Of a DNA stretch of 64,000 nucleotides, positions 1-64,000 are shown piece after piece (position 1 is the first letter of the stretch; every line of letters starts with the position of its first letter). The stretch is taken from the IMG/VR virus record IMGVR_UViG_3300048583_000100, positions 33,428 through 97,427 of that record; one strand, written 5' to 3'. The notes below the pieces were generated by a model, which was not told the DNA's origin, searched no databases, and saw only the letters and a list, made by a program, of their open reading frames with translations. The stretch comes from a virus. The position numbers and the translations under genes are program-made.

Positions 1-44
1 ATCAGTGACCTCGTACAGCGGCGGCTTAATTTTCATGTTTGTCC

Positions 45-986
45 TTAGACTGCCATTGGGGCTTTGATTGCCGGGTGAGAGTGATAGCCGACGATCTCGA
101 TATCAGCCATCGTGAATGAATCAATGTTGGTGATATCGGGGTTTAGACGAATGTCTGGAAGCGGGAATGGTTCACGCGTCAATTGCTCATTCACCTGATC
201 GAAATGGTTCTTGTAGATGTGCGCATCACCAATCGTGATGATGAGCTCGCCTACTTCGTAGCCAGTTACCTGGGCTAGCATGTGAGTGAGAAGCGCGTAA
301 GACGCAATGTTAAACGGCAGACCGAGGAACAGATCGTTCGAGCGAATGTAGACTTGGCAGCTTAGTTCATTGTGCTTCTGGTTAACGAAGAACTGACAGA
401 ACATGTGGCATGGCGGCAACGCCATCTGATCAATTTCGCCGACGTTGTAAGCAGTCAACAGCATTCTGCGATCGGTGGGATTGGTCTTGAGCGACTTGAC
501 GATATTGGCAAGCTGGTCTGTCGTAGAGACACCAACCTTGGCATCGAAGAGCGTCATGCCCTGTCCTTCGCCATGACTGACCGCATCCTTCACGCTCTTG
601 ATGGTGTGCGTACGCCAGTGTCTCCACTGAACGCCGTAGACTCGTCCAAGATCGCCTTCGAATTTGGCCTTCGGCTTCCAGTACGGAGCCTCTGCGTTTG
701 CAGTCCAGATGGTGGTGCGAGAGGGGTCTCGAGTGCCGTACGTAATCTCGGCGAGACGACGTTCATCTCCACTACCTTCTACGAACCAGAGCAATTCGCC
801 AGCGATGGGCGTGAAGAACGTTTTCTTCGTAGTGAGAAGAGGAAACCCGTCCTTAAGATGATGGCGAAGCTGACGACCAAAGAGAGCTACCGTACCTACG
901 CCAGTGCGATCAACTCGTTCGTCGCCGTCGGTCATGACGTCTTTCATTAGCTCAAGATACTGTACGTCGATATTTCCTGCGTCCAT
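45..986 (-). CDS. thyA: Thymidylate synthase
   Basis: DRTGVGT, GFPLLTTKK, MALPPCH (catalytic Cys), RSNDLFLGLPFNIASY, GDAHIYKNH, HPAIKAPMAV. Start taken at MDAGN (986); the ORF track extends to 1019. Confidence 0.97.
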   Translation of the reverse strand: MDAGNIDVQYLELMKDVMTDGDERVDRTGVGTVALFGRQLRHHLKDGFPLLTTKKTFFTPIAGELLWFVEGSGDERRLAEITYGTRDPSRTTIWTANAEAPYWKPKAKFEGDLGRVYGVQWRHWRTHTIKSVKDAVSHGEGQGMTLFDAKVGVSTTDQLANIVKSLKTNPTDRRMLLTAYNVGEIDQMALPPCHMFCQFFVNQKHNELSCQVYIRSNDLFLGLPFNIASYALLTHMLAQVTGYEVGELIITIGDAHIYKNHFDQVNEQLTREPFPLPDIRLNPDITNIDSFTMADIEIVGYHSHPAIKAPMAV

Positions 987-1039
987 GTTTGCTCTTCGTG
1001 ATGTGATGGGGAGATTCATGTGATGAATCTTACCGGTAT

Positions 1040-1591
1040 TTATTCGAGCTCGTTGTTCAGAAGTTTGGCACTTCGTAGCTCTTTCAGGATGGCCGTTACT
1101 GCTTCGACGGTTGACGTAAGATGAAAGTTGGGTTCATGACCTGATCCCGTATCACGATTTCCAGCAACGTTCAAGACCTCTACGCAGTTGTCTTTGATGA
1201 ATGCGACTGCAACTTCAACCTCTCGTTCGATGTCCTTAACAGGAAGACGAATGAGATGAACCGGCTTTGAGTGCTTTCTGCACAGCCGAATTGTCAGTGC
1301 AGTACCACCCGAGTTTGGGTTCGATGCTAGCACGAGCGTAGCATCCGAATCGCAGATGTTCTTCTCAGTGCGAGGTGGATACATCGGGCTGAAATGTTCT
1401 ACCAATCCGAATGTCGCGAGTTCTGGCGCTGGACCATACCAAGTCCTCCATCCCTTAGGAGCAGTTCCGCCGGTGGGGATGCCGCACGCTTTTGCTGCTT
1501 CCAGACCACCTCGATCAACGCCGCACTGACCACCGCTTATTACCTTGCGAAGGCCTGGGTAATCCATGATGAGGAAGTTAGGTGGCGTCAT
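1040..1591 (-). CDS. SLOG-family protein (putative molybdenum carrier / YpsA-like)
   Basis: KVISGGQCGVDRGGLEAA, RTEKNICDSDATL, GGTALT and VLNVAGNR motifs. Confidence 0.8.
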   Translation of the reverse strand: MTPPNFLIMDYPGLRKVISGGQCGVDRGGLEAAKACGIPTGGTAPKGWRTWYGPAPELATFGLVEHFSPMYPPRTEKNICDSDATLVLASNPNSGGTALTIRLCRKHSKPVHLIRLPVKDIEREVEVAVAFIKDNCVEVLNVAGNRDTGSGHEPNFHLTSTVEAVTAILKELRSAKLLNNELE

Positions 1592-2579
1592 TCTCGGGTT
1601 CTGCTTCTGAGTCGGGCTTTGCAAAGTCTTCGGGTTTCAGAGTGATGCCAAATGCGGCAGTTAGCTCCTTAATCAGAACAGTCAGCAGCATCTGTGCATC
1701 TTTGGCTGGCAGGTGCTCTGCCCAGTTTTTGTGAACAGCTTCTTGGAAATCCAGGATGCTCTTGAGATCGTATTCGGCGATGCGCTTGATCTCGGGGATG
1801 ACCCGAAGCAAGCAGTGACCGCGCATAAAGCGCGTTGCATCTTTCCAGTATCCCTTATCCTTGACCTTGAGCAGCGTATTCGCTTTAGTGCCGGGCGGGA
1901 TGTAGACCTTGACAGTCGTTCCATCGACCATCTGCGCTTCGGCATACCCGCCGGTAATCAAAAGGAAAGGAGACACGTTAAACTGCATCGTAAGATTGCC
2001 GATGTCAGACGGAGTAGTCTTGCCCCAATCGACCACCATTCCCTCTGGCGCCACGATCCGAACGTGAATCATGTACGTGAAGCCGTTCTCTTTGATGATC
2101 TCAACGACTTGATTGTCGAGAGCCCCCGAAGGTACCTTTACATTGCGAACACCGAGCCCGTCAATGTTGATCTTCTTACGGATACCACCAAAGGCTTCGT
2201 CGATCGCACAGTTAAACTGGACGACTCGAGGCTGCGGAGTTTCGTAGGATTTGTAATACGCGTTCTCTTTGTCTTTCTTGGCCTTAGCTTCGGCTCGTGC
2301 CCAAGCATCGTCCCCATACCCGCTTTTGAAGGCGTTCTTAAAGACGTCATTGAACGCATCTTCAAAGCCACCGTAGCTGGAGCCGGTTCGGGCGTATGGA
2401 CTGACTTTCTCTGGCGACTGAAGAGTTTCATATGCTTCGCCGACTCGCTTGAAGTCTTCTTCCTTGCCGCCTCTGTCGGGGTGAGTCTGCATTGCCTTGC
2501 GACGATAAGCAGCCTTGATGGCGTCCTTATCTGCTCCGGCTTCGAGGCCTAGAATCCTACGTGCTTCAGCGTGATTCAT
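1578..2579 (-). CDS. DnaJ/CbpA-like co-chaperone
   Basis: N-terminal J domain (AYRRKAMQTHPDRGG, HPD motif) and DnaJ C-terminal-like repeats (VKVPSGA, VYIPPGT, LKVKDKG); no zinc finger. Confidence 0.9.
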   Translation of the reverse strand: MNHAEARRILGLEAGADKDAIKAAYRRKAMQTHPDRGGKEEDFKRVGEAYETLQSPEKVSPYARTGSSYGGFEDAFNDVFKNAFKSGYGDDAWARAEAKAKKDKENAYYKSYETPQPRVVQFNCAIDEAFGGIRKKINIDGLGVRNVKVPSGALDNQVVEIIKENGFTYMIHVRIVAPEGMVVDWGKTTPSDIGNLTMQFNVSPFLLITGGYAEAQMVDGTTVKVYIPPGTKANTLLKVKDKGYWKDATRFMRGHCLLRVIPEIKRIAEYDLKSILDFQEAVHKNWAEHLPAKDAQMLLTVLIKELTAAFGITLKPEDFAKPDSEAEPENDAT

Positions 2580-2580
2580 T

Positions 2581-3081
2581 TCAGTTGATCAGTGAGTAGG
2601 TGTTTAGGAAGAGAGCACGACGGACAATCCACTGGTCGCTGTGATCGTCGATCTGGCGGCAGATGTAGTCGCCGAGGTCGCCATGTTGTATGCACTTGCC
2701 GAGACCAACGTCTTCGCCCCAACGAGCATAGATGGCAATGGAGTCACCGAATGGAACGCTGAAGAGCTCAGACGAAATCTCAAGGCTCTCAACAGAATTC
2801 TCCTGCTTCGGGAAGCAGATCATCCAGCCATCCGGATCAAAGCCAATCACGTCGTACTTATTCAGTAGACGTGCTGGCGTCTGTGGCCACACGTCGTCAG
2901 CTTCACCAATGCAGAACATCATGTCAGGAGACACGGCTTCTCGAGCCTCGAGAGTATCAAGCAGGAACTTGTGCATGACGGTCTGATCTGCGAAAATGCT
3001 GCTCATTGGCTTGGCGCGAATAGGCTTGATCTTCTTGGCAAGCTTCCACGGGCCAAGCGTTTCGGTGTTGACCATGATCAT
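2581..3081 (-). CDS. Hypothetical protein (PGDYG-like motif GDLGDYIC)
   Basis: 166-aa ORF abutting its neighbours. Confidence 0.6.
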   Translation of the reverse strand: MIMVNTETLGPWKLAKKIKPIRAKPMSSIFADQTVMHKFLLDTLEAREAVSPDMMFCIGEADDVWPQTPARLLNKYDVIGFDPDGWMICFPKQENSVESLEISSELFSVPFGDSIAIYARWGEDVGLGKCIQHGDLGDYICRQIDDHSDQWIVRRALFLNTYSLIN

Positions 3082-3617
3082 CGCGACTTCTCCCGGAGGC
3101 GTTCGATCTGAAGATCACGTAGCAGCTTCTGCGCATCTGTCATGCCAGCAGTTTCGAGCTTTTCCTGCTTGAGCTTGTCGATCAGTTCCCTAACAGTCAT
3201 GTTCTCTTCGAGCGCGAACTTCTCGATCTGCTTAGCGATAGACTCCAGGAACGACGCGATGACGAGTGTCACAACGATCTGCACGAGATAAAGTGCGAGC
3301 GTTACGAATGCTCCCCAGTAGGCGAGCGCACTGATAATGCCGAGCCATGTGGTATAGATGAAGGCCTTTCTCCAGAACGGCTGCGTCTTGTAGCGATAGA
3401 TTGCTTCAATTATCCCGATGTCTGATGTCAGATCACCGCTGCCCTTCTTTGCAATCACCAAGGCAACCACAACCATGGCGAGACCTACGACAACGGTAAT
3501 GAAGACGCTGAGCGCACCGATGAAGAACAGAAAAGCTGTGTGCTGCGTCAGATAGTAGCCGAGAGTCAGCCCAGGAAACAGAACATAGCCGAGTACATTT
3601 TGCCAAAGCTTGCTCAT
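3078..3617 (-). CDS. Predicted membrane protein
   Basis: About four hydrophobic segments; 4-bp overlaps with both neighbours. Confidence 0.7.
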   Translation of the reverse strand: MSKLWQNVLGYVLFPGLTLGYYLTQHTAFLFFIGALSVFITVVVGLAMVVVALVIAKKGSGDLTSDIGIIEAIYRYKTQPFWRKAFIYTTWLGIISALAYWGAFVTLALYLVQIVVTLVIASFLESIAKQIEKFALEENMTVRELIDKLKQEKLETAGMTDAQKLLRDLQIERLREKSR

Positions 3618-3913
3618 CGCTCGTCATCCTTTAGAGAAGTTGCCATCCAAGAGAATCCATGGCCGAACGTAAGGCCAAAGATAGTTACCGAGCTTACCGT
3701 ATGCCAGTCATACTCGGTGCAGCAGTAATCGAAAAGCTTTTTCGTGCGGCCAACCGCAATGAACGCGAACCATTCATCAACGGATTCCCATGGGGCATTG
3801 TCGAAATGCTCATTCTCGTATGCGCAGTACTTGGTCTTATAGGTGAAGTACACCCCACGATTGTACGTGTAGAGCCGCTTAGGCCTGTCGAGTTTTACGG
3901 GGGTGAAATTCAT
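3614..3913 (-). CDS. Hypothetical protein
   Basis: Tightly packed minus-strand ORF. Confidence 0.55.
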   Translation of the reverse strand: MNFTPVKLDRPKRLYTYNRGVYFTYKTKYCAYENEHFDNAPWESVDEWFAFIAVGRTKKLFDYCCTEYDWHTVSSVTIFGLTFGHGFSWMATSLKDDER

Positions 3914-3914
3914 G

Positions 3915-4100
3915 TTAGTCCTGGTAGAGCTTCAGTGCTGAGAAGGTGCCGAATGGTGGCTTGAATTTGTAAAGCTTATCGAATGCGACATCTGCATGAG
4001 CTCGCGTTTTAAACTCCAGGGTCTTCATTGTCGCCGCCCGGCCACCACCATCTTCATTGGCGTAGCCACCAAAGGTAAGCACTATCAGAATCTGGTACAT
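3915..4100 (-). CDS. Hypothetical protein
   Basis: Small packed ORF with GGAG upstream. Confidence 0.55.
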   Translation of the reverse strand: MYQILIVLTFGGYANEDGGGRAATMKTLEFKTRAHADVAFDKLYKFKPPFGTFSALKLYQD

Positions 4101-4120
4101 GCGTGTTCTCCGAACTTGGG

Positions 4121-5515
4121 TTAGGCGGTGAAGGTGAAGGCCTTCAGCTCACGGCGGTACATCTCATTCGCAGTGTCAGCCTTGAGGACAGCAAGCGCCT
4201 TCTTGTCCTCGGCGATCTCGGCCTTGAGCTCTTCGATCTTGTCCTTGGTCAGATTCCAAATCGGCATCTGCAGCAGGCGGTCGTAGTCGACGAAGTCGTT
4301 CTTGAGAAGCAGAGTGACGAGGTCGTCCTTCTTCTTGTTCTTGAACGCATCGACATTGGCCAGATAGAACAGGATGAAGCGAAGCTTCTCACTCAGCCAG
4401 CGGATGCGTTCACTGACATCTGCGATCATCTTCTGACGGCGATCTTCGTAGCGAGCCAGACGCCAGGCGGTGAATCGTTCGATGACAGCTTCGGCCGACG
4501 TAAAGCGCTTGATGATGCCGTCGGTATCCCAGAGCGTGAAGTTCTCGGTATCGCGCGAGATGAGCTTAAACTTCTTGTAGAGCTCGTCAGTGTCAAGAGC
4601 CGAAGTCGAGCGAGGCACCTTGACGATGAACTCAAAGCTGTGCTCCGTCGGGTTGCCTTCGTAATCGGAGATGACGCCGGCGTCCTCGAGCTTATTGAGC
4701 GTCTTCTTGTAGTCGTCGAGATACGTACCGATAGGGAACTCGGTGATCTTGATGGTGGTCGAGTTAACAACCTCGAGCTTGCCAGTGATGACAACCTGTC
4801 CAGTCTCAGCATTGCGCTCAATGGTACCGGCGAAGTTGTTGTACCAGGGAATCAGCGCGCCTTCCTTGAGCTTCTTGCCATCGAGGACCTTGATGATCGT
4901 GTCGCGAATCTGAGTAGGATGATAGGCCATGATGTTGCAAGCGTGGCCCGTACCGGTACCCTGAGCGCCATTGATGAGCATCAGCGGGAGGATCGGCATG
5001 TAGGTGCGAGGCTCGATCTTGTCGCCATCGTTTTCCAGATGATCGAGGATGTCGTCATCAGCCTTCGGGAAGAGGGCTCGGAAATACGGAGAGAGCTTCG
5101 TCTCGATGTATCGAGCAGCAGCGGGGTCGGCCGACAGACGAGAACCGAACTGACCTTCCGGCAGGAAGACGTTCATGTTGTTGGAGCCTGCGTAGTTGTT
5201 CGCAAGACCAACAATGGTCGACTGCATGGAGCCGATACCGTGGTGGTAGTCGGTCTCAGATGCGACGAAAGCTGCGAGACGTTCGACAGAGAGAAGGCCA
5301 CCATTTTCACCGCGACGAAGCGTGCCACAGATTGCCTTACGCTGTGAAGGCTTGAGGCCGTCAGTCAGCAGAGGAATCGAGCGGACGTTGTCGTAAAGGG
5401 AGAATTCCTTGAACGCCGAGCCGATGAAATGGCGGGTTCGAATGACACGAATGGATTTGGAAGCCGTCTTCGTAGGAGTCATCTTGGGTTCTGCTTTCTT
5501 GATAATGCGAGACAT
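4121..5515 (-). CDS. Type II DNA topoisomerase, cleavage subunit (T4 gp52 / GyrA-like)
   Basis: DGLKPSQRK, YHHG, GQFGSR, AAARYI (catalytic Tyr), LINGAQGTGTG; no C-terminal pinwheel domain. Confidence 0.96.
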   Translation of the reverse strand: MSRIIKKAEPKMTPTKTASKSIRVIRTRHFIGSAFKEFSLYDNVRSIPLLTDGLKPSQRKAICGTLRRGENGGLLSVERLAAFVASETDYHHGIGSMQSTIVGLANNYAGSNNMNVFLPEGQFGSRLSADPAAARYIETKLSPYFRALFPKADDDILDHLENDGDKIEPRTYMPILPLMLINGAQGTGTGHACNIMAYHPTQIRDTIIKVLDGKKLKEGALIPWYNNFAGTIERNAETGQVVITGKLEVVNSTTIKITEFPIGTYLDDYKKTLNKLEDAGVISDYEGNPTEHSFEFIVKVPRSTSALDTDELYKKFKLISRDTENFTLWDTDGIIKRFTSAEAVIERFTAWRLARYEDRRQKMIADVSERIRWLSEKLRFILFYLANVDAFKNKKKDDLVTLLLKNDFVDYDRLLQMPIWNLTKDKIEELKAEIAEDKKALAVLKADTANEMYRRELKAFTFTA

Positions 5516-5520
5516 GTAGT

Positions 5521-5550
5521 ATTGTATCCTGTTTTTGATTGGACGTAAAC
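5521..5550 (-). promoter_or_regulatory. T4-early-like promoter GTTTAC-N18-TACAAT
   Basis: Same consensus recurs at 11 sites in the window. Confidence 0.75.
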
Positions 5551-5554
5551 TGAA

Positions 5555-5761
5555 TCAGATTTTGATCAGGTTACTCTGCCTGACGGCGTAAGTTTTGTTC
5601 TCGTCAGAGCACAGCATGACGAGAATCTTACCGCCTCTGGTCCTCTTGATTATCTGGCACTCCGCGCCGATGAATGGACGAGAGTCGGCGTCAAAGTACA
5701 AATCGCCGCGGCTGTCGACAGTCACCCGGTCACCGGGCTCGAACTCTCCCGTCCTCATCAA
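5555..5761 (-). CDS. Small SH3/KOW-like hypothetical protein
   Basis: FEPGDRVTV start; lies between the two topoisomerase genes. Confidence 0.55.
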   Translation of the reverse strand: MMRTGEFEPGDRVTVDSRGDLYFDADSRPFIGAECQIIKRTRGGKILVMLCSDENKTYAVRQSNLIKI

Positions 5762-7743
5762 GCGGCCTCAACGATGAAGTCTTCGAAGTTATCTGCCGGA
5801 GTTTCCAACCAGACCTTACGGTCATCGGCACGTTCGCCATTGAATGCGAGGTCGAGGGCATTCTTGTCATCGCCATCTTCCATCGATACATTGAACAGGT
5901 AAGTGTCGAGGTTCTGCAGGTACGGCTTGAAGTCAGGAGTCTTGGTCGTGCCGAGACCCTTGAAGTAGCGGTGATTCCAACCACGCAGCTTCTTACCGTC
6001 GCTGTTAGCCCACAGCTTGAACTCGCGCTCAGTAAAGAACTCGTGAACGATCTTGTCCTTCACAAACACCTTGACGACCGGAGTGCGGAGGATATGGATG
6101 AAGCCAAGCTGGAACAGCTCAGGCCAGAAGTGGTCGAAGAGGTTCATGAGCAGGCCGGCAATGTGTGCGCCGTCAACGTCAGCGTCAGTTGCGAAAGCAA
6201 CCTTGCCGAAACGCAGCTCCTTGAGCGACTTAACAGGCACACCAATCTGCAGGCCGATGATCGTCAGAATCTTCTGGATTTCGTTCGGCTCAGTTTTCTT
6301 GCCGTCCTTCTCGCGATCCTTCTTCTTATCGAGGCCGAGAACTCGTGCGATTTCCTTCTCGCGGACATTTAGCGGCTTGCCCTTCAGAGGGAAGGTGCCG
6401 ATAAACTGGCGATCAGTCGCAGCTGCGAAGAGACTCTTGGAAGCGGAGTCACCCTCAGCCAGGAAGAGAACGCACTTGTGGCGATCGACCTTCTCAGTTG
6501 CGTCGTTGAACTTCTCAACACGCTTCGGGTTCGCCTTGTCAACGTCCTTGTTGAGCTTACGAACATCCTTCATCTGCTCCTGGAGAGCCTTGGCTTCCGC
6601 CCAGTCCAGAATCGACTGGATGATAGACGACTTGATGATCTTGTTGATCATCTTGTCAGGCACGGCCCACGAAGTCTTGTAGTCCTTGACTTCAGTGATG
6701 AGGTCTTCCTTGGTCTGCGAGGAGTAGCGAGGGTTGACGATCTGTGCGTCAATGAAGAGCGTCATGTGCTGACGCAGCTCCGACGGCTTGATCTCGACCT
6801 TGTGCTTCTTCTTGATGTGGGCGCGAACAGCTTCCCAAATCTGCATGCCTGCATAGAGGATATGCGTGCCACCGGTCTTCGTGTGGGTACCGTTGACGAA
6901 GGAGATGTGCTGGAAGCCGTCTTCGCTGTGAGCGATACCGACCTTCCAGTGTTCCGTCTCGTCATAGGCGTAGTCACCTTCACCAACGAACATCTCGATG
7001 TAGTCCTTGAACGAACGCGTCATCACGCGAACTCCGTTGAAGTAGACCTTGAGGTGCGTGTTGACGGCAGCTACCTGATAGACACGCGCGAGCAGCATCG
7101 CCATGTTGTCATCGTCGATGCCCTTCAGGCCAAGCTTCTCGAAGTCTGGGTAGTACGTGATTCGAGTGTAGCCCTTCGCGCCTTCTGCCGGAGTAACCTT
7201 GGCAGGCTTGCGGTCTTGCGAATGATCTTCGAAGACCATCTTGAACTTGTTCTTCGTGTCGCACGTCTCGATGACGAACTTGTGCGAGAAGATGTTGGTC
7301 AGAGCTGCACCTTCACCGTTCTGGCCAGTGAGCATTGCCTGATCATCGTCGTCGAAGTTTGAGCCAGCGCGGAGCTCGAAGATCATCTCCGGAATCCACT
7401 GATTGTATTCCTTGTGCTTGATGACCGGAATACCGCCGTTGTCGAAGACGCTGATTTCACCCTTCGCCTGGTCGATCTCAACACGAATGGTATCGAGGCC
7501 CTTACCTTCAGGACGCTTCGAATGGTCAGACGAGTTGGAGATGACTTCGTCGAACAGCTTGAGGAAGCCGGGGTTGTACGTAATTGGACGGCGGACCATC
7601 TTGACGTCAGTCGCAGACTTCACGTCAGGGATAAACTCGTCAGAGGTGTGAGGAGTAATGGAGCCAATGTATCGGCCTGGACGAAGGAGGACGTGCTCGA
7701 CCTCGTTAAGCTTCTTGTATTTCTGTTCGATCGACTTTGACAT
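5758..7743 (-). CDS. Type II DNA topoisomerase, ATPase/TOPRIM subunit (gp39+gp60-like, single ORF)
   Basis: EHVLLRPGRYIGS, EVISNSSD, DNGGIP, GQNGEGA, AEGDSA, PLKGKPLN, TDADVDGAHI, YFKGLGT. Confidence 0.96.
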   Translation of the reverse strand: MSKSIEQKYKKLNEVEHVLLRPGRYIGSITPHTSDEFIPDVKSATDVKMVRRPITYNPGFLKLFDEVISNSSDHSKRPEGKGLDTIRVEIDQAKGEISVFDNGGIPVIKHKEYNQWIPEMIFELRAGSNFDDDDQAMLTGQNGEGAALTNIFSHKFVIETCDTKNKFKMVFEDHSQDRKPAKVTPAEGAKGYTRITYYPDFEKLGLKGIDDDNMAMLLARVYQVAAVNTHLKVYFNGVRVMTRSFKDYIEMFVGEGDYAYDETEHWKVGIAHSEDGFQHISFVNGTHTKTGGTHILYAGMQIWEAVRAHIKKKHKVEIKPSELRQHMTLFIDAQIVNPRYSSQTKEDLITEVKDYKTSWAVPDKMINKIIKSSIIQSILDWAEAKALQEQMKDVRKLNKDVDKANPKRVEKFNDATEKVDRHKCVLFLAEGDSASKSLFAAATDRQFIGTFPLKGKPLNVREKEIARVLGLDKKKDREKDGKKTEPNEIQKILTIIGLQIGVPVKSLKELRFGKVAFATDADVDGAHIAGLLMNLFDHFWPELFQLGFIHILRTPVVKVFVKDKIVHEFFTEREFKLWANSDGKKLRGWNHRYFKGLGTTKTPDFKPYLQNLDTYLFNVSMEDGDDKNALDLAFNGERADDRKVWLETPADNFEDFIVEAA

Positions 7744-7782
7744 GAATGGGTTCCGATAGGAGTTGTGCTGCGTAGTGAGTCT

Positions 7783-7812
7783 ATTGTATCATGCCGTGAA
7801 CCTGGCGTAAAC
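7783..7812 (-). promoter_or_regulatory. T4-early-like promoter GTTTAC-N18-TACAAT
   Basis: Consensus match just upstream of the topoisomerase ATPase subunit. Confidence 0.75.
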
Positions 7813-7814
7813 TG

Positions 7815-8288
7815 TCAGAACGCCAGGACACCGCTCTGCTCGTCCTTTAGCTGCTTTCGCAGTTTCATCAGACGGCTGCAGAATTCTGTTTTGGTGAGAA
7901 CGGTCTCTGATTGCTTCGAGCGGCCAATCGAATGCTGAAGAACCGCATCGCCAGTGGCTAGCAACGCTTTCCTGAAGCCCTCGTTCCCGTCGCACATTGC
8001 CTTGTAAGCCCGATCAAGAAGTTCCTGATAGGCTTCAGACTTGCGTGGGTACTCGACACCGTTCCAGTGAAGGACCTGTCGCTCCTGCCAGTTCTTCATC
8101 TTGCCACGCTTCTTGGCATTGAAGCCGACGAGCTTGCATACTTCGACTTGGATGTGTACCTTTTCGAACTTGAAAGATTGTAGAAGGCCCTCAAAACTGG
8201 CACACTGCACCCCATCGAAAATAAATGGGTGCGGTGCGAAATTCGAGAGAGCTGCTGCGGGGTAACCACAGCCAGATTTGATGTCCAT
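7815..8288 (-). CDS. T4 gp30.3-like / NADAR-family protein
   Basis: YPAAALSNFAPHPFIFDG, SFEGLLQSFKF, FRKALLATGDAVLQHSIG. Confidence 0.8.
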   Translation of the reverse strand: MDIKSGCGYPAAALSNFAPHPFIFDGVQCASFEGLLQSFKFEKVHIQVEVCKLVGFNAKKRGKMKNWQERQVLHWNGVEYPRKSEAYQELLDRAYKAMCDGNEGFRKALLATGDAVLQHSIGRSKQSETVLTKTEFCSRLMKLRKQLKDEQSGVLAF

Positions 8289-8639
8289 GTTCAGTCCTTT
8301 AGCATCAAGAATTGATCAGGCATGTTCCAAGAAACCGGCCAATCGTCACCATCTTCAAGAGAGACGCCCGTAGGGTCTCGCCCGGTTTCTGGCATTTGGA
8401 TTTCCATGTCGCCATAATTCTCTTTAGCGGATTCCAGCATCGCAATCAGTAGGGAGATTTTCACGTCGGGTCCTTCGCGTTTCGGTATTCGATCATCTGC
8501 TCTTCAGTAAAGAGCGGTTGGATTTCAGCTGCGTTGTAACCCTTCTCCCACGACAACTCTTGTAGATAGCTGTCTCCGCGTCGACCTAGATCAGCGACGT
8601 AGACGTTGATGAACGCTCTTGGCTTAGGAAGGTCGCTCA

Positions 8640-9146
8640 TCAGATGCTACTCACAAGTTTAAGCGGCTCAACACTGAATTCCGTATCCGAGCTGTAACCA
8701 TACCCGAAGGTGTTTGGGTTTTCGCTGAAACCGAGAAGCTCTAGCTCTTCTTCAGTGGCGCCAGCAGCAATAGCATTTTGACGAGCATGCGCCACCGCCG
8801 CGTACAACATAGCAGTCTGTCGAGTGCGGTTGCGCTCGCTAATCGGCACCATCTTCTTTCGCCATTCTTCCATGCGTCGCTGATAGTCAGCGTTGAGTTC
8901 CTTAGTTGGCTTGGCTGGACCTTTTGGAGCTGGCTCCACTTGCTCCAAGCCAGATACTTCGGTACGAAGGAATGCCCAGCGAGCCTCACTTGCCTGCTTG
9001 TCCAGTTCAGAGAGACGGACATGCATCTCGCTTCGACGGATGACTTCGAGGTCAGCTTCTTCCCGAGTAGCGAATGCACAAACGTTGCTGCGCCACGCAT
9101 CATCGTACGAGCCACCACTTGCTACAACGATAAAGATGTCAGACAC
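8640..9146 (-). CDS. Hypothetical protein
   Basis: Part of ORF 8640..9221; likely GTG start overlapping the upstream gene. Confidence 0.55.
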   Translation of the reverse strand: MSDIFIVVASGGSYDDAWRSNVCAFATREEADLEVIRRSEMHVRLSELDKQASEARWAFLRTEVSGLEQVEPAPKGPAKPTKELNADYQRRMEEWRKKMVPISERNRTRQTAMLYAAVAHARQNAIAAGATEEELELLGFSENPNTFGYGYSSDTEFSVEPLKLVSSI

Positions 9147-9387
9147 GCGCCTTCTCCGGAATGATCTTCTCGTACACGTGAACCGTGCTGGAGACGTTGA
9201 TCTTGTTTGAGTCTTCGCCATGACGACCCTGTTCCCAGTTGGCAGTTACCTGATCTCTCCAGGTATGACGATAGCCAGGCCGGATGCTGATGGCGATGCT
9301 GTTGAATTCATACTTTTTAGCCAGCTCTGCACACTCTCGAGCATAGGCAATGAAGTCTTCTGGGATGTTGTGCTTGATGTCGCTCAC
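9139..9387 (-). CDS. Hypothetical protein
   Basis: Packed ORF with SD GAGGAG. Confidence 0.6.
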   Translation of the reverse strand: MSDIKHNIPEDFIAYARECAELAKKYEFNSIAISIRPGYRHTWRDQVTANWEQGRHGEDSNKINVSSTVHVYEKIIPEKARV

Positions 9388-9932
9388 GAAATCTCTCCTC
9401 GAGTTCCGTTGATCACGGCGTCGACCATGATGTCAGCTTCGTCACCGATGAGAGTGCGGTTACCGACATACTTGCCGCCTTCGTACAGGGTAATGCTTAC
9501 GGCGGGCCGACCATCGCTCATGAGACCGCCAGTGCGAACGCAATTCCAGCGACGCTGATCCTTAAGCAGTGCGGGAATTTGACCAGCAAGAATCTCCGCG
9601 TTGGTGGAAAGCTTATTGGCCGTCTCAATAAGCAGAGCGCAACTGGCAGATGCAGCTTCCAGTTCTGCTTTGAGTCGGGTAATCTCGTGGTTAAGCGTCG
9701 TCGCTGCATTGTTCCAGTGCGCGTTGACATCTCGCGCCATCTTGGTCAGCTCTTCATGGAGATACGGGCTGTCGGGAATAGCAAGACGATCGCCAGTCGG
9801 ATCGCAGATTCGGAAGGTGCTTCCACCGCCCTTAGTCTGTACTTCCCAACCGCCGGGTAGCGGAATGTATTCGCGAAGCATGTGCTTGTCCACGTCGATC
9901 GGTTCTACCTTGAGAGCCTTATCCAGTTCCAT
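9384..9932 (-). CDS. Hypothetical protein with central coiled coil
   Basis: 182-aa packed ORF. Confidence 0.65.
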   Translation of the reverse strand: MELDKALKVEPIDVDKHMLREYIPLPGGWEVQTKGGGSTFRICDPTGDRLAIPDSPYLHEELTKMARDVNAHWNNAATTLNHEITRLKAELEAASASCALLIETANKLSTNAEILAGQIPALLKDQRRWNCVRTGGLMSDGRPAVSITLYEGGKYVGNRTLIGDEADIMVDAVINGTRGEIS

Positions 9933-9934
9933 GT

Positions 9935-10312
9935 TTAGAGTTCCTCATCTGATGCGTATTTGGTAACTTCTGCTGCCATCCTTTTGACATATCCGTTCGC
10001 GCGGACCACTCTTTCCTCAGCATACTCATAAGCCTTTAGCACTACTTTGGCCGGAGGAGTCACACCACGGTGAATGGTAAGGTTTGCGGATTCAGCGAAC
10101 TGCATCCACGACTCGAAGCGATCGACGATCCAATCGCGAAGCTCTTCCTGATTGGTCATGTCAGGAGCAAAGTGATAGTGCGGAGTGTACATGCCACCGC
10201 CACCCCTGCCCCAGGAATAGTACGCGATCCATCCGGTTGCATTGGTTTCTTCGTCCGCAGTAGGACGTTTGGCGTCGTCGTAATCGACACCTTCTCGTTC
10301 AGACCAGCCCAT
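9935..10312 (-). CDS. Hypothetical protein
   Basis: Packed ORF. Confidence 0.6.
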   Translation of the reverse strand: MGWSEREGVDYDDAKRPTADEETNATGWIAYYSWGRGGGGMYTPHYHFAPDMTNQEELRDWIVDRFESWMQFAESANLTIHRGVTPPAKVVLKAYEYAEERVVRANGYVKRMAAEVTKYASDEEL

Positions 10313-10315
10313 AAA

Positions 10316-10771
10316 TCACCTGCTATACGGAGAGTTATCGTCCAGCATATCCTGCTGGCGCTTGTTCATGAGGAACTTACGGATGCCGTGAGCATCAGCA
10401 AGTGCATTGTGCGGCTGTTCAGAAGGAGCATCGTCACGCACGATTTCGAAAGTGATCGGCGGCGTATCGATGCGCGCACCTGGACCGATGATTAGCGACT
10501 GGCAGAAGTACGCAACATCATCCGGCCAATCAGCGATGATGTGAACACTGTTGAACTGCGCGAGATACATTTGCAGCTTGGAGCAAAACGCATTGCGACC
10601 GATCGGGCTCTTACCCAGAATAGGAAGAACGTTGTCAGCGACCCAAGGGTCAATTGCCATGTGGCTGAACGGAAGGACTTCGTAGAATTCCTTGCCGTCT
10701 TCGGACACGCACGCAAGAGAGATGAGCTCGCCCTGATAGCTGTTGAATTCACAGTCGAGGTAAATGTTCAT
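10316..10771 (-). CDS. DEDDh 3'-5' exonuclease/exoribonuclease-like protein
   Basis: IYLDCEF, ELISLA, PHNALADA motifs. Confidence 0.85.
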   Translation of the reverse strand: MNIYLDCEFNSYQGELISLACVSEDGKEFYEVLPFSHMAIDPWVADNVLPILGKSPIGRNAFCSKLQMYLAQFNSVHIIADWPDDVAYFCQSLIIGPGARIDTPPITFEIVRDDAPSEQPHNALADAHGIRKFLMNKRQQDMLDDNSPYSR

Positions 10772-10937
10772 TCTACGATCTCCCAGAAATGCAGCTCACC
10801 AAAGAACAGCATTGCACTACCATGATCTGCCGAATAAATCCAGCCGTTTCGATCCTGCTTGAGGGTGAATGTTCCCCAATCGGGGTTGTTCCGATTCCTG
10901 ATCTTCAGCCCGACCTTGGCATTGTCCTTAGACAGAA

Positions 10938-11411
10938 TCATGTCGTTTCCTTCGGAGTAATGAGAGCGGTCAGCTCCATGTAGAACTGGAAGTAACGCTG
11001 CATTCGGATGTTGTCTTTGTCGGACAAACCCTTGAGGCGGCGGATGTCCGTGTTGTGGCGAAGGTCAGCGATCTTGACGCGGATGGAATCGCGGTTCGAC
11101 TTGACTCGGTCCTTGTACTCTTCGTACGTCTCACCAGGTACCTTCGTCATGCAGCGGATGCCTTCGATGATTCGCTCGGTGAAGCCCGCCTCGCGGAGCT
11201 CCTTGTACGTGACGTTGCAGTCCTCGATGATGTCATGGCCGAGAGCGATACAGCGGAGCTCTTCATCGGCATTCTCGAGGAGGTACATCACTGCGATCGG
11301 ATGCAGAATGTACGGGCTGCCACCCTTGTCGAACTGGTGGGCGTGCTTGTTCGTGGCAAGCAGCAGCATCTTGTTGAGCAGCTCGCCTTTCTTGAAAGTC
11401 TGGGTAGTCAT
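10938..11411 (-). CDS. HD-domain (p)ppGpp hydrolase-like protein (small alarmone hydrolase / Mesh1-like)
   Basis: HAHQFDKGGSPYILHP, ALGHDIIED, VKIADLRHN. Confidence 0.85.
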   Translation of the reverse strand: MTTQTFKKGELLNKMLLLATNKHAHQFDKGGSPYILHPIAVMYLLENADEELRCIALGHDIIEDCNVTYKELREAGFTERIIEGIRCMTKVPGETYEEYKDRVKSNRDSIRVKIADLRHNTDIRRLKGLSDKDNIRMQRYFQFYMELTALITPKETT

Positions 11412-11434
11412 ATCGGTTCTCCGAAAGTCAATTT

Positions 11435-11464
11435 ATTGTATCACAGGGCAGGTCTTCCGTAAAC
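11435..11464 (-). promoter_or_regulatory. T4-early-like promoter GTTTAC-N18-TACAAT
   Basis: Consensus match. Confidence 0.75.
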
Positions 11465-11471
11465 TGAAGCC

Positions 11472-11478
11472 ATAAATA
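11472..11478 (+). promoter_or_regulatory. T4-late-like promoter element ATAAATA
   Basis: About 25 bp upstream of the plus-strand gene at 11501; the same element precedes the tail-fibre genes. Confidence 0.6.
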
Positions 11479-11500
11479 TCGTAGACCCAGGAGGAACACC

Positions 11501-11899
11501 ATGACCATTCTTCAAGATTTGCTGACTCTTCGCGAAGCAGAAGACCTCAACCCAGACGTGCCAAAGGCAGTTAACGCTATCAAGCGCAAACTGAAGGAAC
11601 CGTTCGGTAGAGAGCAGGTTAAGATTACGCTGACTCCGTCAGGTAACAAGATTGTCATCCTCCTCGAATTCAACCGCACGCTGACTGAAAAGGAATTCGA
11701 CTACGCTGTCGATGACCTCAAGGACGCAATCGAAAAGGCCGACGAGTCTGGTCGATGGGAATTCAAGGACACTGGATCGTACTTCGCTGATCCAGCTGCT
11801 CTCATGCCCAAGCGTGGCGTGATGATGGATCAAGGTGCGTTGCTTTGCGATATCGAATACACCGTTACCGTCCCAAATACGATTCGCAAGAAGCGCTAA
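11501..11899 (+). CDS. Late protein, putative internal head protein
   Basis: SD GGAGGA; N-terminus MTILQDLLTLREA. Confidence 0.7.
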   Translation: MTILQDLLTLREAEDLNPDVPKAVNAIKRKLKEPFGREQVKITLTPSGNKIVILLEFNRTLTEKEFDYAVDDLKDAIEKADESGRWEFKDTGSYFADPAALMPKRGVMMDQGALLCDIEYTVTVPNTIRKKR

Positions 11900-11935
11900 C
11901 GCGCAGCTATAGTCCTTCAAACTTCGGCGCCCAAA

Positions 11936-12949
11936 ATGTTTACCTTCAAACAGTTCATCAGCGAGTCTACACTCCACGTGTTTGACATCGACGACACCCT
12001 ATTCAAGACGTCTGCTAAGGTAGTCGTTAAGAAGGGCGGCAAAATCGTTCGCTCGCTGTCTTCGTCTGAATACAACAAGGACAAGCTGAAGGACGGAGAA
12101 GTCTACGACTTCGATGAGTTCCGTTCTGCTAGGAAGTTCAAGGACGAGTCAGAGCCAATGCAGGACATGCTCGATACCGTCAATCGTATCCACAACAAGA
12201 TCAAGATGAACCTTACTCCTGGTTCCAAGATCATCATGAACACCGCTCGTAGCGATTTCGATGAGCGTGATACGTTCCTTGGTAAGTTCAGAGATCACAA
12301 AGTGGACATCGACGATATCCACGTTCATCGTGCTGGCAATGTCAAGGGCGATCAACCTACTGCAGCCAAGAAGCTCGTATTCATCCGTGGCTACTTGAAG
12401 TCTGGCAAGTACAGCAACGTCATGATGTACGATGACAGCGAAAAGAATCTAGACCATTTCCTCGGTCTTCGCGAAGAGTTCCCAGACGTAAAATTCCACG
12501 CCTACCTTGTCAAGCACACCGGTAAGCTAGTGCAGTACAACTCAGCTGAGAAGGTTACCGAGGATGATGCCGAGCTGAAAGAAAAGTATCAGCGTTGGAA
12601 GAAGCTCGTCAACATGCCATCGCCTACACTCCAGAAGTTCATTGACTCGGACACTGGCAAAGATGCCGGCCTGTCTAGACAGGAAGCTTCGTCTTTGGGG
12701 ATTAAGAGTGGGCGCGATTCAGCCCGTGCTATCCTAAGAATGCGCGCAAAGCCATTCTCCGAGTGGACAGCAGATGACATCAAGTGGATGAATCGCCAAA
12801 TCTCATTCGTAAGTCGAATGACTGGCAACCAAGGCCCGATGTTCCAGATGAAAGATGGAAAGAAGGTTCCTACTCGTAAGCTTACGAGTCTCTGGATTTG
12901 GGGTAACGTGCCAGCGGGTCATTCACCTGGCACGTACCGCATCTTTTAA
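11936..12949 (+). CDS. HAD-family phosphatase (RNA-repair/PNKP-like HAD) fused to a DUF3140-like domain; capsid-targeting-like N-terminus
   Basis: MFTFKQFISE; FDIDDTL, NTAR, K, YDDSEKNL HAD motifs; C-terminal LVNM...SGRDSARAIL...SLWIWG. Confidence 0.8.
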   Translation: MFTFKQFISESTLHVFDIDDTLFKTSAKVVVKKGGKIVRSLSSSEYNKDKLKDGEVYDFDEFRSARKFKDESEPMQDMLDTVNRIHNKIKMNLTPGSKIIMNTARSDFDERDTFLGKFRDHKVDIDDIHVHRAGNVKGDQPTAAKKLVFIRGYLKSGKYSNVMMYDDSEKNLDHFLGLREEFPDVKFHAYLVKHTGKLVQYNSAEKVTEDDAELKEKYQRWKKLVNMPSPTLQKFIDSDTGKDAGLSRQEASSLGIKSGRDSARAILRMRAKPFSEWTADDIKWMNRQISFVSRMTGNQGPMFQMKDGKKVPTRKLTSLWIWGNVPAGHSPGTYRIF

Positions 12950-13494
12950 CGCTCTCGATCCCGCGCGTCATACGGCGGGACTGCGTTCAACTTCGACTTG
13001 ATACTTTCCCAGCTGACTGGGGTGTATCCATGTGCGTCGACACCAACGTCATATCGACGATTGGTACCGTCATTGGCGATCTTCCCGTGAACATGGCCGT
13101 GAAGCATCATCGAACCGTGAAAGGCCTTCTCCCAGCTCAGCAGCGGGTAGTGGCACATGTTGACCAGATGCCCATCAAAGGTTTCGCGATGAAGGTCTGG
13201 CACCAAGCGATGGAACTTCCGCTGCATGGCTTCCGAGTATCGAATGCGCTTGTCATGGTTGCCGAGAAGCAGAATGATCTTGCCCTGAAGTCGGCGCAGA
13301 ATCTGAATTGCTCGCTGCTCGGGGCAGAAGAAGATGTCGCCAAGCACCCACACTTCGTCTCCGTCTTGAACGACAGAATTCCAGTTGGCGATCAGCGTCT
13401 CATCCATCTCTTCGGCATTTGCGAAGGGACGAGAGCAGTACTTGATGATGTTTTCGTGCCCGAAATGCGGGTCACTTGTAAAGAACCTGTTCAT
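12946..13494 (-). CDS. Calcineurin-like metallophosphoesterase
   Basis: FTSDPHFGH, LGD, GNHD, CHYP, LHGHVH, DVGVD. Confidence 0.92.
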   Translation of the reverse strand: MNRFFTSDPHFGHENIIKYCSRPFANAEEMDETLIANWNSVVQDGDEVWVLGDIFFCPEQRAIQILRRLQGKIILLLGNHDKRIRYSEAMQRKFHRLVPDLHRETFDGHLVNMCHYPLLSWEKAFHGSMMLHGHVHGKIANDGTNRRYDVGVDAHGYTPVSWESIKSKLNAVPPYDARDRER

Positions 13495-13662
13495 CAGCTA
13501 TTCCTGAACCACGCTCGGACGTTGCTGAACAGATTGTACTTGACGATGTCGTGCCAGGCAACTACGCCAATGCAAACGACGATCGAGAACAGCCCATACC
13601 CAACGATGGCGTACATTGCAGCTTCTTCATTACTCATCTGATTTCTCCTAATCACTTAGGTC

Positions 13663-13692
13663 ATTATACACCACGGTGAATCAGACGTACAC
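13663..13692 (-). promoter_or_regulatory. Early-type promoter GTGTAC-N18-TATAAT
   Basis: Consensus match. Confidence 0.7.
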
Positions 13693-13694
13693 TG

Positions 13695-14189
13695 TCAACC
13701 TGCGAGTCGCTCCATGTCTCCGAGTTCAAGAAGCTGCTTGATGTAGAGACAGGCGTCCATCACTGCGCCCTCACCACCCTTGTTAGGTGTCACGAAATTT
13801 GCAGCCTTGATAGCTTCAATTCGCGCATTCGCGGGTGCGATACCAATTGCGCAAGTCTTGATGCATGGCGCATCGTAGTAGCCGTCGCCCATGAAAATGG
13901 TTTCGCGTGGATTCATCTGATGAATGAATTCAAGTCTGTCTTCTTCGGGTATAAACGTCAGCTCATATCCCATGTCTGCACAAATTCTGCGATGTGTAAT
14001 CTCGTAGCCTCTCTTATCGGCAGAGATAAACTGAATTCGAAGACGATTGCGAAGCATCTTCAATCCATCTGCATCATGCGGGCCAAACACCTTCGCTAGC
14101 TTGCCAGCAGCAGTGTAAATGAACTGCCCGTTAGTCATGACACCATCGACATCAAGGATGAAGTTTTTCAGATCTGCGGTTCTAAACAT
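13695..14189 (-). CDS. KdsC-like HAD sugar-phosphate phosphatase
   Basis: ILDVDGVMTNG, DADGLKML, FMGDGYYD, GGEGAV; start at MFRTAD. Confidence 0.85.
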   Translation of the reverse strand: MFRTADLKNFILDVDGVMTNGQFIYTAAGKLAKVFGPHDADGLKMLRNRLRIQFISADKRGYEITHRRICADMGYELTFIPEEDRLEFIHQMNPRETIFMGDGYYDAPCIKTCAIGIAPANARIEAIKAANFVTPNKGGEGAVMDACLYIKQLLELGDMERLAG

Positions 14190-15699
14190 TGGTGTTGACC
14201 TTGTGGTTGAGTCGTTCGAGAGCCAGACAGAATAGTAGCTTATCGAGTGGAGCATTGTGGAGAGGAGCCATGTTCAGGAAAATCAGCGTGACCATATCGT
14301 CAATGATCGGGCTTGGGAGCATGTGCTTGAATTTTTCGCGGAAGGCAATGAACTCTGGACGGCTTTCGAATCCAAACGAGCACGAGTCTCCGTCTTCAGA
14401 CACCCAGAATTTGTGTTCGCGAATGTAATCGTAGTTGACTATCATGCCACCTACCAGCTTCGCAGCATCATAATAGAGATCGCCGACTTTGATCTGCCCA
14501 CCGAAATCCTGTCTCCAGTCGATGAGCGTAAACTTCTCACCATCGTAGATGACGTTGTCGAACTGAAGATCACCATGGAAGAACACCGAACGAGTCTTCA
14601 GATCGGTGTTGAGCATTGCATTCCAATCGATGTGATGCTGAATGCCATTGTCGATGTCGACTTTTAGCACTCGCCCGTTGATGATCTTTGGATTGAATGT
14701 CGGGTACTTGTCTCGGAAAACCTGTAGACGACGCATCGTCTTGTCGTAGTAGAATTTGCGGCACAGCTCAGGAGTAAGCGTCTTGCTCTCATCCATCTGC
14801 CATACTTCGAATGCCATCCACTCCAAGAATTTCGTAAAGGTTTCGGCAGTTAGCGACTTGTAGAGCACATCACCTGGCACAAAGTGATACGAGTACCATG
14901 GCCCACGGTGTTCAATGATCTTTGGAAAGAGATGCTCTCTGCCTTCGATTCGAGCAAGACGATTCATCGTGTTAGCTGGATTGCGGAACCACTTGATGAC
15001 TCGATTGTTGACGATGTAGAGGAACTCGTCTGACTTGCTGTTGTCAAATGGTGAAGTCTCCTTAGAAAACTTCTCATAGCGCTCGTAGGTGCCAAGATCA
15101 ACCCAAGGAAGCTCGATTGAATGTACCTCATTAGCAGTCCAACCGCTGGCGAGCTCGATACCGTTCAGACCGTTCCAAAAATGCTTTGTGTCCTTGATGT
15201 AGAAAACACCAGAGACAGCAATTCCAGAATCGAAATGCTGCTTGTCAACCACCGTGTCGATGCGCGTACCGTCTAGAGCTACGTTGCAGTACGCAGGAGA
15301 ATCCATTGGATCAATGCGAGCAGTCGCTACATAGTTCTTATCTTCGGGAATGTCATTGAGCCCCTCGTAGTATCCATCACAAGCGATCAGATAGAAGGGC
15401 CCGTCGATATGCGCACCTGCGGCGAGCAATGATTGGGCTGGACCAGCACCCGGCCCATCAAAGTTTTCGACGTACGAGTAAAGGAAATTCCGTTCTGGGT
15501 GGGCGAGCGATAGATAGTCGCGAACTTGGTCGTGCTTGTACCCCACAGCAACCACGAACTTCGTGTCTTGGGGAAATTGCTCGATGATGTGCGAAATGAT
15601 TGCCTTGCCTCGAATGGGAAGCAGCGTCTTGTTGATGACGGTACTGTACTTTCCCATTCGCGATCCCGTTCCTGCTGTGAGGAGGACCACTGTTTTCAT
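14182..15699 (-). CDS. NTP-transferase (sugar/choline-phosphate nucleotidyltransferase) fused to an APH/choline-kinase-like phosphotransferase
   Basis: LLTAGTGSRMG...KTLLPI, WVDLGT; C-terminal FHGDLQFDNV, LIDWR, GDLYYDAAK. Confidence 0.85.
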   Translation of the reverse strand: MKTVVLLTAGTGSRMGKYSTVINKTLLPIRGKAIISHIIEQFPQDTKFVVAVGYKHDQVRDYLSLAHPERNFLYSYVENFDGPGAGPAQSLLAAGAHIDGPFYLIACDGYYEGLNDIPEDKNYVATARIDPMDSPAYCNVALDGTRIDTVVDKQHFDSGIAVSGVFYIKDTKHFWNGLNGIELASGWTANEVHSIELPWVDLGTYERYEKFSKETSPFDNSKSDEFLYIVNNRVIKWFRNPANTMNRLARIEGREHLFPKIIEHRGPWYSYHFVPGDVLYKSLTAETFTKFLEWMAFEVWQMDESKTLTPELCRKFYYDKTMRRLQVFRDKYPTFNPKIINGRVLKVDIDNGIQHHIDWNAMLNTDLKTRSVFFHGDLQFDNVIYDGEKFTLIDWRQDFGGQIKVGDLYYDAAKLVGGMIVNYDYIREHKFWVSEDGDSCSFGFESRPEFIAFREKFKHMLPSPIIDDMVTLIFLNMAPLHNAPLDKLLFCLALERLNHKVNTNV

Positions 15700-15766
15700 T
15701 TGATGACCTGATAAGATGCCCATGGTATGCAAGTATTTACCTCAAGCTCTACCAGACCCCGCGCAC

Positions 15767-15795
15767 AAAAAAGCCTGAGCTTCGGACTCAGGCTT
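15767..15795 (-). terminator. Rho-independent terminator
   Basis: AAGCCTGAG...CTCAGGCTT stem followed by a T-run on the minus strand. Confidence 0.75.
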
Positions 15796-15831
15796 CCTCG
15801 TGATGGTGCCTACTCCATCTAGCGCAGAGGG

Positions 15832-16212
15832 TTACAGGGCTTCAGCGATCTTGGCAGCCAGCTTGGCCTGGTCCTTGAAGTTGGAAGCACCCGGGATGCC
15901 GTAGGCTTCGCCAGTCAGCACCAGCTTCGGCAGGTTGCGCGGGGACAGGGCGGGACCGTTGCCGGCCTTCACGCTCGCCAGCCAGACCGGACCGAACTTG
16001 AAGCCACGGGGACCAGCAGTGCGGACGGCGCCAGCCTTGCGGACGCGGAGAGCGGCAGCCGACTTCGGCTTGGACTTCGCCTTGGTGCCGAGATCGGCAG
16101 CCTTGATCGCAGCTTCCGCTTTGGCCTTGTTGTCGAAGCCCTTGCGGAGCGGCAGACCAGCCAGCTTGGCGAGGACGTTGTAACGGGTGACCAGATCATT
16201 CATCGTGCTCAT
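15832..16212 (-). CDS. Basic Ala/Lys-rich protein (paralogue of 17171..17641)
   Basis: Start MSTMND after SD AAGGAG; FKFGPVWLASV motif. Confidence 0.75.
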   Translation of the reverse strand: MSTMNDLVTRYNVLAKLAGLPLRKGFDNKAKAEAAIKAADLGTKAKSKPKSAAALRVRKAGAVRTAGPRGFKFGPVWLASVKAGNGPALSPRNLPKLVLTGEAYGIPGASNFKDQAKLAAKIAEAL

Positions 16213-16240
16213 TTGAAACTCCTTCATCAGTGGGATTGGT

Positions 16241-16492
16241 TTATGAGAGAACAGTACCGCAACATCTGCAGACACGTGGAGCGGGTATTACGACGGGACG
16301 GACAGCATGATTGAGGCTGGTGATTCGGAACCAGCGGGTTCCAAGATGTTTCTGGCGCTTTTTGACTTCCACCATCGCCACGGCCTTGAGGTTGTCAACC
16401 ATGACGACTTCGCCGGTGTGACCCATCAGACCTTCACCTTGGCTGACAATCTGGACGAAGTCACCGATTCGAATGGGCTCTTGTGCGTTCAT
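16241..16492 (-). CDS. KOW-like hypothetical protein
   Basis: IRIGDFVQIV...GHTGEV; C-terminal CRCC. Confidence 0.6.
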   Translation of the reverse strand: MNAQEPIRIGDFVQIVSQGEGLMGHTGEVVMVDNLKAVAMVEVKKRQKHLGTRWFRITSLNHAVRPVVIPAPRVCRCCGTVLS

Positions 16493-16818
16493 TCCAGCCC
16501 CAGCAACTTCCGATCTTCAGCAGTCAGCTTGGCAAGGGCAGCTCGACGGGCTTGACTCTCTATGCCATTCCAGAACTGCTCCGCGGTCTGGTAGATGTGG
16601 AGGTTGATCTCTGCGACGGCGCTGTGCTCGCTGCCGGGGCGGTGGATACCTTGGACGCAGTAGCGTGCGAATCGCGGATCATCAACGACCTTGAGCGCCT
16701 CTTCCTTGGAGTTCATGTATGCCATGGTCACCATCGGCCCACGACCTTCATTGGTGTCAGCGTTGCGATTGATGGAGAACACTTTGATCGGATTGGTCAT
16801 GTCAGTAGCCTCGTTCAT
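16489..16818 (-). CDS. Hypothetical protein
   Basis: Probable start MNEAT; ends ALAKLTAEDRKLLGL. Confidence 0.6.
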   Translation of the reverse strand: MNEATDMTNPIKVFSINRNADTNEGRGPMVTMAYMNSKEEALKVVDDPRFARYCVQGIHRPGSEHSAVAEINLHIYQTAEQFWNGIESQARRAALAKLTAEDRKLLGLE

Positions 16819-17105
16819 GCGTAGAGCCAGCCATCTTTCTGTGCACCTTCGATGGCGTCCTTGATGTTCTTGCCGTAGCTCGACCAGAAACCGAGACCGT
16901 TGGCATACCAAACCACGATCTGGTTGGGAGCTTGTCGGTGGCCCTTGCCGAGATACATGAACGTCTTGCCTTCTTCGCCGAAGTTCTTGACCACGTAGAA
17001 CGTTTCGAAGTCAGCCACGTGGTCCATTCCCTTGGGAAGGTCCGACTTGTAGATGCTTCGTACGAAGAGGGTGTGGCCCGAAGCTACGCTGATGGTCTTT
17101 TTCAC
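16815..17105 (-). CDS. Hypothetical protein
   Basis: Probable GTG start after AAGGAG. Confidence 0.6.
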   Translation of the reverse strand: MKKTISVASGHTLFVRSIYKSDLPKGMDHVADFETFYVVKNFGEEGKTFMYLGKGHRQAPNQIVVWYANGLGFWSSYGKNIKDAIEGAQKDGWLYA

Positions 17106-17170
17106 GAGAGGCTCCTTAAAGATGTCCAGGCCGGTCTTTCGACCTGGACACAATCGCTGCGGGGAGAAGA

Positions 17171-17641
17171 TCAGAAGGTGGCAGCGATCTTGCTGCAGAG
17201 GTCCTTGATGTCCAGCTTCTCAGGAGCCTTGATGCCGGCCAGGAGGGCCTGGTGGTTGAGCTTCTCGCGGTTGGCTTCGGCGGTAGCGATGCCCTTACCC
17301 TTGGTCACCGAGGCGTTCCAGATGGGACCGAAGGAGAAGCGGACGCCGTTGGCGGCAGCAACCTTGATGCGGACACCCTTGGGGCTGGACTTGATCTTGA
17401 GCTTCTTCTCGGCGGCAGGAGCGGCCATGTCGGCGACCAGCGCGGTGAGGGGAGCATCACCTTCAGCTTCGACCATCGCAGCAGCTTCCTTGACCATGCG
17501 GACGAACTGCATGTTGTCCAGGGAGACCACGAAGTTGTTCACGAGCGGGAACTTCTGGGCAATCCGACGGAGCTTGTCCATCGCGATCGGATTGGATTCG
17601 TCCAGGGCAAGACCGGTGATTTTCGAGATTTCCTTGATCAT
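17171..17641 (-). CDS. Basic Ala/Lys-rich early protein (paralogue of 15832..16212)
   Basis: FSFGPIWNASV motif; first gene after the promoter at 17704. Confidence 0.8.
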   Translation of the reverse strand: MIKEISKITGLALDESNPIAMDKLRRIAQKFPLVNNFVVSLDNMQFVRMVKEAAAMVEAEGDAPLTALVADMAAPAAEKKLKIKSSPKGVRIKVAAANGVRFSFGPIWNASVTKGKGIATAEANREKLNHQALLAGIKAPEKLDIKDLCSKIAATF

Positions 17642-17703
17642 CTGAGTATTTCCTTCGTCAGTAGTAGGGTTGATCAGATTTCGTTTCGTCCGATCATGTA
17701 GCT

Positions 17704-17732
17704 ATTATACACTAACCTGCGGAGATGTACAC
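17704..17732 (-). promoter_or_regulatory. Early-type promoter GTGTAC-N17-TATAAT
   Basis: Consensus match, immediately downstream of repeat array 1. Confidence 0.75.
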
Positions 17733-17756
17733 AGTTTTGTTCGGTTATTTTCACTT

Positions 17757-17911
17757 CTAAGTGATTGATCCGTATAGGCTTTCTGGAGCGTATCCCTAAG
17801 TGATTGATCCGTAAAGGAAACTATTTTCAGTTAGTTTCACTCCCTAAGTGATTGATCCGTATAGGCTTTCTGGAGTGCTTCCCTAAGTGATTGATCCGTA
17901 TAGGCTTTCTG
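17757..17911 (+). repeat. Repeat array 1: 4 x CTAAGTGATTGATCCGTA(T/A)AGG
   Basis: Copies start at 17757, 17796, 17844 and 17883. Confidence 0.95.
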
Positions 17912-17983
17912 TAGGCTAGAAACCGTGACCCCAGAGGTCCCCTGGGTCTGGGTGCACCCAGAGAACCTATGTGATAGTCTATC

Positions 17984-18358
17984 TTAGGGTTCTACAACCG
18001 TGCACCCAGAGGGGAGTCCGAGACCGAAGCTGTCAGGTCCTAGGATTTCGTATCCGCGGACAGGAGCCGCAGCGGTCCTGAGCAGCTGGTATCCAAGGAT
18101 GAGCTCGGCGTCTAGAAGACCCTGCCCAATCTGCTCGAGGTATTTCTGGTTGCCCTCGCGAGCAACGATGATCTTGTTGCTGTGAGCATGGTCGCTCTTG
18201 GCAATCTGGATGTCGCCACCTTGGTGCTCGATCATCAGAATGTAGAGCTCTTCAACGTGTACGGTCATGTCGGGTCCTTTCATCATTGCGCCACAGTTAG
18301 CACAGGGGCCGCGGTGACGGATTATGTTTCCACAGCCAGGGCATCCAGGCTCGCTCAT
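17984..18358 (-). CDS. Hypothetical protein with N-terminal CxxC...CxxC
   Basis: Probable start MSEPGCPGC. Confidence 0.55.
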   Translation of the reverse strand: MSEPGCPGCGNIIRHRGPCANCGAMMKGPDMTVHVEELYILMIEHQGGDIQIAKSDHAHSNKIIVAREGNQKYLEQIGQGLLDAELILGYQLLRTAAAPVRGYEILGPDSFGLGLPSGCTVVEP

Positions 18359-18702
18359 ATAGATAGCTCGTAGTTGGGGTTGCCGAGGTTTTCCAGAGCA
18401 GCCTTCCGTTCCTTCTTGGTCCACCTTCTGCCCCAGGCATTCCAGTACGTGCCGAAATGCGGGTTGTACTTTGCAGCCCACCGCTTAAGGACGCGTAGGG
18501 AGTCCATTCGAACGTATCGACCCTTTCGAATGGTGCCCTTGTAGTCAGAGAGCACGAGCTCATCCGGCTGGTAGACACTCACGTGAGAGCCGCCACAGAC
18601 AACAACGAGGCGACCATCAGGAAGGATGCGCCAGATTCGGCCGTAAAGAATCCAGCCGTCAGCTTGCTCCTTCTTGGAGAAGACGATGTCGTTACGCTTC
18701 AT
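18355..18702 (-). CDS. Hypothetical protein
   Basis: Packed ORF. Confidence 0.6.
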   Translation of the reverse strand: MKRNDIVFSKKEQADGWILYGRIWRILPDGRLVVVCGGSHVSVYQPDELVLSDYKGTIRKGRYVRMDSLRVLKRWAAKYNPHFGTYWNAWGRRWTKKERKAALENLGNPNYELSI

Positions 18703-18803
18703 CTTGCTCCTCCATGATGCGTTCGATGTCGAGCTTGAGAATCACGAACTCGCCACCCAGAATGGGGTCTGGAACCAGCTTGACTGGGATGCCGTTGACT
18801 GTC

Positions 18804-19064
18804 TCAAACTGCTTCATCGGCCCGCTCGCCCTTGACATGCCATGAGATATAGAAGCGATCCAGTTGATAGCTGCCCGGCTTCTTTCTGAATTTGAAATTG
18901 CCCTTGACGAGGACTTGCTCGATGGCATCGGCGAAATACTTCTCAACGTCGAATACCAGGCTGAGCTTGCCGTCCTCTGCTAGCCTCTTGATAGCCTTTA
19001 CCAGACTATTCGTCTTCGCCTGTACGGCTATTGCATGTGCGGTTGCGGAGTCGATGGTGCCCAT
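18804..19064 (-). CDS. Hypothetical protein
   Basis: Packed ORF; weakly similar to 19067..19324 (AI...A..G). Confidence 0.55.
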   Translation of the reverse strand: MGTIDSATAHAIAVQAKTNSLVKAIKRLAEDGKLSLVFDVEKYFADAIEQVLVKGNFKFRKKPGSYQLDRFYISWHVKGERADEAV

Positions 19065-19066
19065 GT

Positions 19067-19324
19067 TTATTCCTTTTCACTGAAGGAGAAGTCGATGGTA
19101 TATTCCACGACCCTTGGAGCCTTTTCTGCTACCGTGTACTTGTAGCCGTTTTGACTTAAAGTTTGCGAGATGATTTCCCGGAATGCTTCGGTTGTTTCAA
19201 ACACTGCATAGAGGAAACCTTTCTGCGCACTTTCGTCAATTGCCGTCTTTAATCGTTCGATGTGTGACCACTGGGCCATAGCGTATGCATCTCTTGCCTG
19301 GCGAAATGCTTGGTTCATGTTCAT
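19067..19324 (-). CDS. Hypothetical protein
   Basis: Packed ORF. Confidence 0.55.
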   Translation of the reverse strand: MNMNQAFRQARDAYAMAQWSHIERLKTAIDESAQKGFLYAVFETTEAFREIISQTLSQNGYKYTVAEKAPRVVEYTIDFSFSEKE

Positions 19325-19327
19325 TCC

Positions 19328-19747
19328 TTATGGCGCGAGGTTGTCGTTCCTGAAGCGGGCCTTCTCGACGAACTCGGACGGTACTTCGAGGACCGCATTT
19401 TCGTACTTGTAGACCCGCAGATGTTCCGGCGGTCCGCCAAAGCCCCAGCCCATGTCGTCATCGGAGCTCTGGATGGTGTCGTACTGATTCGTGCGACGCT
19501 TGAGCGTCACGTTCAGCACCCAGACTTCACTGTCGCCAGTGCTGCGAATCGGGGTAACCTTCTCGAGCTCCCAGCCGTCCTTGCGAAGGTACTTGCCAGT
19601 CAGCTCTTGCGTCTGGCTCCACCACGCGGTGCCGAGAACGTAGACTTGTGAGCCGAAGCGCAGCTTGAGCTCTTCGATCAGCATCTGGTAGCTTCCCCAG
19701 TTGGTGCTGAGAGCGCATGCGTACATCTTACCACGCGACATATTCAT
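19328..19747 (-). CDS. Hypothetical protein
   Basis: Packed ORF. Confidence 0.6.
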   Translation of the reverse strand: MNMSRGKMYACALSTNWGSYQMLIEELKLRFGSQVYVLGTAWWSQTQELTGKYLRKDGWELEKVTPIRSTGDSEVWVLNVTLKRRTNQYDTIQSSDDDMGWGFGGPPEHLRVYKYENAVLEVPSEFVEKARFRNDNLAP

Positions 19748-19904
19748 GACTGCGACTCCTGCTCCAGTTCGCGCTGGTGAATCATGGCGGCCATCTTGAG
19801 GACGGTCTGCTCAGTGATGTAGAGCTCCTTGCCATTGGGAGCCTTGAGAAGGAAAGCGCCGCCGATGTCAGTGATCTTCAGCTGGTCGGGAACTCGTTCA
19901 GTGT

Positions 19905-20159
19905 TCATGCGACCTCCAACTTCAGGGGCGGCATCGCTGCAGCCTGGACATTCAGTGCGTGAGCGAGAGCATTGGCCCGCTCACGCTGCTTGTCTTGCGA
20001 GTACAGACCCACCGGGAATGCGGCGACCATGCGATCCTTCGGAACGGTGTCGCCGTCATGGTCACATCGACGAGCAACGGAGAACTCGACGGGTGCTCTG
20101 GCACTGCTCCAACCGGTGTAGCCAGTGCGAGTATACACGATGTACTCTTCCATGTTCAT
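19905..20159 (-). CDS. Hypothetical protein
   Basis: SD AAGGAG. Confidence 0.55.
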   Translation of the reverse strand: MNMEEYIVYTRTGYTGWSSARAPVEFSVARRCDHDGDTVPKDRMVAAFPVGLYSQDKQRERANALAHALNVQAAAMPPLKLEVA

Positions 20160-20182
20160 TGTCCGAACTCCTTGAGGTTGGG

Positions 20183-21157
20183 TCAGATGGCCGTCAGCAG
20201 GTATTCGGCTCGGCGCTTCCAGTCACCGCCTCGGGCAGAGACCTTGGTGACCGCGATGAGGGTGCGGAGGCTGAGCTCCTTGGCCTGGTCCTTGAGCTCC
20301 TCGAGGAAGGTCAGAGCTTCACGCTTCACCTTCGGCTCGTACTCGGGCAGGAAGTCGTCCTGCAGGATGATCGCTTCCATGCGCTCGATCTTCTGAGCAG
20401 TGTTCATGGAGAGGTCGACGCAGATGGCGCGGGACCGGACGGCCTGGTCGATCTTGAAGATGGGGAGGTTCGAGATGAAGATCACGCCGCCTTCGAACTG
20501 GAAGGAGCGGGGCAGATCGTCGTCACCGAAACCTTCGGCGTTCCAGGAGATGATGCGCTTGTCGTAGGAATCGAGGGCGCCCTTGAGAAGGTTCAGAGCA
20601 ACCGGATCGCGGAGGATCGAGTCACAGTCGTCGAAGACGATCGTGCGGTAGCGATTCTCGAAGAGGGTGCGGTAGAGACCCTTGGCCGTCGAGTAGCCCT
20701 TGACGACGCTGTAGAGATTGCGCTGCTTCGAGCGGGGCAGTTCCTCGCCGATGCCGGCGGATTCCATGAACTCCGACATGTCCTTCATGCCTGCGCTGCG
20801 GAGCGCCTTGTTCACGGTGTGGGTCTTGCCGAGGCCGCCTTCACCAGTCACGAGGAGGGAAGCACTCGTGCGATCAGCGACCATGTTCACGAAGTCGGTC
20901 AGGAAGTCGAAGCGTTCGTTGATGCCGAAGCGTTCGACCTTTTCGAGCTTTCCGGTGGAGACGTCGAGCTGAGTCTCGCCGACTTCCTTCACCTTGGTAA
21001 CGCCAGCATCTGCAGCTTTGCGGCACCGGCCGCTCGTGATCATGTTGATCACGTAGTCTTTGTTCGGAGAAGCTGCGAGGACCTTGCCTGCGTACATGGC
21101 GGTCCACTTGTTCGACCGCGTGTCCAGGGAGAGGAGGGCAACATTCGACATATTCAT
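20183..21157 (-). CDS. AAA+ ATPase (early; paralogue of the C-terminal domain of 26209..27696)
   Basis: Walker A GEGGLGKT, Walker B IVFDDCD, IFISNL, AVRSR arginine finger. Confidence 0.88.
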   Translation of the reverse strand: MNMSNVALLSLDTRSNKWTAMYAGKVLAASPNKDYVINMITSGRCRKAADAGVTKVKEVGETQLDVSTGKLEKVERFGINERFDFLTDFVNMVADRTSASLLVTGEGGLGKTHTVNKALRSAGMKDMSEFMESAGIGEELPRSKQRNLYSVVKGYSTAKGLYRTLFENRYRTIVFDDCDSILRDPVALNLLKGALDSYDKRIISWNAEGFGDDDLPRSFQFEGGVIFISNLPIFKIDQAVRSRAICVDLSMNTAQKIERMEAIILQDDFLPEYEPKVKREALTFLEELKDQAKELSLRTLIAVTKVSARGGDWKRRAEYLLTAI

Positions 21158-21197
21158 CGTGCTCCAGAAAGGAATTCGTTATTCAATCTACTGGACT

Positions 21198-21227
21198 ATT
21201 CTATCAAGTCCTGAGGAGAATGTACAC
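21198..21227 (-). promoter_or_regulatory. Early-type promoter GTGTAC-N18-TAGAAT
   Basis: Consensus match, immediately downstream of repeat array 2. Confidence 0.75.
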
Positions 21228-21247
21228 AGTTCCGGAGATTTATTTAA

Positions 21248-21403
21248 CCTATACGGATCAATCACTTAGGGACTGTCTCCGGAGATACCTATACGGATCA
21301 ATCACTTAGAGCCTGAAATCTTATTCCTTTACGGATCAATCACTTAGGGACTGTCTCCAGAAAAGGTAACGGAATCAATCACTTAGGGCATGATTGATTC
21401 CGT
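21248..21403 (-). repeat. Repeat array 2: 4 x ACGGATCAATCACTTAG plus one inverted partial copy
   Basis: ATCAATCACTTAG cores at 21257, 21297, 21335 and 21374; inverted TGATTGATTCCGT at 21391..21403. Confidence 0.95.
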
Positions 21404-21424
21404 CTATTCCTTATCTATAGGGGC

Positions 21425-21750
21425 TTACGGACTGACGGGTTTCGATTCCTCGAAATCGCGAACCACGGACTTGGCATCGAACTCAATGCTCTCAACCCGG
21501 ATCGTTCCCTCTTTAGCATAGCGAACCATTTTTCCGCTCTTGTCCCAGACGACCGTAAAGCGTGGGTCATTGTCAGTAGCGAACCAGCATCCCGTCTCCA
21601 CGGTCTTTGCGTCAGCAACCAAATCAGGAACATCTACGACCAGCTCGGCGTAGTATCCCTCTTGGCATTCGCCAACGGTGTCGTGAAGCCGAACTTCACC
21701 ACCCTGGGCTGCCTTTGACATAATTACTGCAGCGAGCATCAGGCTCAACA
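21425..21750 (-). CDS. Hypothetical exported protein
   Basis: Start MLSLMLAAVI after GAGGAG; signal-like N-terminus. Confidence 0.5.
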
Positions 21751-21764
21751 TTTTGAATCTCCTC

Positions 21765-22202
21765 TTATTTTTGGGGCGGTATGTATGCCAGTGGTTTGTC
21801 GTCGTACTCATCTCCGAGAGACGCATTTTCCCAGTGCACGCAGATTAGACCCTGTCGTTCAAGTGAAGCGGTCGCGACGAGCGACATGAATTTTGAAAGG
21901 TACCGATTCAGCTCCTCATGACTCGAGCAGACGCAGCCTTCGGCTCGCGTAAGCATCTCAGTCAGCAGGACCATCTGATAGGCAGCTTTATGCTTGTCCT
22001 CACTGCCTACATTGACAGTATTTACATAATCGCAGAGCTGGGCTAGATCAGCGTTTGACAGCATCTCGAAGAAGCCCTTCATCGTGATGTACTGCTGGTC
22101 CTTCAGCTTCAGAGCCAAAATGCGAGTCAGTGGCAGCAGGTCCTTGTTGGCAGCGATCTTGTCGTACTGTATGACGAGCCCTTTCGGGTAAACACGATCC
22201 AT
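21765..22202 (-). CDS. Hypothetical protein
   Basis: 145-aa ORF with SD AAGGAG. Confidence 0.65.
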   Translation of the reverse strand: MDRVYPKGLVIQYDKIAANKDLLPLTRILALKLKDQQYITMKGFFEMLSNADLAQLCDYVNTVNVGSEDKHKAAYQMVLLTEMLTRAEGCVCSSHEELNRYLSKFMSLVATASLERQGLICVHWENASLGDEYDDKPLAYIPPQK

Positions 22203-22212
22203 GAAAGCTCCT

Positions 22213-22521
22213 TTAGTTGTCGATTTCGAGGAACTGCTCCGCAGCTTCGAAAGTAAAGTGGCGCACGCGTCGTTCAGTCACCCTTTCATTTCCACCATTG
22301 AAGAACACGGTGCGTCGAACGGTACCACGAATCTTGCGGGCGGACCAGTCGACGCAAATCTTTTCCAGGGGACCAGCATGGTACATGATGCCGAAGCCTG
22401 TGGTGGCAGCAAGGTCTTCCTTCGTAGGATTGAAGATGTAACGTCGCTCTCCACCATCCAAGCAAAGCTCCAGATGCTGAACGACGGTGAATCGCGGACA
22501 AAGCGGCTCTTGGAACTTCAT
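22213..22521 (-). CDS. Hypothetical protein
   Basis: Packed ORF. Confidence 0.55.
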   Translation of the reverse strand: MKFQEPLCPRFTVVQHLELCLDGGERRYIFNPTKEDLAATTGFGIMYHAGPLEKICVDWSARKIRGTVRRTVFFNGGNERVTERRVRHFTFEAAEQFLEIDN

Positions 22522-22522
22522 C

Positions 22523-22747
22523 TTACACCTCGTACTCGCGGAACTTCATCCACCAGAACTTGTTGGTGTTGAAGAAGTCGATGGCTTCATGGTGCTGATT
22601 CTTGATCTTGATCAGCATCGTGCCCTTCGTCAGGGAGAATCGACGAGCATTGGACGCATGTATCGCTGCGGACTGCAGCGCCTCGTCTAGCGACTGAAGA
22701 CGCTGAATAAATTTGGTCGAAGAGAGCCAGCGCTGAAAAATGTTCAT
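22523..22747 (-). CDS. Hypothetical protein
   Basis: Packed ORF. Confidence 0.5.
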   Translation of the reverse strand: MNIFQRWLSSTKFIQRLQSLDEALQSAAIHASNARRFSLTKGTMLIKIKNQHHEAIDFFNTNKFWWMKFREYEV

Positions 22748-22955
22748 GCTTTATCTCCGCGTACCCACTTCAGCATCTTGCTGCTGTACGGCTTGATGGC
22801 TCGCTCGGCCCATTCATCGCCCAGCAGAATGATCTCAGCGAAATTCTTGAGCAACCACAGAATGCCCGCAAAGATCAACATGAGTAGTGCGACGGGCAGC
22901 AAAACCCACCAACGCCAGTTAAGGATGGTAAGCTGAAGAATGGATTTTTGGGTGC

Positions 22956-23198
22956 TCATGCGAAGATTTCCTCTTGGGCCAGTACACATTGACCGCACTC
23001 GACGATCGAGTCGTCTTCCTCGAAAGTAAAGGCGAGGTGACCGGGCAGATGCGGATGACCGACGATGCTGTACGTGGTGTTGATTCGAAGACCAGACTTG
23101 AACGGCTTCGGAGCCTTGCCACCAGTGCGACGCTTGACCACTCGCTTTCCGAGCATGTCGATGAGGGTGTCTACGTCGTACTGTTGAAGAGTGTCCAT
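22956..23198 (-). CDS. Hypothetical protein
   Basis: KPFKSGLRINT motif, seen in conserved small phage proteins. Confidence 0.6.
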   Translation of the reverse strand: MDTLQQYDVDTLIDMLGKRVVKRRTGGKAPKPFKSGLRINTTYSIVGHPHLPGHLAFTFEEDDSIVECGQCVLAQEEIFA

Positions 23199-23783
23199 GT
23201 CCTGCCTCAGTCGTCGTTATCGTTGGACCAGCGAGACGGCTTCTGACGCTTGCGGTCAGTCTCTTCAACGGGTGGCGCGTGCTTTTCGCGGCGCTTGTCT
23301 CGCAGCTCTTTGTCTTTCGACTTCTTGCTGCGGAACTCGTTGTAGTCTTCGTCATCGAAATCGCGGAAGCGGGTGCCCATTTTCTTGTCCTTGGTGCGGG
23401 TTGGTGTTACTCGGAAATTTGAATCCAGCCCCACTCAGTTGCTTTGGGGTCTGGGTTGCAGTTGAAGTCCTTGAACATCTTACGGGCCGTAGCTCGGTCC
23501 AATCCTTGGACTTCACGCCGAGGTTCACTTTCGAACTCAACGTAGAACGTATACTTGGCGGTGTGCATAGGTGGTGATCGCCATCTGCTTGTTGTGGGCA
23601 CGAGCGTAGCCAGGCATTGCCTTCTCGACCTTCTTGAAGTACTTGCGGTCGAAAACGTAACGCTGACCGTGGAAGGTATTGAACACGAACTCAGCGATGA
23701 AGGGAACGCCGAGTTCCTTCAGAACGGCCGGGACGTCGTAGCGCTTGGGAAGAGAGAAGCCGAATTCGTTCATCATGAGATAT

Positions 23784-24116
23784 TTACACCGAGTTGAGGG
23801 TGAACTGACCAGACTTGCGGAGAGCCGTTTCGGCGGCGTGGGCATCAGCCTTACCACGAACGAACTGCAGAATTTCTGGAACGAAGGCATCGGGACCGTG
23901 CTTGCGAATGGACTTGCAGAGGTTCCACTGCTTACCCTGGTTCTTGGCTCGACCGACGTGGCGGCTGAAGCGAGCTGCGAGGGTTTCCTTTCCGCTGCGA
24001 TCCACACAGACCGCGATGCCGACATACTGCTCGTCGGTCTTGATGTTCGTGATCACGTACACGATGTGCTTGCGGTCTGAACGACGCTTGCGCTTGGTAA
24101 GTTTGTTCTTGATCAT
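23784..24116 (-). CDS. Small GIY-YIG-like nuclease-domain protein
   Basis: HIVYVITNIKTDEQYVGI...RFSRH...SIRKHGPDAF...ET. Confidence 0.7.
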   Translation of the reverse strand: MIKNKLTKRKRRSDRKHIVYVITNIKTDEQYVGIAVCVDRSGKETLAARFSRHVGRAKNQGKQWNLCKSIRKHGPDAFVPEILQFVRGKADAHAAETALRKSGQFTLNSV

Positions 24117-24122
24117 GTGACT

Positions 24123-24151
24123 ATTCTATCACAACCTGAGCAAATGTACAC
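24123..24151 (-). promoter_or_regulatory. Early-type promoter GTGTAC-N17-TAGAAT
   Basis: Consensus match, immediately downstream of repeat array 3. Confidence 0.75.
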
Positions 24152-24172
24152 AGTCCCGTGAAAATAGTTTTG

Positions 24173-24303
24173 CTATACGGATCAATCACTTAGGGATCAT
24201 CAAACCGAAAGCCTTTAGAAATCAATCACTTAGATAGCGAAAATAGTTTTCGTATACGGATCAATCACTTAGGGACTTATCTATACGGATCAATCACTTA
24301 GGG
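24173..24303 (-). repeat. Repeat array 3: 4 x (TATACGG)ATCAATCACTTAG
   Basis: Cores at 24181, 24221, 24260 and 24289. Confidence 0.95.
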
Positions 24304-24318
24304 CAGTGCTATTCCTTA

Positions 24319-25341
24319 TTATAGCAGCTTGGCGATCTCGGCTGACTTAGCTCGTAGCATGTCCTGGGTCTCGGCTGCTTTCTGCTTGGCTCGGTCGGTC
24401 TGGGCCTTGTCAAATTTGCTGCTCTTGGCCAAGTCCTCATTCTTCTTGATGTACGTTTCGCGGACCTTGGAAAGGAAATCCTCTTGCGAAGAGATGTGCT
24501 TGAGCAGTCCCTTACTGTACATGTCGTTGAGTGCGAAGGATTCTCCAAGACCCTTGATTGCTGATGCGAGATCGGCAATCTTGATTTCGGATTTCGTAAT
24601 ACCCGGGTGCGCTGCTAGACCCTTGCTGATCTTGACCTTACCTTCTCCATCTCTTTCGTGGAAAGCTTTCAGGATATCAGTTGCGAAGGTGTCGATGCTT
24701 GTAGACAGGGTGCGAAGTTTGTCGGCCTTTAAGGTGCGGAAGCTCACCACTTCACCGCCCTTCTCTTTCATCTGTACACCCGAGTCGCCAATGCTGAGAT
24801 TGAGAACTTCTGCGAGTGATGAGTAAAGGAAGCCGATGAGTGCACCCTTGACACCGTGTTCAGGAGTCATGCGATGCGAAGTCCAATCTTCGAGGTCAGT
24901 GAATGACTTGACGAGATCGATCTGAACAGCCTGATCACCGACCTGGAATACAAGAGCCGCACCCTTGAAGGATGTGCCAGCAGCCAGATATGAAAGATCG
25001 TTGTCGTCTATGTACTCGTCAAGCTCTTCACGATAGAGACGCCAGTTGTCTGAGCCTTTCATTCCCTCAATACGAGGAACGATGAACATCACATCGATGT
25101 CACCGTACTCTTTGTCTGGGTTAGACTTGAGATCGCGTTCGATGTATGCAGAGGAACCGACTGGCTTACCAAATGCGACAGGCGCAAGGTTCTTCTTTGC
25201 AAGATGAGCATTGAAGTCCTTCTCGAATCTAGGAAGCAGTGCGAGTGCCTTCTTAGCAAGAGCCGGAGTCAGAATAACGTCTTGCGTAAGGGTGCTAGAC
25301 CAGCCACCCTCAGCTAGGAACTCTTTGAATGATCGCTTCAC
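24319..25341 (-). CDS. Pol-beta-superfamily nucleotidyltransferase with capsid-targeting-like N-terminus
   Basis: MKRSFKEFLAEGG; VGSS...YGDIDV...VQIDLV catalytic pattern. Confidence 0.75.
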   Translation of the reverse strand: MKRSFKEFLAEGGWSSTLTQDVILTPALAKKALALLPRFEKDFNAHLAKKNLAPVAFGKPVGSSAYIERDLKSNPDKEYGDIDVMFIVPRIEGMKGSDNWRLYREELDEYIDDNDLSYLAAGTSFKGAALVFQVGDQAVQIDLVKSFTDLEDWTSHRMTPEHGVKGALIGFLYSSLAEVLNLSIGDSGVQMKEKGGEVVSFRTLKADKLRTLSTSIDTFATDILKAFHERDGEGKVKISKGLAAHPGITKSEIKIADLASAIKGLGESFALNDMYSKGLLKHISSQEDFLSKVRETYIKKNEDLAKSSKFDKAQTDRAKQKAAETQDMLRAKSAEIAKLL

Positions 25342-26156
25342 GTTACATACCTAAAATTCGGAGAGCGAGAACCATTCCTGCCCGTACCTAAACTATTTAC
25401 GAGGTGCTTTACCGATTCGAAGATAGTGACACCGTCTACAGTGCAAGCCCTTTTGTTCTTTGACATATCCTTTGACTTGCGCATGTTCTGCTTTGCTTCT
25501 TCAGAATGCTTCTTACCAAGTCGGACCTGTCGAATTGATTCTTTGTGAGCCGTAGAAAATGTCGGTAAGACTTTCGACTTTCCTTTTGTGGCTTTTGAAA
25601 TATTGTGACGTGTTTCGGGAGTTCTGGTTTGTCCAGTGCCACCCTCAGAAATCTTCTTCTTGTGTTCTTCAGTTAGCACTTTACCCGTCAGCGCATTTCG
25701 AATTTTTTCACGAGCTTCAGGGGTATGCGTAGTCCAGGTTTTTGCTCTAGAAGCGGCTATCTTGTCGTACCACTCTTTTGTGCGAACATATTTCTTGGAC
25801 GCTGCTGAAAGCTTTGCACTTGTTTCTGCTTTTGTCGGTGGGCGATCATAGTAGCCTTCTCCACCGGGCCCACAATTCATGCAAGCGGGATCTTTTCTAA
25901 GCTCAACAGTAATGAGCTCTTTTTCTTTATCTGATGCTTCTTGTCGAGAAGAAAATTCGAATAGCACCTGAGATACATGCCTGTCTTTACCGTATTTTCT
26001 GATGGACTTTCTCAGTCGCATACCGCTGCCCAAATAACCATCATTCAAGTTATCAGTGCTGTGCATCCCGATATAAAAGGCACCTGTTTCAATGCAAACT
26101 GTCTTATAGACAATATGGTGCTTTCTATTTGACGCTCTAACGTACTTCTTTTCCAT
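25338..26156 (-). mobile_element. Free-standing GIY-YIG (Seg-like) homing endonuclease with NUMOD3-like repeats
   Basis: IVYKTVCIETGAFYIGMHST...YLGSG; HTPEAREKI, LTEEHKKKIS, HSEEAKQNM; AT-richer than flanks; own TATAAATA at 26183..26190. Confidence 0.88.
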
Positions 26157-26208
26157 TTGATACTCTCAAGGCTAGCTGAGAATATTTATAGAAATCGGCA
26201 AAATCAGG

Positions 26209-27696
26209 TCATGCATACAACTCCACGAGTTTTTCCCAATTTGGAGCTCCTGATGCAGCAAGGTTAAGAGCACGTACGAGCTTACGAAGGGATACGTCAC
26301 CCTTACGCTTAGAGGTCTTGACGACCTTCAGAACATTCTCACGCTCATCCTTCGAAAGGGTCATGTCGCCTTCGAGACGGATGTCATGCAGGATTCTTTC
26401 CATGTGCTCGAACATTTCGTCGTCGGTTGGATCGACGTTGATGACGAATGCACGGGTACGAAGAGCTCCGTCTGGGTCAAGCTTCGAAAGCGGAAGGTTC
26501 GAGATGAAGATGATGCGACCCTTAAAGTCGAAGTACTTAGGAGCCATGGTGGCATCGTCTTCGTACTGCTCTGGGTCTTCACTCTCTGGGTCGAAGATGA
26601 ACGAGGAGCGCTTGTTCCAAACCATTTTACGGCTCTTCTTAGTGTCGGTGGCAGCCTTGATGAGGTTGCGAGCGTCGACGTCAGCAAGAGCTCCGTCCGA
26701 GTCATCGAACAGAATGATGTCGTTGCGGTGGTGATAGAGCAGCGTGTAGACACCTGCAGCAGAAGCCGAACCGGTGTTCTTGAAGTAGCCATCGCCGTCA
26801 GTAAGACCATTAGCCTCGAGCACACGCTCAACAGTCTGAGTCTTACCAGTACCACCCTTACCAGCTACGAAGAGAGCGTTAAACGATCCCTTGATGACAG
26901 CTTGGACAAGACCCGCAAGGTGATCTAGGGTCTCGAGATATGGAGTGCGCTCGGCACCAGCCTTATCCTTACCTTCGATCTCCTCTTCCTGAGAAGACTT
27001 GAAGTAGGTTTCCTTTGTGCCACCAGCAGTCACCTCGACAACGCCAGCCTTAGAAAGGATAGAGTCCTTGAGTGACTCGATCTTTGCATCAGGGTCCAGC
27101 GTGACTCGCTTACCGTTGATGCCGAACTGTTCCTTGAACTTGTCGTAGATGGTATCGAAGACACCGGCATGGACGATGTGGTAACGACCGATGAAGTCAG
27201 AACGAGTCATCGACTTGCCGCTCTTCAGCTGGCCGAGGAAGTCAACGAGTGCAGTTTCAGCTGTAAAGTCGTCGCGCTTTGCTTCAGTGACGATCGACTC
27301 ATTCATGGCCTCTGTAGCAGAGACTGGGAATGCGAACTCCTTACCAACAGATGGGTTCTCAAGCTTCGAAACTACGAGTGGTAGAATCTGTACGAGGGAG
27401 ACGCCCTTAGAACGAATGGAGTAGTTTGGATCGTGCGACTTACCGGTGAAAATGTCGATCGATGCAAGCGAACCTGGTTTTCCGACTGCACCTTCGCTCG
27501 CCCAATTGAATCGAACGCAGCGAGTTGAACCCGACTGAACGTAGCGAACACCGTAGCCGCTACCTTCAGAGTTCTTGAAGTGTTCGATGCCTGGGATTCG
27601 GATGAACTTGACACCCAACTTCTTCTCAATGTACGAGATCATGGTTGGAAGAGCTAGACCGGTGGCCTTAGCTTCGTGCAGCTGACTTAGTTTCAT
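26209..27696 (-). CDS. Late protein: N-terminal domain plus AAA+ ATPase; MKLSQLHEA N-terminus
   Basis: GKGGTGKT, ILFDDSD, IFISNL, ALRTR; ATAAATA at 27732..27738. Confidence 0.85.
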   Translation of the reverse strand: MKLSQLHEAKATGLALPTMISYIEKKLGVKFIRIPGIEHFKNSEGSGYGVRYVQSGSTRCVRFNWASEGAVGKPGSLASIDIFTGKSHDPNYSIRSKGVSLVQILPLVVSKLENPSVGKEFAFPVSATEAMNESIVTEAKRDDFTAETALVDFLGQLKSGKSMTRSDFIGRYHIVHAGVFDTIYDKFKEQFGINGKRVTLDPDAKIESLKDSILSKAGVVEVTAGGTKETYFKSSQEEEIEGKDKAGAERTPYLETLDHLAGLVQAVIKGSFNALFVAGKGGTGKTQTVERVLEANGLTDGDGYFKNTGSASAAGVYTLLYHHRNDIILFDDSDGALADVDARNLIKAATDTKKSRKMVWNKRSSFIFDPESEDPEQYEDDATMAPKYFDFKGRIIFISNLPLSKLDPDGALRTRAFVINVDPTDDEMFEHMERILHDIRLEGDMTLSKDERENVLKVVKTSKRKGDVSLRKLVRALNLAASGAPNWEKLVELYA

Positions 27697-27751
27697 TTGG
27701 GAGCCTAGTTAAAGTGGTGAATACTCGAGTCTATTTATCGTTCCACCAACA

Positions 27752-27780
27752 GAAAAGGGAGCCGAAGCTCCCTTTTCTTT
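27752..27780. terminator. Rho-independent terminator (bidirectional-type)
   Basis: GAAAAGGGAGC-CGAA-GCTCCCTTTTC. Confidence 0.8.
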
Positions 27781-27796
27781 CTTGCTGCTTCCTGGC

Positions 27797-28096
27797 TTAA
27801 GCAGCGCGACGCTTCTCAAAGAGCTCTGCGACGGCGTTCAGGCCTTCACGGTACGTCTGGTTAGGGGTTTCACCCTCAACGCGACGAGCAACGAATTCGT
27901 TGCTGAGCACTGCACCCGTAGCAGTCACTGCGTAGGTAGGAGTGATGGTCTTGCGACCTGCGCGAATCTTGCCTGCGAAGGCGAGGGTGCCGTTCGAAAG
28001 CTGACGATCAGTCGAAACCATCTTGAGGCCCGAGTTGATGAGGTTCTGGAACTGCTTGCTGCGCTGAACTGCTGCGAGGGTCTTGGCGATTGACAT
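27797..28096 (-). CDS. Hypothetical protein
   Basis: Start MSIAK after AGGAG. Confidence 0.65.
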   Translation of the reverse strand: MSIAKTLAAVQRSKQFQNLINSGLKMVSTDRQLSNGTLAFAGKIRAGRKTITPTYAVTATGAVLSNEFVARRVEGETPNQTYREGLNAVAELFEKRRAA

Positions 28097-28172
28097 TGGT
28101 GATTCTCCTATGGTCTTATACATCAAAATTCAGGAAGACGGTGCTTCCCGTCTGAGACATCGTTGCCTCAAA

Positions 28173-28673
28173 TTAGTTTTCGCTTTCCTTGAAGGTCAGC
28201 TGTGGACAAATCTTTTCATGCTTGGCCTTGAACCATTCTGTGATGATGTTCGGTTCTTTCTTTGGCTTCTCGCCGTACCGATACATGTCCCATGCTTCTA
28301 TGCCATGTTCGGCAATGTACTTGTCCCTGAATCGCTGCTGTAGCTTTTCTTTAGCGGCAAAGTAACCCGCGCACACAGCAAGGATAGCCACCGCTGCGGT
28401 AACACTAGTTGGGATGATGACCCAAAGAGCAAGACCAGGCATACCCGCTTGTCCAATATGGAACATCGCATCAAACCCAAGTGTCCACCAAATCGCAGCG
28501 GCCAAGATAAGACCTGTGGTGTAAAAGGCTAGTGCCATAAACAGCGCTACAAATTTGAATAGTCCCCAGATAATCTGGCGAACGTAGGGGCAGAGATTCG
28601 TGCTGACATCATGTCGGTTAATGCCGAATTTAGCAAATCGATAGTGCCACGACTTGGTCGATAGCGTAATCAT
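28173..28673 (-). CDS. Predicted membrane protein
   Basis: Two to three hydrophobic segments. Confidence 0.65.
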   Translation of the reverse strand: MITLSTKSWHYRFAKFGINRHDVSTNLCPYVRQIIWGLFKFVALFMALAFYTTGLILAAAIWWTLGFDAMFHIGQAGMPGLALWVIIPTSVTAAVAILAVCAGYFAAKEKLQQRFRDKYIAEHGIEAWDMYRYGEKPKKEPNIITEWFKAKHEKICPQLTFKESEN

Positions 28674-29134
28674 CAGAGCTTCCTAAGTAGCCCAATGTTG
28701 TCAAGGTGAGATGGTGCTGTCCAGCCTTCCGGCTTGATGAGGTCTGGGAGACCGAGTGGGTTAGGACGCGAAGCCTTGATACCCGGTTCCTTCTGCATGT
28801 TGGCATCCAGTACGCGAGTCCAAGCCTTGTGGGCGTCTACCTTGAATGCATCGAGAGTACCGATGGCAACAACACAGAGGTCAATCATTGCATCGACGAT
28901 TTCGTCTGCGTATTCGATCTTGGCATTTTCCTGGAGAGCACCTTCATCAGCCTCGAGCGCTTCGAAAGCAGAGCGAGCTTCGTTCAGTTCTTCCTGAAGG
29001 AAGTCGAGACGGAATTTTAGGAAGGTGAGCAACTTGTCGCGCGGTAGGGTTTCGATTACTTCGCGCACCTTGAACTTGGTGTGCATGGTGTGGATGTCGT
29101 TGTCCCAATGGGACTTGTTCACTTCAAGATTCAT
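28673..29134 (-). CDS. MazG-like / all-alpha NTP pyrophosphohydrolase (candidate dCTPase)
   Basis: FLQEELNE, EIVDAMIDLCVVAIG, DANMQK, KPEGW. Confidence 0.85.
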   Translation of the reverse strand: MNLEVNKSHWDNDIHTMHTKFKVREVIETLPRDKLLTFLKFRLDFLQEELNEARSAFEALEADEGALQENAKIEYADEIVDAMIDLCVVAIGTLDAFKVDAHKAWTRVLDANMQKEPGIKASRPNPLGLPDLIKPEGWTAPSHLDNIGLLRKL

Positions 29135-29186
29135 TATGGTCTCTGATTGGTTGATGTTGCTACGGTAGTATTTACGCTTGGAAGAA

Positions 29187-29840
29187 TCACGAATGGTTCA
29201 GTTGTGAATCACGGGCTAGCTTGCCAACTGCTTCCATGATCAGGAAGACGTTGCGTTCGGGATGATCAGTACCGTCGAGCACCAGGTTCCAATTGTGAAG
29301 AGTCTTCCAATCGCGTTCGGTGGTCAGCATTGTGATCAGGCGTGTCACGTGGGTGTTCATGGCCTTGAGCAAGTCTTCTTCATTCAGAGGCCCAACTCGG
29401 TCGCAAATAACCATGACATCGTCCGTCAGCCTCTTACGCATCCTCTGAATGCGAAGCTCTTCAGGCGCATCGACGTAACAGTTCAGATGCAGCGCACCAA
29501 CTTCAAGAGCAGGTGCTACGTAGTGATTGATGCCGCTTGGTTCGACGATCAAGAATGCAACGCCTTTTGCGAGCTTACCATGGAACTCTTCTTTGGAAAC
29601 GCCGTAGCGATAACCATTGTAGGTCATGAGCTCAGCGAATCCATCGCGAGCTTCGATTGCGCGAGACTCTTCTTCTGTGATGAAGAAGTAATCGACACCT
29701 TCTACTTCGCCTTTACGGGCTGGGCGAGTCGTAGTTGAGATGAGGCAAGGTAGACGCTCAATATCTCTGATGTGGTTCAGTAGATAGCTCTTTCCCGAAT
29801 TGGACGGAGCTGTAAGTGTTACGAGGATTGGCTTAGCCAT
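29187..29840 (-). CDS. Guanylate-kinase-like NMP kinase
   Basis: APSNSGKS P-loop; STTTRPARKGEVEGVDYFF; YNGYRYG. Confidence 0.88.
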   Translation of the reverse strand: MAKPILVTLTAPSNSGKSYLLNHIRDIERLPCLISTTTRPARKGEVEGVDYFFITEEESRAIEARDGFAELMTYNGYRYGVSKEEFHGKLAKGVAFLIVEPSGINHYVAPALEVGALHLNCYVDAPEELRIQRMRKRLTDDVMVICDRVGPLNEEDLLKAMNTHVTRLITMLTTERDWKTLHNWNLVLDGTDHPERNVFLIMEAVGKLARDSQLNHS

Positions 29841-30610
29841 TTCTGCTTTAGCTCCATTTGAATGTGAGCAACTTCCTCGGGAGTGTTGAAGGAGAGAGTT
29901 GGGTAATCGGTCTGATACACCGTCACAGGCTGATCAGTGTTGTAGAGATGATGGAACACGTAGAGCATTGAGAGCTCTCCGCCTTGCGTGATGTAGCGAC
30001 CATTCTTCCAGAACGCATTGTGAAGATCATAAAGAGCTTCATGCAGTATGGACTTCTTGAATCGGAATACTGACTGATCATGCAGGCCGCTAGAATGATT
30101 CTCACCATACTTTGAAAAATCGGCAGACATACATTCCATATCTTCGTCAACCAAAAGAGTCACATACGGGTTCGGTTTAAGAACTGCCGGCACTACACCC
30201 GAATGCCAATACATGGGATGCGACAGCAGTTCATCGATGATTTCGGGATTAGAGAAGAACACATCACCCCAAGCAATCACGATGTCATCGCTGACTTCGA
30301 TTTTCTGAGCGTGGGCATCAACAAGTCCCCAAAGAACCGCATGACCATCGCCGAGCCCAGAAGAGATTGGCACGTTATGAACGTTGTTCAGAAGCTCTGG
30401 ATACTTCGCCTTGGTCTCTGCGAAGTATGCTGACCACTGGTCCTGAATGTCTTTGTTAGTGACGATGACAACCTTGTCGAATTTGGAACCAAGCTGTTGA
30501 AGAGTCGTAGTAAGGCAGGGCTCGTCCGTGATTGGTACGAGCGCCTTAGGAACGTTGACCTTCATTCGCGACCCTTTACCAGCCGCGATGATGAAGAGAT
30601 CACTTGCCAT
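29819..30610 (-). CDS. Sugar-1-phosphate nucleotidyltransferase (GlmU/MobA-like fold)
   Basis: IIAAGKGSRMK...PKALV, GLGDGHAV, IAWGDV, SFNTPEE. Confidence 0.85.
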   Translation of the reverse strand: MASDLFIIAAGKGSRMKVNVPKALVPITDEPCLTTTLQQLGSKFDKVVIVTNKDIQDQWSAYFAETKAKYPELLNNVHNVPISSGLGDGHAVLWGLVDAHAQKIEVSDDIVIAWGDVFFSNPEIIDELLSHPMYWHSGVVPAVLKPNPYVTLLVDEDMECMSADFSKYGENHSSGLHDQSVFRFKKSILHEALYDLHNAFWKNGRYITQGGELSMLYVFHHLYNTDQPVTVYQTDYPTLSFNTPEEVAHIQMELKQKWLSQSS

Positions 30611-32507
30611 TGTTGGATGCCTTATGACGTACTGCTACTTGAGTGAAGAATGCCGTGTGGGCTGGGTTCTTTACGTGCAGACACTTGACACCTGGGAGAC
30701 CGCGAACGACGGCATCGTTGCCGACATCGAGCTCATCGCCGACATACGTGATGTTAGCTGGATTCAGGCTCTTCTTGATGTCCACGATAGCGTCTACCTT
30801 CGAAAGATTATGTCGCGCAATCTCGATAGTGGTTCGGCCAGAAGCACGAACAACAATCTCCGGGTCCTTGATGATCGTCTTGACAAGCTCCAATACAATT
30901 CCGCGATACTCCTGATCGATAGGTTTGATCGTGATCATTGCATTACCACGATTCTCAATCTTCGACAGCGGGATGTGGTGCTTACGAAGTGTTTCGATGA
31001 TGCGCTCTGCCTGAGTAGCATCGAAGATGGCAGAAGTGTTTACGCACTCGATGAACTCCTGCTTCTTGTCGTCATCGCTGTTGTGGTCGCGCTCGGTCAT
31101 TGAGGTGTAGCGGTACTTGTTGACACCGCCATCCGCGTAAATCGTGACATAGGCCGGGAGTTCCGCGAAAGTGCTTTCGTCTGTATCGACGAAATTCTTC
31201 AGATTGATGGCCTTGATAGAATTGCCAGTGCAGATTGCGACCTTCGAAACTCGATTCAGCGCGGCAAGGTTTGCCGTGTTGATTGAGGATGCCTTCGGGA
31301 AGATGTTACCGCGGCCAACGAGAGTGTCATCGTAATCGAAGACGAAGCAATCGCTCTCAATGAACTCCCTGAAATACGACTGACCAACGGCAAGCGCGAG
31401 CTTGTACGGGTCATGCGTCTTGGCTACATGGTCGGTTGGAACCGGACCAGACATATCGTAGTAGTCGAACGAGAGTACACGACTATGCGCGTCATCATCG
31501 AGTACCTTCATGATGCCTTCAGCAGCGCTATCAAGCACAAGGCGAATACGATCCTTCGGGAAGTAACGATCAGTCAGAATACGGATGATGTCGGATGCGC
31601 CCTGGCCCGGAGAGTCTTTGTCTGGCTGACGATTCATGACCATGACAATCTGAGCTTGCGAGCTGTCAATTGCTTCCTTGAAGCCACGGGATTCGTAAGT
31701 AGGAATCAACGAGGACCACTGTGTACCGCTAGAAAGAATGATGAGGTCAGCTTCCTTGATGGCAGTGAAAGCTTCACTACAGAGATAAGGATACGCGTCG
31801 TTGCCTTCTGCATCCGTGAAGAAGACATCTACGAATGGGTCAGTCATGCTGCCCCAAGATACGATGTCACCTTCATCTGTGATGCGCTTGCCGCTCTGAG
31901 TAATTGCACCGAGGAAGAGCGAGGTGTCATCGTTCAGAAGAACGTTGTCCTTGATTCCCATGAGCGATGCCATAATCTTTGCGGATGCACGAAGAGAGTT
32001 GCCGTTCGCTGATGCGAAACCGGCATACACAATGTTGGCAATCGAGAAGTCGTTGTAGTCGATCTTCGAAGCGATTGGAGAACGGAAGTATGCGTCGATT
32101 GCTTCACGAACGAACTGAGTAGCAGAGATGCGCTCCAGTGGTTCAGTGCCAAAATGCGGAACACCCTTGAACTGCTGCACCAACTCAGACTCGAGCTTAG
32201 CTACTTCAGCGTAGCAGAAGGCCTTGACAGAATCTGAGGGCTGCGTGAAGCGGACGTTCAGGAATTTCAGCCATGGCGACTTCGGATTCTCAAGCTCAAG
32301 ACGAGTAGTCTGATTCTTGCGAACATCTGAAGGACCGAGAATCTTGCCGTTCATTACCTGTCGGACTGCACCCGTGGACAGTCCATTATCGTACGCATTG
32401 ACGATAACTTTCGTATCGATACCGTCAATCTGCTTGTCTAGCAGATCGTAAAGACCCCGCTGAAGTGCGATCGAACCAGTACCACCAGCCAAAATTACGA
32501 TTTTCAT
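30600..32507 (-). CDS. CofD/YvcK (UPF0052)-like transferase fused to a HAD-IIB phosphomannomutase-like domain
   Basis: ILAGGTGS, YDNGLSTG, GPSDVR, EADLIILSSG, HDPYKLA; C-terminal FDYDDTL, CTGN, IENRG, SGRTTIEI, YVGDE...GND. Confidence 0.82.
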   Translation of the reverse strand: MKIVILAGGTGSIALQRGLYDLLDKQIDGIDTKVIVNAYDNGLSTGAVRQVMNGKILGPSDVRKNQTTRLELENPKSPWLKFLNVRFTQPSDSVKAFCYAEVAKLESELVQQFKGVPHFGTEPLERISATQFVREAIDAYFRSPIASKIDYNDFSIANIVYAGFASANGNSLRASAKIMASLMGIKDNVLLNDDTSLFLGAITQSGKRITDEGDIVSWGSMTDPFVDVFFTDAEGNDAYPYLCSEAFTAIKEADLIILSSGTQWSSLIPTYESRGFKEAIDSSQAQIVMVMNRQPDKDSPGQGASDIIRILTDRYFPKDRIRLVLDSAAEGIMKVLDDDAHSRVLSFDYYDMSGPVPTDHVAKTHDPYKLALAVGQSYFREFIESDCFVFDYDDTLVGRGNIFPKASSINTANLAALNRVSKVAICTGNSIKAINLKNFVDTDESTFAELPAYVTIYADGGVNKYRYTSMTERDHNSDDDKKQEFIECVNTSAIFDATQAERIIETLRKHHIPLSKIENRGNAMITIKPIDQEYRGIVLELVKTIIKDPEIVVRASGRTTIEIARHNLSKVDAIVDIKKSLNPANITYVGDELDVGNDAVVRGLPGVKCLHVKNPAHTAFFTQVAVRHKASNNGK

Positions 32508-32568
32508 GTAGTTCTCCATTCACTCCCGTATTCCGGGCACGCATTATTTACGGGAAAGTCAATCTGAA

Positions 32569-33186
32569 TTAGTTCGAATACGAAATCTCGGCGTGAGAAT
32601 AACTGAAGTTGACCTTGAACTGGCTGGCACCGTTTGGAGCAGCGAAAGCTTCAGGACTGTGAACATCAACAGTGGTACTGTTTACGAGCTCGTAGACCGA
32701 ATAAAGCAGAGGATTGGTTTCCTTCAAATCCTCCAGGTCGCCGCGATTAAGCTTAGGAGTTTTCAGACGAATTCTGATGTCTGGCCCAAAGCCAGCATTG
32801 TACTGCAGCTTTGGAAAATCGATGGATTGCACTTGCGCAGAAATATAGCTTATGCTGCGGAGAACGCCATTGTCACCATCCAGCTGTTCGACGACAATGT
32901 CAAACTTCTGTTCGCCTGGTCGCTGCATAAGGTTCTGCAGAGATTTGCATGCTACATTCGTAACATCATCTTCGAAAATTGCACTTACGTTAAGTACCTG
33001 GCCGAGGTTTCTACGGTAAGTAGTGGTGCTGTCGAAGCTTACAAGCTGTACGCTTAGCCCCTGGCTTTCCGGTACTTCAAGCTTGATGTCTGAATCCACA
33101 AAACGTACGCGAAAACGATTGATGAGATTCGGCATCTTGATACCAGCGCCAATTGCGATGTCTGATGTTGGTGAGAGTGTGGCCAT
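32569..33186 (-). CDS. Possible tail-tube-like (gp19-fold) protein
   Basis: MPNLINRFRVRF, FEDD, IVVEQLDG pattern reminiscent of jumbo-phage tube paralogues. Confidence 0.4.
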   Translation of the reverse strand: MATLSPTSDIAIGAGIKMPNLINRFRVRFVDSDIKLEVPESQGLSVQLVSFDSTTTYRRNLGQVLNVSAIFEDDVTNVACKSLQNLMQRPGEQKFDIVVEQLDGDNGVLRSISYISAQVQSIDFPKLQYNAGFGPDIRIRLKTPKLNRGDLEDLKETNPLLYSVYELVNSTTVDVHSPEAFAAPNGASQFKVNFSYSHAEISYSN

Positions 33187-33188
33187 GA

Positions 33189-34388
33189 TTATCCTTTTAG
33201 GAGATTGACGAAGCTAGTGCAGTAAAGCTTGGCGTCAAAGTTGATTGCTGCTAGCTGCGCTTCGACGATATGCCTGCGCAGTTCGATGTCAGTCTTGAGC
33301 AGCTGAATCTTTTCAGACAGCTCTTGGCGAGTGGAGACGTACAGGAAATCTGCGAGCTGTGGGTCAGCTCCGTATACACGACGAAGCTGATCGAGGTCGA
33401 TGTCGATGAAGGTAACGACGTTAGACCAGATAGACTCGTACGCGCGCTGTGCCATGTCATTGATGTCTTCGTACCACGGGTCACCGATGACACAGTGAGC
33501 CATAGCTTCGTTCATCTTAGGCAGCATCTCGTCGTAACGAACTGCGCCAGTGAAAGTCGGCTCGCGAGTACCAGGCGGAAGACCTGGAGTGCCCTTGAGC
33601 TTGTCGAAGTCTTCGCTGTCGATTTTACCGAACATCTCAACGGAGATATCCGAAGGATGACCGAAGTAGAACTTCACCATCTTTTTGATGCGCTTACCAC
33701 CTCGCATCGTGCCACCATACGAAAGGTCGACCTTAGGAGTCGGGTTGAATGGAAGCTGTTCGTTGAGGCAGGGGAACTTCTCGAATGGGAAGTGGATGAT
33801 GTTCTTCGGCCCGACTTCATTCTTACCGAAGTCAGCAAGCACCTTCTCAACATCATGGGGCTGACTGAGGTACGTGATGTCGGTACGCGTGATGTTGAGC
33901 TGCTTCTCAGTCCACTTGCTGCCCCATTCTTTCTTCTTGACAGAAGGCCACACCTGTTTGAGGGTGAGTTCAGGATCGCAGAAGATGTAGTAAACAGGAC
34001 CATCGAATGCATTGATGATCTGGTAGTTGAGCAATTGTTCAGGGTCTTCGGCACCACCAAAGAAGTTGACATTGCCGTTTAGAACGACGAGAGCATCGTA
34101 CGGGAAGATGGTAGGACCATCAGTCTGAAGCGGCAGATGCGTACCCGGCAGACCACTAAAAGTTGGCCCATGCCAACTCGTGTATCCCTTCTCAAGGATG
34201 TCTGTAAGATTGTGCCACTTGTAATCCTCGACAAGGTTGTCCTTTTTGAGAATCTTCGTGTAGATGTGAACGTCAGCTCCGCCTTCCTTGAGCATCTTGA
34301 TGATCGACCGCGCCTCACCATTACCACCCGACGTATCGTTGGCATTGAAGGAGATGCGGGAGCCTAGCTTGATGACGGCTACTTTCAT
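33189..34388 (-). CDS. bgt: DNA beta-glucosyltransferase homologue (T4 BGT-like, GT-B fold)
   Basis: YDALVVLNGNVNFFGG, DLSYGGTMRGGKR.KKM, PTFTG and VIGDPWY are colinear with T4 BGT motifs (VNSSINFFGG, YGGSFRSGQR, PVFTG, IIGDKNY). Confidence 0.88.
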   Translation of the reverse strand: MKVAVIKLGSRISFNANDTSGGNGEARSIIKMLKEGGADVHIYTKILKKDNLVEDYKWHNLTDILEKGYTSWHGPTFSGLPGTHLPLQTDGPTIFPYDALVVLNGNVNFFGGAEDPEQLLNYQIINAFDGPVYYIFCDPELTLKQVWPSVKKKEWGSKWTEKQLNITRTDITYLSQPHDVEKVLADFGKNEVGPKNIIHFPFEKFPCLNEQLPFNPTPKVDLSYGGTMRGGKRIKKMVKFYFGHPSDISVEMFGKIDSEDFDKLKGTPGLPPGTREPTFTGAVRYDEMLPKMNEAMAHCVIGDPWYEDINDMAQRAYESIWSNVVTFIDIDLDQLRRVYGADPQLADFLYVSTRQELSEKIQLLKTDIELRRHIVEAQLAAINFDAKLYCTSFVNLLKG

Positions 34389-34563
34389 GGTGTGATGTCG
34401 TCCTGCTCTTTTGTCTTGATGTGGTTGTCAGAAGCGAATTCGCGGATGTCTGAATAGTGGTCCATCGAAACACCGAGCTTCGACAGAGCATCCTTGAACG
34501 TGTAAGACGATTGTATCACACGTCGAATCAGTTCGTCATCTTTGATGATGCGCTGAAGGTCAT

Positions 34564-35067
34564 TCATGGGTTGAACAACAGATTGATTGCGTGCATCGCT
34601 TCATCGACAGTCGTGAAGCGGTACCAGATAGCTTCATTCAGCATCGAGTGCTCGTGAATGTTGCCGCCTTCTGATACATCGAAACCCGTCTTCTGATCGA
34701 AGGAGCCTTCCATGATCGCGATGACTGGGATTTTGTGGGTGTAGGCCCAAGCAACTTCCATAACCGTTCCGATACTTACTCGCTTTGCGCCAGTGAGGTT
34801 GACGAGAACGGCATCAGAGGTCATGACGTCGTGGTGATCACGAAGCATGATTGCCTTTGAGGTGGAGAACTGCAGTGTCGGGTAGGAGTCCTTGATCTCA
34901 GGATGGTCCTTGAGATATTCCTTGCCGCGAAGTGGGCTGAAGAACTCGATGTTGCCGAATCGTTCGGGATCGCGAGAGGCATCAAGCTTGACTTGATCGC
35001 GCCAATCTTCACTCTCGTTCCAGCTTGCGCCAGTGATTGGACCAGCCAGATAAACTTTCTTAGTCAT
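34564..35067 (-). CDS. Nucleoside 2-deoxyribosyltransferase / nucleotide N-glycosidase family protein
   Basis: VYLAGPI, FFSP, D...V..SDAVLV, SIGTVMEVAWA. Confidence 0.85.
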   Translation of the reverse strand: MTKKVYLAGPITGASWNESEDWRDQVKLDASRDPERFGNIEFFSPLRGKEYLKDHPEIKDSYPTLQFSTSKAIMLRDHHDVMTSDAVLVNLTGAKRVSIGTVMEVAWAYTHKIPVIAIMEGSFDQKTGFDVSEGGNIHEHSMLNEAIWYRFTTVDEAMHAINLLFNP

Positions 35068-35344
35068 GAGCTTGTTCCTCGTCTTCGTCAACGATTTTGG
35101 GGTTTTCCAGAATCACAAATCGTGCAGCCTTAGGCTCCACATTCTTCATGAACACGCGATCGAACCAGCGCGAGAACGTTCCCGGTACGGCAAGCACAAT
35201 GCTATACCGCTTACTGAATTCTTCTGGGTCAGAGATGATTCCATCCTCATAGGCCTTATGCTGGATAAGCTCCATGATCTGATTTGCCTGCTTCATCATG
35301 CCATCGGCATCGAGCGAGTAATAGTTGTAGCTGACTCCGGACAT
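35060..35344 (-). CDS. Hypothetical protein
   Basis: Packed ORF. Confidence 0.55.
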   Translation of the reverse strand: MSGVSYNYYSLDADGMMKQANQIMELIQHKAYEDGIISDPEEFSKRYSIVLAVPGTFSRWFDRVFMKNVEPKAARFVILENPKIVDEDEEQAHD

Positions 35345-35922
35345 TAGTAGATCGCCTCTTTCAGAATGTCGTCTCTGTGGCGGAAGCCACCAGTCGCTCT
35401 GTCGGTAACGCAGATGATTCGCTTGTCTTTGATGTTGGAGCGAGTAAATGCTTCGATGAAGCGAGCCTGTTCTTCTGCGCGCTTGCTAGCTGGACCGAGG
35501 GATTCACCATCATCAACGAAGTGGCTAGCCGCTTCGAAGTCTTCAGTCAGAAGAATCAGACGGAGATTGCAGTTACGATGAAGGCCTGCAGCAATTTCCT
35601 GCTCATAGACGTAGTCGCCGCTATAGTCACGGTACATTGGCGAATAGACAACCTCGCCAAGATGCCAACGATCGAAGATCACTCGAGCTCCAGAGTTGGC
35701 GAGCAACATCGAGTTGCGAAAGCCCTCTGACTGATAGTGATATGCAGATTGTCTACCATCGGGCACGCCATGAACTGGAGCGGACTTTTCGTAGATGTTC
35801 AGCTTCTGGGGCTTACTGAAGTGAATCACTTCGAAGTAGCCGAGCTGATTCCTGATGCCTTCGATCAGGGTAGACTTGCCGAGTCGATCGAGACCTTCGA
35901 TCGCGAAAACGTTGGGTGTCAT
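35344..35922 (-). CDS. Thymidylate-kinase-like dNMP kinase
   Basis: IEGLDRLGKST, IFDRWHLGE.VY. Confidence 0.85.
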   Translation of the reverse strand: MTPNVFAIEGLDRLGKSTLIEGIRNQLGYFEVIHFSKPQKLNIYEKSAPVHGVPDGRQSAYHYQSEGFRNSMLLANSGARVIFDRWHLGEVVYSPMYRDYSGDYVYEQEIAAGLHRNCNLRLILLTEDFEAASHFVDDGESLGPASKRAEEQARFIEAFTRSNIKDKRIICVTDRATGGFRHRDDILKEAIY

Positions 35923-35978
35923 GGTGTGCCTTCTGTTTCTTTCATTGTAAACTGGTTGCGCTATCATGTAAAGCCCAA

Positions 35979-37718
35979 TCAGAGGAATTTGGTGAAGCGG
36001 GTATTGAATTCATTTTTCCACACGTTGAGCGGGCTGCTCCAAAGCCTTGCTAGATTCTGATCAAGACAGTATGTGACAGCATGATCCGAAGAAGATCTAA
36101 CCGATCTACCTGCGCCTTGCACGGCCTTCATGATAGTGATCGTGTTGTACAGATCAGGATGGTGATCGAGGATGAACTTGATTCGCTTGTCTCCGAGAGA
36201 TGGGAAGGGAGCCTTCACCATAACCTGGAACCGCGACATGTCACCCGGCAAGTCAACACCTTCGAAGATAGATGGTGAGATGAGCAGAGCTGGTCCACCC
36301 TTGTAAGCCTTGAACGCAGTCAAAGTATGCTCAAGCTTCTCGCCTTGGCGTTGTTCGAACAGCTTGTAGCTCTTAGCCCATGATGCCGAAGTAAGCTCAG
36401 CAACGATCTCGTTCTGTAGCTTGAACGACGGCGTGAGCACGATACCGCGTTCACCCTGATCGATGTGGTGTTTGACGATCTTGGCGACGTTCTTACGAAG
36501 CTGCTTGACAACTTCGGGCTGTTGCAATGACTGATAGCCAAGCGACATCGTATCGAAGAATACGATCTCTTTGTTCTCTTTAGGGAACGTTGGATCGAGC
36601 TTGATGAACTTCGTCTTCTCTTTATCGAGTGTCATCGTCTTGGTGATGAACGCTTCCGAGACAGTAGCCGACATGAAGAGGTTGTGCGATGCGGCCTGCA
36701 GAGCTTCGATCATCGTGCCTACGAATACTGGCTTGACGCTGACAGCCTGCTCTTCTTCCTTGTACTCGAACACGTGGGGATAGTCGTACTTGTAGAGGTC
36801 GTCAATCTTGCAGAGCAGCCCTTCGAATTTCTTCGTGAAGCGGGAAAGCTTCGAGTACTGACTCATGTGACCCGAGCGTAGAGCACGGTCAGAAAGAATG
36901 GTACCCTGCTCTTTGGCATACGAGTAGACCGCAACCAGAGCATTGAGGTACGTCTTGTAGTTCTTCTCGTTGATCTTACCGACCTTCGCGCAGTCAGCTG
37001 CAATCGCGCTGATGGTCTTTGCGACTTCAACGTCTGTAAGATGAACGGTTTCTGCGATCTCTTTCTGAATTGCGAGCATGCGCTTCTGTGAGAAGAAGAT
37101 TGCATTGTGCTCGGAGAAAAGATCGTTGATGAGATGGGCTTCGTCCCAGATCAGAAGGTCACGATCTTCGAATTTGCCGGTGTACATGCGATCAATGAAG
37201 AAGTACGAATAGTTTGTCGTGAGATGACGAGTCAGATTCTTCTTGCGCTTTATGTCCAGGAACTCGCACTTGTTGCAGTGCTTAGCCATGATGTCTTCGA
37301 ACTCAGAGCCCGACTGAACCATCGTCCACCAGGCGCACGCATCTGCAGCAACCTCTTCAGATGGAGTTGAGAGAGCAGAACAGCCGTAGTTGCCCGCACC
37401 CTTCAGCATGATGTACTTACCACGGTCACCGAGACCATGGAAGGTGGTGTCGTATTGCTTGGCGAGTACGTTGGTTGCCGTCAGCGAGATGCTGGACTTG
37501 ATAGCTCCATCATGACCGCCTCTAAGAGCAGTCAGCGCTTCTGCTGTGGCAGCTCCGATAATCGACTTACCGGTACCAGTCGAAGCGTTGAGGATGACGT
37601 TGACCATCTTCTCATCAACGAAAGCCAGAAGGATTTGGTTGACCGCATCCATTTGACCTTCACGAGGCTTAAACCCGAGGCGCTTAAAGGCGTCGGCAAT
37701 TTGCTGTTCATACTTCAT
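35979..37718 (-). CDS. DinG/XPD-family SF2 helicase
   Basis: Q motif PREGQ, ASTGTGKS, Cys residues in the Fe-S region, DEAH, SAT, EGVDLPG, QGAGRSVR. Confidence 0.9.
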   Translation of the reverse strand: MKYEQQIADAFKRLGFKPREGQMDAVNQILLAFVDEKMVNVILNASTGTGKSIIGAATAEALTALRGGHDGAIKSSISLTATNVLAKQYDTTFHGLGDRGKYIMLKGAGNYGCSALSTPSEEVAADACAWWTMVQSGSEFEDIMAKHCNKCEFLDIKRKKNLTRHLTTNYSYFFIDRMYTGKFEDRDLLIWDEAHLINDLFSEHNAIFFSQKRMLAIQKEIAETVHLTDVEVAKTISAIAADCAKVGKINEKNYKTYLNALVAVYSYAKEQGTILSDRALRSGHMSQYSKLSRFTKKFEGLLCKIDDLYKYDYPHVFEYKEEEQAVSVKPVFVGTMIEALQAASHNLFMSATVSEAFITKTMTLDKEKTKFIKLDPTFPKENKEIVFFDTMSLGYQSLQQPEVVKQLRKNVAKIVKHHIDQGERGIVLTPSFKLQNEIVAELTSASWAKSYKLFEQRQGEKLEHTLTAFKAYKGGPALLISPSIFEGVDLPGDMSRFQVMVKAPFPSLGDKRIKFILDHHPDLYNTITIMKAVQGAGRSVRSSSDHAVTYCLDQNLARLWSSPLNVWKNEFNTRFTKFL

Positions 37719-37958
37719 TTACTTCTCTTCTTCGAATTTCGTCAGAACGTAAATGTCATACGTGTCTGATTTGGGCGAGCTAGAAACTTCTTTGTCGCGG
37801 GGTGCCTCAGCTGCGCGAACACGATCTCGCAGAACAATCGCTTGCTCCTTGGAGCCGGTGTGCACCTCACTGCCCCATGAATAAACACAGAGCGAATCTG
37901 GGCTAAGAGGCCAAGGTGCGGCGATAACGAAGCTGAAAGTCTTGATGACCCTTTTCAT
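37719..37958 (-). CDS. Hypothetical protein
   Basis: Packed ORF. Confidence 0.5.
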   Translation of the reverse strand: MKRVIKTFSFVIAAPWPLSPDSLCVYSWGSEVHTGSKEQAIVLRDRVRAAEAPRDKEVSSSPKSDTYDIYVLTKFEEEK

Positions 37959-38335
37959 TAGAGGTTTACCTCATCAACAGGAACCATTGGCCCTGGCTCT
38001 CGATCGGCATAGTACTCGAGGTCGTTGACGGCGAATACTTCGGTCGTGTAAGCGGCATCCAGATCACGCGTTTCAACTGCCGTGATAGACGTGGCCATGC
38101 TGCAAGGGAAGCGCTTGTGGCTCGTATCCTGCTTGACGATCGTGCAGTAGGTTGCTTCACCATTTGCCGCACGATCGAGCTTGGAAAGCAAGGCCTTCAC
38201 GTTTCGCTCAGACAGATAAACGATCTGCGCCCGACCTGCGGTCTTACCAGCCATCAGGATAGGAGAGATGATGTTGGTTGGAATCTTTTCCAGGAGCTGA
38301 TTGAGTTCTGCTCGGGTTACGTAGACGTTGTTCAC
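37958..38335 (-). CDS. Hypothetical protein
   Basis: Packed ORF. Confidence 0.55.
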   Translation of the reverse strand: MNNVYVTRAELNQLLEKIPTNIISPILMAGKTAGRAQIVYLSERNVKALLSKLDRAANGEATYCTIVKQDTSHKRFPCSMATSITAVETRDLDAAYTTEVFAVNDLEYYADREPGPMVPVDEVNL

Positions 38336-38393
38336 GACAATTACTCTCCATATGTAGATGCTATCTTATCACGTAACTGAACAGATTGTAACT

Positions 38394-38903
38394 TCAATCA
38401 GGCGCGCAGTGACAAGCGCCACAGGTTTCGTAGCTGGGGGTGCAGCCGTAGAAATCCAGACCTTCGACCAACTTTGTATCACCACAGACCCTGCATTCGC
38501 TGATCTGCTTTTTTCTGAAGCGAGGCATGCTCATATGCCGATCACCATCTCCACCTCGCAGATATTCTAACTGCTCAAGCTCGGCCAGTTCAGATTCCCA
38601 TATGACTCTGACTTCCAAGTCGACATTGTGGGCACCTGGTAGATCGGGATTAGTGCCAGGCTTCACCGTCTCCAGCATATAGTACAGCTGGTATTCACCC
38701 GCGTGTTCCTTGCGCTCTTGAATTTTGTCGGTGATCATCTTCTGCGCCTGGGCTTCAGTCAAAGAAGCTCCCGGCACGTGCGTTGGATATGCCGTCATCA
38801 GCTCGATCACTGCACGATCGAAGGTTCTATCCCCAAGAAAGTTACCATCGTTGGGTACACCATTTGCCAATTGGTACGAGAAGTACTTCTTCATGTCTGT
38901 CAC
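38394..38903 (-). CDS. Hypothetical protein with C-terminal CxxC motifs
   Basis: ECRVC...TCGAC. Confidence 0.55.
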   Translation of the reverse strand: MTDMKKYFSYQLANGVPNDGNFLGDRTFDRAVIELMTAYPTHVPGASLTEAQAQKMITDKIQERKEHAGEYQLYYMLETVKPGTNPDLPGAHNVDLEVRVIWESELAELEQLEYLRGGDGDRHMSMPRFRKKQISECRVCGDTKLVEGLDFYGCTPSYETCGACHCAPD

Positions 38904-39661
38904 GACGTTGCCTTCTTACCGTAGGTAGTTGGATCGACGAGGTTGTAATGGCGCTCGTACACATGGAGTGAGCCAACGTTCCAGTAGAGGTTGCCTGTTG
39001 GCACATTTAGCTCGATTGCAAGCTTGTCAAGTACGTGCTTCTGCCATGCGCGATCGTTCTTGTAGCCGAAGACTGCGTCGTTAGAGCGCATCTGAACCAC
39101 TGCGTGGAGGGCGCCATCACGAATGAGATACTGGACCGCGTTGGTGCACATGAAGTCAGAACGACCATCTACATTGTACTCCATCCACATTGAAGGGCGA
39201 GTGTAGATCATTATTGCTCGACGAGACTCTGGGTTTTTCTTGAGCTCGTTAAGGGTGCGCTCGTATTGACAATCGGTCGGTGAGTAGGGCTGATGATCAG
39301 AAAGGCCTAGATTAGAAAGGCCATTCTCGAAGGAGTAGATGCACCAACCGTAATTCGAGTTGATGAAGCCTTTCGAATCGGCTACGGCCGACCAAATCGC
39401 CGGTGGACCGCCTGGGATGTCGTTGACGTTGCGCGACATCGAGTTGTACCATTCTTCTTCGCGATGAACGTAATCCCAGTTCACCTTACCGAAGATTGAT
39501 TCTTCGTCTGCGATGAAGGACGCACCAATCAGTTCGATGGTGGTGTTGCCAGTGAGAGCAGTCATTGACGCTTCACGGTTGATCGACGTGAACTTCTTGT
39601 TGGCTAGAAGAACTTTGAAGGCTTCACGGATGTCTTTGGTTCTTAGAGGTACTGGGAGCAC
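38900..39661 (-). CDS. dCMP hydroxymethyltransferase (T4 gp42-like)
   Basis: TIELIGASFIADE, INSNYGW, SRRAIMIYTRPSM, SDFMCTNAVQYLIR, MRSND..FGYKND, WNVGSLHVY. Confidence 0.95.
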   Translation of the reverse strand: MLPVPLRTKDIREAFKVLLANKKFTSINREASMTALTGNTTIELIGASFIADEESIFGKVNWDYVHREEEWYNSMSRNVNDIPGGPPAIWSAVADSKGFINSNYGWCIYSFENGLSNLGLSDHQPYSPTDCQYERTLNELKKNPESRRAIMIYTRPSMWMEYNVDGRSDFMCTNAVQYLIRDGALHAVVQMRSNDAVFGYKNDRAWQKHVLDKLAIELNVPTGNLYWNVGSLHVYERHYNLVDPTTYGKKATS

Positions 39662-39727
39662 TGGTATTCCTTATGCGATTGGCTGTCATCATATTTACCG
39701 CTCGGTCAACCTAGTTGGGATCAAAAG

Positions 39728-39752
39728 AAAAGGGACCTGATCAGGTCCCTTT
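39728..39752. terminator. Hairpin terminator
   Basis: AAAAGGGACCTG-AT-CAGGTCCCTTT. Confidence 0.65.
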
Positions 39753-39787
39753 GGAAAGCTTGGCGTGGGATCATCACCGTATAGATG

Positions 39788-39817
39788 ATTGTACTTCATC
39801 GCTCTTAAATTGTAAAC
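39788..39817 (-). promoter_or_regulatory. Early-type promoter GTTTAC-N18-TACAAT
   Basis: Consensus match upstream of the DNA-modification cluster. Confidence 0.7.
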
Positions 39818-39822
39818 TACGA

Positions 39823-40932
39823 TCAGACGTGTAGCATCTCTTTTGCAGTGTTGATCAGCATCTTAGGATCGCTTGAGCCCATGAGCATCAGGTAAGGACC
39901 TTCGAACCATATTTCAGCATTTTCGAATCCTGAGTCTGATTTGGAGGGAACGTTCTTCGCGACATCTGCATAAGAGCCAATCTGGATTCCCATATTCTTT
40001 GGGTCGAGCATGTCATGAAGAGCATCTGATAGCTTAGGATGCTTGCGAACGATCTGATCCATACGGATGATCAGCGTTTTCAGATAGACGTGACTACCCA
40101 TTTCAATAACGCGCTTAAACAATGCTGCGTGTTTCCCGCCCAGAGATTCTTTGAATGCGGCATAAAGCGTGTCAACATTCCGTAGAGATTCAGCATCCCA
40201 CGTAAGATCTGTTTTCTGTCTATCGTAATCTGCTGAAAAGATGTCTGGGGAAATGTCCAAAGCTTTAACGAAGTCATCTTTCTTGGTCAGCTTCATGAAA
40301 GGAATATCGTAGATGTCGCTGACGATCTGCGATTTAGAAGGCTTTTTGGCGCTGTCATCTTGCATCAACAACTCATCGGTAAACGTTCCGTCATGCGAGA
40401 AGTGGCGAGCATGTTTGCTGAGCTTTTTGAGTAGCAAGATGAGGTCTTTCACAGCACCGCCAGCGTCGTAATACGACATCTTGGTATCCGGCACGTGCAG
40501 ATAGTTGAAGTCTTTTGTCGTCCACGCAAAGCGCTTAACCGAATTCAAAGGTAGAACCATACCCAGCGTACCAAATTCCTTGGCACCACCTGCACTCAAG
40601 GATGTAAAGGTCGACATGGAACGATCTGGAATACCTTCTTTCTTCCAACGAGGATCGGTCTTCGACATGCGAAGCAACATCGAGTTGCCAGTTAGAGACT
40701 TGCGCTCTGTAGTTCTGCCGCCGAAATACAGCAACTTGAAACCATCGCCAAGGCGGTAAACCGCAGTCGCGTGGTTCTCAGCGCTATTGACACCACGCCA
40801 TAGAACACCAGGGTTCTTGATGGCTTCGCTAGTAGCGGCTATGACACGCTTGGCCTCAGACAAATCTTGACTTTCATCGCCATCATCCGCGTAACCGTCG
40901 TCGTAAGATTCAAATAGTTCGCGAAGTTTCAT
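39823..40932 (-). CDS. Late protein (MKLRELFES), possible ADP-ribosyltransferase-fold enzyme
   Basis: VLWRGV, STFTSLS...AKEFG and AEIWF resemble the R-S-E ART motif. Confidence 0.5.
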   Translation of the reverse strand: MKLRELFESYDDGYADDGDESQDLSEAKRVIAATSEAIKNPGVLWRGVNSAENHATAVYRLGDGFKLLYFGGRTTERKSLTGNSMLLRMSKTDPRWKKEGIPDRSMSTFTSLSAGGAKEFGTLGMVLPLNSVKRFAWTTKDFNYLHVPDTKMSYYDAGGAVKDLILLLKKLSKHARHFSHDGTFTDELLMQDDSAKKPSKSQIVSDIYDIPFMKLTKKDDFVKALDISPDIFSADYDRQKTDLTWDAESLRNVDTLYAAFKESLGGKHAALFKRVIEMGSHVYLKTLIIRMDQIVRKHPKLSDALHDMLDPKNMGIQIGSYADVAKNVPSKSDSGFENAEIWFEGPYLMLMGSSDPKMLINTAKEMLHV

Positions 40933-41126
40933 TTGGCGTACTCATTCTTGTGGTAGTCGAATTCACGATTAGCGGTGTCGTAGAGACGAAGGTCTACGTA
41001 ATCGTCAGACGCTTTGTCAAATCCGCCTATGAAGCGAATGCATTCGTCCTTGCTACCGTGGAACACTTTTTTCTTGTTCTTCTGAGTGGCGACATACCAA
41101 CGGCCGCTGACTTCTGACAGCTTCAT
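40929..41126 (-). CDS. Small late protein (MKLSEV)
   Basis: Coupled to both neighbours. Confidence 0.6.
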   Translation of the reverse strand: MKLSEVSGRWYVATQKNKKKVFHGSKDECIRFIGGFDKASDDYVDLRLYDTANREFDYHKNEYAK

Positions 41127-42008
41127 TTAGAGCTCCTCAGGAACCGGAAGCTTGAGTCGTTCAAGCTCAGACTTGCTAGCCTTGATGACTTCGGCTGCAT
41201 TGGGAAGCTTCTTAACAAGAGCAATGACACCTTCAGCAGTCATGACGTCTGCGGGCTTAGCACCCTTACCGAAGATGTACTTGACGATCTCATTTGGATC
41301 ATTCGTAGCTTCAAGCTCCTTCGAGAACTTGATTGACTTGCCCATCTTCTTGAGGATGGCTTCGAGCTCTTCAGGAGTTACGGTGTCTACAGACTTGTTG
41401 AGCTTGCCAGTCTTCTCATTGAATTTGGCAGCCTTGAAGAGACGCTTCATGCCAGAATCCATGGTGATGGATTTGGAAGCACGAGCATAAGGCTTTCCAT
41501 TCTCATCACGGAGAACGAAGTCCTTGTCCTTCTCTTGCTTGTGAGCCAGTGCCGTGAACATAATGATGTTGCGAACTGCACCGGGATACTTGGAGCCAGC
41601 TCCCTGAGCAGAGTGGTACATAAAGCGAGCCCAGTCCTTGTCGTTGACGAACATCAGGTCGACTTGAACCTTCTTGCCGTTTACTGGGACTGCGTAAGAG
41701 CCAACCTTGGTACCTGCGTTGTAGCCACCCTCACCATTGGTTGCCTTCAGCATCTTGGCGTCGATGTCTTTGACATCAGAATCTTCCAAGGAGAATGCAA
41801 TATCGATGTCACCGCTGTCCTTCTTCTTTCCAAGAAGAGTAAGAGCCGTAGAGCCGAGGAGGTCCGCTTTCAGAGTTTCTACTGAGACACCAGTAGCCTT
41901 TGACACGAATTCGAGCGCAGCCTTGACATCTGCTGTGGTCGCGCGATCTGTTCCGTACTTAGAAGTAGCTCCGCCACCTTCAGCGAGGAACTGTTTGAAC
42001 GTAATCAT
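41127..42008 (-). CDS. Pol-beta-superfamily nucleotidyltransferase with capsid-targeting-like N-terminus
   Basis: MITFKQFLAEGG; LGST...SGDIDI...VQVDLMF. Confidence 0.78.
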   Translation of the reverse strand: MITFKQFLAEGGGATSKYGTDRATTADVKAALEFVSKATGVSVETLKADLLGSTALTLLGKKKDSGDIDIAFSLEDSDVKDIDAKMLKATNGEGGYNAGTKVGSYAVPVNGKKVQVDLMFVNDKDWARFMYHSAQGAGSKYPGAVRNIIMFTALAHKQEKDKDFVLRDENGKPYARASKSITMDSGMKRLFKAAKFNEKTGKLNKSVDTVTPEELEAILKKMGKSIKFSKELEATNDPNEIVKYIFGKGAKPADVMTAEGVIALVKKLPNAAEVIKASKSELERLKLPVPEEL

Positions 42009-42037
42009 TGCTGTGCCTTAAGGGTTGCTTGACTTTC

Positions 42038-42071
42038 TATTTATCCCCCAATGACCATTAGGCGATAAATA
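42038..42071. promoter_or_regulatory. Divergent pair of late-type ATAAATA elements
   Basis: TATTTAT at 42038..42044 and ATAAATA at 42065..42071, between divergent genes. Confidence 0.65.
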
Positions 42072-42127
42072 GCTTCAGAATTGTTCGGTCCTAGATTTGG
42101 GTCCGGCCGCTTAGGAGATTTTCTGAA

Positions 42128-44677
42128 ATGCGTATTGACGGCGTTACCCTCGTACAAGGTTCTGATGCAGAGAACCTGGTAGTTGCGCAGGGTGCAGCGT
42201 TCCCAGCTTCACCTGACCCAGGCGAACTGTTCTACCGTAACGACGGTGGTAACGTAGGACTGTACTTCTATGATGCGGGTTCTTGGAAGAGAATTATCTC
42301 CGCAGCCGAATCCATTTCGACACTTCTACCTGACATCATCACCCCTGGCACCTACAAGTCCCTAACGATCAATGCGAAGGGACTAGCAACTGATGGCACC
42401 AATCCGACGACTCTTGCTGGTTACGGCATCACCGATGCGCAGCCAATTGATGGTGACCTAACAGCAATTGCTGCTTTGGTGGGTACATCGGGATTGCTTC
42501 GCAAGACAGCTGTGAACACCTGGTCGCTCGACACTGCTGCGTATTTGACCGCGAACCAATCAATCACTCTGTCGGGTGATGTCACTGGTACGGGTACGAC
42601 TGCAATTACGACCACACTTGCGAATACTGCTGTGACGCTAGGTTCGTACGGCTCTGCAACACAGGTTGGAACATTCACAGTCGACTCAAAGGGCAGACTG
42701 ACAGCCGCAGCAAACGTTGCGATTGCGATTGCGACTTCCGCTGTCACGTCGGGCACATTCATCGATGCGCGTATCGCACAGTCGAACGTAACACAACACC
42801 AAGCAGCTCTATCACTTACGCTCAGCCAGCTCAGCAACGCAACGACAGTCGGCAGAAACTTTGCTTCGCTTGTCAACCCTTCTGCAATTACGTTCCCTCG
42901 AATCAACGCGGACAACACTGTCACTGCGCTAGATGCAGCAGCGTTTAGAACCGCAATTGGTGCCGCAACTGGAACAGTAACTTCGGTATCTGCTGGCAAT
43001 GGAATGACCTTCACCACGATCACCACTACCGGTGCCGTGACAATGGGTACTCCATCAAGCATCACTCTTGTTTCTACCAACAGCGTAGCAGCAGGAACGC
43101 ACTCGCATGCCTTTGAACCCGGTGGAACTACAGCCCAGTATCTTCGTGGTGATGGTTCGCTTGCTACGTTCCCAACGGTACCAACAAATCTAGATTCTCT
43201 CACTGACGTTACGATCACAGCTAACTCCGCTGGAGAGATTCTAAAGTGGGATGGCGCAGCATGGGTAAACAACACGCTAGCTGAGGCTGGAATCGCTGCT
43301 GCGGGCCACGTGCATTCTGCTGCTGACATCACGTCTGGCACGTTTGCGAACGCACGCATTGCGCAGTCGAACGTAACACAGCACCAGGCTTCTCTGTCTA
43401 TCGATTGGTCACAGCTCACAGGTACTCAGCCGCCGCTGGTTCTAACAGATGTCTTCACCGTAGCATCTCAAGTTGCCCAGCTAGCCCTTACTGCACAAGA
43501 AGGCGATATTGCTATTCGTACAGACGAAAGCAAAACCTACGTGCACAATGGTGGTGTTGCTGGCACCATGGCAGATTGGTCTGAGCTTATTTCTCCGACT
43601 GACGGCGTCATCACATTCAACACTCGTACGGGTGCAGTCACGCTAACATCGCTCGACGTTACTACTGCTCTTGGATATACTCCTTGGCATGTAGGAAATG
43701 ACGGAGCTACGTCTGGTCTAGATGCCGATCTCTTGGATGGTCAGCATGGTGCATTCTATCAGGATGCTGGTAACCTAAATGCTGGCACACTCGCTAACGC
43801 CAGAGTATCGGCGTCAAACGTAACGCAGCACCAAGCATCCCTGTCGCTGACGTTGAGCCAAATAAGCAACGCGACTACTGTTGGACGTAACATTGCCGGA
43901 CTAACGAACCCGTCTGCCATCACGTTCCTTCGAATGAATGCAGACAACACGGTCACTGCATTGGACGCAGCGGCATTTAGAACGGCAATTGGCGCTGGGT
44001 CGGGAGCAGGTACCGTAACGTCTGTAGATTTGGTCAGCACGACTGGCCTAACTGCATCTGGTGGTCCAGTAACTGGAAGCGGATCGCTGACGTATACGCT
44101 AAGCGCAAATCTCCAGAGCTGGTCAGCCATTGCACCAGCAACAAAGTTGGATGCTAGCGCATACACCGCCGCAGATGTTCTTGCTAAGCTGCTAACTGTT
44201 GACGGCGCTTCGTCGGGGCTAGATGCTGATCTGTTGGATGGTCAGAGTGGCGCGTACTATCTAAGCTTGACCAACGCCACGGGTGTTCTGTCAGAAACCA
44301 ATGGTGGTACCGGATTGTCGAGCGTTGCCGACGGTAACTATGTCCGTGGTACTGCTGGCACAGCAATGGAAGAACGCACGCCTACGCAGGTTCGCGGTGA
44401 CATCAATGCTAAGACTTTCACGATGTCTCCAACACCGCCTGGGTCTCCTAACGAGGGCGATGAATGGCTAGACACTATTACCACCATCAAGTACAAGTGG
44501 ATCGTTGGCACGACTTCTAGCACATGGGTCGAGCTAGAGCAGACGAAAGTATCGGGGCCAGCAGTCCAGACGTACATCCAGAACACGCAGCCAGCAGAAG
44601 ATATTCCGTACATCTGGTACCAGACGGGACTAGGTGACACTGGAGAAGACATCTCCGTATGGCTGAACGTAGTATAA
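42128..44677 (+). CDS. Tail fibre protein
   Basis: Thr/Gly/Ala-rich; NPTTLAGYGITDA, TVDSKGR, GLDADLLDG repeats; internal duplications. Confidence 0.85.
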   Translation: MRIDGVTLVQGSDAENLVVAQGAAFPASPDPGELFYRNDGGNVGLYFYDAGSWKRIISAAESISTLLPDIITPGTYKSLTINAKGLATDGTNPTTLAGYGITDAQPIDGDLTAIAALVGTSGLLRKTAVNTWSLDTAAYLTANQSITLSGDVTGTGTTAITTTLANTAVTLGSYGSATQVGTFTVDSKGRLTAAANVAIAIATSAVTSGTFIDARIAQSNVTQHQAALSLTLSQLSNATTVGRNFASLVNPSAITFPRINADNTVTALDAAAFRTAIGAATGTVTSVSAGNGMTFTTITTTGAVTMGTPSSITLVSTNSVAAGTHSHAFEPGGTTAQYLRGDGSLATFPTVPTNLDSLTDVTITANSAGEILKWDGAAWVNNTLAEAGIAAAGHVHSAADITSGTFANARIAQSNVTQHQASLSIDWSQLTGTQPPLVLTDVFTVASQVAQLALTAQEGDIAIRTDESKTYVHNGGVAGTMADWSELISPTDGVITFNTRTGAVTLTSLDVTTALGYTPWHVGNDGATSGLDADLLDGQHGAFYQDAGNLNAGTLANARVSASNVTQHQASLSLTLSQISNATTVGRNIAGLTNPSAITFLRMNADNTVTALDAAAFRTAIGAGSGAGTVTSVDLVSTTGLTASGGPVTGSGSLTYTLSANLQSWSAIAPATKLDASAYTAADVLAKLLTVDGASSGLDADLLDGQSGAYYLSLTNATGVLSETNGGTGLSSVADGNYVRGTAGTAMEERTPTQVRGDINAKTFTMSPTPPGSPNEGDEWLDTITTIKYKWIVGTTSSTWVELEQTKVSGPAVQTYIQNTQPAEDIPYIWYQTGLGDTGEDISVWLNVV

Positions 44678-44704
44678 ATACTCCCTGAAGACGGAGAAAC
44701 ACTC

Positions 44705-44995
44705 ATGGCACTAGTAAACGTATTCGGCAAGCTTGGGCTTGACGGAACAATGCAGAAGATCGCTCAATACCTACAGCAGATTGCTGCCAACATTGGGCGT
44801 ATGTACCCCGATACGTCAGGTCGTATGAGAGTTAACGTCGAAGCCGGTACGATAAACACCGTGACTTCCGTAACCTCAATGACTACGCTGAATAACCAAC
44901 AGCAACAGAGCGGCTACTTCACTAACTACGACCAATACGCGCAGCTTCAAATGTGCGCAAATGGTATTCGTTCCCAAATTAAGGTAACTCCATGA
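44705..44995 (+). CDS. Tail-fibre-associated small protein
   Basis: TATAAATA at 44673..44680; coupled to the next gene. Confidence 0.65.
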   Translation: MALVNVFGKLGLDGTMQKIAQYLQQIAANIGRMYPDTSGRMRVNVEAGTINTVTSVTSMTTLNNQQQQSGYFTNYDQYAQLQMCANGIRSQIKVTP

Positions 44996-46395
44996 CTACT
45001 GAAGTCACCCTACGCCCTATTCTTGATCGCAAGCAATGGGAAATGTGCAACTATGCGCCGGTCCTTTCGGCGATTGGTTCATTTGTTGTGTCCAGCAACT
45101 TGCACGATCAGTATCAGTACTACATCACAGCAGCAACGGTCATGAACATCTACGACCCAAATGAGGATGCGTGGATGGCAGGTCCATCACCTGCTCTTGC
45201 CGGCACATTTGGTGCTGGTTCTTGCGGCGTTCGCCACCCACATGGGCCACGTGGTTTCCCGACTGCTGGCACTACAACCACCATCACGACAAACCTTAAC
45301 ATTCAGCGCAGTCTGAAAAACTACACCATCAGAATTATTGCTGGGCCAAACGCTGGTACTAACGCTGTCATTGCATCCAACACTGTTGGCGCTAACGCCG
45401 TAATTACGGTAGTAACTCCATTTGGAACTGCCATCACGACTGCATCGGAATTCATCATACTGTCGGGTCGTATGTGGGTCGTCAATGCTGGTACTCAGGC
45501 AGCTGGTTCATTCAAGTACTATGACAACGCCCTGAACGTCTGGACAAACGCCAACCAAGCTGGCTTGCCGGCCACTATTGGTACGGATGCTCGTCTTGTA
45601 AGTACGCCTGGATATTTGGCGGACTTTAGCACCGGTACGGCTACTGCTGGCGGCGCTTCAACGCTGACTAACTCCGCAAAGGCCTGGGGTACAAACACCT
45701 GGGCAAACTACCAGGTGAAGATCATTGCTGGTACTGGTGCTGGTCAGTGGAGAACTATCGCTTCTAACACCGCCACAGTCCTAACTACTTCTGCGGCTTG
45801 GACAATTCAGCCAGATGCTACGAGCCAGTATGTCATTGAAGGTAATGACGACTTCCTTTACTTCCTAGGTAATAACGCCGTCACAATGTATCGATACAGC
45901 ATCTCCGGCAACACATGGACTACTCTTGCTCCAGGTGTTGCCCGTGCTGGTGCACCGGTTGCTGGTATGAGTGCTGCTTGGATTCATCAGGTAGAAGATG
46001 CAACGTTCAATGATGAAAGCAACTACCTAAACGGTAAGTTCATTTATTCGTTCCGTGGCACTACTGCAATTTTGGATCGCTACAACATTTCGTCCAATGC
46101 ATGGGAAAACGACATCGCGTATACCCCTAAGGTCGATACATTCCCGACAGGTACGAGCTGGGCATATGGCGCCAACAACATCTATGCAATGCAGCCAACT
46201 ACTGGTCGCCTACTCAAATACAATATCGCGCAGAATCGACTAGAGCCGTGCTCTCAGCTTTGGTACACGCAGGGCACTGCACATATCGGGGATAGGATGT
46301 TTGACGTAGTCTACACAGATGGAGCTACTAAATTGCGCTGGCTCTATTACCTAACAAGCAACCAGAACACCCTGTTCCGCATGCTACTCTTCTAA
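44992..46395 (+). CDS. Virion structural protein, Kelch-like beta-propeller with inserted beta domains (candidate receptor-binding protein)
   Basis: Repeated Y(D/N/S)...N.W blade motifs; duplicated I.IIAG..AG..R.IASNT module. Confidence 0.65.
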   Translation: MTTEVTLRPILDRKQWEMCNYAPVLSAIGSFVVSSNLHDQYQYYITAATVMNIYDPNEDAWMAGPSPALAGTFGAGSCGVRHPHGPRGFPTAGTTTTITTNLNIQRSLKNYTIRIIAGPNAGTNAVIASNTVGANAVITVVTPFGTAITTASEFIILSGRMWVVNAGTQAAGSFKYYDNALNVWTNANQAGLPATIGTDARLVSTPGYLADFSTGTATAGGASTLTNSAKAWGTNTWANYQVKIIAGTGAGQWRTIASNTATVLTTSAAWTIQPDATSQYVIEGNDDFLYFLGNNAVTMYRYSISGNTWTTLAPGVARAGAPVAGMSAAWIHQVEDATFNDESNYLNGKFIYSFRGTTAILDRYNISSNAWENDIAYTPKVDTFPTGTSWAYGANNIYAMQPTTGRLLKYNIAQNRLEPCSQLWYTQGTAHIGDRMFDVVYTDGATKLRWLYYLTSNQNTLFRMLLF

Positions 46396-46413
46396 TCAAG
46401 GCTTGAACACAAA

Positions 46414-49400
46414 ATGGATTTTCCTGCCAGCCCGTCCATCAATGACCTACACACCATAAATGGTAAGACGTGGAAGTGGAACGGTGAGGGATGGGAATCA
46501 GTAGTAACCGACCCGCTATCCGGATATACAGCTGCCGATGTTCTTGCAAAGCTGTTGACTGTCGATGGATCGGGATCGGGTCTCGATGCTGATTTCCTTG
46601 ATGGCCAAAGTGGTGCGTACTATCTCGATCTAGCAAATGCTACTGGCACTGTCACAAGTGCCATGATGCCTGCTTACACGGGAGATGTCACGTCTTCTGC
46701 GGGTGCAACGGTAAATACGATCGCGGCAAACGCGGTAACCTTCGCAAAGTTCCAGCAGATTGCAACTGCATCTTTCATTGGTAGAGATACTGCGGGCACT
46801 GGAAATGCTGAAGTGCTTTCGGTTGCAGCAGCCAAGACGCTGCTGAATCTAACGGGTACCAATTCTGGTGATCAAACGATTACTCTGACAGGTAACGTGA
46901 CGGGCTCTGGTACGGGTTCATTTGCTACAACTATTGCTGCTGGCGCTGTAACGCTTGCCAACATGGCGAACGTTGCTACAGGTACGGTATTCTACCGCAA
47001 AACTGCGGCTTCTGGTGCACCTGAAGTTCAGACACTTGCCACTCTTAAAACCGATCTCGGTCTTACAGGTACCAATTCGGGCGATCAGACTATCACGCTC
47101 ACTGGGCACGTAACTGGTTCCGGTACCGGCTCATTCGCTACAACCATTGGTTCTGGCGTTATCACCAATGCGATGCAAGCCAACATGGCCGCTAATACTC
47201 TGAGCGGAAACAATACTGGCTCGGCGGCAGCTCCGGCAGATTTGACAGTCGCCCAGGTAAAGACGCTTCTAAACTACACCAAATCTGATGTTGGTCTAGC
47301 AAACGTTGAAAACACTGCTCTGTCTACTTGGGCGGGTAGCTCAAACATTACGACTGTTGGTACTGGCGTTATCACGCTTGCTAACATGGCCAACATCGCA
47401 ACGGCATCCTTCATTGGTAGAACGACAGCAGCGACTGGTGTTCCAGAAGCGCTGACCGTTACTCAGGCAACTGCGATGCTGAACGTCTTCACGTCAGCTC
47501 TCAAGGGATTGGCCCCTGCTTCTGGTGGCGGTACAACAAACTTCCTACGTGCTGATGGTACGTGGGCCGCTCCACCAGCGAGCGGCACCGTAACTTCTGT
47601 GTCCGTGACAACTGCTGCTGGCGTATCTGGTTCTGTTGCCACTGCGACAACTACACCCGCAATCACCATCACGCTGGGCGCGATTACGCCAACGTCTGTG
47701 GCTGCATCCGGTACGGTGACAGGATCAAACCTTAGTGGAACGCATACGGGCACGAGCTCCGGTACCAACACCGGCGACCAAACGATTACTCTAACGGGTG
47801 ATGTCACTGGCACTGGCACTGGGTCATTTGCTGCTACGATAGCTGCGGCATCCGTCACGCTTGCTAAGATGGCCAACATCGCAACAAACAGTTTGATCGG
47901 ACGATCAACTGCACTGTCCGGTGTTCCTGAAGTAATCACTGTTGGATCAGGACTAACTCTTTCTGCTGGCGTACTTTCGGCGAGCGGTGGAACTGGTACG
48001 GTCACCACAGTGTCTGTCACAACTGCTAACGGTGTATCCGGTTCAGTAGCTACAGCCACAACAACGCCAGCAATTACGATTACCCTTGGCGCGATTACGC
48101 CTACTTCTGTCGCTGCTTCGGGAACCGTAACTGGTTCAAACTTGAGCGGTACGAATACTGGCGATCAGACGACGATTACGGGTAATGCCGGATCCGCTAC
48201 TGTCCTACAGACAGGCAGAACGATCGCAATCTCTGGTGCAGTAACGGGTACAGCAACATCGTTCAATGGTTCCGCCAACATTACGATTCCTATTACGGCG
48301 CTGGACGTCGGCTCTGCTACTGCGGGTACACTTGCAGTTGCTCGTGGCGGTACCGGCATTGCATCGTATACCGTAGGCAACTACATCTATGCGTCGGGTA
48401 CAACCACACTAGCCCAGAGAACTCCAGCTCAGGTACGTTCAGACATCGGCGCAGGCACTGGCAACGGAACAGTTACGTCTGTCTCTGTCACCACCGCCAA
48501 TGGTGTATCTGGTTCAGTCGCCACGTCGACAACTACTCCCGCCATTACGATTACTCTAGGCGCAATTACACCTACTAGCATAGTTGCCTCGGGCGCTATA
48601 ACTGCTGGCGATGCAATTATGTCTAAGGGTAGCAATGCGGGTCTGTTCTTTGAAAATCGCGCAAACGCTACACAGACGGCCGGCTGGTACAGGAACGGCG
48701 CCGAAGTAATACTGAACTATTCAGCGATCGGCGATGTTGCAACAATTAGCTCTGCCGGCAATGCGGGCTTTAACGGAAGCATTATTGCTGGCGGCAGCAT
48801 TACATGTGCGTCGGGTAACATCACGACCCCACAGAACTTTATATCAAGCACGGCGAACATTGTATTGGCGACGACGGGTGCTGGCGGGGTTTATCTAAGA
48901 CCATCCGGTGCAGGATCTACTACTGGGCAGCTTGTTATCGGCTCTACGGGAGATGTAAGCATTTCAGGAGGCGTGACAGCTACAGGCTCATATTTTGCAT
49001 CTGCGGGTTCATTGGCTATTTTGGGAACTACTGGCGCCGGTACGGTATCCCTCCGTCCTCAGGGCGCCGGGTCAGCTACTAACGAAGTCAGCATTTCCTC
49101 GGCTGGCGCAATGACAGTTAATAACCAGCTTCGTGTGCAGGGAACAGTACGAGCACAATCAGAAACAACCTCTCTGTCTGGTGAAGGTATTGAGATGTAC
49201 TACTCGGCAAGCCGAGGGTATGTCATTGTATATGATAGAACTACCAATGGTTGGAAAACTCTTAGACACTACGGGCTTAACGTTGAAACGTATGCATCAA
49301 ATACGCTCATCATGGATACTACGACATCCGGCATTGCAGTTACTGGTGCAATTACAGCAACAGGTAACATCACGGCCTACTCTTCGGATAGCAGACTAAA

Positions 49401-49710
49401 GACGAACGTTCGAGACATCGCGAGCGCTACCAAGAAGTTGATGTCTATTGGTGGTTACGTGTTCGACTGGGATAAGGAAGCTTGCTTGATCGCGGGCTTC
49501 AAACCAGATCATGACACTGAACATGGTGTGCTTGCTCAGGAAATTGAACAGGTTATGCCCGATGCAACTGCTCCAGCACCATTCAACAATGATTACCTCA
49601 CCGTTAAATACGAGAGACTGACGGCACTTCTTATTGCGGGCTTCAAGGAGCAACAGAAGGTCATTGAAGATTTGAAGTGGGAAATTGAAAAGCTTAAGGG
49701 GAACTTCTAA
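46414..49710 (+). CDS. Long tail fibre with C-terminal intramolecular chaperone (peptidase S74-like)
   Basis: GTN(S/T)GDQTITL and TVTSVSVTTANGVSGSVAT repeats; AYSSDSRLKTNV, GVLAQEIE, terminal coiled coil. Confidence 0.9.
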   Translation: MDFPASPSINDLHTINGKTWKWNGEGWESVVTDPLSGYTAADVLAKLLTVDGSGSGLDADFLDGQSGAYYLDLANATGTVTSAMMPAYTGDVTSSAGATVNTIAANAVTFAKFQQIATASFIGRDTAGTGNAEVLSVAAAKTLLNLTGTNSGDQTITLTGNVTGSGTGSFATTIAAGAVTLANMANVATGTVFYRKTAASGAPEVQTLATLKTDLGLTGTNSGDQTITLTGHVTGSGTGSFATTIGSGVITNAMQANMAANTLSGNNTGSAAAPADLTVAQVKTLLNYTKSDVGLANVENTALSTWAGSSNITTVGTGVITLANMANIATASFIGRTTAATGVPEALTVTQATAMLNVFTSALKGLAPASGGGTTNFLRADGTWAAPPASGTVTSVSVTTAAGVSGSVATATTTPAITITLGAITPTSVAASGTVTGSNLSGTHTGTSSGTNTGDQTITLTGDVTGTGTGSFAATIAAASVTLAKMANIATNSLIGRSTALSGVPEVITVGSGLTLSAGVLSASGGTGTVTTVSVTTANGVSGSVATATTTPAITITLGAITPTSVAASGTVTGSNLSGTNTGDQTTITGNAGSATVLQTGRTIAISGAVTGTATSFNGSANITIPITALDVGSATAGTLAVARGGTGIASYTVGNYIYASGTTTLAQRTPAQVRSDIGAGTGNGTVTSVSVTTANGVSGSVATSTTTPAITITLGAITPTSIVASGAITAGDAIMSKGSNAGLFFENRANATQTAGWYRNGAEVILNYSAIGDVATISSAGNAGFNGSIIAGGSITCASGNITTPQNFISSTANIVLATTGAGGVYLRPSGAGSTTGQLVIGSTGDVSISGGVTATGSYFASAGSLAILGTTGAGTVSLRPQGAGSATNEVSISSAGAMTVNNQLRVQGTVRAQSETTSLSGEGIEMYYSASRGYVIVYDRTTNGWKTLRHYGLNVETYASNTLIMDTTTSGIAVTGAITATGNITAYSSDSRLKTNVRDIASATKKLMSIGGYVFDWDKEACLIAGFKPDHDTEHGVLAQEIEQVMPDATAPAPFNNDYLTVKYERLTALLIAGFKEQQKVIEDLKWEIEKLKGNF

Positions 49711-50354
49711 TGCCGCTGCCAGGGTCAGGAGCAATTTCGCTGGGTCAAATTCAGACTGAGTATGGCGGCGCTAATCCAATCTCAATATCAGAGTACTACA
49801 GAGGCGGTGGCCTTGTTCCCAACGCTGCGCCCAATCTAAGCGTGCCTACCTCTCCTGGCGCTATTAGTTTCTCAAATTTCTATGGGGGTGCGAGTGGCCC
49901 TTCTGTTAGTCTTGCTGGATTGGATTCAATGTTCTTTGGGGCATCGGCGGCTGACGTTTCTATTCCTTATCAAGCAGACGCAACTTCAGAAGTTGCGTTT
50001 ATGACAGATGGCAGGTTTGGTTCATATAGATACAATGTTCCCGGTTTTGGGTCGGGGACAACCTATTATCCAGCGACATGGTTAACGACAAGCGGACATC
50101 CAACCAGCGTGTCAGACGATTACGAGATCAGAGCAACATTGACATCTGGTAATACCCCCACTACTAATGCCGGATTGAACACATGGTTAAATCTTGGTAC
50201 CGAAAGAGTCTGGGGTAATAGCGCATTTAGAACAACTTTGGGCATCACAAACTACGGGTCTGCAATACTCTTCGAAATTAGACCTGCTGGTGGTGGAGCA
50301 GTATTGGCATCTGCCAATATGACGATAGCATGTAGCGCAGAATGTAGCATGTAA
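49710..50354 (+). CDS. Tail fibre tip/adhesin-associated protein
   Basis: MPLPGSGAISLGQIQTEYGGANPISISEYYRGG...ISFSNFYG N-terminus, typical of genes following S74 fibres. Confidence 0.75.
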   Translation: MPLPGSGAISLGQIQTEYGGANPISISEYYRGGGLVPNAAPNLSVPTSPGAISFSNFYGGASGPSVSLAGLDSMFFGASAADVSIPYQADATSEVAFMTDGRFGSYRYNVPGFGSGTTYYPATWLTTSGHPTSVSDDYEIRATLTSGNTPTTNAGLNTWLNLGTERVWGNSAFRTTLGITNYGSAILFEIRPAGGGAVLASANMTIACSAECSM

Positions 50355-50371
50355 CTAATAGGAGAACACAG

Positions 50372-50614
50372 ATGAAAATCGAGCGTAAGAGATGGATGGT
50401 GAGCTACAATGCTCGCAATAAGAAGTGGTACGCTCAGCTGAAAGGTGAAGCGAACATTGAGTACCCTACACAGGGTGCCGCAATCAAAGAGACAGTTGTA
50501 AAATGCCGCGATGGTTGGGCCAATGGTGTGCCGCATGAGCTGATCATAAAGGCTAAGAATGGAAAGATTCGAGATAATCGCACCTATGGAAATGATCCGC
50601 GGGGTGGCGGTTAA
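50372..50614 (+). CDS. DUF2188-like small protein
   Basis: TQGAAI...ELIIKAKNGKIRDNRTYGNDP. Confidence 0.75.
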   Translation: MKIERKRWMVSYNARNKKWYAQLKGEANIEYPTQGAAIKETVVKCRDGWANGVPHELIIKAKNGKIRDNRTYGNDPRGGG

Positions 50615-50670
50615 CTCGTTAGGGGATCGCAGTCGCGATCATGTTGTAAACTCTCAAAGGAGGAGTGTCG

Positions 50671-50901
50671 ATGTTTAAGGTAGAGTTCCAGGTGTCACCA
50701 ACTAAGTCGCATGACGTAAACACGGAAGAAGCATTTCCGATTTTCGTTGGTGGCTTCTTCAAGCAGCTAGACAAGCGCGGAGGTAAAGTTCTTTTCCACG
50801 TGCAAGTTACAGGCGAACCTACGGTTGAATTCGTTCAGCCAAAAGGAACTCCGGGGCAAGCAGTAATCGTCGTACCTAGCGTAGACGTAGTGGGCTCCTG
50901 A
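50671..50901 (+). CDS. Hypothetical protein
   Basis: SD AGGAGG. Confidence 0.55.
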   Translation: MFKVEFQVSPTKSHDVNTEEAFPIFVGGFFKQLDKRGGKVLFHVQVTGEPTVEFVQPKGTPGQAVIVVPSVDVVGS

Positions 50902-50921
50902 AGTAACTTCCAAATCTCAGC

Positions 50922-50952
50922 AGAAAGGGCAGCGTAAGCTGCCCTTTCTTTT
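50922..50952. terminator. Rho-independent terminator between convergent units
   Basis: AGAAAGGGCAGC-GTAA-GCTGCCCTTTCTTTT. Confidence 0.85.
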
Positions 50953-50984
50953 ATCCGGATGCGAAGTTTGAAGGACTTAAGCTG

Positions 50985-51560
50985 TTAGTAACCCGAATAG
51001 TCTCTTACTTCCACTAGCATCGGTACTGACATACCGAGATATGGTCTACGATTCATTTGACCATGAGCTCTGATTCCGCGATATTCGGCGATGTAGTTGT
51101 ATCCTACGATGCGACGATCGTACTGCATTTCGCAGTCTCTACCGCGATGACGTCCGCGTGGCTCTTCGTATCTATCACGATTGCGACGATTCATGTCGTT
51201 GCCAACTGTCGCGCCGATAGCTCCACCAGCGATCATAGCAAGGTCTCTTCCAGAGCCATCGCCTACTTGGCTACCGACAGCACCACCAACGATTGCACCT
51301 AGAACGGTGCCACCATTTAGCGAGCTGTGGTTTCGACGCTGTTCGTAACCACCGTCATAGCGATCATACCGGTCATATCGACCACGGCAGTGTCGGCCAA
51401 TTGGCACGATGTCAATGATTGGACGTCCAATCGAGACTACGCGGCCAAAGACCTGCCGAGTGTTTGCATCTCTCTGGTACTGGTAGTCATAGCCCTGAGC
51501 GGATACGGAACCCGCGAACGCCATCAGACCAACAGCGATGAATGAAAGAATCTTGTTCAT
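50985..51560 (-). CDS. Exported glycine-zipper 2TM protein (YcfJ/SlyB-like)
   Basis: Signal peptide MNKILSFIAVGLMAFAGSVSA; GTVLGAIVGGAVGSQVGDGSGRDLAMIAGGAIGA. Confidence 0.85.
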   Translation of the reverse strand: MNKILSFIAVGLMAFAGSVSAQGYDYQYQRDANTRQVFGRVVSIGRPIIDIVPIGRHCRGRYDRYDRYDGGYEQRRNHSSLNGGTVLGAIVGGAVGSQVGDGSGRDLAMIAGGAIGATVGNDMNRRNRDRYEEPRGRHRGRDCEMQYDRRIVGYNYIAEYRGIRAHGQMNRRPYLGMSVPMLVEVRDYSGY

Positions 51561-52169
51561 GATAGAACCTCTTTGTGTGGGTGACTCAATACTATTTAAC
51601 ACTGTGTGGCTCGTGAAGTACACGGATAACACAAAACAGAGCGAAATACCCTCGCTCTGTTTACCGTGCATTTACTCTGGGACTATCGATTCAGCTTTTC
51701 GGCTAGTTCGTCAGCGAAAGCAATTTTGTCGTCGCGGGTTGCGAAGTCGCCGCTTAGCACAAGAGCTGCATCATGGTCGAAATTGTTGCTCATGATGACG
51801 ATGCGCTCAACTGCTGCACCTTTAGCTGGCCAGATTTCTACGTACCATTCCTTGCTCATCGCTGTTCCTTGTACGAGGTCACTTGCTTGTAGATTCCGAA
51901 GATGATGCGGCGGTAAATTCCGAACTCGTCATCCATGCCGCTGAAGATGTCTCTGTTCCAGACGTACTTACGCCCAAGCAGCCGAACTGGCTCCCACTTC
52001 ATTTCACGCTTCGATTGACCCTTCACCTGAGATTTCCGATTTGATGTTCTCGAGAACTTCTGCTAGCTTCTCTGGTTCAAAATCGCCTACTTCTACGTAG
52101 AAGACTTTGCGATCACCCTTGAGGTCCATTCGTACTTCTTGTTCTGTTTTGCCCGTCATGTGGTTCTCC

Positions 52170-52643
52170 TTACGGCTTTAGTTCGATTCCATCTGCGCGG
52201 GCAGGGTAACCGGTCCACGGCTCCGGCAGAACTTCGACAGCTTCACCGTCAATGTTCTTGAGGATGCAGTCGTGGATGTTGGCGCCTGGTTCGATCTCGA
52301 GACGGCGATAGTACAGCGTGGCACCGAAGACTTTCGCAGTAGAGCTGATGCGCAGAGTATCTTCCGCCCAAATCTTCTTCGAAGTCACTTCGCCAGCGAT
52401 GACGATGCAGTTGGCGCTAAGTAGGGCCGAGCTGACATTTCCAGTCTTGGTGACGTGAATGACGTCACTGTTGTTCTTTGACTTTGCGCCTGGCTCTACC
52501 GCATTGCGAAGGATATCGCCCTTGACAGTACCTTCCACCTGGATAACACCGGTGAAGTTTACTGCTCCATTGATCTCAGTGCCAGCGGCAATAAGGTTGG
52601 TGAACGAATCAGTCGACAGCGTACGCTTGAAGAATTTCATCAT
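52170..52643 (-). CDS. Bactofilin (polymer-forming cytoskeletal protein)
   Basis: LIAAGTEINGAVNFTGVIQVEGTVKGDI...IAGEV...LRISSTAKV.G...LEIEPGA. Confidence 0.82.
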   Translation of the reverse strand: MMKFFKRTLSTDSFTNLIAAGTEINGAVNFTGVIQVEGTVKGDILRNAVEPGAKSKNNSDVIHVTKTGNVSSALLSANCIVIAGEVTSKKIWAEDTLRISSTAKVFGATLYYRRLEIEPGANIHDCILKNIDGEAVEVLPEPWTGYPARADGIELKP

Positions 52644-52655
52644 GTGGCTCCTAGT

Positions 52656-53234
52656 TTAGTTGGGTATTGCAAAGTCTTGCTTCAAAGCATCCCAAGCTAC
52701 TCGATTAGATCGAGCGTCGGAAAGGGCGTGGTGCGGTATCTCTTTCGTCTTGAGGAAATAGTTCATGACGTGGTCTGAGAACTTCTGTCTGATGGTCGTG
52801 TGAATGACTCGGCACGCCTCATCTGGATTTGGATCGTTGAACGTAGTACCGTAAATCCACTTCGAAATCGTCAGCCACTGGTTCTCAATGACGAGCATCT
52901 TGGGATGCTTCTCACCAAGAAGATTGAGAAGTAGATCGAAGTCAGTCTGATAGTCCGCAGAGATGACAACGAATTCGAAAGGTAGCTCATCAAACCAAGT
53001 CCACAGCCGAGCAGACAGTTCCGTTTCCTTCATTCCAAACTGCTCGGGCTTAAGCAGAGGATAGACCACCTTCTGAACAAAGTCTGATGCGTTCTTCCGG
53101 TTGAAGCTGAGATTCTCTCCGTAGAATTCATGCGCGTCGTTAATCGACAGTCCAATAGAGATGAGCTCGGGGTGAACGAACTCCGTGAACTCGGTGTCGA
53201 TGTGAACTCGAGCTATTTTGCCGATGTCAATCAC
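52656..53234 (-). CDS. DEDDh 3'-5' exonuclease-like protein (paralogue of 10316..10771)
   Basis: HIDTEF, ELISIG, PHHALSDA; probable GTG start. Confidence 0.82.
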   Translation of the reverse strand: MIDIGKIARVHIDTEFTEFVHPELISIGLSINDAHEFYGENLSFNRKNASDFVQKVVYPLLKPEQFGMKETELSARLWTWFDELPFEFVVISADYQTDFDLLLNLLGEKHPKMLVIENQWLTISKWIYGTTFNDPNPDEACRVIHTTIRQKFSDHVMNYFLKTKEIPHHALSDARSNRVAWDALKQDFAIPN

Positions 53235-53814
53235 GGTCAAACCTCGTGAACTGGAACTGCACGTCATTGTGCTCATGCCATTCCGAACGATAGGCGCAGA
53301 CATAGCGGGTGCCGTTGGGAGCAATGACCACGTCATCGTGGAAATGATCGCCGCCGATGGGGAACTTAACGTCGCCCTCTACGTTGCGATTGACGATGGT
53401 GATGAAGAGCTTTGCTGGATTCAGATTGAGCGATGCTTCGTAGATCGCCTGACCGCCGATGACGAACGTGTTGGCGTCGTCTTCCTTGTCCAGCGCATTG
53501 ATGAAGCTGCCGTTGGTCTCGTCTACACCCTCGGCACAGTAGCGAATGGCCTTGATGATGTCGCGCGTGATGACAACATTGCGTCGCTTAGGTAGCGGCC
53601 TACCAATGGACTCGAAAGTGTGCGATCCCATGATCACTGTCTTGCCAGCAGTACACTCCTTGAACCACTTGAAGTCCTTCGGCAAATGCCAAGGAATGGT
53701 ATTCGAAGTGGAATCGCCGATGGTGCCATTGAGAGCAACTGCAGCAATGACACTGAATTGCCTCTGCTTACCAGAAGGCTTCTTTGGCGATGGAAGCTGT
53801 ACGACGTTTGACAT
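53227..53814 (-). CDS. folA: Dihydrofolate reductase
   Basis: IAAVALNGTIG, IPWHLPKDFKWFK, VIMGSHTFESIGRPLPKRRNVVIT, VIGGQAIY. Confidence 0.95.
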   Translation of the reverse strand: MSNVVQLPSPKKPSGKQRQFSVIAAVALNGTIGDSTSNTIPWHLPKDFKWFKECTAGKTVIMGSHTFESIGRPLPKRRNVVITRDIIKAIRYCAEGVDETNGSFINALDKEDDANTFVIGGQAIYEASLNLNPAKLFITIVNRNVEGDVKFPIGGDHFHDDVVIAPNGTRYVCAYRSEWHEHNDVQFQFTRFDRD

Positions 53815-53851
53815 AGTCGAGGTCTCGAAAAAGAAAGAGGGCTACAAAGAC

Positions 53852-53881
53852 ATTATATCCTGGTAGCCCTCAAAAGTAAAC
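53852..53881 (-). promoter_or_regulatory. Early-type promoter GTTTAC-N18-TATAAT
   Basis: Consensus match. Confidence 0.75.
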
Positions 53882-53893
53882 TTGACGCTTTTC

Positions 53894-54082
53894 TTATCGC
53901 TTAGGCTTCACAGCCTGATTGACGCATTCGCCAGCGTTCTTCAACAGCTTGGCTGTTCTATCGAACGGACCTCTGTTGACAGAGTCAGCAGATGCTGGAA
54001 GGGTGACGATGTCTGCTACCAAAGCAACAGGCGTGAGCGCTGCCGAAATGGTCGCCTTCAAAAGATTTGTGAACACTTGCAC
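53894..54082 (-). CDS. Small hypothetical protein
   Basis: SD AGGAGG; downstream of Ro60. Confidence 0.55.
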   Translation of the reverse strand: MQVFTNLLKATISAALTPVALVADIVTLPASADSVNRGPFDRTAKLLKNAGECVNQAVKPKR

Positions 54083-54231
54083 CTCCTAGTCTTGACGTTT
54101 AAGATCAGCGATTACTTGGTCTATCTCGTAATCGCTGTACCCATCGACCCACATTGCGGATCGAATAGCAGCCTCTTCTTGTTCCTGGCTAGGTTTGAAC
54201 CACGCCAGGAACTTTAGAAAGAGCCGAGCCA

Positions 54232-55860
54232 TCAGAACTGCTGAATCAGCTGAGGAGCTGCCGAGTCAAAGCCGACGATGTCGAGCATACCAGGGTCCTT
54301 CGGGTCGGCGATCGTGAAGCTAGTCGTCGAAGTACCGCAGACGATCAGCTTCGCATCGCGGTTGTACTGCTTGCGGTAGCGCGCGAGCGCTTCTACCGGC
54401 TGCATACGACCCGCGTAGGTCTCGTTGTCCGTGATGACGATGAACTTGTCAACAGCAGACATGTTCTTCTCGATGGCCGTGAGCATTGGCAGCGAGCAGT
54501 CAGTCGAGCCCCAGCTGAAGTTGCGAATCACGTTGAGCACGTTGTCGAGACGCATTGCTGGCGTGATCTTGAGCTCGCTCATCTTCGAGTTGAAACCACC
54601 AACCCAAGAGTTCGACTCACGCTTCACGACTGCCATTGCGAGAACACCGGCAACTTCTGCAGCGGTGAGGTTAGGAGCACCGATGGCGCGTGCACCGAAC
54701 ATCGAGCCCGAGCAGTCAACGCCGATGAAGTGGCCCTGACCAGTGCTTTCGATGTACTGGAACGAATCATAGAACGCATCGTTCAGCGCATCGAGGACCG
54801 CCTGTACAGGCTGCCAGGTGAGAGTACCGCGATCACCATGGCCCTGGCGGTACTGGTTGAAAGCGTTCAAGATGGTGATCGGGTGAACTCGACCGTTCTT
54901 GATTGCCTCTGCATCAGTCAGCTTGGCGATGACAGTCTTCAGATCGCTCGAGAGCGGCTTGATGACGCCAATGTTGGTGAGCTGACCCAGCTTACGGATC
55001 AGCGCAGTCATGCCCATGTTCTGGACCAGTGCGCCCATTACATCAGCGTCACGGTGCAGTTCAGTTGGCAGCATTTCCCAGCTGATATCGCGGTAGTCTG
55101 CGATCACGCGGAGAGCGTTCTTCTTGTTCTGTGGCTCACGCTTCAGCGACTCGACAGCCGTGTACAGGCCTGGCAGAGCAACATTGGCTTCAGTGAAGGT
55201 CTCCGCACCCTTGACGGTGTAGCGGAACATGTTCGACTGGACGTCAGACTTCGGCTTCACGTGTGCGAGGCGGAGGACGTCGCGGTGCGACCAACCATCA
55301 CGAGACTGGTACTTGAGCAGCTGGACGGCGAGCTTGTCTTCGCCACGCTTGGTGTACCATGCAGCAACACCGCGCTTCGCAGCAGCGTTCCACTTGCCAA
55401 GCTCGTCAAGTGCAGAGACGAACTGGAAGAGATGCGTACCGATACGAGCCACACGAGGCAGAGCCTCGTAAGCAGCAGCGACAGTTGCTTCGTTGCCATG
55501 GATGGCGCAAAGAGCCAGCGCGAACACAGCTGGGTCGTTCTTTGGCGCGCGACCTTCGGTTGAGAACTCGACGATGCGATTCACGACACGGATGCCGTCT
55601 TCGTGGATGCACTTGATGACGTTCTTACCGGCATCCTTCGTCAGCTTCTGGGCAGAAGCGTAGTACGACGGCTTGTCGGAACCGAGGATGAGGAAGCGGT
55701 CGAGGTAGCCCCAGTTGTCTAGGACGAACGTGAAACCACCGGCATAGTTCTTGGCCATTTCGGTCTCACGACCAGCAATTGGCGAAGTCTGGCGGGTCTG
55801 CGTGGTAGCAGGGTTCGTCGACAGCGTCGAGGCGTAGAAGTTCTTGAGGTTCTTTGACAT
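54232..55860 (-). CDS. rsr: Ro60/Rsr TROVE + vWA domain RNA-binding protein
   Basis: NYAGGFTF, RFLILGS, RIGTHLFQF, KYQSRDGWSHRDVLRLAHVKP, MTALIRKLG, RVHP, DCSGSM (MIDAS), TDCSLPM, TDNET, GFDS. Confidence 0.96.
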   Translation of the reverse strand: MSKNLKNFYASTLSTNPATTQTRQTSPIAGRETEMAKNYAGGFTFVLDNWGYLDRFLILGSDKPSYYASAQKLTKDAGKNVIKCIHEDGIRVVNRIVEFSTEGRAPKNDPAVFALALCAIHGNEATVAAAYEALPRVARIGTHLFQFVSALDELGKWNAAAKRGVAAWYTKRGEDKLAVQLLKYQSRDGWSHRDVLRLAHVKPKSDVQSNMFRYTVKGAETFTEANVALPGLYTAVESLKREPQNKKNALRVIADYRDISWEMLPTELHRDADVMGALVQNMGMTALIRKLGQLTNIGVIKPLSSDLKTVIAKLTDAEAIKNGRVHPITILNAFNQYRQGHGDRGTLTWQPVQAVLDALNDAFYDSFQYIESTGQGHFIGVDCSGSMFGARAIGAPNLTAAEVAGVLAMAVVKRESNSWVGGFNSKMSELKITPAMRLDNVLNVIRNFSWGSTDCSLPMLTAIEKNMSAVDKFIVITDNETYAGRMQPVEALARYRKQYNRDAKLIVCGTSTTSFTIADPKDPGMLDIVGFDSAAPQLIQQF

Positions 55861-55906
55861 TTTGATGCTCCTTGGATACGGCTGTTTGGCATAAACAGCA
55901 AATGTA

Positions 55907-56250
55907 CATCACTCGATTCTGTTATCTCCTCCACAAAATTTGGAGTCGGAGACTTCAGTTGACGACCCGAAGGTATAGCCGAAGCTACTTGCCAACCTAG
56001 CCCATGATTTTCAGTCATGTGCGGCCAATCTGGTTATTTCTAACCAGCAACTCAGACACTTTCGAGTGTCAAAATATCGCCATTTCTACAGCGAGAATAG
56101 CTTCCTGTTTGGGGGTTAAATCAGGCCAGGAAACGGCCTACCTATTTTGCTTGACGCTCGGAATAGGCACCTAGTCCTTGCGGACGCCACCACTTCAGTA
56201 TAGGATAACCAACATCCGCCGGTGGAAGAGCTAACAGAATCGAGTGAGTG
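55907..56250 (-). ncRNA. Large Y-RNA-like structured RNA (about 340 nt)
   Basis: Perfect 16-bp terminal inverted repeat (55909..55924 with 56232..56247) continuing into a Y-like stem-bulge and TTATC; interior filled with hairpins; sits directly upstream of Ro60. Confidence 0.72.
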
Positions 56251-56266
56251 TTTGGGGAACGTTGAG

Positions 56267-56346
56267 GGTTCGAAAGAAGGAAACTAAGTAGTGACGATTG
56301 GAGGTGATCTGCAAGATAACCAATCGTCTCCGGTTTCATTCGAACC
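56267..56346 (-). ncRNA. Small Y-RNA-like stem-bulge RNA (about 80 nt)
   Basis: GGTTCGAA/TTCGAACC, GAAAC/GTTTC and GACGATTGG/CCAATCGTC stems; loop begins TTATC. Confidence 0.72.
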
Positions 56347-56365
56347 GTTATTCAGCATGTAGGTA

Positions 56366-56395
56366 ATTATACACTCGATGAGACGGAATGTAAAC
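56366..56395 (-). promoter_or_regulatory. Early-type promoter GTTTAC-N18-TATAAT driving the Y-like RNAs and Ro60
   Basis: Consensus match about 20 bp upstream of the small RNA. Confidence 0.78.
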
Positions 56396-56414
56396 TGTGC
56401 TGAAGGTATTTTAT

Positions 56415-56993
56415 TTATGAAGCGTCAACCTGACTTTCGTCAAGCTTGTAGATGATGCCAGGGCCAAGTACGAAACTGTTCTGCGGGAGAATCAGCTTCT
56501 TTGTCGGGTCACCATCGAGGTTTACGACACCATCGAAAACGAATTTGCGGATATTGCCGTCAATCCACTTGACCATAACCCAGTCGTAGATTGGGAAATC
56601 CTTGTACTTGGAATTGCTCTTCTCCGCCTTCTCTACAATGTCAATCGAGAATTCGCGAGTGCCTGCAATCTTGCCTGGCTTTCCAGGTAGATCGACATTG
56701 CCATTCTTGGAAGCTTCTTCCAGATCAACGGCGTGTTGAAGGTCTTTGACGTACTCGTCAATGTTGTTGCCGTAGATTTTGATTTGCTGGTACTGCGCGT
56801 AGATGAGCAGAATGATTCTGCCGCCAATGAATGAAGTGATGAAGCTCACACTCCCCGAAAGAAGTGTGAGCTCACCGAACCAAAACAGAACAAGCGGGAC
56901 GAAGATGATGTTAGCTATCCAGGGCATCTTCCTCGCCAACTTTCGCTGGCGAGTTAGAGCGAGGGTCATCTTTTCAGACAGACCCGCCGTCAC
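56415..56993 (-). CDS. Predicted membrane protein
   Basis: Two N-terminal hydrophobic segments. Confidence 0.65.
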   Translation of the reverse strand: MTAGLSEKMTLALTRQRKLARKMPWIANIIFVPLVLFWFGELTLLSGSVSFITSFIGGRIILLIYAQYQQIKIYGNNIDEYVKDLQHAVDLEEASKNGNVDLPGKPGKIAGTREFSIDIVEKAEKSNSKYKDFPIYDWVMVKWIDGNIRKFVFDGVVNLDGDPTKKLILPQNSFVLGPGIIYKLDESQVDAS

Positions 56994-57568
56994 GCAGCTA
57001 CTGCCTGAAGGTCTTCACGGACGCGAGACTTCTCGTCAACGAAGGCCAGCAGGAATTCCATCTGATCAGCGAGGATGTTGCGGTTCTCGAGGATGAGATG
57101 CTCTGCACGGGTAGGAATGTAAGGCAGGTAATGCAGCTGCATGCCAGCTTCCTCAGGCGTACGTGCGTCCTTCTTCTGGTTGCACTTGGCGCAAGCCGTA
57201 ACAACGTTCATCCAGATGTCCTTACCACCACGCGAACGTGGGATAACGTGGTCGCGCGTCAGCTTCGAGTCGCCGTACGTGCTTACGCAGTAGGCGCACA
57301 GATGACGGTCACGACGGAACAGCTGACGGTTGCTGAGCGAAGGCGCGCGGAACTTACGCTTGCCTGCCTCGCCCTTGACTGCGATGATTGAAGAAGTGAT
57401 GATGCGGGAACGATCGCCTGTGAACCGATTGTCACCACCCAAAATCACGCGGTCAGTCTTGCCCACTTCCCAAGAGACAAGTCCCTTAGCGTGGTAGCAA
57501 GCAGCTTCCTGCCAAGTGATCCACTTGGAAGGCTGGCCCTGAGAGTCGAGTTGTAGGATGAGTGCCAT
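56990..57568 (-). CDS. HNH endonuclease (McrA-like)
   Basis: LFRRDRHLCAYC, TRDHVIPRSRGG, NVVTACAKCNQKK. Confidence 0.92.
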   Translation of the reverse strand: MALILQLDSQGQPSKWITWQEAACYHAKGLVSWEVGKTDRVILGGDNRFTGDRSRIITSSIIAVKGEAGKRKFRAPSLSNRQLFRRDRHLCAYCVSTYGDSKLTRDHVIPRSRGGKDIWMNVVTACAKCNQKKDARTPEEAGMQLHYLPYIPTRAEHLILENRNILADQMEFLLAFVDEKSRVREDLQAVAA

Positions 57569-57768
57569 TGGTGTAGTCCTTGTTGTTTTGAAACGTTTGT
57601 GTTATGCCCTTATTTCCACTGTAGCATCATTCGAACGATCAGTAGATCGACGATGAGTGTGTTGTCCACGTCCTCATCAGCTTCGACGTATTCGAAGCCA
57701 ACAGAAACGCCCATGATGGTGTCAAAGATAATATCCAAGAAGCCTCCAACCAGACTTCCATCTGGTTT

Positions 57769-57798
57769 ATTATATCAAAGGAACCTGCCAAAGTAAAC
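57769..57798 (-). promoter_or_regulatory. Early-type promoter GTTTAC-N18-TATAAT
   Basis: Consensus match. Confidence 0.72.
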
Positions 57799-57885
57799 TG
57801 CAGGTGCAGATTTTCAGCTAATCAGAAGCTCTGATTTTGGTAATCATCTGCTCTTATTTATCTCCGCCAGCCGAGCTCGAGAAAA

Positions 57886-57916
57886 GAAAAAGGGACTCTT
57901 CGGAGTCCCTTTCTTT
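57886..57916. terminator. Rho-independent terminator
   Basis: AAAAGGGACTC-TTCG-GAGTCCCTTTCTTT. Confidence 0.85.
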
Positions 57917-58070
57917 AGCATCCAATTTGAGAAGATTTACTGCTGCGAACCATCTGCAGACTTATACTTTTCAATGAAGCTCTTTACTCGGGACCAAATT
58001 GCTTTTCCTAGTACCATCCAGAAGGGTGCAAAGGCGGCTCCGACTACAACACCGAGAATGAAGTCAATCA

Positions 58071-58604
58071 TTACACGGCTCTCGTGGACTTACTGCCCAT
58101 CTTAGCTTTTGCCTTGTCCCACTTCTTCAAAACTTCCTCTAGCGAGGTCGACCAAATTCCTACGAGTGAACCAACCGGATCACCGGCCTTCATGCGAGGC
58201 TTTGGTGAGTTGAGTCGTGTCTGTGCTTCTTGACCCCAGCCACCATTGGTTGAATAACGGATCTGACCATTTGCGAAAATCTTGTACTGCGCGTTGAACT
58301 TCTTGCCGCTTGGATACACGCGATTTGTTTCAAACGAGAGTGTGCCCTTCTTTTCAGAAGCCGGCAGCTCCACATACTTCATGCCATCAGCGCCAGTAGC
58401 CTTCTTGAAAATTGCCGTGTCCTTGAACTTCTTCAAAGCTTCAGCAATATCGTCCTTGGTAATGTCCATCGTATCAAGCCAATCGAGAACAGATCCAAGA
58501 AGCTGCTTCTTGTCATCGTCGTAGCGTGGCGAGTAGTAAGCGCCAGCGCTTAGGTTGCGCTTCGGCGAGCTCTGTACTGCTTCAAAGAGGTCAGATACTT
58601 TCAT
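58071..58604 (-). CDS. Late protein (MKVSDLFEA), putative internal head protein
   Basis: ATAAATA at 58639..58645 upstream. Confidence 0.7.
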   Translation of the reverse strand: MKVSDLFEAVQSSPKRNLSAGAYYSPRYDDDKKQLLGSVLDWLDTMDITKDDIAEALKKFKDTAIFKKATGADGMKYVELPASEKKGTLSFETNRVYPSGKKFNAQYKIFANGQIRYSTNGGWGQEAQTRLNSPKPRMKAGDPVGSLVGIWSTSLEEVLKKWDKAKAKMGSKSTRAV

Positions 58605-58674
58605 GATTGCATTTCCAGGAGGTGGTTGTTCATGCTCTTATTTATCCAGATGTCACGATGGTGACACCGAAAGA

Positions 58675-58750
<76 letters not shown>

Positions 58751-58759
58751 ACATTGTGT

Positions 58760-59215
58760 TTATTTATCACCAGCAAGAAGCTTGGCAGCCTTCCTGACGA
58801 TTGAAGCCTGTGACTTTCTGCCCTGAGCAATGAACTGCTTCTCGGTTAGCCAGTGAGTCGACTTGGTTTCGTAGTGGGGTTTCTTGAAGTCGTCTTTGTC
58901 CTTGACCTCGCCCATGTAAATCGTCATCTTGTAAGACTCTTTCTTACCACGGACCTTGCTAGAGAAGACTACTTGAATGGTTTCCTTGATGAGATTGCCA
59001 CGCTTAAGACCGAGTTCCTCTCGACCTTCACGAAGCGCAGCTTCATATACGCCCTCACCAGTGTCAATTCCGCCCTTAGCTAGCTGGGGTTCTGCACCAC
59101 CATACTGCGCTTTAGAAGGCGTCATGAAGTAAAAGAGCGGCTCACCATTCTCATAGACATAGGGGATGAATCCGGCACGCTCTCTCACGTCAGGTAGAAT
59201 CTCGTCTAGCTTCAT
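58760..59215 (-). CDS. Nudix hydrolase (MKLDEIL N-terminus)
   Basis: KGGIDTGEGVYEAALREGREELGL Nudix box. Confidence 0.92.
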   Translation of the reverse strand: MKLDEILPDVRERAGFIPYVYENGEPLFYFMTPSKAQYGGAEPQLAKGGIDTGEGVYEAALREGREELGLKRGNLIKETIQVVFSSKVRGKKESYKMTIYMGEVKDKDDFKKPHYETKSTHWLTEKQFIAQGRKSQASIVRKAAKLLAGDK

Positions 59216-59220
59216 GAACC

Positions 59221-59667
59221 TTACTTTACAGCCTTAGGCTTCTTGATCTGTAGGTCCATGTTTACGAAGTTGTTACCCTGCATACCCTGCTCGGAGTAAC
59301 CGACGCTCTTCACGTACTGTGTGAGCTTCTTCTTGTCAAGGAGTTCCTTGAAGGACTTGAGGAAGTTCGAGTCAGTGTAGATGAGGTCATGCTTCGATGC
59401 CTTGTAGCCGTCAAGCACGATGTCGATGACGCCGTCAGCGGTCTTGCTACCATCATTTTCTTCGTCGAAGTAGTGAGGACGAATTGCCTTGATGACGAAG
59501 GTCATCTCTTCATCGTTCTTACCCCATAGACCACGGCTCTTCTTGCCATAGGCCTTGACCTTTGAGCCGACTAGAGCTGCGCTCATAGCCTTCAGAATTT
59601 CCTTGGTCGTTGTAGGAACTGGAGCAGCCTCGTTTACAACCTGCTTGATTAGTTCGAATGTCTTCAT
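59221..59667 (-). CDS. Late protein (MKTFELIKQVVNEA), putative internal head protein
   Basis: ATAAATA at 59708..59714; IYTD..F and YSEQGMQG motifs. Confidence 0.7.
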   Translation of the reverse strand: MKTFELIKQVVNEAAPVPTTTKEILKAMSAALVGSKVKAYGKKSRGLWGKNDEEMTFVIKAIRPHYFDEENDGSKTADGVIDIVLDGYKASKHDLIYTDSNFLKSFKELLDKKKLTQYVKSVGYSEQGMQGNNFVNMDLQIKKPKAVK

Positions 59668-59719
59668 GTTGATTCCTTAGAATGGATGGAGCACTTGGTT
59701 CGCAGGGTATTTATTGCTC

Positions 59720-60391
59720 TTACCACATTAGATCGAAGAACCCGCCGAGAACTTTGTCACACTTTACAGTGCAGCCGCTCGCATGATCCTTTACGACATT
59801 GTCTTGGAAGCGGTACGTTCTCATCTTGTCACCTCTCATACCTGAGCCGACCTGCTGCTTACGCGTAGAAGACAGCTCTGCTCCAGCGATCATAGACTGT
59901 CGACGGTTGACTCTTTCGAGGATTGCTGTCTTAGCTTCGTCAAGGGAATTCTCTCGACTACGACATGATGCTGTGGCTGTGGTTGAGGTCGGGATATGGA
60001 TGATGCGACAGGAGTTCTGGGTCTTGTTACGATGCTGCCCACCAGGTCCAGTTCCGGAGTACCACTCTATGCGGAAGTCGCGATCGTTAAATTCGATTCG
60101 CTTTACTTCCTTTGGGTCTATGATTGCGACAGTGACGGTAGACGAATGAACACGTCCACGTTTTTCATTCGGTGGGATTCGCTGAACGCGATGGCCACCG
60201 GACTCTTTCTGAAGCTCTGATAGATCGTCGCCCGTTACTTCAATTGAAAGTTCACCGGGCCTATCGTCTATCAGGCGGTGAGTTCAACCGAAGCGAACGA
60301 ACATTTTGGTGTAAGCCTTCGCCAGATCACGTGCGAACAGCTTAGCATCTTCTCCGCCTTCGGCGGCTCTTAGTTCGATAATGCGCTTCAT
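59720..60391 (-). CDS. Class I peptide chain release factor homologue lacking domain 1, with in-frame TGA at codon 36 (not in the ORF track)
   Basis: Manual translation: MKRIIELRAAEGGEDAKLFARDLAKAYTKMFVRFG*THRL...KESGGHRVQRIPPNEKRGRVHSSTVTVA...SGTGPGGQHRNKT...GSGMRGDKMRTYRF...MW; SD AAGGAG; 224 codons, same frame on both sides of the TGA. Confidence 0.9.
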
Positions 60392-60402
60392 TGAATTACT
60401 CC

Positions 60403-60606
60403 TTAGATTGGATCACACTCTCCGCGTTCGATCATTATTGCTCGAACTGCGTCATTTACTTCTTGCTTCTCTTCTTCGCTAAGCTCCCACCAAAGGGTGT
60501 CTAGCTTATCTAGAATTTCATCTTCTACGCTATCGTCGGCATTGCCATCTCGCGCAGCCAGAAGATACCGAGTTTCTTCCATGTACTTTTCGACTTTCGT
60601 TGTCAT
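60403..60606 (-). CDS. Small acidic hypothetical protein
   Basis: Coupled to def. Confidence 0.6.
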   Translation of the reverse strand: MTTKVEKYMEETRYLLAARDGNADDSVEDEILDKLDTLWWELSEEEKQEVNDAVRAIMIERGECDPI

Positions 60607-61091
60607 GCTACATTCCTTTCTTCTGGGTCGGCATACTTATCGAAGGTGATGCCATTGAGATGGTCGAGTTCGTGCTGGAAGCAAATAGCGTCAATGCCAT
60701 CCAGATCAAGAGTGAACTCCTCAAAGTTCTCGTCGACGGCCTGGACTTGAATGCTGTTTGGACGAGCAACAGTCATTGCGACACCAGGAAAACTGAGACA
60801 CCCTTCCTTGAAGGGTTCGCGCTTTCGACTGACGGATAGAATTTCTGGATTGATGAACACTCTACGACCAACACTCTTGGGGTATCCAGTTTTGCTGGTG
60901 TCCATCACGAAGATGCGGGCGGCACAGTCCACCTGAATAGCAGCAAGCCCGATCGCCCCGTGATAGTACATGGTTTCAAACATGTCAGGTACGAAATGAT
61001 TTATCAGGAAGTTGCCAGCTTCGTCGTCGCGTACAGCAATGCTATGACAGTGAAGTCTCAGGTCTGGACTTTTGAGAAGCGGCAGAATCAT
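60603..61091 (-). CDS. def: Peptide deformylase
   Basis: AIGLAAIQV, EGCLS, QHELDHLNG. Confidence 0.96.
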   Translation of the reverse strand: MILPLLKSPDLRLHCHSIAVRDDEAGNFLINHFVPDMFETMYYHGAIGLAAIQVDCAARIFVMDTSKTGYPKSVGRRVFINPEILSVSRKREPFKEGCLSFPGVAMTVARPNSIQVQAVDENFEEFTLDLDGIDAICFQHELDHLNGITFDKYADPEERNVA

Positions 61092-61107
61092 GGGTACGCT
61101 CTAGAAT

Positions 61108-61181
61108 TGGTCTCGCTGGTGGGATTCGAACCCTACAAACTCAACCTTCGGAGGGTCGAGACCGATCCATCGGCAGCGAGA
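61108..61181 (-). tRNA. Atypical tRNA-Arg(CCG)
   Basis: Acceptor CTCGCTG/CAGCGAG + A-CCA; anticodon loop CTCCGAA; T-loop TTCGAAT; D-arm reduced. Confidence 0.65.
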
Positions 61182-61217
61182 TATTGGTGGGTCGCAATCT
61201 ATTTAAGCGACCGTATG

Positions 61218-61457
61218 TCAGTGGGTAATCAGCCCCAGCATCTCTGCTAGATGACTGAAACCTGGGACCTTAGTCCAGAGAAAATGTTCAAGCGGGAAGA
61301 GCAGAGTCTGCGCTGCCCAGAAGGACGGCATCTTCACGAAGCTCTTACAGTGGTGATAGCACTTGACTAGAAAACCCCGCTCGTCTGCATGAAAATGTGG
61401 AGGGCAGTTGTGGTGATCGTCAAGATTGATATGAGGGTGTTCGTGGTCATGCGCCAT
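61218..61457 (-). CDS. His-rich small protein
   Basis: Probable start MAHDHEHPH. Confidence 0.5.
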   Translation of the reverse strand: MAHDHEHPHINLDDHHNCPPHFHADERGFLVKCYHHCKSFVKMPSFWAAQTLLFPLEHFLWTKVPGFSHLAEMLGLITH

Positions 61458-61492
61458 GTTTTCATTCTCTAAAGTAGGGTGGAACAAACGGG

Positions 61493-61891
61493 TTACTTCT
61501 TTGCGTTTAGAATTTCCTCAATGGCGGATGCACTGCCACGAATGTAAATCTCAGCCTTAGGCTTTCTGTCTCTAAAGCTTGAGCTGACGGAAACTTCAAC
61601 TCCAGATGGGTGCTTGAATTTTGCACCGTAAGTATCGCTAGAGAAGTCTCCGCGAGACGAGCCACCATCGGCTCTCATGTCAGCCTTATCGAACCCCAAT
61701 GTTCTGAGGTATTCGTTAGCGCCATGATCTTTTGCGGTATGATTGAGATTAGAAGAATACGAAAGACTTGAGCCAGTGCTCGACGTGTTCTTTACAGTCG
61801 GCTTTGCGTAACCGCAATGCTTGGCTATTTCAGTAGCCAGCGTAAGTGCGGGGTCCTTGCTGACAGCTTCGAGCAGGTCATTGAGTTTCAT
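61493..61891 (-). CDS. Late protein (MKLNDLLEA), putative internal head protein
   Basis: ATAAATA at 61914..61920. Confidence 0.7.
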   Translation of the reverse strand: MKLNDLLEAVSKDPALTLATEIAKHCGYAKPTVKNTSSTGSSLSYSSNLNHTAKDHGANEYLRTLGFDKADMRADGGSSRGDFSSDTYGAKFKHPSGVEVSVSSSFRDRKPKAEIYIRGSASAIEEILNAKK

Positions 61892-61924
61892 TAGAGTCTT
61901 CCGTTGAAAATTCTATTTATGCAA

Positions 61925-62001
61925 TGGTGCGCCCAGAGGGACTCGAACCCCCGGCCACAGACTTAGAAGGTCCGTGCTCTATCCAGCTGAGCTATGGGCG
62001 C
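61925..62001 (-). tRNA. tRNA-Arg(TCT)
   Basis: Canonical cloverleaf; loop CTTCTAA; CCA. Confidence 0.95.
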
Positions 62002-62010
62002 AGAATTTAA

Positions 62011-62163
62011 TCACGTGAGCTGGGTTCGAAACCAGCTGCTTCCTTGGTTGATAGCTATCGGGGCCAGATCGGCAGACCTCCCCGCTTCACTTCAACCCAG
62101 ATCCCACTCCGCCGATAACGGAAGCATAGGGGTTAATGCGTGTCCTTCCACGCCGTTACGCGA
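62011..62163 (-). ncRNA. tRNA-like RNA with a roughly 100-nt domain in place of the anticodon arm
   Basis: Terminal stem, D-like hairpin GCGTG-GAAGGA-CACGC, T-like hairpin AGCTGG-TTTCGAAC-CCAGCT, internal TGCTTCC/GGAAGCA stem. Confidence 0.55.
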
Positions 62164-62170
62164 TATCGAT

Positions 62171-62479
62171 TTAGTTCTGTAGCGCTTGCTTGTAAGACTT
62201 CATGTCGTAGTAGCGAGTACCGTTGACGTGCATTGAGGCGTAGGAATTGATCGTGTCAACTCCATTCTTCTCAACGTTCCATACAAAGGTTTCTGAATTG
62301 CCGCGATTGTCTTCCCACTTGGACGTAAACGTTGAGTGCTCGATAGAGCCGCTCTTGTTTCGGTATGGGCAGTAGTCGTGAGTTTCAATGCAGCGATAGT
62401 CATGCGCTTCGGTATAACGGGTGAGGATGTACCTCTTCAAGATTCCGTTTTCGTAGAAGTCTTCGCGTGTAGTGATCAT
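62171..62479 (-). CDS. Hypothetical protein
   Basis: ORF within the tRNA region. Confidence 0.55.
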   Translation of the reverse strand: MITTREDFYENGILKRYILTRYTEAHDYRCIETHDYCPYRNKSGSIEHSTFTSKWEDNRGNSETFVWNVEKNGVDTINSYASMHVNGTRYYDMKSYKQALQN

Positions 62480-62709
62480 CGCATTGCCTCGTATCGAGCC
62501 ATCTCTAAATCGTAATGGCTGGGCAAACCAGCATCAATCAAATCGGCATCATCAATGATTGCCTCGATGAGACTGCATTCTTCTGCGGTGTGGAATTGAC
62601 AGTGAGACCGTCCCCAAAATGCTTTAGCGATTGCTTCATTCGAGGGAGGATTGTTGCGGAGCTTCGCTAGCGGATGCAGGTCCTCACTCACGGCATGTAC
62701 CTCAAAAAT

Positions 62710-62784
62710 TGGTGCTTCCTGTCGGTTTCGAACCAACGACCTCTTCGATGTCAACGAAGCGCTCTACCACTGAGCTAAGGAAGC
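62710..62784 (-). tRNA. tRNA-Val(GAC)
   Basis: Cloverleaf; CTTCG-TTGACAT-CGAAG; CCA. Confidence 0.95.
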
Positions 62785-62793
62785 ATTTGAATT

Positions 62794-62867
62794 TGGTGCT
62801 CCCACCTGGTAGTGACCCAGGGTTTCCGCTTTACCAAAGCGGTGTAATGCCTTTATACTATAGGAGC
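62794..62867 (-). tRNA. tRNA-Thr(GGT), second copy with non-canonical T-loop
   Basis: CCGCT-TTGGTAA-AGCGG; T-arm CCTGG-GTCACTA-CCAGG; CCA. Confidence 0.8.
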
Positions 62868-63541
62868 GTCTTTATCTGTGACCATTCGAGCTGCTGTTCT
62901 CCAAGAACGATCACTCGAATTGCGTTGCGCTGTTGTGCTTGTGATATTTTGTTCGCATCTTTAGTCTGCAGATAGCTATTCTTTGGGTCGAGATAAACAT
63001 CAAAATCAGGTAGGTAAAAATCGGGGTAATATTTGTTTCCCAAATCAGTCCAAACAAATCCGATTTTTGGTCTTTGCCACTGTATACTATTCTCATCCAA
63101 AGATTCAGCCACCCGCACTTCCCATTTTGAATCGAACCATGTGTCGCGATACCATTGACCCCTGTTGGGATGCGGTCTGTAGCCGCCTAGGTTGCGAGCT
63201 TTGGCTGAGTCTGATAATTTTTTCCTACCAGCCTCAGTGTATTGCTTAACGACAATTTTATTGGCCTCGGCAACTGTTCTCGTTTTCATGAATGGCGTGA
63301 GAGCGCTTACCGCAACATTCATTTTCTTAGCCACGTCTCTAAGACTTAATCCTGAGTCATAGAGTTCCTGCGCTTTATATTTGTCAATTGCCGTCTTTGC
63401 GGGATCGCGTAATAGACCACGCTTTTTGAATCTAGAAATCTGACTCGCATGTAAATGATATTTCGTGCACACTGCCTTCCAGGTGCCTATCTTGTCGGCT
63501 TCAGATTGAAGCCAATCGAAATCATATTCGATTCTGCCCAT
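62858..63541 (-). CDS. HTH + PD-(D/E)XK endonuclease (homing-endonuclease-like) inserted in the tRNA cluster
   Basis: SGLSLRDVAKKM HTH; FDSKWE, YYPDFYLPDFDVYLDPK; AT-rich; own TATAAATA at 63569..63576. Confidence 0.75.
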   Translation of the reverse strand: MGRIEYDFDWLQSEADKIGTWKAVCTKYHLHASQISRFKKRGLLRDPAKTAIDKYKAQELYDSGLSLRDVAKKMNVAVSALTPFMKTRTVAEANKIVVKQYTEAGRKKLSDSAKARNLGGYRPHPNRGQWYRDTWFDSKWEVRVAESLDENSIQWQRPKIGFVWTDLGNKYYPDFYLPDFDVYLDPKNSYLQTKDANKISQAQQRNAIRVIVLGEQQLEWSQIKTLL

Positions 63542-63610
63542 AGCATTTATCCTTGAAAAAGCTAAGAATATTTATAGGAAGGACGTGTGCCATCATTGTA
63601 CGTGAATATC

Positions 63611-63687
63611 TGGCGGGGCGGACGGGACTTGAACCCGCGACCTCCGGCGTGACAGGCCAGCATTCTAACCAGCTGAACTACCGCCCC
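63611..63687 (-). tRNA. tRNA-Asp(GTC)
   Basis: Canonical cloverleaf; loop CTGTCAC; CCA. Confidence 0.96.
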
Positions 63688-63693
63688 TAAATT

Positions 63694-63787
63694 TGGCCCA
63701 CTGCCCAGTTTCCGAGACTGGTTTTCCTTAAGGGAATCGAACCCCTCACCAACCGCGCGCGTCGTTGGTCGCCAAAGTGCAGTGGAT
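63694..63787 (-). ncRNA. Rearranged tRNA-like RNA ending in CCA
   Basis: CCACTGC/GCAGTGG terminal stem + GCCA; canonical T-arm in an internal position. Confidence 0.5.
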
Positions 63788-63795
63788 AAATCATT

Positions 63796-63869
63796 TGGAG
63801 GCGTGGCCCAGAATCTAACTGGGGTACCAAGGGTTGCAGCCTCGTGCATAAACACTCTGCCACCACGCC
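63796..63869 (-). tRNA. tRNA-Cys(GCA)
   Basis: CGAGG-CTGCAAC-CCTTG; U73 discriminator; CCA. Confidence 0.92.
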
Positions 63870-63877
63870 AAATTTTG

Positions 63878-64000
63878 TTACTCGATCTTTTTACCTGCGG
63901 TACCGAGGGCCATCTTCGTATGAAGCTCGCCGCCGATTTCACGCTGGTAGAAATACTTCTTGAGCTCTGGATGTAGCTTAAGCTCGTTGTCATTTTCTGG
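63878..64000 (-). CDS. 3' end of a gene running off the window
   Basis: Open frame ...PENDNELKLHPELKKYFYQREIGGELHTKMALGTAGKKIE*. Confidence 0.5.
   Translation of the reverse strand, partial: PENDNELKLHPELKKYFYQREIGGELHTKMALGTAGKKIE

Follow-up and report, generated by a model that had tools for sequence, protein, structure and literature searches.

Does a set of short, T4-like N-terminal sequences on dispersed genes of an uncultured jumbo phage mark proteins that are packaged in the head and enter the host along with the DNA? The question is raised by a 64,000-nt stretch of DNA (the window) that lies in a 97-kb record, a ~27% complete fragment of a T4-related jumbo phage. A preliminary description had listed 11 late genes in the window with T4-like leaders that target the capsid and end in a prohead-protease site.

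Eleven N-termini and two leader classes

Reading the sequence directly, we found all 11 N-termini at the starts of the following genes (a slash marks the putative cleavage point).

11501..11899, plus strand: 132-aa protein, encoded at the head of the HAD gene's unit; starts MTILQDLLTLRE/A
11936..12949, plus strand: putative HAD-type phosphatase (DIDDT) fused to DUF3140, 337 aa; class A leader MFTFKQFISE/S
24319..25341, minus strand: putative paralogous nucleotidyltransferase, 340 aa; class A leader MKRSFKEFLAE/GGW, GTG start codon
26209..27696, minus strand: putative P-loop ATPase of T4 NrdC.10 type with an N-terminal domain, 495 aa; class B leader MKLSQLHE/A
39823..40932, minus strand: orphan protein, 369 aa; class B leader MKLRELFE/S
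40929..41126, minus strand: 65-aa ORF, weak member; starts MKLSE/V
41127..42008, minus strand: putative Pol-beta-superfamily nucleotidyltransferase, 293 aa; class A leader MITFKQFLAE/GG
58071..58604, minus strand: 177-aa protein; class B leader MKVSDLFE/A
58760..59215, minus strand: putative Nudix hydrolase, 151 aa; starts MKLDEILPDVRE/RAG
59221..59667, minus strand: 148-aa protein; starts MKTFELIKQVVNE/AAP; ATAAATA 40 nt upstream
61493..61891, minus strand: 132-aa protein; class B leader MKLNDLLE/A; ATAAATA 22 nt upstream

Class A leaders, M-x-[TS]-F-K-x-F-[LI]-x-E, head three genes (MITFKQFLAE, MKRSFKEFLAE and MFTFKQFISE) and carry F4 and F7. Class B leaders, M-K-[LV]-x-[EDQ]-L-x-E, are without the F4/F7 pattern; the MKLxxLxE type is found four times as full matches, and a shorter form matches eight genes. 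We compared motif counts at the N-termini of the 141 ORFs of the 97-kb record with those at internal positions of the same proteins. M-x(1,2)-[TS]-F-[KR]-x-F-[LI]-x-E heads three proteins and matches 0 of 24,719 internal positions (class A P 3e-8), and M-K-[LIV]-x-[EDQN]-[LIV] heads eight where 0.09 are expected (P 5e-14), or four against 0.006 expected when extended to the full x-E ending. Both classes are far above chance. The loose motif [LIVF]-x-E-[AGS] within the first 17 residues is present in 16 of the 141 proteins against a 4% background, an enrichment of just 2.8-fold, and it picks up false positives, among them the topoisomerase at 5758-7743. Two points count against a targeting reading: many bacterial proteins also begin MK(L), and false positives arise under the loose [LIV]-x-E rule. 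On the basis of these counts by motif form, we separate seven strong members (the genes starting at 11936, 25341, 42008, 27696, 40932, 58604 and 61891) from four weak ones (11501, 41126, 59215 and 59667). A gp21-type end, (L/I)-x-E, closes the leader in all seven strong members. When the cargo bodies in the window were compared, none resembled another outside the leader.

The T4 sequences against which these leaders can be set [NC_000866] are MKTYQEFIAE in ipII and ipIII, MKTFKEF.. in ipI and MELITELFDE in Alt, together with the head-protein N-termini of gp21 (MNEPQLLIE), gp22 (MLKEQLIAE) and gp24 (MAKINELLRE). N-terminal propeptides of the T4 type have 10-19 residues. T4 genetics assigns targeting to leader residues 4 and 7 and processing to residues 8 and 10 (PMC9026906); gp21 cleaves after I/L-x-E (PMC12991175).

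Late-type expression context

Every transcription unit that holds the 11 leader genes is headed by ATAAATA, rather than by an early promoter, just as had been proposed.

11472-11478, plus strand: ATAAATA element, unit of 11501 and the HAD gene 11936
26183-26189, minus strand: ATAAATA element
27732-27738, minus strand: ATAAATA element
42038..42044, minus strand: ATAAATA late-promoter-like element, unit 42008 > 41126 > 40932
58639-58645, minus strand: ATAAATA element
59708-59714, minus strand: ATAAATA element
61914-61920, minus strand: ATAAATA element
25338..26156, minus strand: GIY-YIG/NUMOD3 homing endonuclease (Pfam NUMOD3 E 1e-8)

ATAAATA is present in 22 copies, whereas no other 7-mer made up of five A and two T exceeds nine; of the 22 sites, 17 are followed after 10-75 nt by an ORF start that has a ribosome-binding site. 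Twelve early-type promoters, TTTAC-N17-18-TA[TC]AAT, precede other genes, none of them leader-bearing. The homing endonuclease, which sits between the element at 26183-26189 and the class A gene at 25341, is itself no cargo candidate. In the relative G007, ATAAATA is found ahead of the genes for the prohead protease, a sheath-like protein and fibres, and gp55 homologs are encoded in relatives of the fragment. ATAAATA is also found upstream of a thymidylate-synthase-family gene, which counts against its being a mark of late genes.

Putative cargo proteins

The 293-aa protein is predicted to be a family-X-like nucleotidyltransferase with palm and thumb. Its AF2 model (pLDDT 89) has low confidence in residues 1-11, ahead of a well-folded body. 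Foldseek matched the model to Pol lambda/beta at E 1e-4, and VIA matched it to TdT, Pol beta and ASFV PolX at Z 8.6-9.0, where a value near 9 barely exceeds the usual top score of unmatched models; these structure matches (156-166 residues, rmsd 3.2-4.3) cover the palm and thumb only, whereas canonical family X polymerases also have fingers and an 8-kDa domain. The active-site motifs are LLGS...GDIDIAF...VQVDLMF in this protein and VGSS...GDIDVMF...VQIDLV in the 340-aa protein (G-S ... D-x-D plus a third carboxylate), with G, S, D, D and D invariant in the alignments, and hhalign relates the 340-aa protein to the family of the other with 97% probability (E 5e-11).

In the 337-aa protein, HAD motif I, VFDIDDTLF, stands directly behind the leader and agrees with D-x-D-x-T; the protein matches Pfam DUF3140 (E 4e-9) and phrog_415, of polynucleotide-kinase type (E 1.3e-7), and no Pfam HAD family scores above its cut-off. 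The 151-aa protein matches Pfam NUDIX PF00293 (E 1.4e-9, 38.5 bits against a cut-off of 21.1) and has a Nudix box, G-GIDTG-E-GVYEAAL-RE-G-R-EE-L-G-L, of the form G-x5-E-x7-R-E-U-x-E-E-x-G-U. The 495-aa protein has Walker A GKGGTGKT and Walker B ILFDD. T-even NrdC.10 homologs match its residues 218-493 only, such that its ATPase domain corresponds to a leaderless NrdC.10-type protein in T-even phages; we know of no evidence that the latter is a virion component. For the 369-aa protein, we found no homolog of similar length, and its Atlas matches are viral hypothetical clusters only. The 65-aa ORF, translationally coupled between the 293-aa and 369-aa genes, has no ortholog in four relatives.

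The cargo set likely comprises two PolX-like nucleotidyltransferases, a PNK-type phosphatase, a Nudix hydrolase and a P-loop ATPase. This agrees with the preliminary description for the two nucleotidyltransferases (by motifs, palm fold match and paralogy), the HAD phosphatase and the Nudix hydrolase. The AAA+ ATPase that it listed can be kept as a P-loop ATPase with a leader, with the reservation that the T-even counterpart is leaderless. An ART-like cargo was also claimed, and none could be confirmed in the window: as an ADP-ribosyltransferase, an enzyme type with an R-S-E catalytic triad on an ART fold, the 369-aa protein had no family match and an Atlas TM of 0.23 to DRAT. A better candidate, resting on motifs only, lies outside the window at L117:10306-11982 (minus strand; leader MQLIRLLQE/AS), with YRG, S-W-TT and E-x-E invariant in three orthologs. 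Its ART rows in Atlas are weak, its AF2 model was too poor for searching, and BLASTP against T4 Alt gave nothing significant.

A conserved junction behind exchangeable leaders

The sequence M-x-[TS]-F-K-x-F-L-x-E-G-G is kept by 120 homologs of the 293-aa protein. Across 30 of its homologs, position 10 is always E, F4, K5, F7 and L8 are almost always kept (F4 and F7 at least 90%), and positions 2, 3, 6 and 9 vary; the Atu_ph07 homolog has the leaderless start MGGRAF. Among ~99 relatives of the 340-aa protein, the residue before GG(W) is E in 97 of 99 and position -3 is L, I or V in 95 of 99, while position -2 is free, with 17 different residues. The piece ahead of this junction can be a leader of class A, of class B or of 13-30 aa, or else a domain of 30-1240 aa; 26 further relatives are leaderless, beginning M/GG. 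Most of 120 homologs of the 495-aa protein keep M-K-L-x-[DEQ]-L-[FYH]-E-[AS]. Orthologs of the 177-aa protein begin MKVSELLLE/R (G007) and MKIYELLE/A (G006), those of the Nudix protein keep [ILV]-x-E/[RK]AG (MKLLEVAKITE/RAG, MKLLEIAMPLE/KAG), and the G006 ortholog of the 148-aa protein keeps ..VVALNE/DAPP.

Leader type is swapped between orthologs. The G007 ortholog of the HAD protein has MKLHEV in place of the leader, and in G010 a separate ORF, headed by a leader of its own (MLLKELFEE), encodes the DUF3140 half; the 340-aa protein's ortholog in G009 begins MISFKQFITE. The positional counterpart of the gene at 11501 in G007 begins MKVLELLE/Q, and a relative of that counterpart in the cultured Ralstonia phage RsoM2USA, ORF385, begins MQTFKQFLSE. 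A class A pattern scan of IMG/VR returned at least 129 ORFs and at least 55 unrelated body clusters among the matches listed. From these comparisons the leader is a portable tag on unrelated putative cargo, with two interchangeable types, class A resembling the T4 internal proteins and class B the propeptides of gp21, gp22, gp24 and Alt.

We considered whether a true capsid-targeting signal is confined to the three class A genes, with MKLxxLxE being unrelated N-terminal helices that have another role on unpackaged proteins. This is unlikely, since the two classes interchange on homologous bodies at the same E/GG junction, class B N-termini are found on proteins between the protease and capsid genes of G007, and their enrichment is strong. 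Class B also resembles the propeptides of the T4 proteins gp21, gp22, gp24 and Alt, the last of which loses six residues at ITE-6 (PMC5694885). It is true that class A alone resembles the experimentally defined IPIII leader, that class B is without direct experimental precedent as a targeting signal, and that the Glu is replaced by N in some of the 495-aa protein's relatives.

Synonymous codons differ at conserved leader residues (L8 is CTC, CTA, TTG or CTT), and at this level of comparison selection is shown to act on the leader peptide itself. These varied codons argue against the idea that the shared N-termini merely reflect translation or mRNA properties of late genes under strong expression, such as AAA as second codon and an unstructured start, with the peptide having no role. 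MK starts are common and favour initiation, and all members lie in late-type units, as that idea would have it; however, conservation extends to residues 8-12, the same junction is found inside long fusion proteins, distant from any start codon, and structural late genes such as fibres are without the motif. We regard it as very improbable.

Head genes and virion proteins of relatives

We found no S77 prohead protease, capsid or gp55 gene in the 97-kb record, a ~27% complete fragment without head genes. The complete relatives G006, G007 and G008 (343-368 kb) have the S77 protease, gp23 and gp55, and G009 also carries the protease and a gp23-type capsid. The fragment's phage would have a head protease, capsid and gp55 by analogy with relatives whose shared proteins are 54-75% identical, and the absence of these genes from the record itself counts against the packaging reading. 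With its catalytic motifs kept, the protease of G007 shares 32% identity with gp21 and retains GELNHP, GVSSRG and QILIE, and the G007 head module is rich in MK[LI]xEL and MELLQELL N-termini. S77 was found in five of five large contigs tested from the class A matches in IMG/VR.

Ten abundant virion bands of RsoM2USA were analysed by LC-MS/MS, and ORF89, ORF132 and ORF438 are reported among them, with band assignments graded 'most likely' (PMC8504454). The leaders of these proteins are MKTFKQFLSE, MKTFKQFLNTLME and ..MLTFKQYAQPILTE/G, respectively; for two proteins, ORF438 and ORF257, the listed masses disagree with the ORFs as annotated (PMC8504454). No ortholog of the window's cargo was found in any cultured phage tested for virion location.

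The leaders could instead be removable propeptides, conferring zymogen-like inactivity or marking late turnover, on enzymes that work unpackaged in the producing cell. The conserved [LIV]-x-E/GG junction shows cutting, not targeting, T-even NrdC.10 homologs are leaderless, and the 26 M/GG forms would have an identical mature end after Met removal, which suggests a role for the free GG terminus as such. We nevertheless judge this explanation improbable. By established T4 biology, gp21-type proteases act within the prohead, so their substrates must be inside it. In addition, the conserved F4 and F7 are T4 targeting, not processing, positions (PMC9026906), and RsoM2USA virions are reported to contain leader-bearing proteins (PMC8504454).

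Comparison with known packaged proteins

As with T4 IPI, IPII and IPIII, a 10-residue leader of near-identical sequence (class A) is found on otherwise unrelated proteins, with aromatics at 4 and 7, L/I at 8 and E at 10. The genes are dispersed and late-type, some adjoining a tRNA cluster as T4 ipI does, and the lineage has a gp21-type protease. The T4 internal proteins are small, basic non-enzymes, whereas the predicted cargo here is of 132-495 aa and includes several enzymes, and the host phage is a ~350-kb jumbo phage of the RsoM2USA/XacN1 group. T4 Alt, a large injected ADP-ribosyltransferase with a short propeptide (MELITE/LFDE), is cleaved by gp21 and leaves the head together with the DNA. 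Leaders of class B such as MKLRELFE and MKVSDLFE resemble Alt MELITELFDE, gp24 MAKINELLRE and gp22 MLKEQLIAE, although we found no sequence similarity to Alt here. In the phiKZ-like phages SPN3US and 201phi2-1, N-terminal propeptides likewise target many head-internal proteins, including enzymes, and are trimmed by a T4-related protease. Those propeptides have 80-130 residues and A/S/G-x-E (PMC5694885), whereas the leaders here have 8-13 residues and L/I/V-x-E, as in T4.

Proposed course of packaging and delivery

We favour a T4-type capsid-targeting reading because the leaders resemble those of T4, their conserved positions being the T4 targeting and processing sites; because the [LIV]-x-E junction is kept even as leaders are swapped, missing or substituted by large domains; and because complete relatives have S77, gp23 and gp55, and leader proteins are reported in RsoM2USA virions. 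T4-like leaders and a protease cut site are found on about ten unrelated late proteins, which are therefore probably packed in the head and delivered with the DNA. We think it probable, that is, that the products of the leader genes are cargo packaged in the head of a jumbo phage of the T4 superfamily. Comparative evidence favours the core of what the preliminary description had proposed, though not its ART-like cargo, and the motifs of four of its 11 genes are weak.

By analogy, we infer targeting, cleavage and ejection in this phage as follows. The protein would be made late, from the ATAAATA promoter, via a gp55-type sigma factor; its N-terminal propeptide of 8-13 residues would attach it to the prohead's scaffolding core; and a gp21-type (Peptidase S77) prohead protease would cut after the Glu of [L/I/V]-x-E. 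The mature protein would remain in the head with the DNA and probably be ejected into the next host, where the cargo enzymes may have nucleic acids or nucleotides as their targets at an early stage of infection.

Leader peptides at the starts of predicted late genes

The preliminary description listed eleven N-termini resembling the T4 capsid-targeting leader, a short peptide that ends in a prohead-protease site, and all eleven were found as described. They comprise class A leaders (M-x-[TS]-F-K-x-F-[LI]-x-E), class B leaders (M-K-[LV]-x-[EDQ]-L-x-E) and looser relatives.

Leader-bearing N-termini in the window (class; N-terminus; start)
Class A; MITFKQFLAE; 42008
Class A; (GTG)KRSFKEFLAE; 25341
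Class A; MFTFKQFISE; 11936
Class B; MKLSQLHEA; 27696
Class B; MKLRELFES; 40932
Class B; MKVSDLFEA; 58604
Class B; MKLNDLLEA; 61891
Looser relative; MKLSEV; 41126
Looser relative; MKLDEIL; 59215
Looser relative; MKTFELIKQVVNE; 59667
Looser relative; MTILQDLLTLRE; 11501

With internal positions of the same proteome as background, M-K-[LIV]-x-[EDQN]-[LIV] stands at the N-terminus of 8 of 141 ORFs versus 0.09 expected, and the class A pattern begins 3 ORFs versus 0 of 24,719 internal positions. A loose rule, "[LIV]-x-E near the start", was dropped as a membership criterion because it is enriched only 2.8-fold, over a background of 4-9%, and falsely flags a topoisomerase. The same record has four further leader-bearing members, upstream of the window. 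A phage peptide deformylase (window 60603-61091, minus strand; Pfam E 5e-43) is found among tRNA genes and leader-bearing genes.

ATAAATA occurs 22 times in the record, versus at most 9 times for any other 7-mer of equal composition, and 17 of the 22 copies are followed at 10-75 nt by an ORF that has a ribosome-binding site. In G007, a complete relative, there are 57 copies versus at most 14 for other 7-mers of equal composition, and the genes headed by the element include the prohead protease, a sheath-like gene and fibre genes. As had been proposed, all leader-bearing genes belong to ATAAATA units and none to an early-promoter unit; twelve sigma-70-like promoters head other genes, for example topoisomerase subunits. 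ATAAATA is not restricted to virion genes, since it (1037-1043) is also upstream of a thymidylate-synthase-family gene (window 45-1019, minus strand; Pfam E 1e-101).

A fragment of a T4-superfamily jumbo phage

The window is the final 64 kb of an IMG/VR viral record of 97,427 bp that is classed as linear and estimated to be ~27% complete, with a G+C content of ~50% and seven tRNA genes. A megablast search of cultured phages with 11 kb of the window gave no match, and no cultured phage is close to it in DNA sequence. Contigs as long as 368 kb encode homologs of the record's proteins. Three related IMG/VR records, 343-368 kb long, carry terminal repeats and have a completeness rating of 100%; all three have genes for a Peptidase_S77 (T4 gp21-type prohead protease; E 1e-24 to 3e-26), for a major capsid protein of the gp23 type (E ~1e-94) and for a gp55 (T4 late sigma factor) homolog. 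Capsid-protein comparison puts Ralstonia phage RsoM2USA (62% identity) and Xanthomonas phage XacN1 closest among cultured phages. The fragment thus derives from a T4-superfamily jumbo phage. Head genes were not found in the 97,427-bp record and are located outside it. The window also encodes a full-length Ro60-type protein (54232-55860, minus strand), in which Pfam recognises a TROVE domain (E 2e-53) and a Ro60 vWA domain (E 2e-32).

Candidate cargo proteins

The bodies behind the leaders include the following.

11936-12949: HAD phosphatase of the polynucleotide-kinase type, with DUF3140
24319-25341: nucleotidyltransferase, class A leader
26209-27696: P-loop ATPase of 495 aa
39823-40932: class B protein of 369 aa
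41127-42008: nucleotidyltransferase, class A leader
58760-59215: Nudix hydrolase

Pfam, PHROGs, motifs and fold matches support the two nucleotidyltransferases, HAD phosphatase, Nudix hydrolase and ATPase that had been claimed; Pfam and PHROGs left most cargo unnamed, other window cargo has no assignable function, and PDB sequence searches returned nothing usable. The nucleotidyltransferases are paralogous members of the Pol-beta superfamily with G-S, D-x-D and a third Asp. Their fold most resembles the palm-and-thumb part of family X polymerases (VIA Z 8.6-9.0, Foldseek E 1e-4), and the nearest viral model is a protein of phage Atu_ph07 (TM 0.76-0.80). A GIY-YIG/NUMOD3 homing endonuclease gene (window 25338-26156, minus strand) separates the 24319-25341 gene, whose GTG start it overlaps by 4 bases, from the late-type promoter. 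Compared with T4 NudE by BLASTP, the Nudix protein showed weak local matches only. The C-terminal half of the ATPase matches T-even NrdC.10, and these T-even homologs lack its first ~217 residues, leader included. An ATPase ortholog (G009:C1 ~22650-23706, locus L079) has an apparent intein-like insert inside the Walker A loop, ending ...SHN/TGKTQTV, and homologs of 585-655 aa may carry the same insert.

The proposed ART-like cargo was not confirmed for any window gene; this reading of the 369-aa protein was dropped because the protein has no homolog of similar length and its Atlas neighbours are viral hypotheticals. A protein of 559 aa encoded 1.4 kb upstream of the window (L117:10306-11982, minus strand) has the leader MQLIRLLQE/AS (here and below, a slash in a leader marks the predicted cut). 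Its YRG, S-W-TT and E-x-E motifs are invariant in three orthologs and its Atlas ART rows are weak; on this evidence it is a better ART candidate than any window gene, and may be a counterpart of Alt, the packaged ADP-ribosyltransferase of T4. In an AF2 model from three input sequences, the putative catalytic region had pLDDT <50 and was unfit for structure search. Searches of cultured phages by tblastn with this protein, and with a 131-aa protein beginning MKLNEIK, gave no match.

Comparison with T4 leaders

T4 N-termini were taken directly from the T4 record.

N-termini of T4 proteins
ipII and ipIII; MKTYQEFIAE
ipI; MKTFKEFTS..
Alt; MELITELFDE
gp21; MNEPQLLIE
gp22; MLKEQLIAE
gp24; MAKINELLRE

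In T4, residues 1-10 of IPIII are enough for packaging, and leader residues 4 and 7 are the main targeting positions, with 8 and 10 serving processing (PMC9026906). T4 gp21 cleaves after Glu in I/L-x-E (PMC12991175), and Alt loses six residues at ITE-6 (PMC5694885). Among 30 homologs of the 41127-42008 protein, with identities down to 49%, E10 is invariant, conservation reaches 90% or more at M1, F4, K5, F7, L8, G11 and G12, and leader positions 2, 3, 6 and 9 vary freely. The conserved class A positions in this family are thus those that matter in the T4 leader. Synonymous codons vary at the conserved leader residues, so it is the peptide that is under selection. In the AF2 model of this protein (pLDDT 89), residues 1-11 are low-confidence and the body behind them is well folded. 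The strings TFKQFL, SFKQFL, TFKEFL and TFKQFI had no match in the literature text searched.

A detachable leader with a fixed junction

The two class A nucleotidyltransferases share BLASTP similarity in the leader only, and profile comparison identifies them as distant paralogs (hhalign 97%). The Atu_ph07 homolog of the 41127-42008 protein, which is leaderless, begins MGGRAF, at the point where the window protein resumes behind MITFKQFLAE. An exhaustive HMMER search with the 24319-25341 protein yielded 198 family representatives, and the body start (GG, usually GGW) was located in the best 150. Among these 150, 26 members start M/GG without a leader, 35 have a leader of 6-12 residues, 27 have one of 13-30 residues, and 37 have 30-1240 residues of other sequence ahead of GG. 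Where any residues precede GG, position -1 is Glu in 97 of 99 members and -3 is L, I or V in 95 of 99, while -2 takes 17 different residues. The residues at this single fixed junction follow the T4 gp21 rule. The 6-12-residue leaders include class B forms (MKLSELFE, MRAKEFIIE) as well as class A forms (MISFKEFLVE), which shows the two types to be interchangeable on one body.

Leaders are likewise exchanged between orthologs. The HAD protein begins MFTFKQFISE in the window versus MKLHEV in its G007 ortholog, and in G010, a related record, the DUF3140 half is encoded by a distinct ORF that has a leader too, MLLKELFEE. The body of RsoM2USA ORF385 is headed by MQTFKQFLSE and its G007 relative by MKVLELLE. 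For the 495-aa protein, M-K-L-x-[DEQ]-L-[FYH]-E-[AS] is retained in most of 120 homologs. In a subgroup of homologs of this protein the leader ends L-A-N-A, versus L-F-E-A in others, so that the presumed cut-site Glu is lost.

Leader-bearing proteins in a cultured relative and in other phages

RsoM2USA has exact class A genes. Its ORF89 (28.56 kDa) begins MKTFKQFLSE, ORF132 (76.62 kDa) begins MKTFKQFLNTLME, and ORF438 carries ..MLTFKQYAQPILTE/G; the G007 ortholog of ORF438 lies behind ATAAATA and begins MTQLLRTIILAE/G. Ahmad et al. placed ORF89, ORF132 and ORF438 among the ten most abundant RsoM2USA virion bands by LC-MS/MS, with band assignments worded 'most likely' (PMC8504454); two masses listed there disagree with the annotated ORFs. 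Four leader-bearing genes in tandem, ORF90-ORF87 (MG752970 64905-67654; N-termini MSFKTFLE, MKTFKQFLSE, MKLHEISE and MKLSEAS..LIE), adjoin the gene for ORF86, a virion protein of 96 kDa.

When IMG/VR was scanned at the DNA level for M-x-[TS]-F-K-Q-F-[LF]-x-E, at least 120 stretches matched. Among the matches listed, 129 ORFs of 41-615 residues begin with the pattern, and these fall into at least 55 clusters without detectable similarity beyond the leader. In XacN1 the class A DNA pattern was not matched exactly. Peptidase_S77 is present on 5 of the 5 largest class A contigs, which were chosen by size alone. The G007 protease shares 32% identity with T4 gp21, and its catalytic motifs GELNHP and GVSSRG are retained. 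It begins MKQQILIE, and genes near the protease and capsid genes begin MELLQELL, MKLEQLRKL, MKIKELVE and MQLLRELH; hence, the class B type is the common N-terminus of the head-core module.

Discussion

The best explanation of the whole set, and a probable one, is a system of capsid targeting and protease processing of the T4 type that serves about ten late proteins; our confidence is higher for the three class A genes. The leader-bearing proteins would be packaged into the head, cleaved and ejected. Reviews already propose CTS loading of varied proteins by T4-like phages (PMC9026906, PMC3012670). Since the principle is established in T4, the present case extends a known mechanism and adds no new one; its new elements are that the cargo consists of enzymes, that two leader types can replace each other, and that the invariant junction is also present in fusion proteins.

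We suggest, tentatively, that T4-related environmental phages, including this jumbo lineage, may use the two leaders as a plug-in address to load the head with a large, quickly changing repertoire of enzymes and protease-jointed polyproteins. PolX-like nucleotidyltransferases whose processed N-terminus is a fixed GG would belong to it, as would phosphatases, Nudix hydrolases and ATPases. The motif selects more than 50 unrelated protein families in public viral contigs, several of them enzymes of unknown role, namely minimal PolX-like nucleotidyltransferases, a PNK-type phosphatase and an NrdC.10-type ATPase. Early host take-over and counter-defence are functions for which these enzymes are natural candidates. 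The invariant [LIV]-x-E/GG junction sharply predicts the mature N-terminus, and RsoM2USA offers a cultured system for testing it. If the tentative proposal is true, the injected proteome would be a modular effector arsenal far beyond Alt and the three internal proteins of T4, and the nucleotidyltransferases would form a novel group of injected enzymes that modify nucleic acids and become active only once cut. If the capsid-targeting explanation is right, a 10-residue motif would foretell which proteins of uncultured T4-like phages are capsid-borne and first to enter the host.

Follow-up and report, generated by a model that had tools for sequence, protein, structure and literature searches.

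The locus examined here, on a genome fragment from an uncultured jumbo phage that carries T4-type genes for hydroxymethylcytosine (hmC) DNA, raises the question of why a DNA beta-glucosyltransferase (BGT) homolog should be accompanied by apparent sugar-nucleotide genes and which sugar it would attach. The window, that is, the entire analyzed stretch of 64,000 nucleotides, contains all eight genes named in the preliminary description, on the minus strand at 28673-39661, as confirmed by open reading frames and family evidence.

Gene block and its conservation in relatives

The block and its flanking sites consist of the following features, all on the minus strand:

39816-39788, minus: promoter-like site ahead of the block, TTTACA-17-TACAAT (consensus match only)
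38900-39661, minus: dCMP hydroxymethylase of the T4 gp42 type, 253 aa, thymidylate-synthase family (PDB 1b49)
35979-37718, minus: DinG/XPD-like helicase (Helicase_C_2, E 7e-20; ResIII)
35344-35967, minus: thymidylate-kinase-like P-loop nucleotide kinase (phrog_761, E 6e-12)
34564-35091, minus: nucleoside 2-deoxyribosyltransferase / nucleotide N-glycosidase-family protein (PF05014, Nuc_deoxyrib_tr)
33189-34388, minus: BGT homolog (GT63), 399 aa (PF09198, T4-Gluco-transf)
32569-33186, minus: tail-tube-fold ORF (phrog_4542, structure search)
30600-32519, minus: YvcK-PMM fusion gene, 639 aa (CofD family and HAD-IIB domain)
31368-32519, minus: N-terminal YvcK/CofD-like domain of the fusion, residues 1-384 (PF01933)
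30603-31367, minus: C-terminal phosphomannomutase (PMM)-type HAD-IIB domain of the fusion, residues 385-639 (profile against PDB)
29819-30610, minus: sugar-phosphate nucleotidyltransferase, GlmU N-domain-like, 263 aa (PF12804, NTP_transf_3)
29187-29840, minus: guanylate-kinase-like kinase, 217 aa (PF00625, Guanylate_kin)
28673-29134, minus: MazG-like all-alpha NTP pyrophosphohydrolase (PF01503, PRA-PH/MazG-like; phrog_671)
28173-28673, minus: membrane-protein gene, the last co-directional gene of the block
28150-28131, minus: terminator-like hairpin past the membrane-protein gene (consensus match only)

The genes are tightly packed, with overlaps of 11 nt between the fusion and nucleotidyltransferase genes and 22 nt between the latter and the guanylate-kinase-like gene. 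The promoter-like hexamers recur at 35972-35944, and the total number of promoter- and terminator-like sites does not exceed that expected from shuffled sequence. Beyond the eight named genes, the block contains several small unknown ORFs and the DinG/XPD-like helicase, which has no demonstrated tie to modification.

Linkage was assessed in 28 dereplicated loci (hereafter groups) that hold the YvcK-PMM fusion; the helicase is kept at the same position in 12 of these. The nucleotidyltransferase gene adjoins the fusion gene in 27 groups and BGT occurs in 25; in 24, the cassette lies immediately next to BGT on the same strand, across jumbo and T4-like backbones with no other local gene order in common. 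The one-strand order BGT, fusion gene, nucleotidyltransferase gene is retained where the fusion proteins are as little as 27-30% identical. The arrangement is not due to chance because the relatives keep both gene order and strand. In the T4-like relatives, the cassette is flanked by the uvsX / gene-41-type helicase genes on one side and a family-B DNA polymerase gene on the other, which is where beta-gt lies in T4. The cultured Ralstonia phage RsoM2USA also carries the triad, which closes across the record ends, and in some relatives a methyltransferase or a second glycosyltransferase adjoins the cassette.

The linkage of the accessory genes to bgt in relatives, on which the preliminary description staked its proposal, thus holds for the BGT, the mutase fusion and the nucleotidyltransferase, which form the conserved core; the remainder of the cluster as originally outlined is accessory. 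The guanylate-kinase-like gene is present in 13 of the 28 groups, each time adjoining the cassette, and was not found in the complete relatives G001 and G004 or in RsoM2USA, so it is a clade-specific accessory. The MazG-like gene is present in 9 groups and the N-glycosidase-family gene in 2, with a homolog only in locus L005 among the 28. The three-enzyme cassette tied to a DNA sugar-transferase is widespread and unstudied.

Components of the putative pathway

The best PDB match of the hydroxymethylase is T4 dCMP hydroxymethylase (1b49, E 8e-71), with MilA at only 3e-9. The catalytic cysteine is retained (SDFMCTN), as are the aspartates at the positions of ThyA 177 (KND) and ThyA 169 (RSND); the D169N substitution is a published mark of 5-hydroxy-dCMP synthases (PMC13326640). 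A separate canonical ThyA is also encoded on the contig. The thymidylate-kinase-like kinase, with matches to Pfam AAA_28 and Thymidylate_kin below the cut-offs, is encoded in 18 of the 28 groups, mostly immediately upstream of BGT, and Tmk-like kinases are located in the modification clusters of RB69, DLP3 and RL38J1. This protein is likely an hm-dCMP/dNMP kinase, and the MazG-like protein (PF01503, 22.2 bits; phrog_671, E 2.6e-17), for which the closest PDB entry is the MazG-like NTP pyrophosphohydrolase DR2231 (7.6e-5), is likely a dCTPase/dUTPase analogous to T4 gp56, both in ordinary T4-type roles. The N-glycosidase-family protein scores 31.0 bits with PF05014, for which the cut-off is 28.8.

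The BGT homolog is recognized by PF09198 (E 3e-19, 69.7 bits), phrog_7922 (E 1e-52) and PDB 1bgt (E 3.8e-34), and retains the equivalents of T4 D100, R191, R195, Y261, R269 and E272, which in T4 BGT serve as UDP contacts and catalytic base. In the slot that separates BGT from the fusion gene lies an ORF with no Pfam match that resembles tail-tube proteins (phrog_4542, E 1.5e-5; tail-tube families in an atlas structure search, TM about 0.59) and has homologs in just one other cluster. In relatives, this slot holds a methyltransferase or other unknown ORFs, and the tail-tube-fold protein is probably not a pathway enzyme.

The N-terminal domain of the fusion matches PF01933 of the CofD family (80.7 bits) and, below the curated subfamily cut-off of 196, TIGR01826 YvcK (68.5 bits). 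In structure comparison with an AlphaFold2 model (pLDDT 88.6), it is closest to YvcK (Z 31, rmsd 2.3-3.2), with CofD/FbiA at Z 20-22, and no CofD chains were retrieved at E up to 1 in the profile search. Accordingly, the earlier label of a CofD-like transferase is correct with respect to the family fold, but the domain is closer to YvcK. Many polar residues are invariant (GGxG, NxxDxG..G..R, PxDxRK, GTxWSxLxPTY, NxxxDxD). YvcK/GlmR of Firmicutes binds UDP-GlcNAc, and uridyltransferase activity has been reported for it. The profile of the HAD domain retrieves Plasmodium falciparum PMM (2.3e-17) and human PMM2 (1e-13), whereas other HAD-IIB phosphatases score above 0.01; the best structural match is alpha-phosphoglucomutase (4bnd, Z 16.8), with PMMs at about 15. 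The motifs FDYDDTL and GDE...GND are invariant in an alignment of 23 sequences and invariant or over 90% conserved in a wider one. Nevertheless, the domain could act as a phosphatase instead of a mutase, as Z alone (16.8 vs. 13-14) does not separate the two. The two-domain form is the rule among 279 clusters (50% identity, E up to 1e-30), and a natural triple fusion YvcK-PMM-nucleotidyltransferase exists (P0100). In the published literature, we found no paper tying YvcK/CofD to phage DNA modification or reporting a YvcK/CofD-type domain fused to a PMM-type domain and, to our knowledge, such a fusion has never been described for YvcK/GlmR or CofD/FbiA.

The nucleotidyltransferase (PF12804, E 5e-12, 46.7 bits; motif AAGKGSRM...PKAL) aligns with the GlmU uridyltransferase domain across 200 residues (3.8e-16 in the profile comparison with PDB). 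In our reading of the alignment, an isoleucine occupies the position of GlmU Gln76, a uracil contact in that enzyme. The guanylate-kinase-like protein (PF00625, E 4e-14, 53.2 bits, under the NCBIfam equivalog cut-off) matches guanylate kinases in PDB down to 2e-12 and retains the P-loop and the GMP motif S..TTR..R..E.G..Y..F.

Taken together, these features suggest, with reasonable though limited confidence, a T4-type 5-hydroxymethylcytosine replacement pathway joined to a self-contained sugar-donor module. The MazG-like enzyme would strip out dCTP, the gp42-type enzyme, judging by homology and the key residues, would produce hm-dCMP, and the thymidylate-kinase-like kinase would move the latter towards hm-dCTP. 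After replication, the BGT homolog, with its catalytic residues kept, would use an NDP-hexose to place a hexose on the hydroxymethyl group. The donor would be made locally: the PMM-type domain is predicted to convert hexose-6-phosphate to hexose-1-phosphate, which the GlmU-like enzyme would then activate with an NTP; glucose, mannose or an amino sugar are candidates. The YvcK-like domain might carry out a third step on this sugar phosphate, of the phosphoryl or nucleotidyl type, or it might bind the product. That the phage makes an NDP-sugar for the BGT, as proposed originally, is the best reading because of the linkage to bgt, the PMM-type HAD domain (E 2e-17) and the GlmU-like nucleotidyltransferase (4e-16). 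A mutase and a nucleotidyltransferase suffice for an NDP-hexose, which leaves the strongly conserved YvcK-like domain unexplained. Furthermore, UDP-glucose is already present in most bacteria, and it is not evident why the phage would need its own donor module if glucose is the sugar attached. The product could contain a sugar other than glucose or be phospho-linked. Because the cassette linked to the DNA sugar-transferase most likely supplies the activated sugar, the sugar on this phage DNA may differ from that of T4.

Possible alternative roles of the cassette

The pair of fusion protein and nucleotidyltransferase is found also in a bacterial polysaccharide locus (52% identity), which has neither BGT nor hydroxymethylase and which encodes MatE, sulfotransferases, a GT1-like enzyme and a Caps_synth/pyruvyl transferase, and in the complete phage G004 (99%), which lacks both BGT and any thymidylate-synthase homolog. 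The latter case counts against the best explanation as well. No F420-pathway or yvcJ/whiA-type genes were seen among the neighbors examined around the pair. The pair serves other glycosyltransferases too. Donor synthesis is therefore favored over a DNA-directed phosphotransferase, and the earlier suggestion that the pair adds a phospho-substituent to DNA is weakened. The same occurrences could mean that the cassette provides a donor for a host envelope or virion protein glycan, with bgt adjacency reflecting shared ancestry of a nucleotide-metabolism island, but this appears very unlikely considering the immediate same-strand adjacency to BGT in 24 of the 28 groups on jumbo and T4-like backbones, and that the 97 kb contig yielded no further glycosyltransferase of the GT1 or GT2 families.

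A further alternative is a CofD-type phosphotransfer. CofD/FbiA are the best-established transferases of the family; their GDP-activated donor is produced by a partner nucleotidyltransferase, GDP is bound by both (entries 3c3e and 6uw3), and the joint occurrence of the two enzymes here, in one case as a fusion, resembles the CofC/CofD pair. The YvcK/CofD-like domain would move hexose-1-phosphate from an NDP-hexose, itself a product of the nucleotidyltransferase, to hmC or glycosyl-hmC, releasing NMP and yielding a non-backbone phosphodiester-linked sugar, and the guanylate kinase, which keeps its GMP motif and adjoins the cassette whenever present, would recycle GMP. Bacillus phage SP-15 provides a precedent, as its DNA contains the single phage base known to bear a phosphodiester-linked sugar (PMC5977210). 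However, the domain is nearer to YvcK than to CofD/FbiA (Z 31 vs. 21), the guanylate kinase is missing in 15 of the 28 groups, and the pair occurs with non-DNA glycosyltransferases and in the absence of BGT, so that we consider this scheme improbable. A more probable, though still tentative, alternative retains the donor logic and yields an ordinary product: the cassette would top up or secure UDP-glucose, for example, against hosts that lower galU, and the DNA would contain the simple beta-glucosyl-hmC known from T4, which makes this alternative a special case of the best explanation. This alternative is compatible with the retained T4 residues of the BGT homolog, the alpha-phosphoglucomutase match of the HAD domain, and the SP-15 cluster, with its annotated phosphomannomutase (Glc-6-P to Glc-1-P) and UTP-glucose-1-phosphate uridylyltransferase (PMC5977210). 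It is disfavored by the identity of only 29-35% between cassette-linked and T-even BGTs, the additional methyltransferase or glycosyltransferase genes in some relatives, and the isoleucine at the Gln76-equivalent position of the nucleotidyltransferase.

Comparison with known systems

The system shares with T4 hmC glucosylation (gp42, gp1 dNMP kinase, gp56 dCTPase and the GT63 BGT) the gp42-type hydroxymethylase with its key aspartate and cysteine, a BGT with the equivalents of D100, R191, R195, R269 and E272, and a canonical ThyA encoded separately. In contrast, T4 draws UDP-glucose from the host, without a mutase, nucleotidyltransferase or YvcK-like gene, and here a thymidylate-kinase-like kinase replaces the gp1 type, and the pyrophosphatase resembles MazG/DR2231.

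The arabinosyl-5-hydroxycytosine pathway of RB69, DLP3 and HY126 includes a 5hodCMP synthase, the AfhE kinase/pyrophosphorylase, the AfhF HAD phosphatase and arabinosyltransferases (PMC13326640). In both cases, sugar-nucleotide genes accompany a DNA glycosyltransferase, a thymidylate-synthase homolog and a thymidylate-kinase-like kinase, and a HAD enzyme together with a nucleotidyltransferase yields an activated sugar whose phosphate has been moved to C1 from a distal carbon (here, as predicted). The two differ in the base precursor (aspartate at ThyA-169 here, asparagine in the 5hodCMP synthases), the glycosyltransferase (GT63 vs. GT4-like) and the donor enzymes (PMM-type mutase fused to YvcK vs. 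kinase and phosphatase); no arabinose-5-phosphate isomerase was detected. The dihydroxypentyluracil cluster of SP-15 differs in its uracil-derived base, teichoic-acid-type transferases and UDP-glucose dehydrogenase, and in having neither BGT nor a YvcK/CofD-like protein. The AfhE/AfhF UDP-arabinose pathway and the SP-15 phosphomannomutase and uridylyltransferase are precedents for phage-made donors in DNA glycosylation.

Finally, YvcK/GlmR (UPF0052) and CofD/FbiA (2-phospho-L-lactate transferase) share with the N-terminal domain the fold, the glycine-rich loop and the D-x-G-x-S-T-G motif, and CofD likewise has a partner nucleotidyltransferase of the MobA/GlmU fold. In contrast to what is known of both, the domain described here is joined to one of the PMM type, and its gene is carried by a phage and linked to that of a DNA glycosyltransferase.

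Source contig and gene content of the block

The window derives from a viral contig of IMG/VR, 97.4 kb in length, that represents a fragment of a jumbo phage genome, as indicated by its estimated completeness of 27% (CheckV) and by close relatives of 343-368 kb that possess terminal repeats. Elsewhere in the window are genes for subunits of topoisomerase II and for long tail fibre proteins, together with the gene for a canonical thymidylate synthase (approximately 48-962). ORF calls and family searches recovered, on the minus strand and in place, every gene that the preliminary description had listed for the block at 28673-39661; the gene it had called a dNMP kinase indeed codes for a kinase, more specifically a thymidylate-kinase-like P-loop kinase. 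Besides several small unknown ORFs, the block additionally contains a gene for a DinG/XPD-like helicase and an ORF for a 205-aa protein in the slot between the genes for the beta-glucosyltransferase (BGT) homologue and the YvcK-phosphomannomutase fusion protein. A role of the latter ORF as a tailoring enzyme was rejected on account of its tail-tube-like fold and an almost complete lack of homologues. A promoter-like hexamer pair, TTTACA-17-TACAAT, occurs twice on the minus strand, at 39816-39788 (5' of the hydroxymethylase gene) and at 35972-35944 (where the kinase gene starts); between the former site and the hydroxymethylase start, at 39752-39729, lies a hairpin with a T run. Megablast with the block as query gave no match in the phage collection, and the fusion protein was found in just two phage records.

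Cytosine-modifying and accessory enzymes

The two enzymes of the block that are predicted to act on cytosine are the following.

38900-39661, minus strand: dCMP hydroxymethylase of the T4 gp42 type (PF00303, 61.9 bits; PDB 1b49)
33189-34388, minus strand: DNA beta-glucosyltransferase homologue, family GT63 (PF09198, 69.7 bits with a cut-off of 27; T4 BGT, E = 3.8e-34)

Among PDB entries, 1b49 is the closest to the product of 38900-39661 (E = 8e-71 over 210 residues), followed by ThyA (approximately 1e-11) and MilA (3e-9). Both the catalytic Cys and the Asp at the position of ThyA Asn177 are retained (SDFMCTN and YKNDRAW, compared with SDFMCTN and FRNDYAW in T4); the Asp position, which is associated with cytosine specificity, was identified via the D179N mutant entry 6l18. 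Some phage thymidylate-synthase homologues produce 5-hydroxy-dCMP, the signature being Asn at the position of ThyA Asp169 (D169N) (2026 paper, PMC13326640). In the window enzyme and in all 12 aligned relatives this position is occupied by Asp (RS.D), so that hmC is the product supported for the window's thymidylate-synthase homologue by its predicted active site. A 5-hydroxy-dCMP synthase of the RB69 gp48 type, and hence 5-hydroxycytosine, is ruled out for the window given the gp42 type of the enzyme and the retained Asp169. The thymidylate-synthase homologues linked to the cassette of BGT, fusion and nucleotidyltransferase genes belong to three sequence types, namely gp42-like, similar to ORF10 of the cultured Ralstonia phage RsoM2USA, and a third one found in loci L026, L033 and L038; Asp is present at ThyA positions 169 and 177 in all three (L001, L043, L026, L033 and L038 compared with window 38900-39661). 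The hydroxymethylase gene of another collected locus, L042 (G005:C1:120465-121124), contains one in-frame TAG, which may point to stop-codon recoding in that phage.

The BGT homologue retains the equivalents of T4 D100, R191, R195, Y261, R269 and E272 in the alignment; from the T4 BGT structure papers, we take D100 to be the catalytic base and the remaining five residues to be UDP contacts. There is no alignment between residues 1-91 and T4 residues 1-53, the latter including Glu22. Homology shows that this protein is a GT63 transferase, with an active site that is predicted to be intact.

The guanylate-kinase-like protein (PF00625, 53.2 bits with a cut-off of 25.2) has a conserved P-loop and a GMP motif, S-TTTR-PAR-GE-EG-DY-FF, that aligns with bacterial guanylate kinases; its score is below the NCBIfam equivalog cut-off (73 compared with 160 bits) and its C-terminal third is unaligned. 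Wherever present, the guanylate kinase gene adjoins the cassette. Neither RsoM2USA nor the complete relatives G001 and G004 were found to carry it, and the cassette therefore does not need this enzyme; with a presence in 13 of the 28 groups of loci compared below, obligatory membership is ruled out. The nearest solved relative of the MazG-like protein is DR2231, a MazG-like NTP pyrophosphohydrolase. The protein of the Nuc_deoxyrib_tr family encoded at 34564-35091, between the kinase and BGT genes, is shared only with locus L005 and may act on the nucleotide pool as a dNMP N-glycosidase.

The fusion protein and sugar activation

The AlphaFold2 model of the 639-aa fusion protein (30600-32519), obtained with 23 homologues, is confident (pLDDT 88.6, pTM 0.89). 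Residues 1-384 match YvcK/UPF0052 structures with Z of 31 and rmsd of 2.3-3.2 over approximately 300 residues (2hzb, for example, with Z of 31.6, rmsd of 2.3 and 296 residues aligned), compared with Z of 20-22 for CofD/FbiA. The domain matches the Pfam CofD family (80.7 bits), and a profile search of the PDB (E up to 1) retrieved YvcK chains and no CofD chain; on the strength of the profile search and the Z scores, CofD/FbiA (EC 2.7.8.28) are ruled out as the closest relatives. The score with TIGR01826 (YvcK/GlmR), 68.5 bits, is below the curated cut-off of 196; nevertheless, the fold matches. For GlmR of Listeria, a YvcK protein, conversion of GlcNAc-1-P and UTP into UDP-GlcNAc has been reported, and D40, D41 and N198 have been proposed to be catalytic (PMC10128056). 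In a comparison covering the region of the two Asp residues, the motif YDNGLSTG of the fusion protein corresponds to ADNGGSTG in 2ppv and to DDGGSSG in 2hzb; D44 is invariant and is followed by Asn. The many invariant polar residues in the alignment of this domain argue for a catalytic role as opposed to mere binding. Purely speculatively, the YvcK-like domain could make or handle a hexose bisphosphate; in the arabinose phages, a kinase and a HAD phosphatase replace a mutase via a 1,5-bisphosphate (PMC13326640).

Residues 385-639 comprise a HAD-IIB domain in which D395, D397 and T399 (DxDxT), K574 and GDE...GND show no variation across the 23-sequence alignment A1 and are invariant or more than 90% conserved in the wider alignment A2. 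Searching the PDB with the single domain sequence gave no match; the similarity to phosphomannomutases (PMM) emerged with the 27-sequence profile A2, for which each of the top 15 matches is a PMM or an alpha-PGM (2e-17 to 3e-6), with other HAD-IIB phosphatases at E above 0.01. Among the fold matches, an alpha-phosphoglucomutase of the PMM type ranks first, and the assignment of the domain to the PMM type is shown by homology. R524, R539 and T564 align with R123, R141 and S179 of PMM2, which we take to be its distal phosphate site, and the position of R134 of PMM2 is deleted; with regard to a mutase over a phosphatase, this correspondence is only suggestive.

The product of the gene 3' of the fusion gene contains the loop motif AAGKGSRM...PKAL, with invariant R15 and K22 in the alignment, and matches PF12804 (46.7 bits) as well as GlmU (3.8e-16 over 200 residues, profile A4 against the PDB). 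By homology, it is shown to belong with the sugar-phosphate nucleotidyltransferases similar to the GlmU N-domain, and the same activity is predicted.

A second sugar-activation module is located 14 kb from the hmC block (12946-15732, minus strand).

14182-15732, minus strand: 516-aa protein with NTP_transf_3 and APH/choline-kinase-like phosphotransferase domains
13695-14255, minus strand: 186-aa HAD hydrolase, encoded next after the 516-aa protein
12946-13494, minus strand: metallophosphoesterase

The architecture of this module is that of AfhE/AfhF of the arabinosyl-5-hydroxycytosine phages and of AmgK-MurU. An arabinose pathway was rejected, given that no SIS isomerase was found on the contig and that the module has no BLAST-level similarity to the AfhE-type proteins of these phages. 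Neither RsoM2USA nor the complete relatives G411, G412 and G001 possess the gene for the 516-aa protein.

Conservation of the cassette and its predicted donor role

Conservation of the gene neighbourhood, proposed as a check in the preliminary description, was assessed for 37 IMG/VR loci, RsoM2USA and one MAG locus by clustering of all ORFs, and the fusion gene proved to be accompanied by the BGT gene in 25 and by the nucleotidyltransferase gene in 27 of the 28 dereplicated groups.

Genes accompanying the fusion gene, counted over 28 dereplicated groups
Nucleotidyltransferase, at most 5 kb from the fusion gene: 26 of 28 (27 with RsoM2USA, across record ends)
BGT: 25 of 28 (at most 5 kb in 24, nearly always immediately 5' of the fusion gene on the same strand)
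Thymidylate-kinase-like kinase: 18 of 28
Hydroxymethylase, in the fetched flanks: 17 of 28
Guanylate kinase: 13 of 28
DinG/XPD-like helicase: 12 of 28
MazG: 9 of 28
N-glycosidase-family gene: 2 of 28

In four further records, the hydroxymethylase is encoded elsewhere. The triad of BGT, fusion and nucleotidyltransferase genes is maintained at fusion-protein identities of 27-30% and is complete in RsoM2USA. The fusion family comprises 279 clusters at 50% identity (E up to 1e-30), nearly all with two domains; one homologue, P0100, is a natural triple fusion of the YvcK, PMM and nucleotidyltransferase moieties. The carriers include many phage contigs of 230-370 kb along with T4-like phages, almost always with a coupled BGT homologue. 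In the T4-like phages, the triad is found 3' of the genes for UvsX-like protein and gene-41-type helicase (L022) and 5' of the gene for family-B DNA polymerase (L030), an interval that is presumably the position of beta-gt in T4. The slot between the BGT and fusion genes is variable and contains a class I SAM methyltransferase gene in three groups (L019:8982-10004, L020:9192-10004 and L028:8781-9587), the tail-tube-like ORF in the window and unknown ORFs in others. A Methyltransf_24 protein is encoded just 5' of BGT in L038 (8218-8832), and an intein-containing GT1-type glycosyltransferase follows the nucleotidyltransferase in one lineage (L036:12605-14962). The methyltransferases and the extra GT1 enzyme suggest methylated or two-sugar variants.

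The pair of fusion and nucleotidyltransferase genes is also found without BGT. In L040, the surroundings are those of a genuine bacterial polysaccharide locus, with genes for MatE, for three sulfotransferases, for a GT1-like transferase and for Caps_synth together with a pyruvyl transferase; the pair is present there, at 52% identity, and both BGT and hydroxymethylase are lacking. Among 401 genomes of the phylum of this bacterium, no further fused copies were found, so that the cassette is rare in the cells sampled. The 352 kb phage genome G004, 99% complete, has the pair and lacks both BGT and any thymidylate-synthase homologue. A C-5 cytosine DNA methylase (E = 7e-76) is encoded 3 kb 5' of the pair in this phage (L029:5768-6979), which also has a gene for a Lar-like restriction alleviation protein (L029:3593-4117). 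A Tet_JBP search for a TET route to hmC in G004 gave no match, as was also the case with the control genomes. The presence of the pair in these two settings implies that it serves differing transferases and acceptors, to which a donor-making module is a better fit than a DNA-directed transferase. This occurrence in non-DNA contexts, along with the YvcK affinity of the domain, makes it unlikely that the YvcK/CofD-like domain is a hexose-1-phosphate transferase that would use an NDP-hexose donor to place a phosphodiester-linked sugar on hmC or glycosyl-hmC, notwithstanding the resemblance of the nucleotidyltransferase pairing to CofC/CofD, the adjoining guanylate kinase and the precedent of Bacillus phage SP-15, in which a phosphodiester-linked sugar is found on a phage base. 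On cytosine, such an enzyme would generate a counterpart to the phosphoglucuronate of SP-15 DNA; it would also be the first case of catalysis on nucleic acid by a YvcK-type protein. With the pair as a donor-making module, the mutase and the nucleotidyltransferase would produce an NDP-hexose, from which BGT would attach the hexose to hmC; MazG would remove dCTP, and the thymidylate-kinase-like kinase would phosphorylate hm-dCMP.

Altogether, a real and previously undescribed conserved cassette, predicted to make a sugar donor, is joined here to a T4-type hmC glycosylation pathway. Phage DNA with glycosylated hmC is shielded from CRISPR nucleases as well as from restriction enzymes, and glycosylated hmC is itself a target of type IV restriction; the identity of the sugar affects which defences a phage escapes or triggers. 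If the sugar is other than glucose, or is a phospho-sugar, environmental jumbo phages would harbour a large class of cytosine hypermodification that has so far gone unseen. The YvcK family would gain a defined biochemical context; its function in Firmicutes is still debated (GlmS regulator or uridyltransferase). A literature search retrieved no paper in which CofD or YvcK is connected with phage DNA modification, and both terms are absent from PMC13326640 and from the 2023 preprint on phage DNA glycosyltransferases. For this region of RsoM2USA, a beta-glucosyltransferase and a putative thymidylate synthase are the only entries in the respective paper, which contains no DNA analysis; in the sequence record, all these genes are annotated as hypothetical. 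Being cultured and having the complete triad, this phage makes the question testable now. The phage-made donors for DNA glycosylation that are on record include UDP-arabinose (PMC13326640), UDP-galactofuranose and the products of the SP-15 genes (PMC5977210). Thus, the kind of system is already known, and it is the present set of enzymes that is new.

What the first reader, a model, noticed from the sequence alone, without database searches (positions are those of the whole stretch)
55907..56250. Giant Y-RNA-like RNA: a Ro60-binding-type stem carrying a ~250-nt structured, non-tRNA-like domain
Seen in sequence (minus strand): a perfect 16-bp closing helix (TCACTCGATTCTGTTA/TAACAGAATCGAGTGA) continues as CTCTTCCAC/GTGGAGGAG, then a CGG internal loop/bulge, then GGATGTTGG/CCGACTCC, then TTATC. 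The loop holds many hairpins: GTCC-GCAA-GGAC, GCCTATT/AATAGGT, AGGCC/GGCCT, GACACT-CGAA-AGTGTC, CTGGTTA-GAAA-TAACCAG, CATGA/TCATG, TAGC-TTCG-GCTA and ACC-TTCG-GGT. The AGGCC hairpin loop GTTTCCT can pair with downstream AGGAAGC, giving an H-type pseudoknot. Established: Y RNAs bind Ro60 through a terminal bulged helix, and the other end recruits an effector (PNPase in Deinococcus; tRNA-mimic domain in YrlA). Metazoan Y and nematode stem-bulge RNAs have UUAUC at the start of the loop. Known Y RNAs are roughly 100 nt. Inference: a phage Ro60 RNP with a much larger RNA of a different fold, acting as scaffold, decoy or catalytic module.
Basis: partly seen in the sequence, partly recalled or inferred. 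Interest (0 to 1): 0.92.

Follow-up and report, generated by a model that had tools for sequence, protein, structure and literature searches.

The report
Giant Y-like RNA beside phage Ro60
A fragment of an uncultured giant phage encodes, just upstream of its Ro60 gene, a conserved 340-base folded RNA that has the Ro60-binding "handle" of Y RNAs but carries a large new multi-hairpin body instead of the usual small or tRNA-like one, which would widen what Ro60 partner RNAs can be.

Summary
Window 55906-56251 (minus strand) folds into a 25-bp closing helix, a Y-RNA-type handle and about ten hairpins. The fold is more stable than every shuffle (z -6.2).

The RNA lies in a promoter / small Y-like RNA / large RNA / Ro60 unit. 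I collected 17 distinct homologues from uncultured phage contigs up to 368 kb long. Their Ro60 proteins are 51-76% identical to this one.
- All 17 keep the same layout with almost unrelated sequence.
- The closing helix, upper handle stem and hairpin H7 covary strongly: 83% of cells paired against 59.5% when shuffled, and 36-46% when slid.
- The body keeps its hairpin order while the stems are exchanged.
- It has no T-arm or D-arm.
- A model built from 23 YrlA-type RNAs matches only the handle.
- Rfam gives nothing, and I found no paper describing it.

My reading is that this is a Ro60 partner RNA, a new large variant of the Y RNA kind, confined to one phage Ro60 clade.

Not shown: Ro60 binding, release of the RNA by processing, and what the body does. 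The proposed pseudoknot is plausible but not settled.

Earlier notes of this scan (e1-5336073, e1-5342920) describe the same kind of RNA on other genomes.

The parts
56366..56394 (-). Sigma-70-type promoter (TTTACA, 17 nt, TATAAT) that would drive small RNA, large RNA and Ro60 as one transcript
   Evidence: 11 of 12 consensus positions. The same promoter-like box precedes the RNAs in the homologous loci.
56267..56346 (-). Small Y-like RNA (about 80 nt) with the same handle as the large RNA
   Evidence: Rfam RF01656 (nematode stem-bulge RNA, a Y RNA homologue) scores 37.0 bits against a cut-off of 38, E 1e-5. The handle word is shared with the large RNA. The YrlA-type model R1 matches its handle at 17.4 bits.
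55906..56251 (-). Whole large Y-like RNA (about 340 nt)
   Evidence: Fold z -6.2. 17 homologues have the same layout. Covariation.
56222..56247 (-). 5' strand of the closing helix (lower handle stem plus long extension, 25 bp with one G.A mismatch)
   Evidence: In the register fixed by the conserved C-G pair, 80% of positions pair over 20 bp in 17 homologues. With swapped partners the figure is 47% (maximum 55.6% of 1000 swaps). Each position shows 3-6 pair types.
55909..55934 (-). 3' strand of the closing helix
   Evidence: As for the 5' strand. Helix 1: 17 of 18 pairs show changes on both sides.
56219..56221 (-). 5' side of the handle's internal loop (CGG; CGR in the family)
   Evidence: Invariant C-G in the alignment of 17. 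Same position in the small RNA and in YrlA-type RNAs.
55935..55941 (-). 3' side of the handle's internal loop (A-rich, ending in U run before the conserved G)
   Evidence: Conserved UUUG in 15 of 17 homologues.
56209..56217 (-). 5' strand of the upper handle stem (S2), followed by UUAUCC at 56203-56208
   Evidence: 8-9 bp duplex in all 17 homologues. Helix 2: 89% of cells paired and 6 of 8 pairs changed on both sides. UGGUUAUC is nearly invariant.
55942..55949 (-). 3' strand of the upper handle stem (S2)
56174..56185 (-). Hairpin H1 (GCAA tetraloop), followed by a conserved UAGG linker
   Evidence: Present with different stems in L001, L002 and L003.
56140..56168 (-). Hairpin H2. Its loop starts with CCGA. 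Relatives have an 8-nt loop of the type R-CCGAA-Y-N.
   Evidence: Seven pairs, with changes on both sides at five of them.
56100..56134 (-). Hairpin H3 (7 bp) with a conserved C-rich loop.
   Evidence: The stem is exchanged completely between the window, L001 and L002/L003. An alternative long-range partner for the in-loop segment lies at 56023-56027 (columns 124-127 with 244-247).
56077..56094 (-). Hairpin H4 with a GUAGAA-type loop
   Evidence: Flagged as weakly terminator-like.
56055..56070 (-). Hairpin H5
56030..56047 (-). Hairpin H6 (GAAA tetraloop)
56000..56022 (-). Hairpin H7, directly followed by the conserved UAGG (55996-55999)
   Evidence: A hairpin of 5-11 bp abuts UAGG in 16 of 17 homologues. 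Helix 3: 86% of cells paired and 4 of 5 pairs changed on both sides.
55957..55997 (-). Helix P8 (7 bp) enclosing hairpins H8 (55976-55987) and H9 (55965-55974), both with UUCG loops. It is followed by the conserved GAAGU (55952-55956).
   Evidence: The first three P8 positions pair in 16-17 of 17 homologues. The third position covaries (U-A 8, A-U 5, C-G 2).
55881..55899 (-). Conserved hairpin between the large RNA and the Ro60 ribosome-binding site
   Evidence: Same hairpin with conserved flanks (U run plus GCUG before the loop, CAGCCGU after it) in most homologous loci. Role unknown.
54232..55860 (-). Ro60 (TROVE plus vWA) gene, 542 aa
   Evidence: Pfam PF25045 2.3e-53 and PF05731 1.7e-32. 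PDB 9nen 2.6e-106, 1yvp 2e-102, 2nvo 9e-102.

Best explanation
This is the gene for a large partner RNA of the phage's own Ro60 protein.

A host-type promoter would transcribe a small Y-like RNA, the 340-nt RNA and the Ro60 mRNA in one piece. Each RNA is closed by pairing of its own 5' and 3' ends. In the large RNA this is a 25-bp near-perfect helix. Its most likely roles are as a double-strand processing stem (RNase III type) that releases the RNA from the leader, and as protection for its ends.

Above that helix sits the Y-RNA handle. It consists of a lower stem, a CGR / A-rich-UUUG internal loop, an 8-9 bp upper stem and UGGUUAUC. Ro60 would bind this handle on its outer surface, as it binds Y RNAs.

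The handle carries a roughly 250-nt body. The conserved core is hairpin H7, UA, helix P8 and GAAGU around the top of the handle. Six or so further hairpins are joined by conserved purine-rich linkers. By analogy with Y RNAs that tether Ro60 to polynucleotide phosphorylase, or that display a tRNA mimic, the body would dock Ro60 onto a partner (a nuclease, an RNA-repair or RNA-processing enzyme, or a substrate RNA) during infection.

Shown here: the structure, its conservation and covariation, the link to Ro60 genes, and the absence of a tRNA-like module. Inferred: Ro60 binding, processing, and the tethering role.
For: - Fold stability: z -6.2 for the window. 14 of 17 homologues have z at or below -3.9.
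- Conservation: 17 distinct homologues sit upstream of Ro60 genes 51-76% identical to this one, with the same layout but little sequence identity. blastn finds almost nothing between them.
- Predicted helices: RNAalifold on the 17 recovers the closing helix, the upper handle stem and H7. 29 of 33 predicted pairs show compensatory changes.
- Pair counts:
  - 83.3% of cells paired against 59.5% when shuffled (0 of 500 shuffles reach it)
  - 146 double-change cells against 50
  - slid controls at 36-46%
- Handle likeness:
  - The handle word occurs twice, both upstream of Ro60, with 0.01 expected.
  - The small neighbour scores 37.0 bits on the stem-bulge/Y family, cut-off 38.
  - Equivalent small RNAs in two other loci pass the cut-off.
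  - My YrlA-type model matches the 5' handles of small and large RNAs.
- Body: hairpin order is kept while stems are exchanged between three lineages. H7 and P8 are kept in all or nearly all 17. Five loops in the window are GNRA or UUCG tetraloops.
- The protein is a canonical Ro60.
- Published precedent: phage Ro60 proteins bind upstream Y-like RNAs and form complexes with host PNPase (PMC12135203). Y RNAs lie next to Ro60 in more than 250 bacteria and phages (PMC4201824).
Against: - No transcript, processing or binding data exist.
- Rfam's Y-related families do not match the large RNA itself.
- My YrlA-type model gives it only 11 bits (E about 3) on the 5' handle.
- At about 340 nt it is some three times the size of described Y RNAs.
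- No RNase III gene or RtcB gene is on the 97-kb fragment, so processing would depend on the host or on unseen parts of the genome.
- The interior alignment rests on three independent lineages for most hairpins.
- The partner of the body is unknown.
Confidence: 0.72

Rival explanations
1. The structure is a cis-acting leader of the Ro60 mRNA and is never released. Ro60 would bind its own 5' untranslated region through the handle and so control its own translation or stability.
For: The RNAs and Ro60 share one promoter, with no terminator between them. A conserved hairpin lies between the large RNA and the ribosome-binding site in most loci.
Against: The 20-28 bp closing helices isolate each RNA as a self-contained module, as in processed Y RNA arrays and rRNA precursors. 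A 250-nt conserved body is far more than an operator needs. In other Ro60 loci the same handles occur downstream of Ro60 or in long arrays. Autoregulation and release are not mutually exclusive.
Confidence: 0.12
2. It is a diverged YrlA whose body still works as a tRNA mimic. H2 would be a degenerate T-arm, H7 the closed acceptor stem, UA the U8-A9 dinucleotide and P8 an expanded D-arm, with the other hairpins as insertions.
For: The element order matches the YrlA order seen in other loci: UAGG linker, H2 with a loop containing CGAA, H7, UA, then a helix starting with G. In the most distant relatives (L100, L017, L018) H2 is only 3-6 nt from H7, as T-arm and acceptor are in YrlA.
Against: No T-loop or D-loop signature occurs in any of the 17, apart from two chance hits in AT-rich members. 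Controls gave 8 of 8 T-arms and 6 of 8 D-arms. The YrlA-type covariance model aligns only the handle and deletes the tRNA-like part. ARAGORN and the Rfam tRNA model find nothing there. H2 has an 8-nt loop and a 6-7 bp stem. Descent from YrlA would not show that tRNA mimicry is kept.
Confidence: 0.1
3. It is an independent ornate RNA (a ribozyme, or a scaffold like other large phage RNAs) that only shares an operon with Ro60. Its terminal stem would be a processing stem and not a Ro60 site.
For: The RNA is large, has many tetraloop-capped hairpins and has conserved single-stranded linkers. It lies near a tRNA gene cluster, as some large phage RNAs do (from memory, not tested).
Against: The handle is conserved in sequence as well as in structure, and it is the same as in the adjacent small RNA and in Y RNAs of other Ro60 loci. 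In my sample, long single-handle RNAs occur only next to Ro60 genes of one clade. No Rfam large-RNA family matches.
Confidence: 0.05
4. It is a chance fold or an unrecognised small protein gene.
For: Three short open frames (56-99 aa) overlap the region.
Against: Stop-free frames vary from 32 to 109 aa among homologues, with no conserved frame. Covariation exceeds all 500 shuffles and all slid controls. The fold has z -6.2.
Confidence: 0.01

Closest known systems
Bacterial and phage YrlA / YrlB Y RNAs with Ro60 (Rsr): Salmonella rsr-yrlBA-rtcBA, Mycobacterium smegmatis, mycobacteriophages (Chen et al. 2014, PMC4201824)
   Same: Encoded next to Ro60. The ends pair into a stem with the same handle (lower stem, CGR loop, upper stem of about 9 bp, GGUUAUC). 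A small RNA without a module (YrlB-like) lies beside a larger module-bearing one. The element order of the body parallels the YrlA order.
   Different: About 340 nt instead of about 100-130 nt. No T-arm or D-arm. The body has about ten hairpins with its own conserved motifs. The closing helix is 20-28 bp. No RtcB nearby.
Thermus phage phiLo Ro60 with Yrl1 and Yrl2 (PMC12135203; PDB 9KOP, 9L5Y)
   Same: A phage-encoded Ro60 with two Y-like RNAs directly upstream of the gene. A CGAA-type motif sits in the handle loop. Binding to Ro60 and ternary complexes with host PNPase were shown there.
   Different: The phiLo protein is only distantly related (E 6e-6 against 1e-102 for cellular Ro60). According to that paper its RNAs have canonical Y-RNA features (a stem-bulge-stem plan). 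No large body has been described.
Deinococcus radiodurans Yrn1 with Rsr and PNPase (the RYPER degradation machine; cited in PMC4201824 and PMC12135203)
   Same: The working model is the same: one end of the RNA binds Ro60 and the other end recruits an effector.
   Different: Yrn1 is about 120 nt and partly tRNA-like. The effector for the phage RNA is unknown.
Metazoan Y RNAs and nematode stem-bulge RNAs (Rfam RF00019, RF01656)
   Same: The plan is lower stem, asymmetric loop, upper stem, then UUAUC at the start of the loop. The small neighbour RNA nearly reaches the RF01656 cut-off.
   Different: Those RNAs are transcribed by RNA polymerase III, are 70-130 nt long and have a simple loop region. 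The large RNA itself matches neither family.
Large ornate RNAs of phages and bacteria held in Rfam (for example GOLLD and ROOL)
   Same: A large, many-hairpin non-coding RNA in a phage genome near tRNA genes (a resemblance from memory only).
   Different: No match to any Rfam family in the window or in ten homologous loci. This RNA has a Y handle and is tied to Ro60.

Membership tests
Y RNA (Ro60 partner RNA, broad sense) | 5' and 3' ends pair into a stem that holds a conserved helix with an asymmetric loop or bulge (the Ro60 site) | tested here: met
   Lower stem, CGR / A-rich-UUUG loop and 8-9 bp upper stem are present in all 17 homologues with covariation.
Y RNA (Ro60 partner RNA, broad sense) | Gene lies next to a Ro60 (TROVE plus vWA) gene in prokaryotes and phages | tested here: met
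   It lies 46 nt upstream of a canonical Ro60 gene in the window and at the same place in all homologous loci.
Y RNA (Ro60 partner RNA, broad sense) | Match to a curated Y-type covariance model (RF00019, RF01053, RF01656, RF02553) | tested here: not met
   No hit on the large RNA at the gathering score or at E up to 10. Only the small neighbour scores, at 37.0 bits on RF01656 (cut-off 38). A 250-nt insert is outside what these models can span, so the failure is weak evidence.
Y RNA (Ro60 partner RNA, broad sense) | Physical binding to Ro60 | not testable with these tools
   Needs pull-down or gel-shift with wild-type and handle-mutant RNA.
Y RNA (Ro60 partner RNA, broad sense) | Size of roughly 70-130 nt | tested here: not met
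   About 340 nt in the window and 249-366 nt in homologues, measured from 16 nt upstream of the conserved CCG to the last pair of the lower stem.
YrlA (tRNA-like Y RNA) | T-arm with a UUCRA-type 7-nt loop | tested here: not met
   0 of 17 convincing hits, against 8 of 8 in YrlA-type controls. Model R1 deletes this part.
YrlA (tRNA-like Y RNA) | D-arm with the conserved GG loop | tested here: not met
   0 of 17, against 6 of 8 controls.
YrlA (tRNA-like Y RNA) | Full-length match to a model built from YrlA-type RNAs | tested here: not met
   R1, built from 23 sequences, gives 11.1 bits (E 3.2) on 56187-56228 only. That region is the 5' handle.
tRNA | Cloverleaf recognised by ARAGORN or Rfam RF00005 | tested here: not met
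   Searches find the tRNAs of the window only at 58675-63869.
Large ornate RNAs in Rfam (GOLLD, ROOL, raiA, OLE and others), RNase P, tmRNA, 6S, introns | Match to the family's covariance model | tested here: not met
   No match in the window or in the RNA regions of ten homologous loci at E up to 10.

The most novel reading that the evidence does not exclude
The 250-nt body is a working RNA machine in its own right, and Ro60 serves as its chaperone or delivery vehicle. The body could be a mimic of a host RNA used as a decoy against host RNA-targeting defences, or a scaffold that assembles several RNA-processing enzymes. Phage Ro60 particles would then form a family of exchangeable RNA 'payloads' mounted on one handle.
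Probability: 0.15. Interest if true: 0.9.

Novelty: new variant of a known kind. Interest (0 to 1): 0.72.

Why it matters
Ro60 and its Y RNAs are conserved from bacteria to humans, and Ro60 is a major autoantigen. How the variable end of a Y RNA sets the particle's task is still largely open.

This phage clade has at least 120 Ro60 protein clusters at 59% identity or more, on contigs up to 358 kb. A handle-bearing RNA three times the usual size, with a conserved body that is not tRNA-like, would show that the "effector" end can be a large autonomous domain. It would also give a compact Ro60-plus-RNA pair for structural work. Because giant phages carry it next to tRNA clusters, it may bear on how phages manage or defend their translation apparatus.

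Tried and rejected
- blastn of the region against 50,697 phage records found no match. blastn between homologous loci gave only a 27-nt match, so alignment had to rely on anchors.
- Structure-aware MAFFT (Q-INS-i) is not installed.
- Plain MAFFT aligns the ends and H7 well but scrambles the variable interior.
- RNAalifold on the five AT-rich relatives failed because their 3' ends were misaligned. I therefore give interior covariation only for the window, L001, L002 and L003, and for H7 and P8 by anchor register.
- I did not attempt a full-length covariance model of the large RNA, because calibration for about 340 positions would exceed the tool's time limit.
- A permissive scan for long handle-closed RNAs gave many false positives. 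The high scorers outside the clade turned out to be arrays of small Y RNAs or coding sequence.
- An extension of H7 by a 3-4 bp outer helix, and pairing of UUAUC with the GAUAG linkers, looked attractive by eye. Neither held across homologues, so I dropped both.
- An anticodon-loop (GAA) reading of the H7 loop was dropped because the loop is not conserved.
From then on I took coordinates from earlier outputs.
- The review PMC10870794 is not held.

Full report
**Where the window comes from.** The window is part of a 97,427-base IMG/VR virus record estimated at 27% complete, so it is a fragment of a giant phage.
- On the minus strand a 542-aa gene at 54232-55860 is a canonical Ro60. Pfam gives the Ro60 vWA domain at 2.3e-53 and TROVE at 1.7e-32.
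- It matches solved Ro60 structures: 9nen (titled RNA-binding protein RO60) at 2.6e-106, Xenopus Ro60 (1yvp) at 2e-102 and Deinococcus Rsr (2nvo) at 9e-102. The Thermus phage phiLo protein matches only at 6e-6.
- The next gene upstream ends at 56415. That leaves 554 non-coding bases.

**Checking the observation.**
- Handle and closing helix:
  - The closing helix has 25 bp (16 perfect, a G.A mismatch, then 9): 56247-56222 with 55934-55909.
  - It is followed by a CGG loop opposite seven A/U bases, an upper stem (56217-56209 with 55949-55942), and then UUAUC.
- Body:
  - The eight named hairpins are there.
  - I add hairpin H4 (56094-56077).
  - I also add helix P8 (55997-55957), which encloses the two UUCG hairpins.
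- Statistics:
  - The fold energy is -132.1 kcal/mol against -100.7 +/- 5.1 for shuffles (z -6.2, none of 100 as stable).
  - The word ACCGG, six free bases, then UUGGUUAUC occurs exactly twice in the 64 kb. One copy starts this RNA and the other is 111 bases upstream. 0.01 matches are expected by chance.

**The surroundings.**
- The upstream copy of the handle word belongs to an 80-nt stem-loop (56346-56267). It scores 37.0 bits on Rfam RF01656, the nematode stem-bulge RNAs that are Y RNA homologues (cut-off 38, E 1e-5). The alignment covers both strands of the stem and the UUAUC.
- A promoter with 11 of 12 consensus positions lies at 56394-56366.
- No terminator separates the two RNAs from Ro60.
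- A small hairpin (55899-55881) lies between the large RNA and the ribosome-binding site.
- The unit is therefore promoter, small Y-like RNA, large RNA, hairpin, Ro60.
- Seven tRNA genes lie 2.8-8 kb upstream.
- The fragment holds no RtcB and no RNase III. It has one Rnl2-type RNA ligase about 80 kb away.

**Relatives.**
- No phage record matches at the DNA level. At the protein level all 365 phage Ro60 hits are below 60% identity.
- Scans of viral and metagenome contigs with the Ro60 protein gave loci with 51-76% identity, on contigs up to 368 kb.
- After removing duplicates there are 17 distinct sequences.
  - Every one has a long RNA of the same design at the same place.
  - Most also have the promoter box, the hairpin before the ribosome-binding site and a small (in L161 mid-sized) Y-like RNA.
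  - Five lineages (L013, L099, L100, L017/L018, L103) carry only the large RNA.
- Sequence identity between them is so low that blastn finds only one 27-base match.
- In the 5.8-billion-protein collection this Ro60 clade has at least 120 clusters at 59% identity or more.
- Among 185,579 species genomes the best Ro60 relative is 46% identical. None of the 29 bacterial loci holds such an RNA. The large RNA therefore looks confined to one phage clade.

**Covariation.**
- The register can be fixed by the invariant C of CCG and the invariant G after the U run.
  - In that register the closing helix pairs at 80% of 340 positions over 20 bp, although the 5' strands are only 34% identical.
  - When 3' strands are swapped between sequences, pairing falls to 47% (maximum 55.6% in 1000 swaps).
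  - Each position shows three to six pair types.
- RNAalifold on the MAFFT alignment of the 17 recovers the closing helix (18 pairs), the upper stem (8 pairs) and hairpin H7 (5 pairs). It also predicts one 2-bp element. 29 of the 33 pairs show compensatory changes.
- Counting the 31 helix pairs gives:
  - 83.3% of cells paired against 59.5 +/- 1.5% in shuffles (0 of 500 reach it)
  - 146 double-change cells against 50
  - a covariation score of 0.679 against 0.248
  - 36-46% paired when partners are slid by one to three columns
- The upper stem forms an 8-9 bp duplex in all 17.
- 14 of the 17 homologues fold with z at or below -3.9. No open frame is conserved.

**The body.**
- In the window and its three nearest lineages (L001, L002, L003) the hairpins come in the same order with exchanged stems:
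  - H1 followed by UAGG
  - H2 with a CCGAA-type loop
  - H3 with a C-rich loop
  - H4 with a GUAGAA loop
  - H5, H6, H7
  - the P8 domain
- RNAalifold on these four predicts 50 pairs, 27 of them with changes on both sides.
- Two elements are kept across nearly all 17.
  - H7 is a 5-11 bp hairpin that abuts UAGG. It is typically U-A-C-C on the 5' side and G-G-U-G on the 3' side.
  - P8 starts at the GG of UAGG and ends just before GAAGU. Its third pair covaries (U-A 8, A-U 5, C-G 2).
- The conserved core is thus a junction at the top of the handle: UGGUUAUC plus ACU, H7, UA, P8 and GAAGU. A variable number of hairpins is inserted on the 5' side.
- In the window five hairpin loops are GNRA or UUCG tetraloops.

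**The pseudoknot.**
It is clearly conserved, with entirely different sequences in three lineages.
- The first helix is 5 bp in the window but only 3 bp in the relatives.
- RNAalifold instead pairs the same in-loop segment with the linker just before H7. That pairing is 4-5 bp and has three different Watson-Crick pairs at its middle position.
- Either pairing would make a pseudoknot with H3. With three lineages I cannot choose, so I class it as plausible and unsettled.

**Is it a YrlA?**
- Other Ro60 loci in my sample carry arrays of small Y RNAs and typical YrlA-type RNAs with a T-arm, a closed acceptor stem and a D-arm.
- A pattern test finds T-arms in 8 of 8 and D-arms in 6 of 8 such controls. 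In the 17 large RNAs it finds no D-arm and only two chance T-like hits, both in AT-rich members.
- A covariance model built from 23 YrlA-type RNAs hits the small and large RNAs only on their 5' handle.
  - The hits score 11-23 bits (E 0.006-3).
  - The tRNA-like part is skipped in the alignments shown.
- Rfam at permissive thresholds finds nothing in the large RNA of the window or of ten homologous loci. ARAGORN finds nothing there.
- The handle is therefore shared and the tRNA-like module is not.
- The order UAGG, H2, H7, UA, P8 parallels the YrlA order of variable loop, T-arm, acceptor, U8-A9 and D-arm. In the most distant relatives H2 lies only 3-6 bases from H7. Descent from a YrlA-type ancestor by expansion and loss of the T and D loops is a reasonable inference, but I have not shown it.

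**How it most likely works.**
- By structure and context the RNA is a Ro60 partner.
- The long, near-perfect closing helices set each RNA apart from the polycistronic transcript.
- They are the right length for a double-strand-specific endonuclease, as with rRNA precursors. That is an inference from established RNase III biology.
- The handle would sit on Ro60 as in the Xenopus Ro-Y RNA complex. The body would bring Ro60 to a partner.
- Precedents are Deinococcus Yrn1 with PNPase, and phiLo Yrl1/Yrl2 with host PNPase (PMC12135203; PMC4201824).
- What the body binds is unknown. Its conserved single-stranded linkers and CCGAA-type loops are the obvious candidates for contacts.

**Literature and earlier notes.**
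- Full-text searches found YrlA/YrlB (PMC4201824) and the phiLo work (PMC12135203).
- They also found a jumbo-phage survey that mentions TROVE proteins with a tRNA-like partner (PMC7824862), and a Listeria phage study that suspects Y RNAs near an Rsr-like gene (PMC12282133).
- None describes a Y-type RNA of this size or with this body.
- Earlier notes of this scan describe the same kind of thing on two other genomes. e1-5336073 reports a 350-385-base Y-like RNA with a roughly 240-base pseudoknotted domain. e1-5342920 is the second case.
- Look-ups with the L001 and L002 RNAs found no noted look-alike, and the window's own RNA matched only a note on this window. I treat those notes as leads and not as support.

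**Verdict.** This is a real, conserved, structured RNA. It is a new large variant of the Y RNA kind, tied to one phage Ro60 clade. Ro60 binding, processing and the role of the body remain to be tested.

Noticed in passing
window 56267-56346 (-): Small Y-like RNA with the same handle as the large one. It scores 37.0 bits on Rfam RF01656 (cut-off 38). Its own ends pair into an 8-bp outer stem. Most close relatives have it, but five lineages (L013, L099, L100, L017/L018, L103) carry only the large RNA.
   Followed up: partly
window 55881-55899 (-), with flanks 55878-55902: Hairpin between the large RNA and the Ro60 ribosome-binding site. Its flanks are conserved in sequence: a U run plus GCUG before the loop and CAGCCGU after it. 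It is present in most of the 17 loci. In the most distant ones the 3' flank merges with the Shine-Dalgarno sequence. It could be a processing site or a translational operator.
   Followed up: no
window 61950-62068 (-): The YrlA-type model R1 gives a weak hit (19.8 bits, E 0.036) with a T-arm and a D-arm. The hit overlaps tRNA-Arg (61925-62001) and the sequence just upstream of it. This may be a tRNA-like element fused to the tRNA array.
   Followed up: no
window 56415-56993 (-): A 192-aa gene directly upstream of the RNA unit with no Pfam or PHROG match. Its C-terminal part is conserved at the same place in most close relatives, but not in L001, L014 or the distant group.
   Followed up: no
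L109:4267-4791, L112, L115, L124, L077, L080, L154, L199: Other Ro60 loci carry arrays of three to five handle-bearing RNAs. The arrays mix minimal hairpins, YrlA-type tRNA mimics and mid-sized RNAs (170-190 nt) with other bodies. In L109 handles appear nested inside a longer stem.
   Followed up: partly
L004, L005, L009, L013, L161 (large RNA, 5' third): A 17-nt sequence block around a GAAA-capped 3-bp hairpin with A.A mismatches is almost identical in five otherwise very divergent relatives. It takes the place of H2. This is a candidate protein or tertiary contact.
   Followed up: no
G000:C1:9362-9880 (outside the window): An Rnl2-type RNA ligase (PF09414, 70 bits) lies on the same phage fragment. 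No RtcB or RNase III is on the fragment.
   Followed up: no
window 56077-56094 (-): Hairpin H4 followed by a U-rich run is flagged as terminator-like. The same H4 plus AUAUUUG occurs in relatives, so it is probably a structural element and not a terminator.
   Followed up: no
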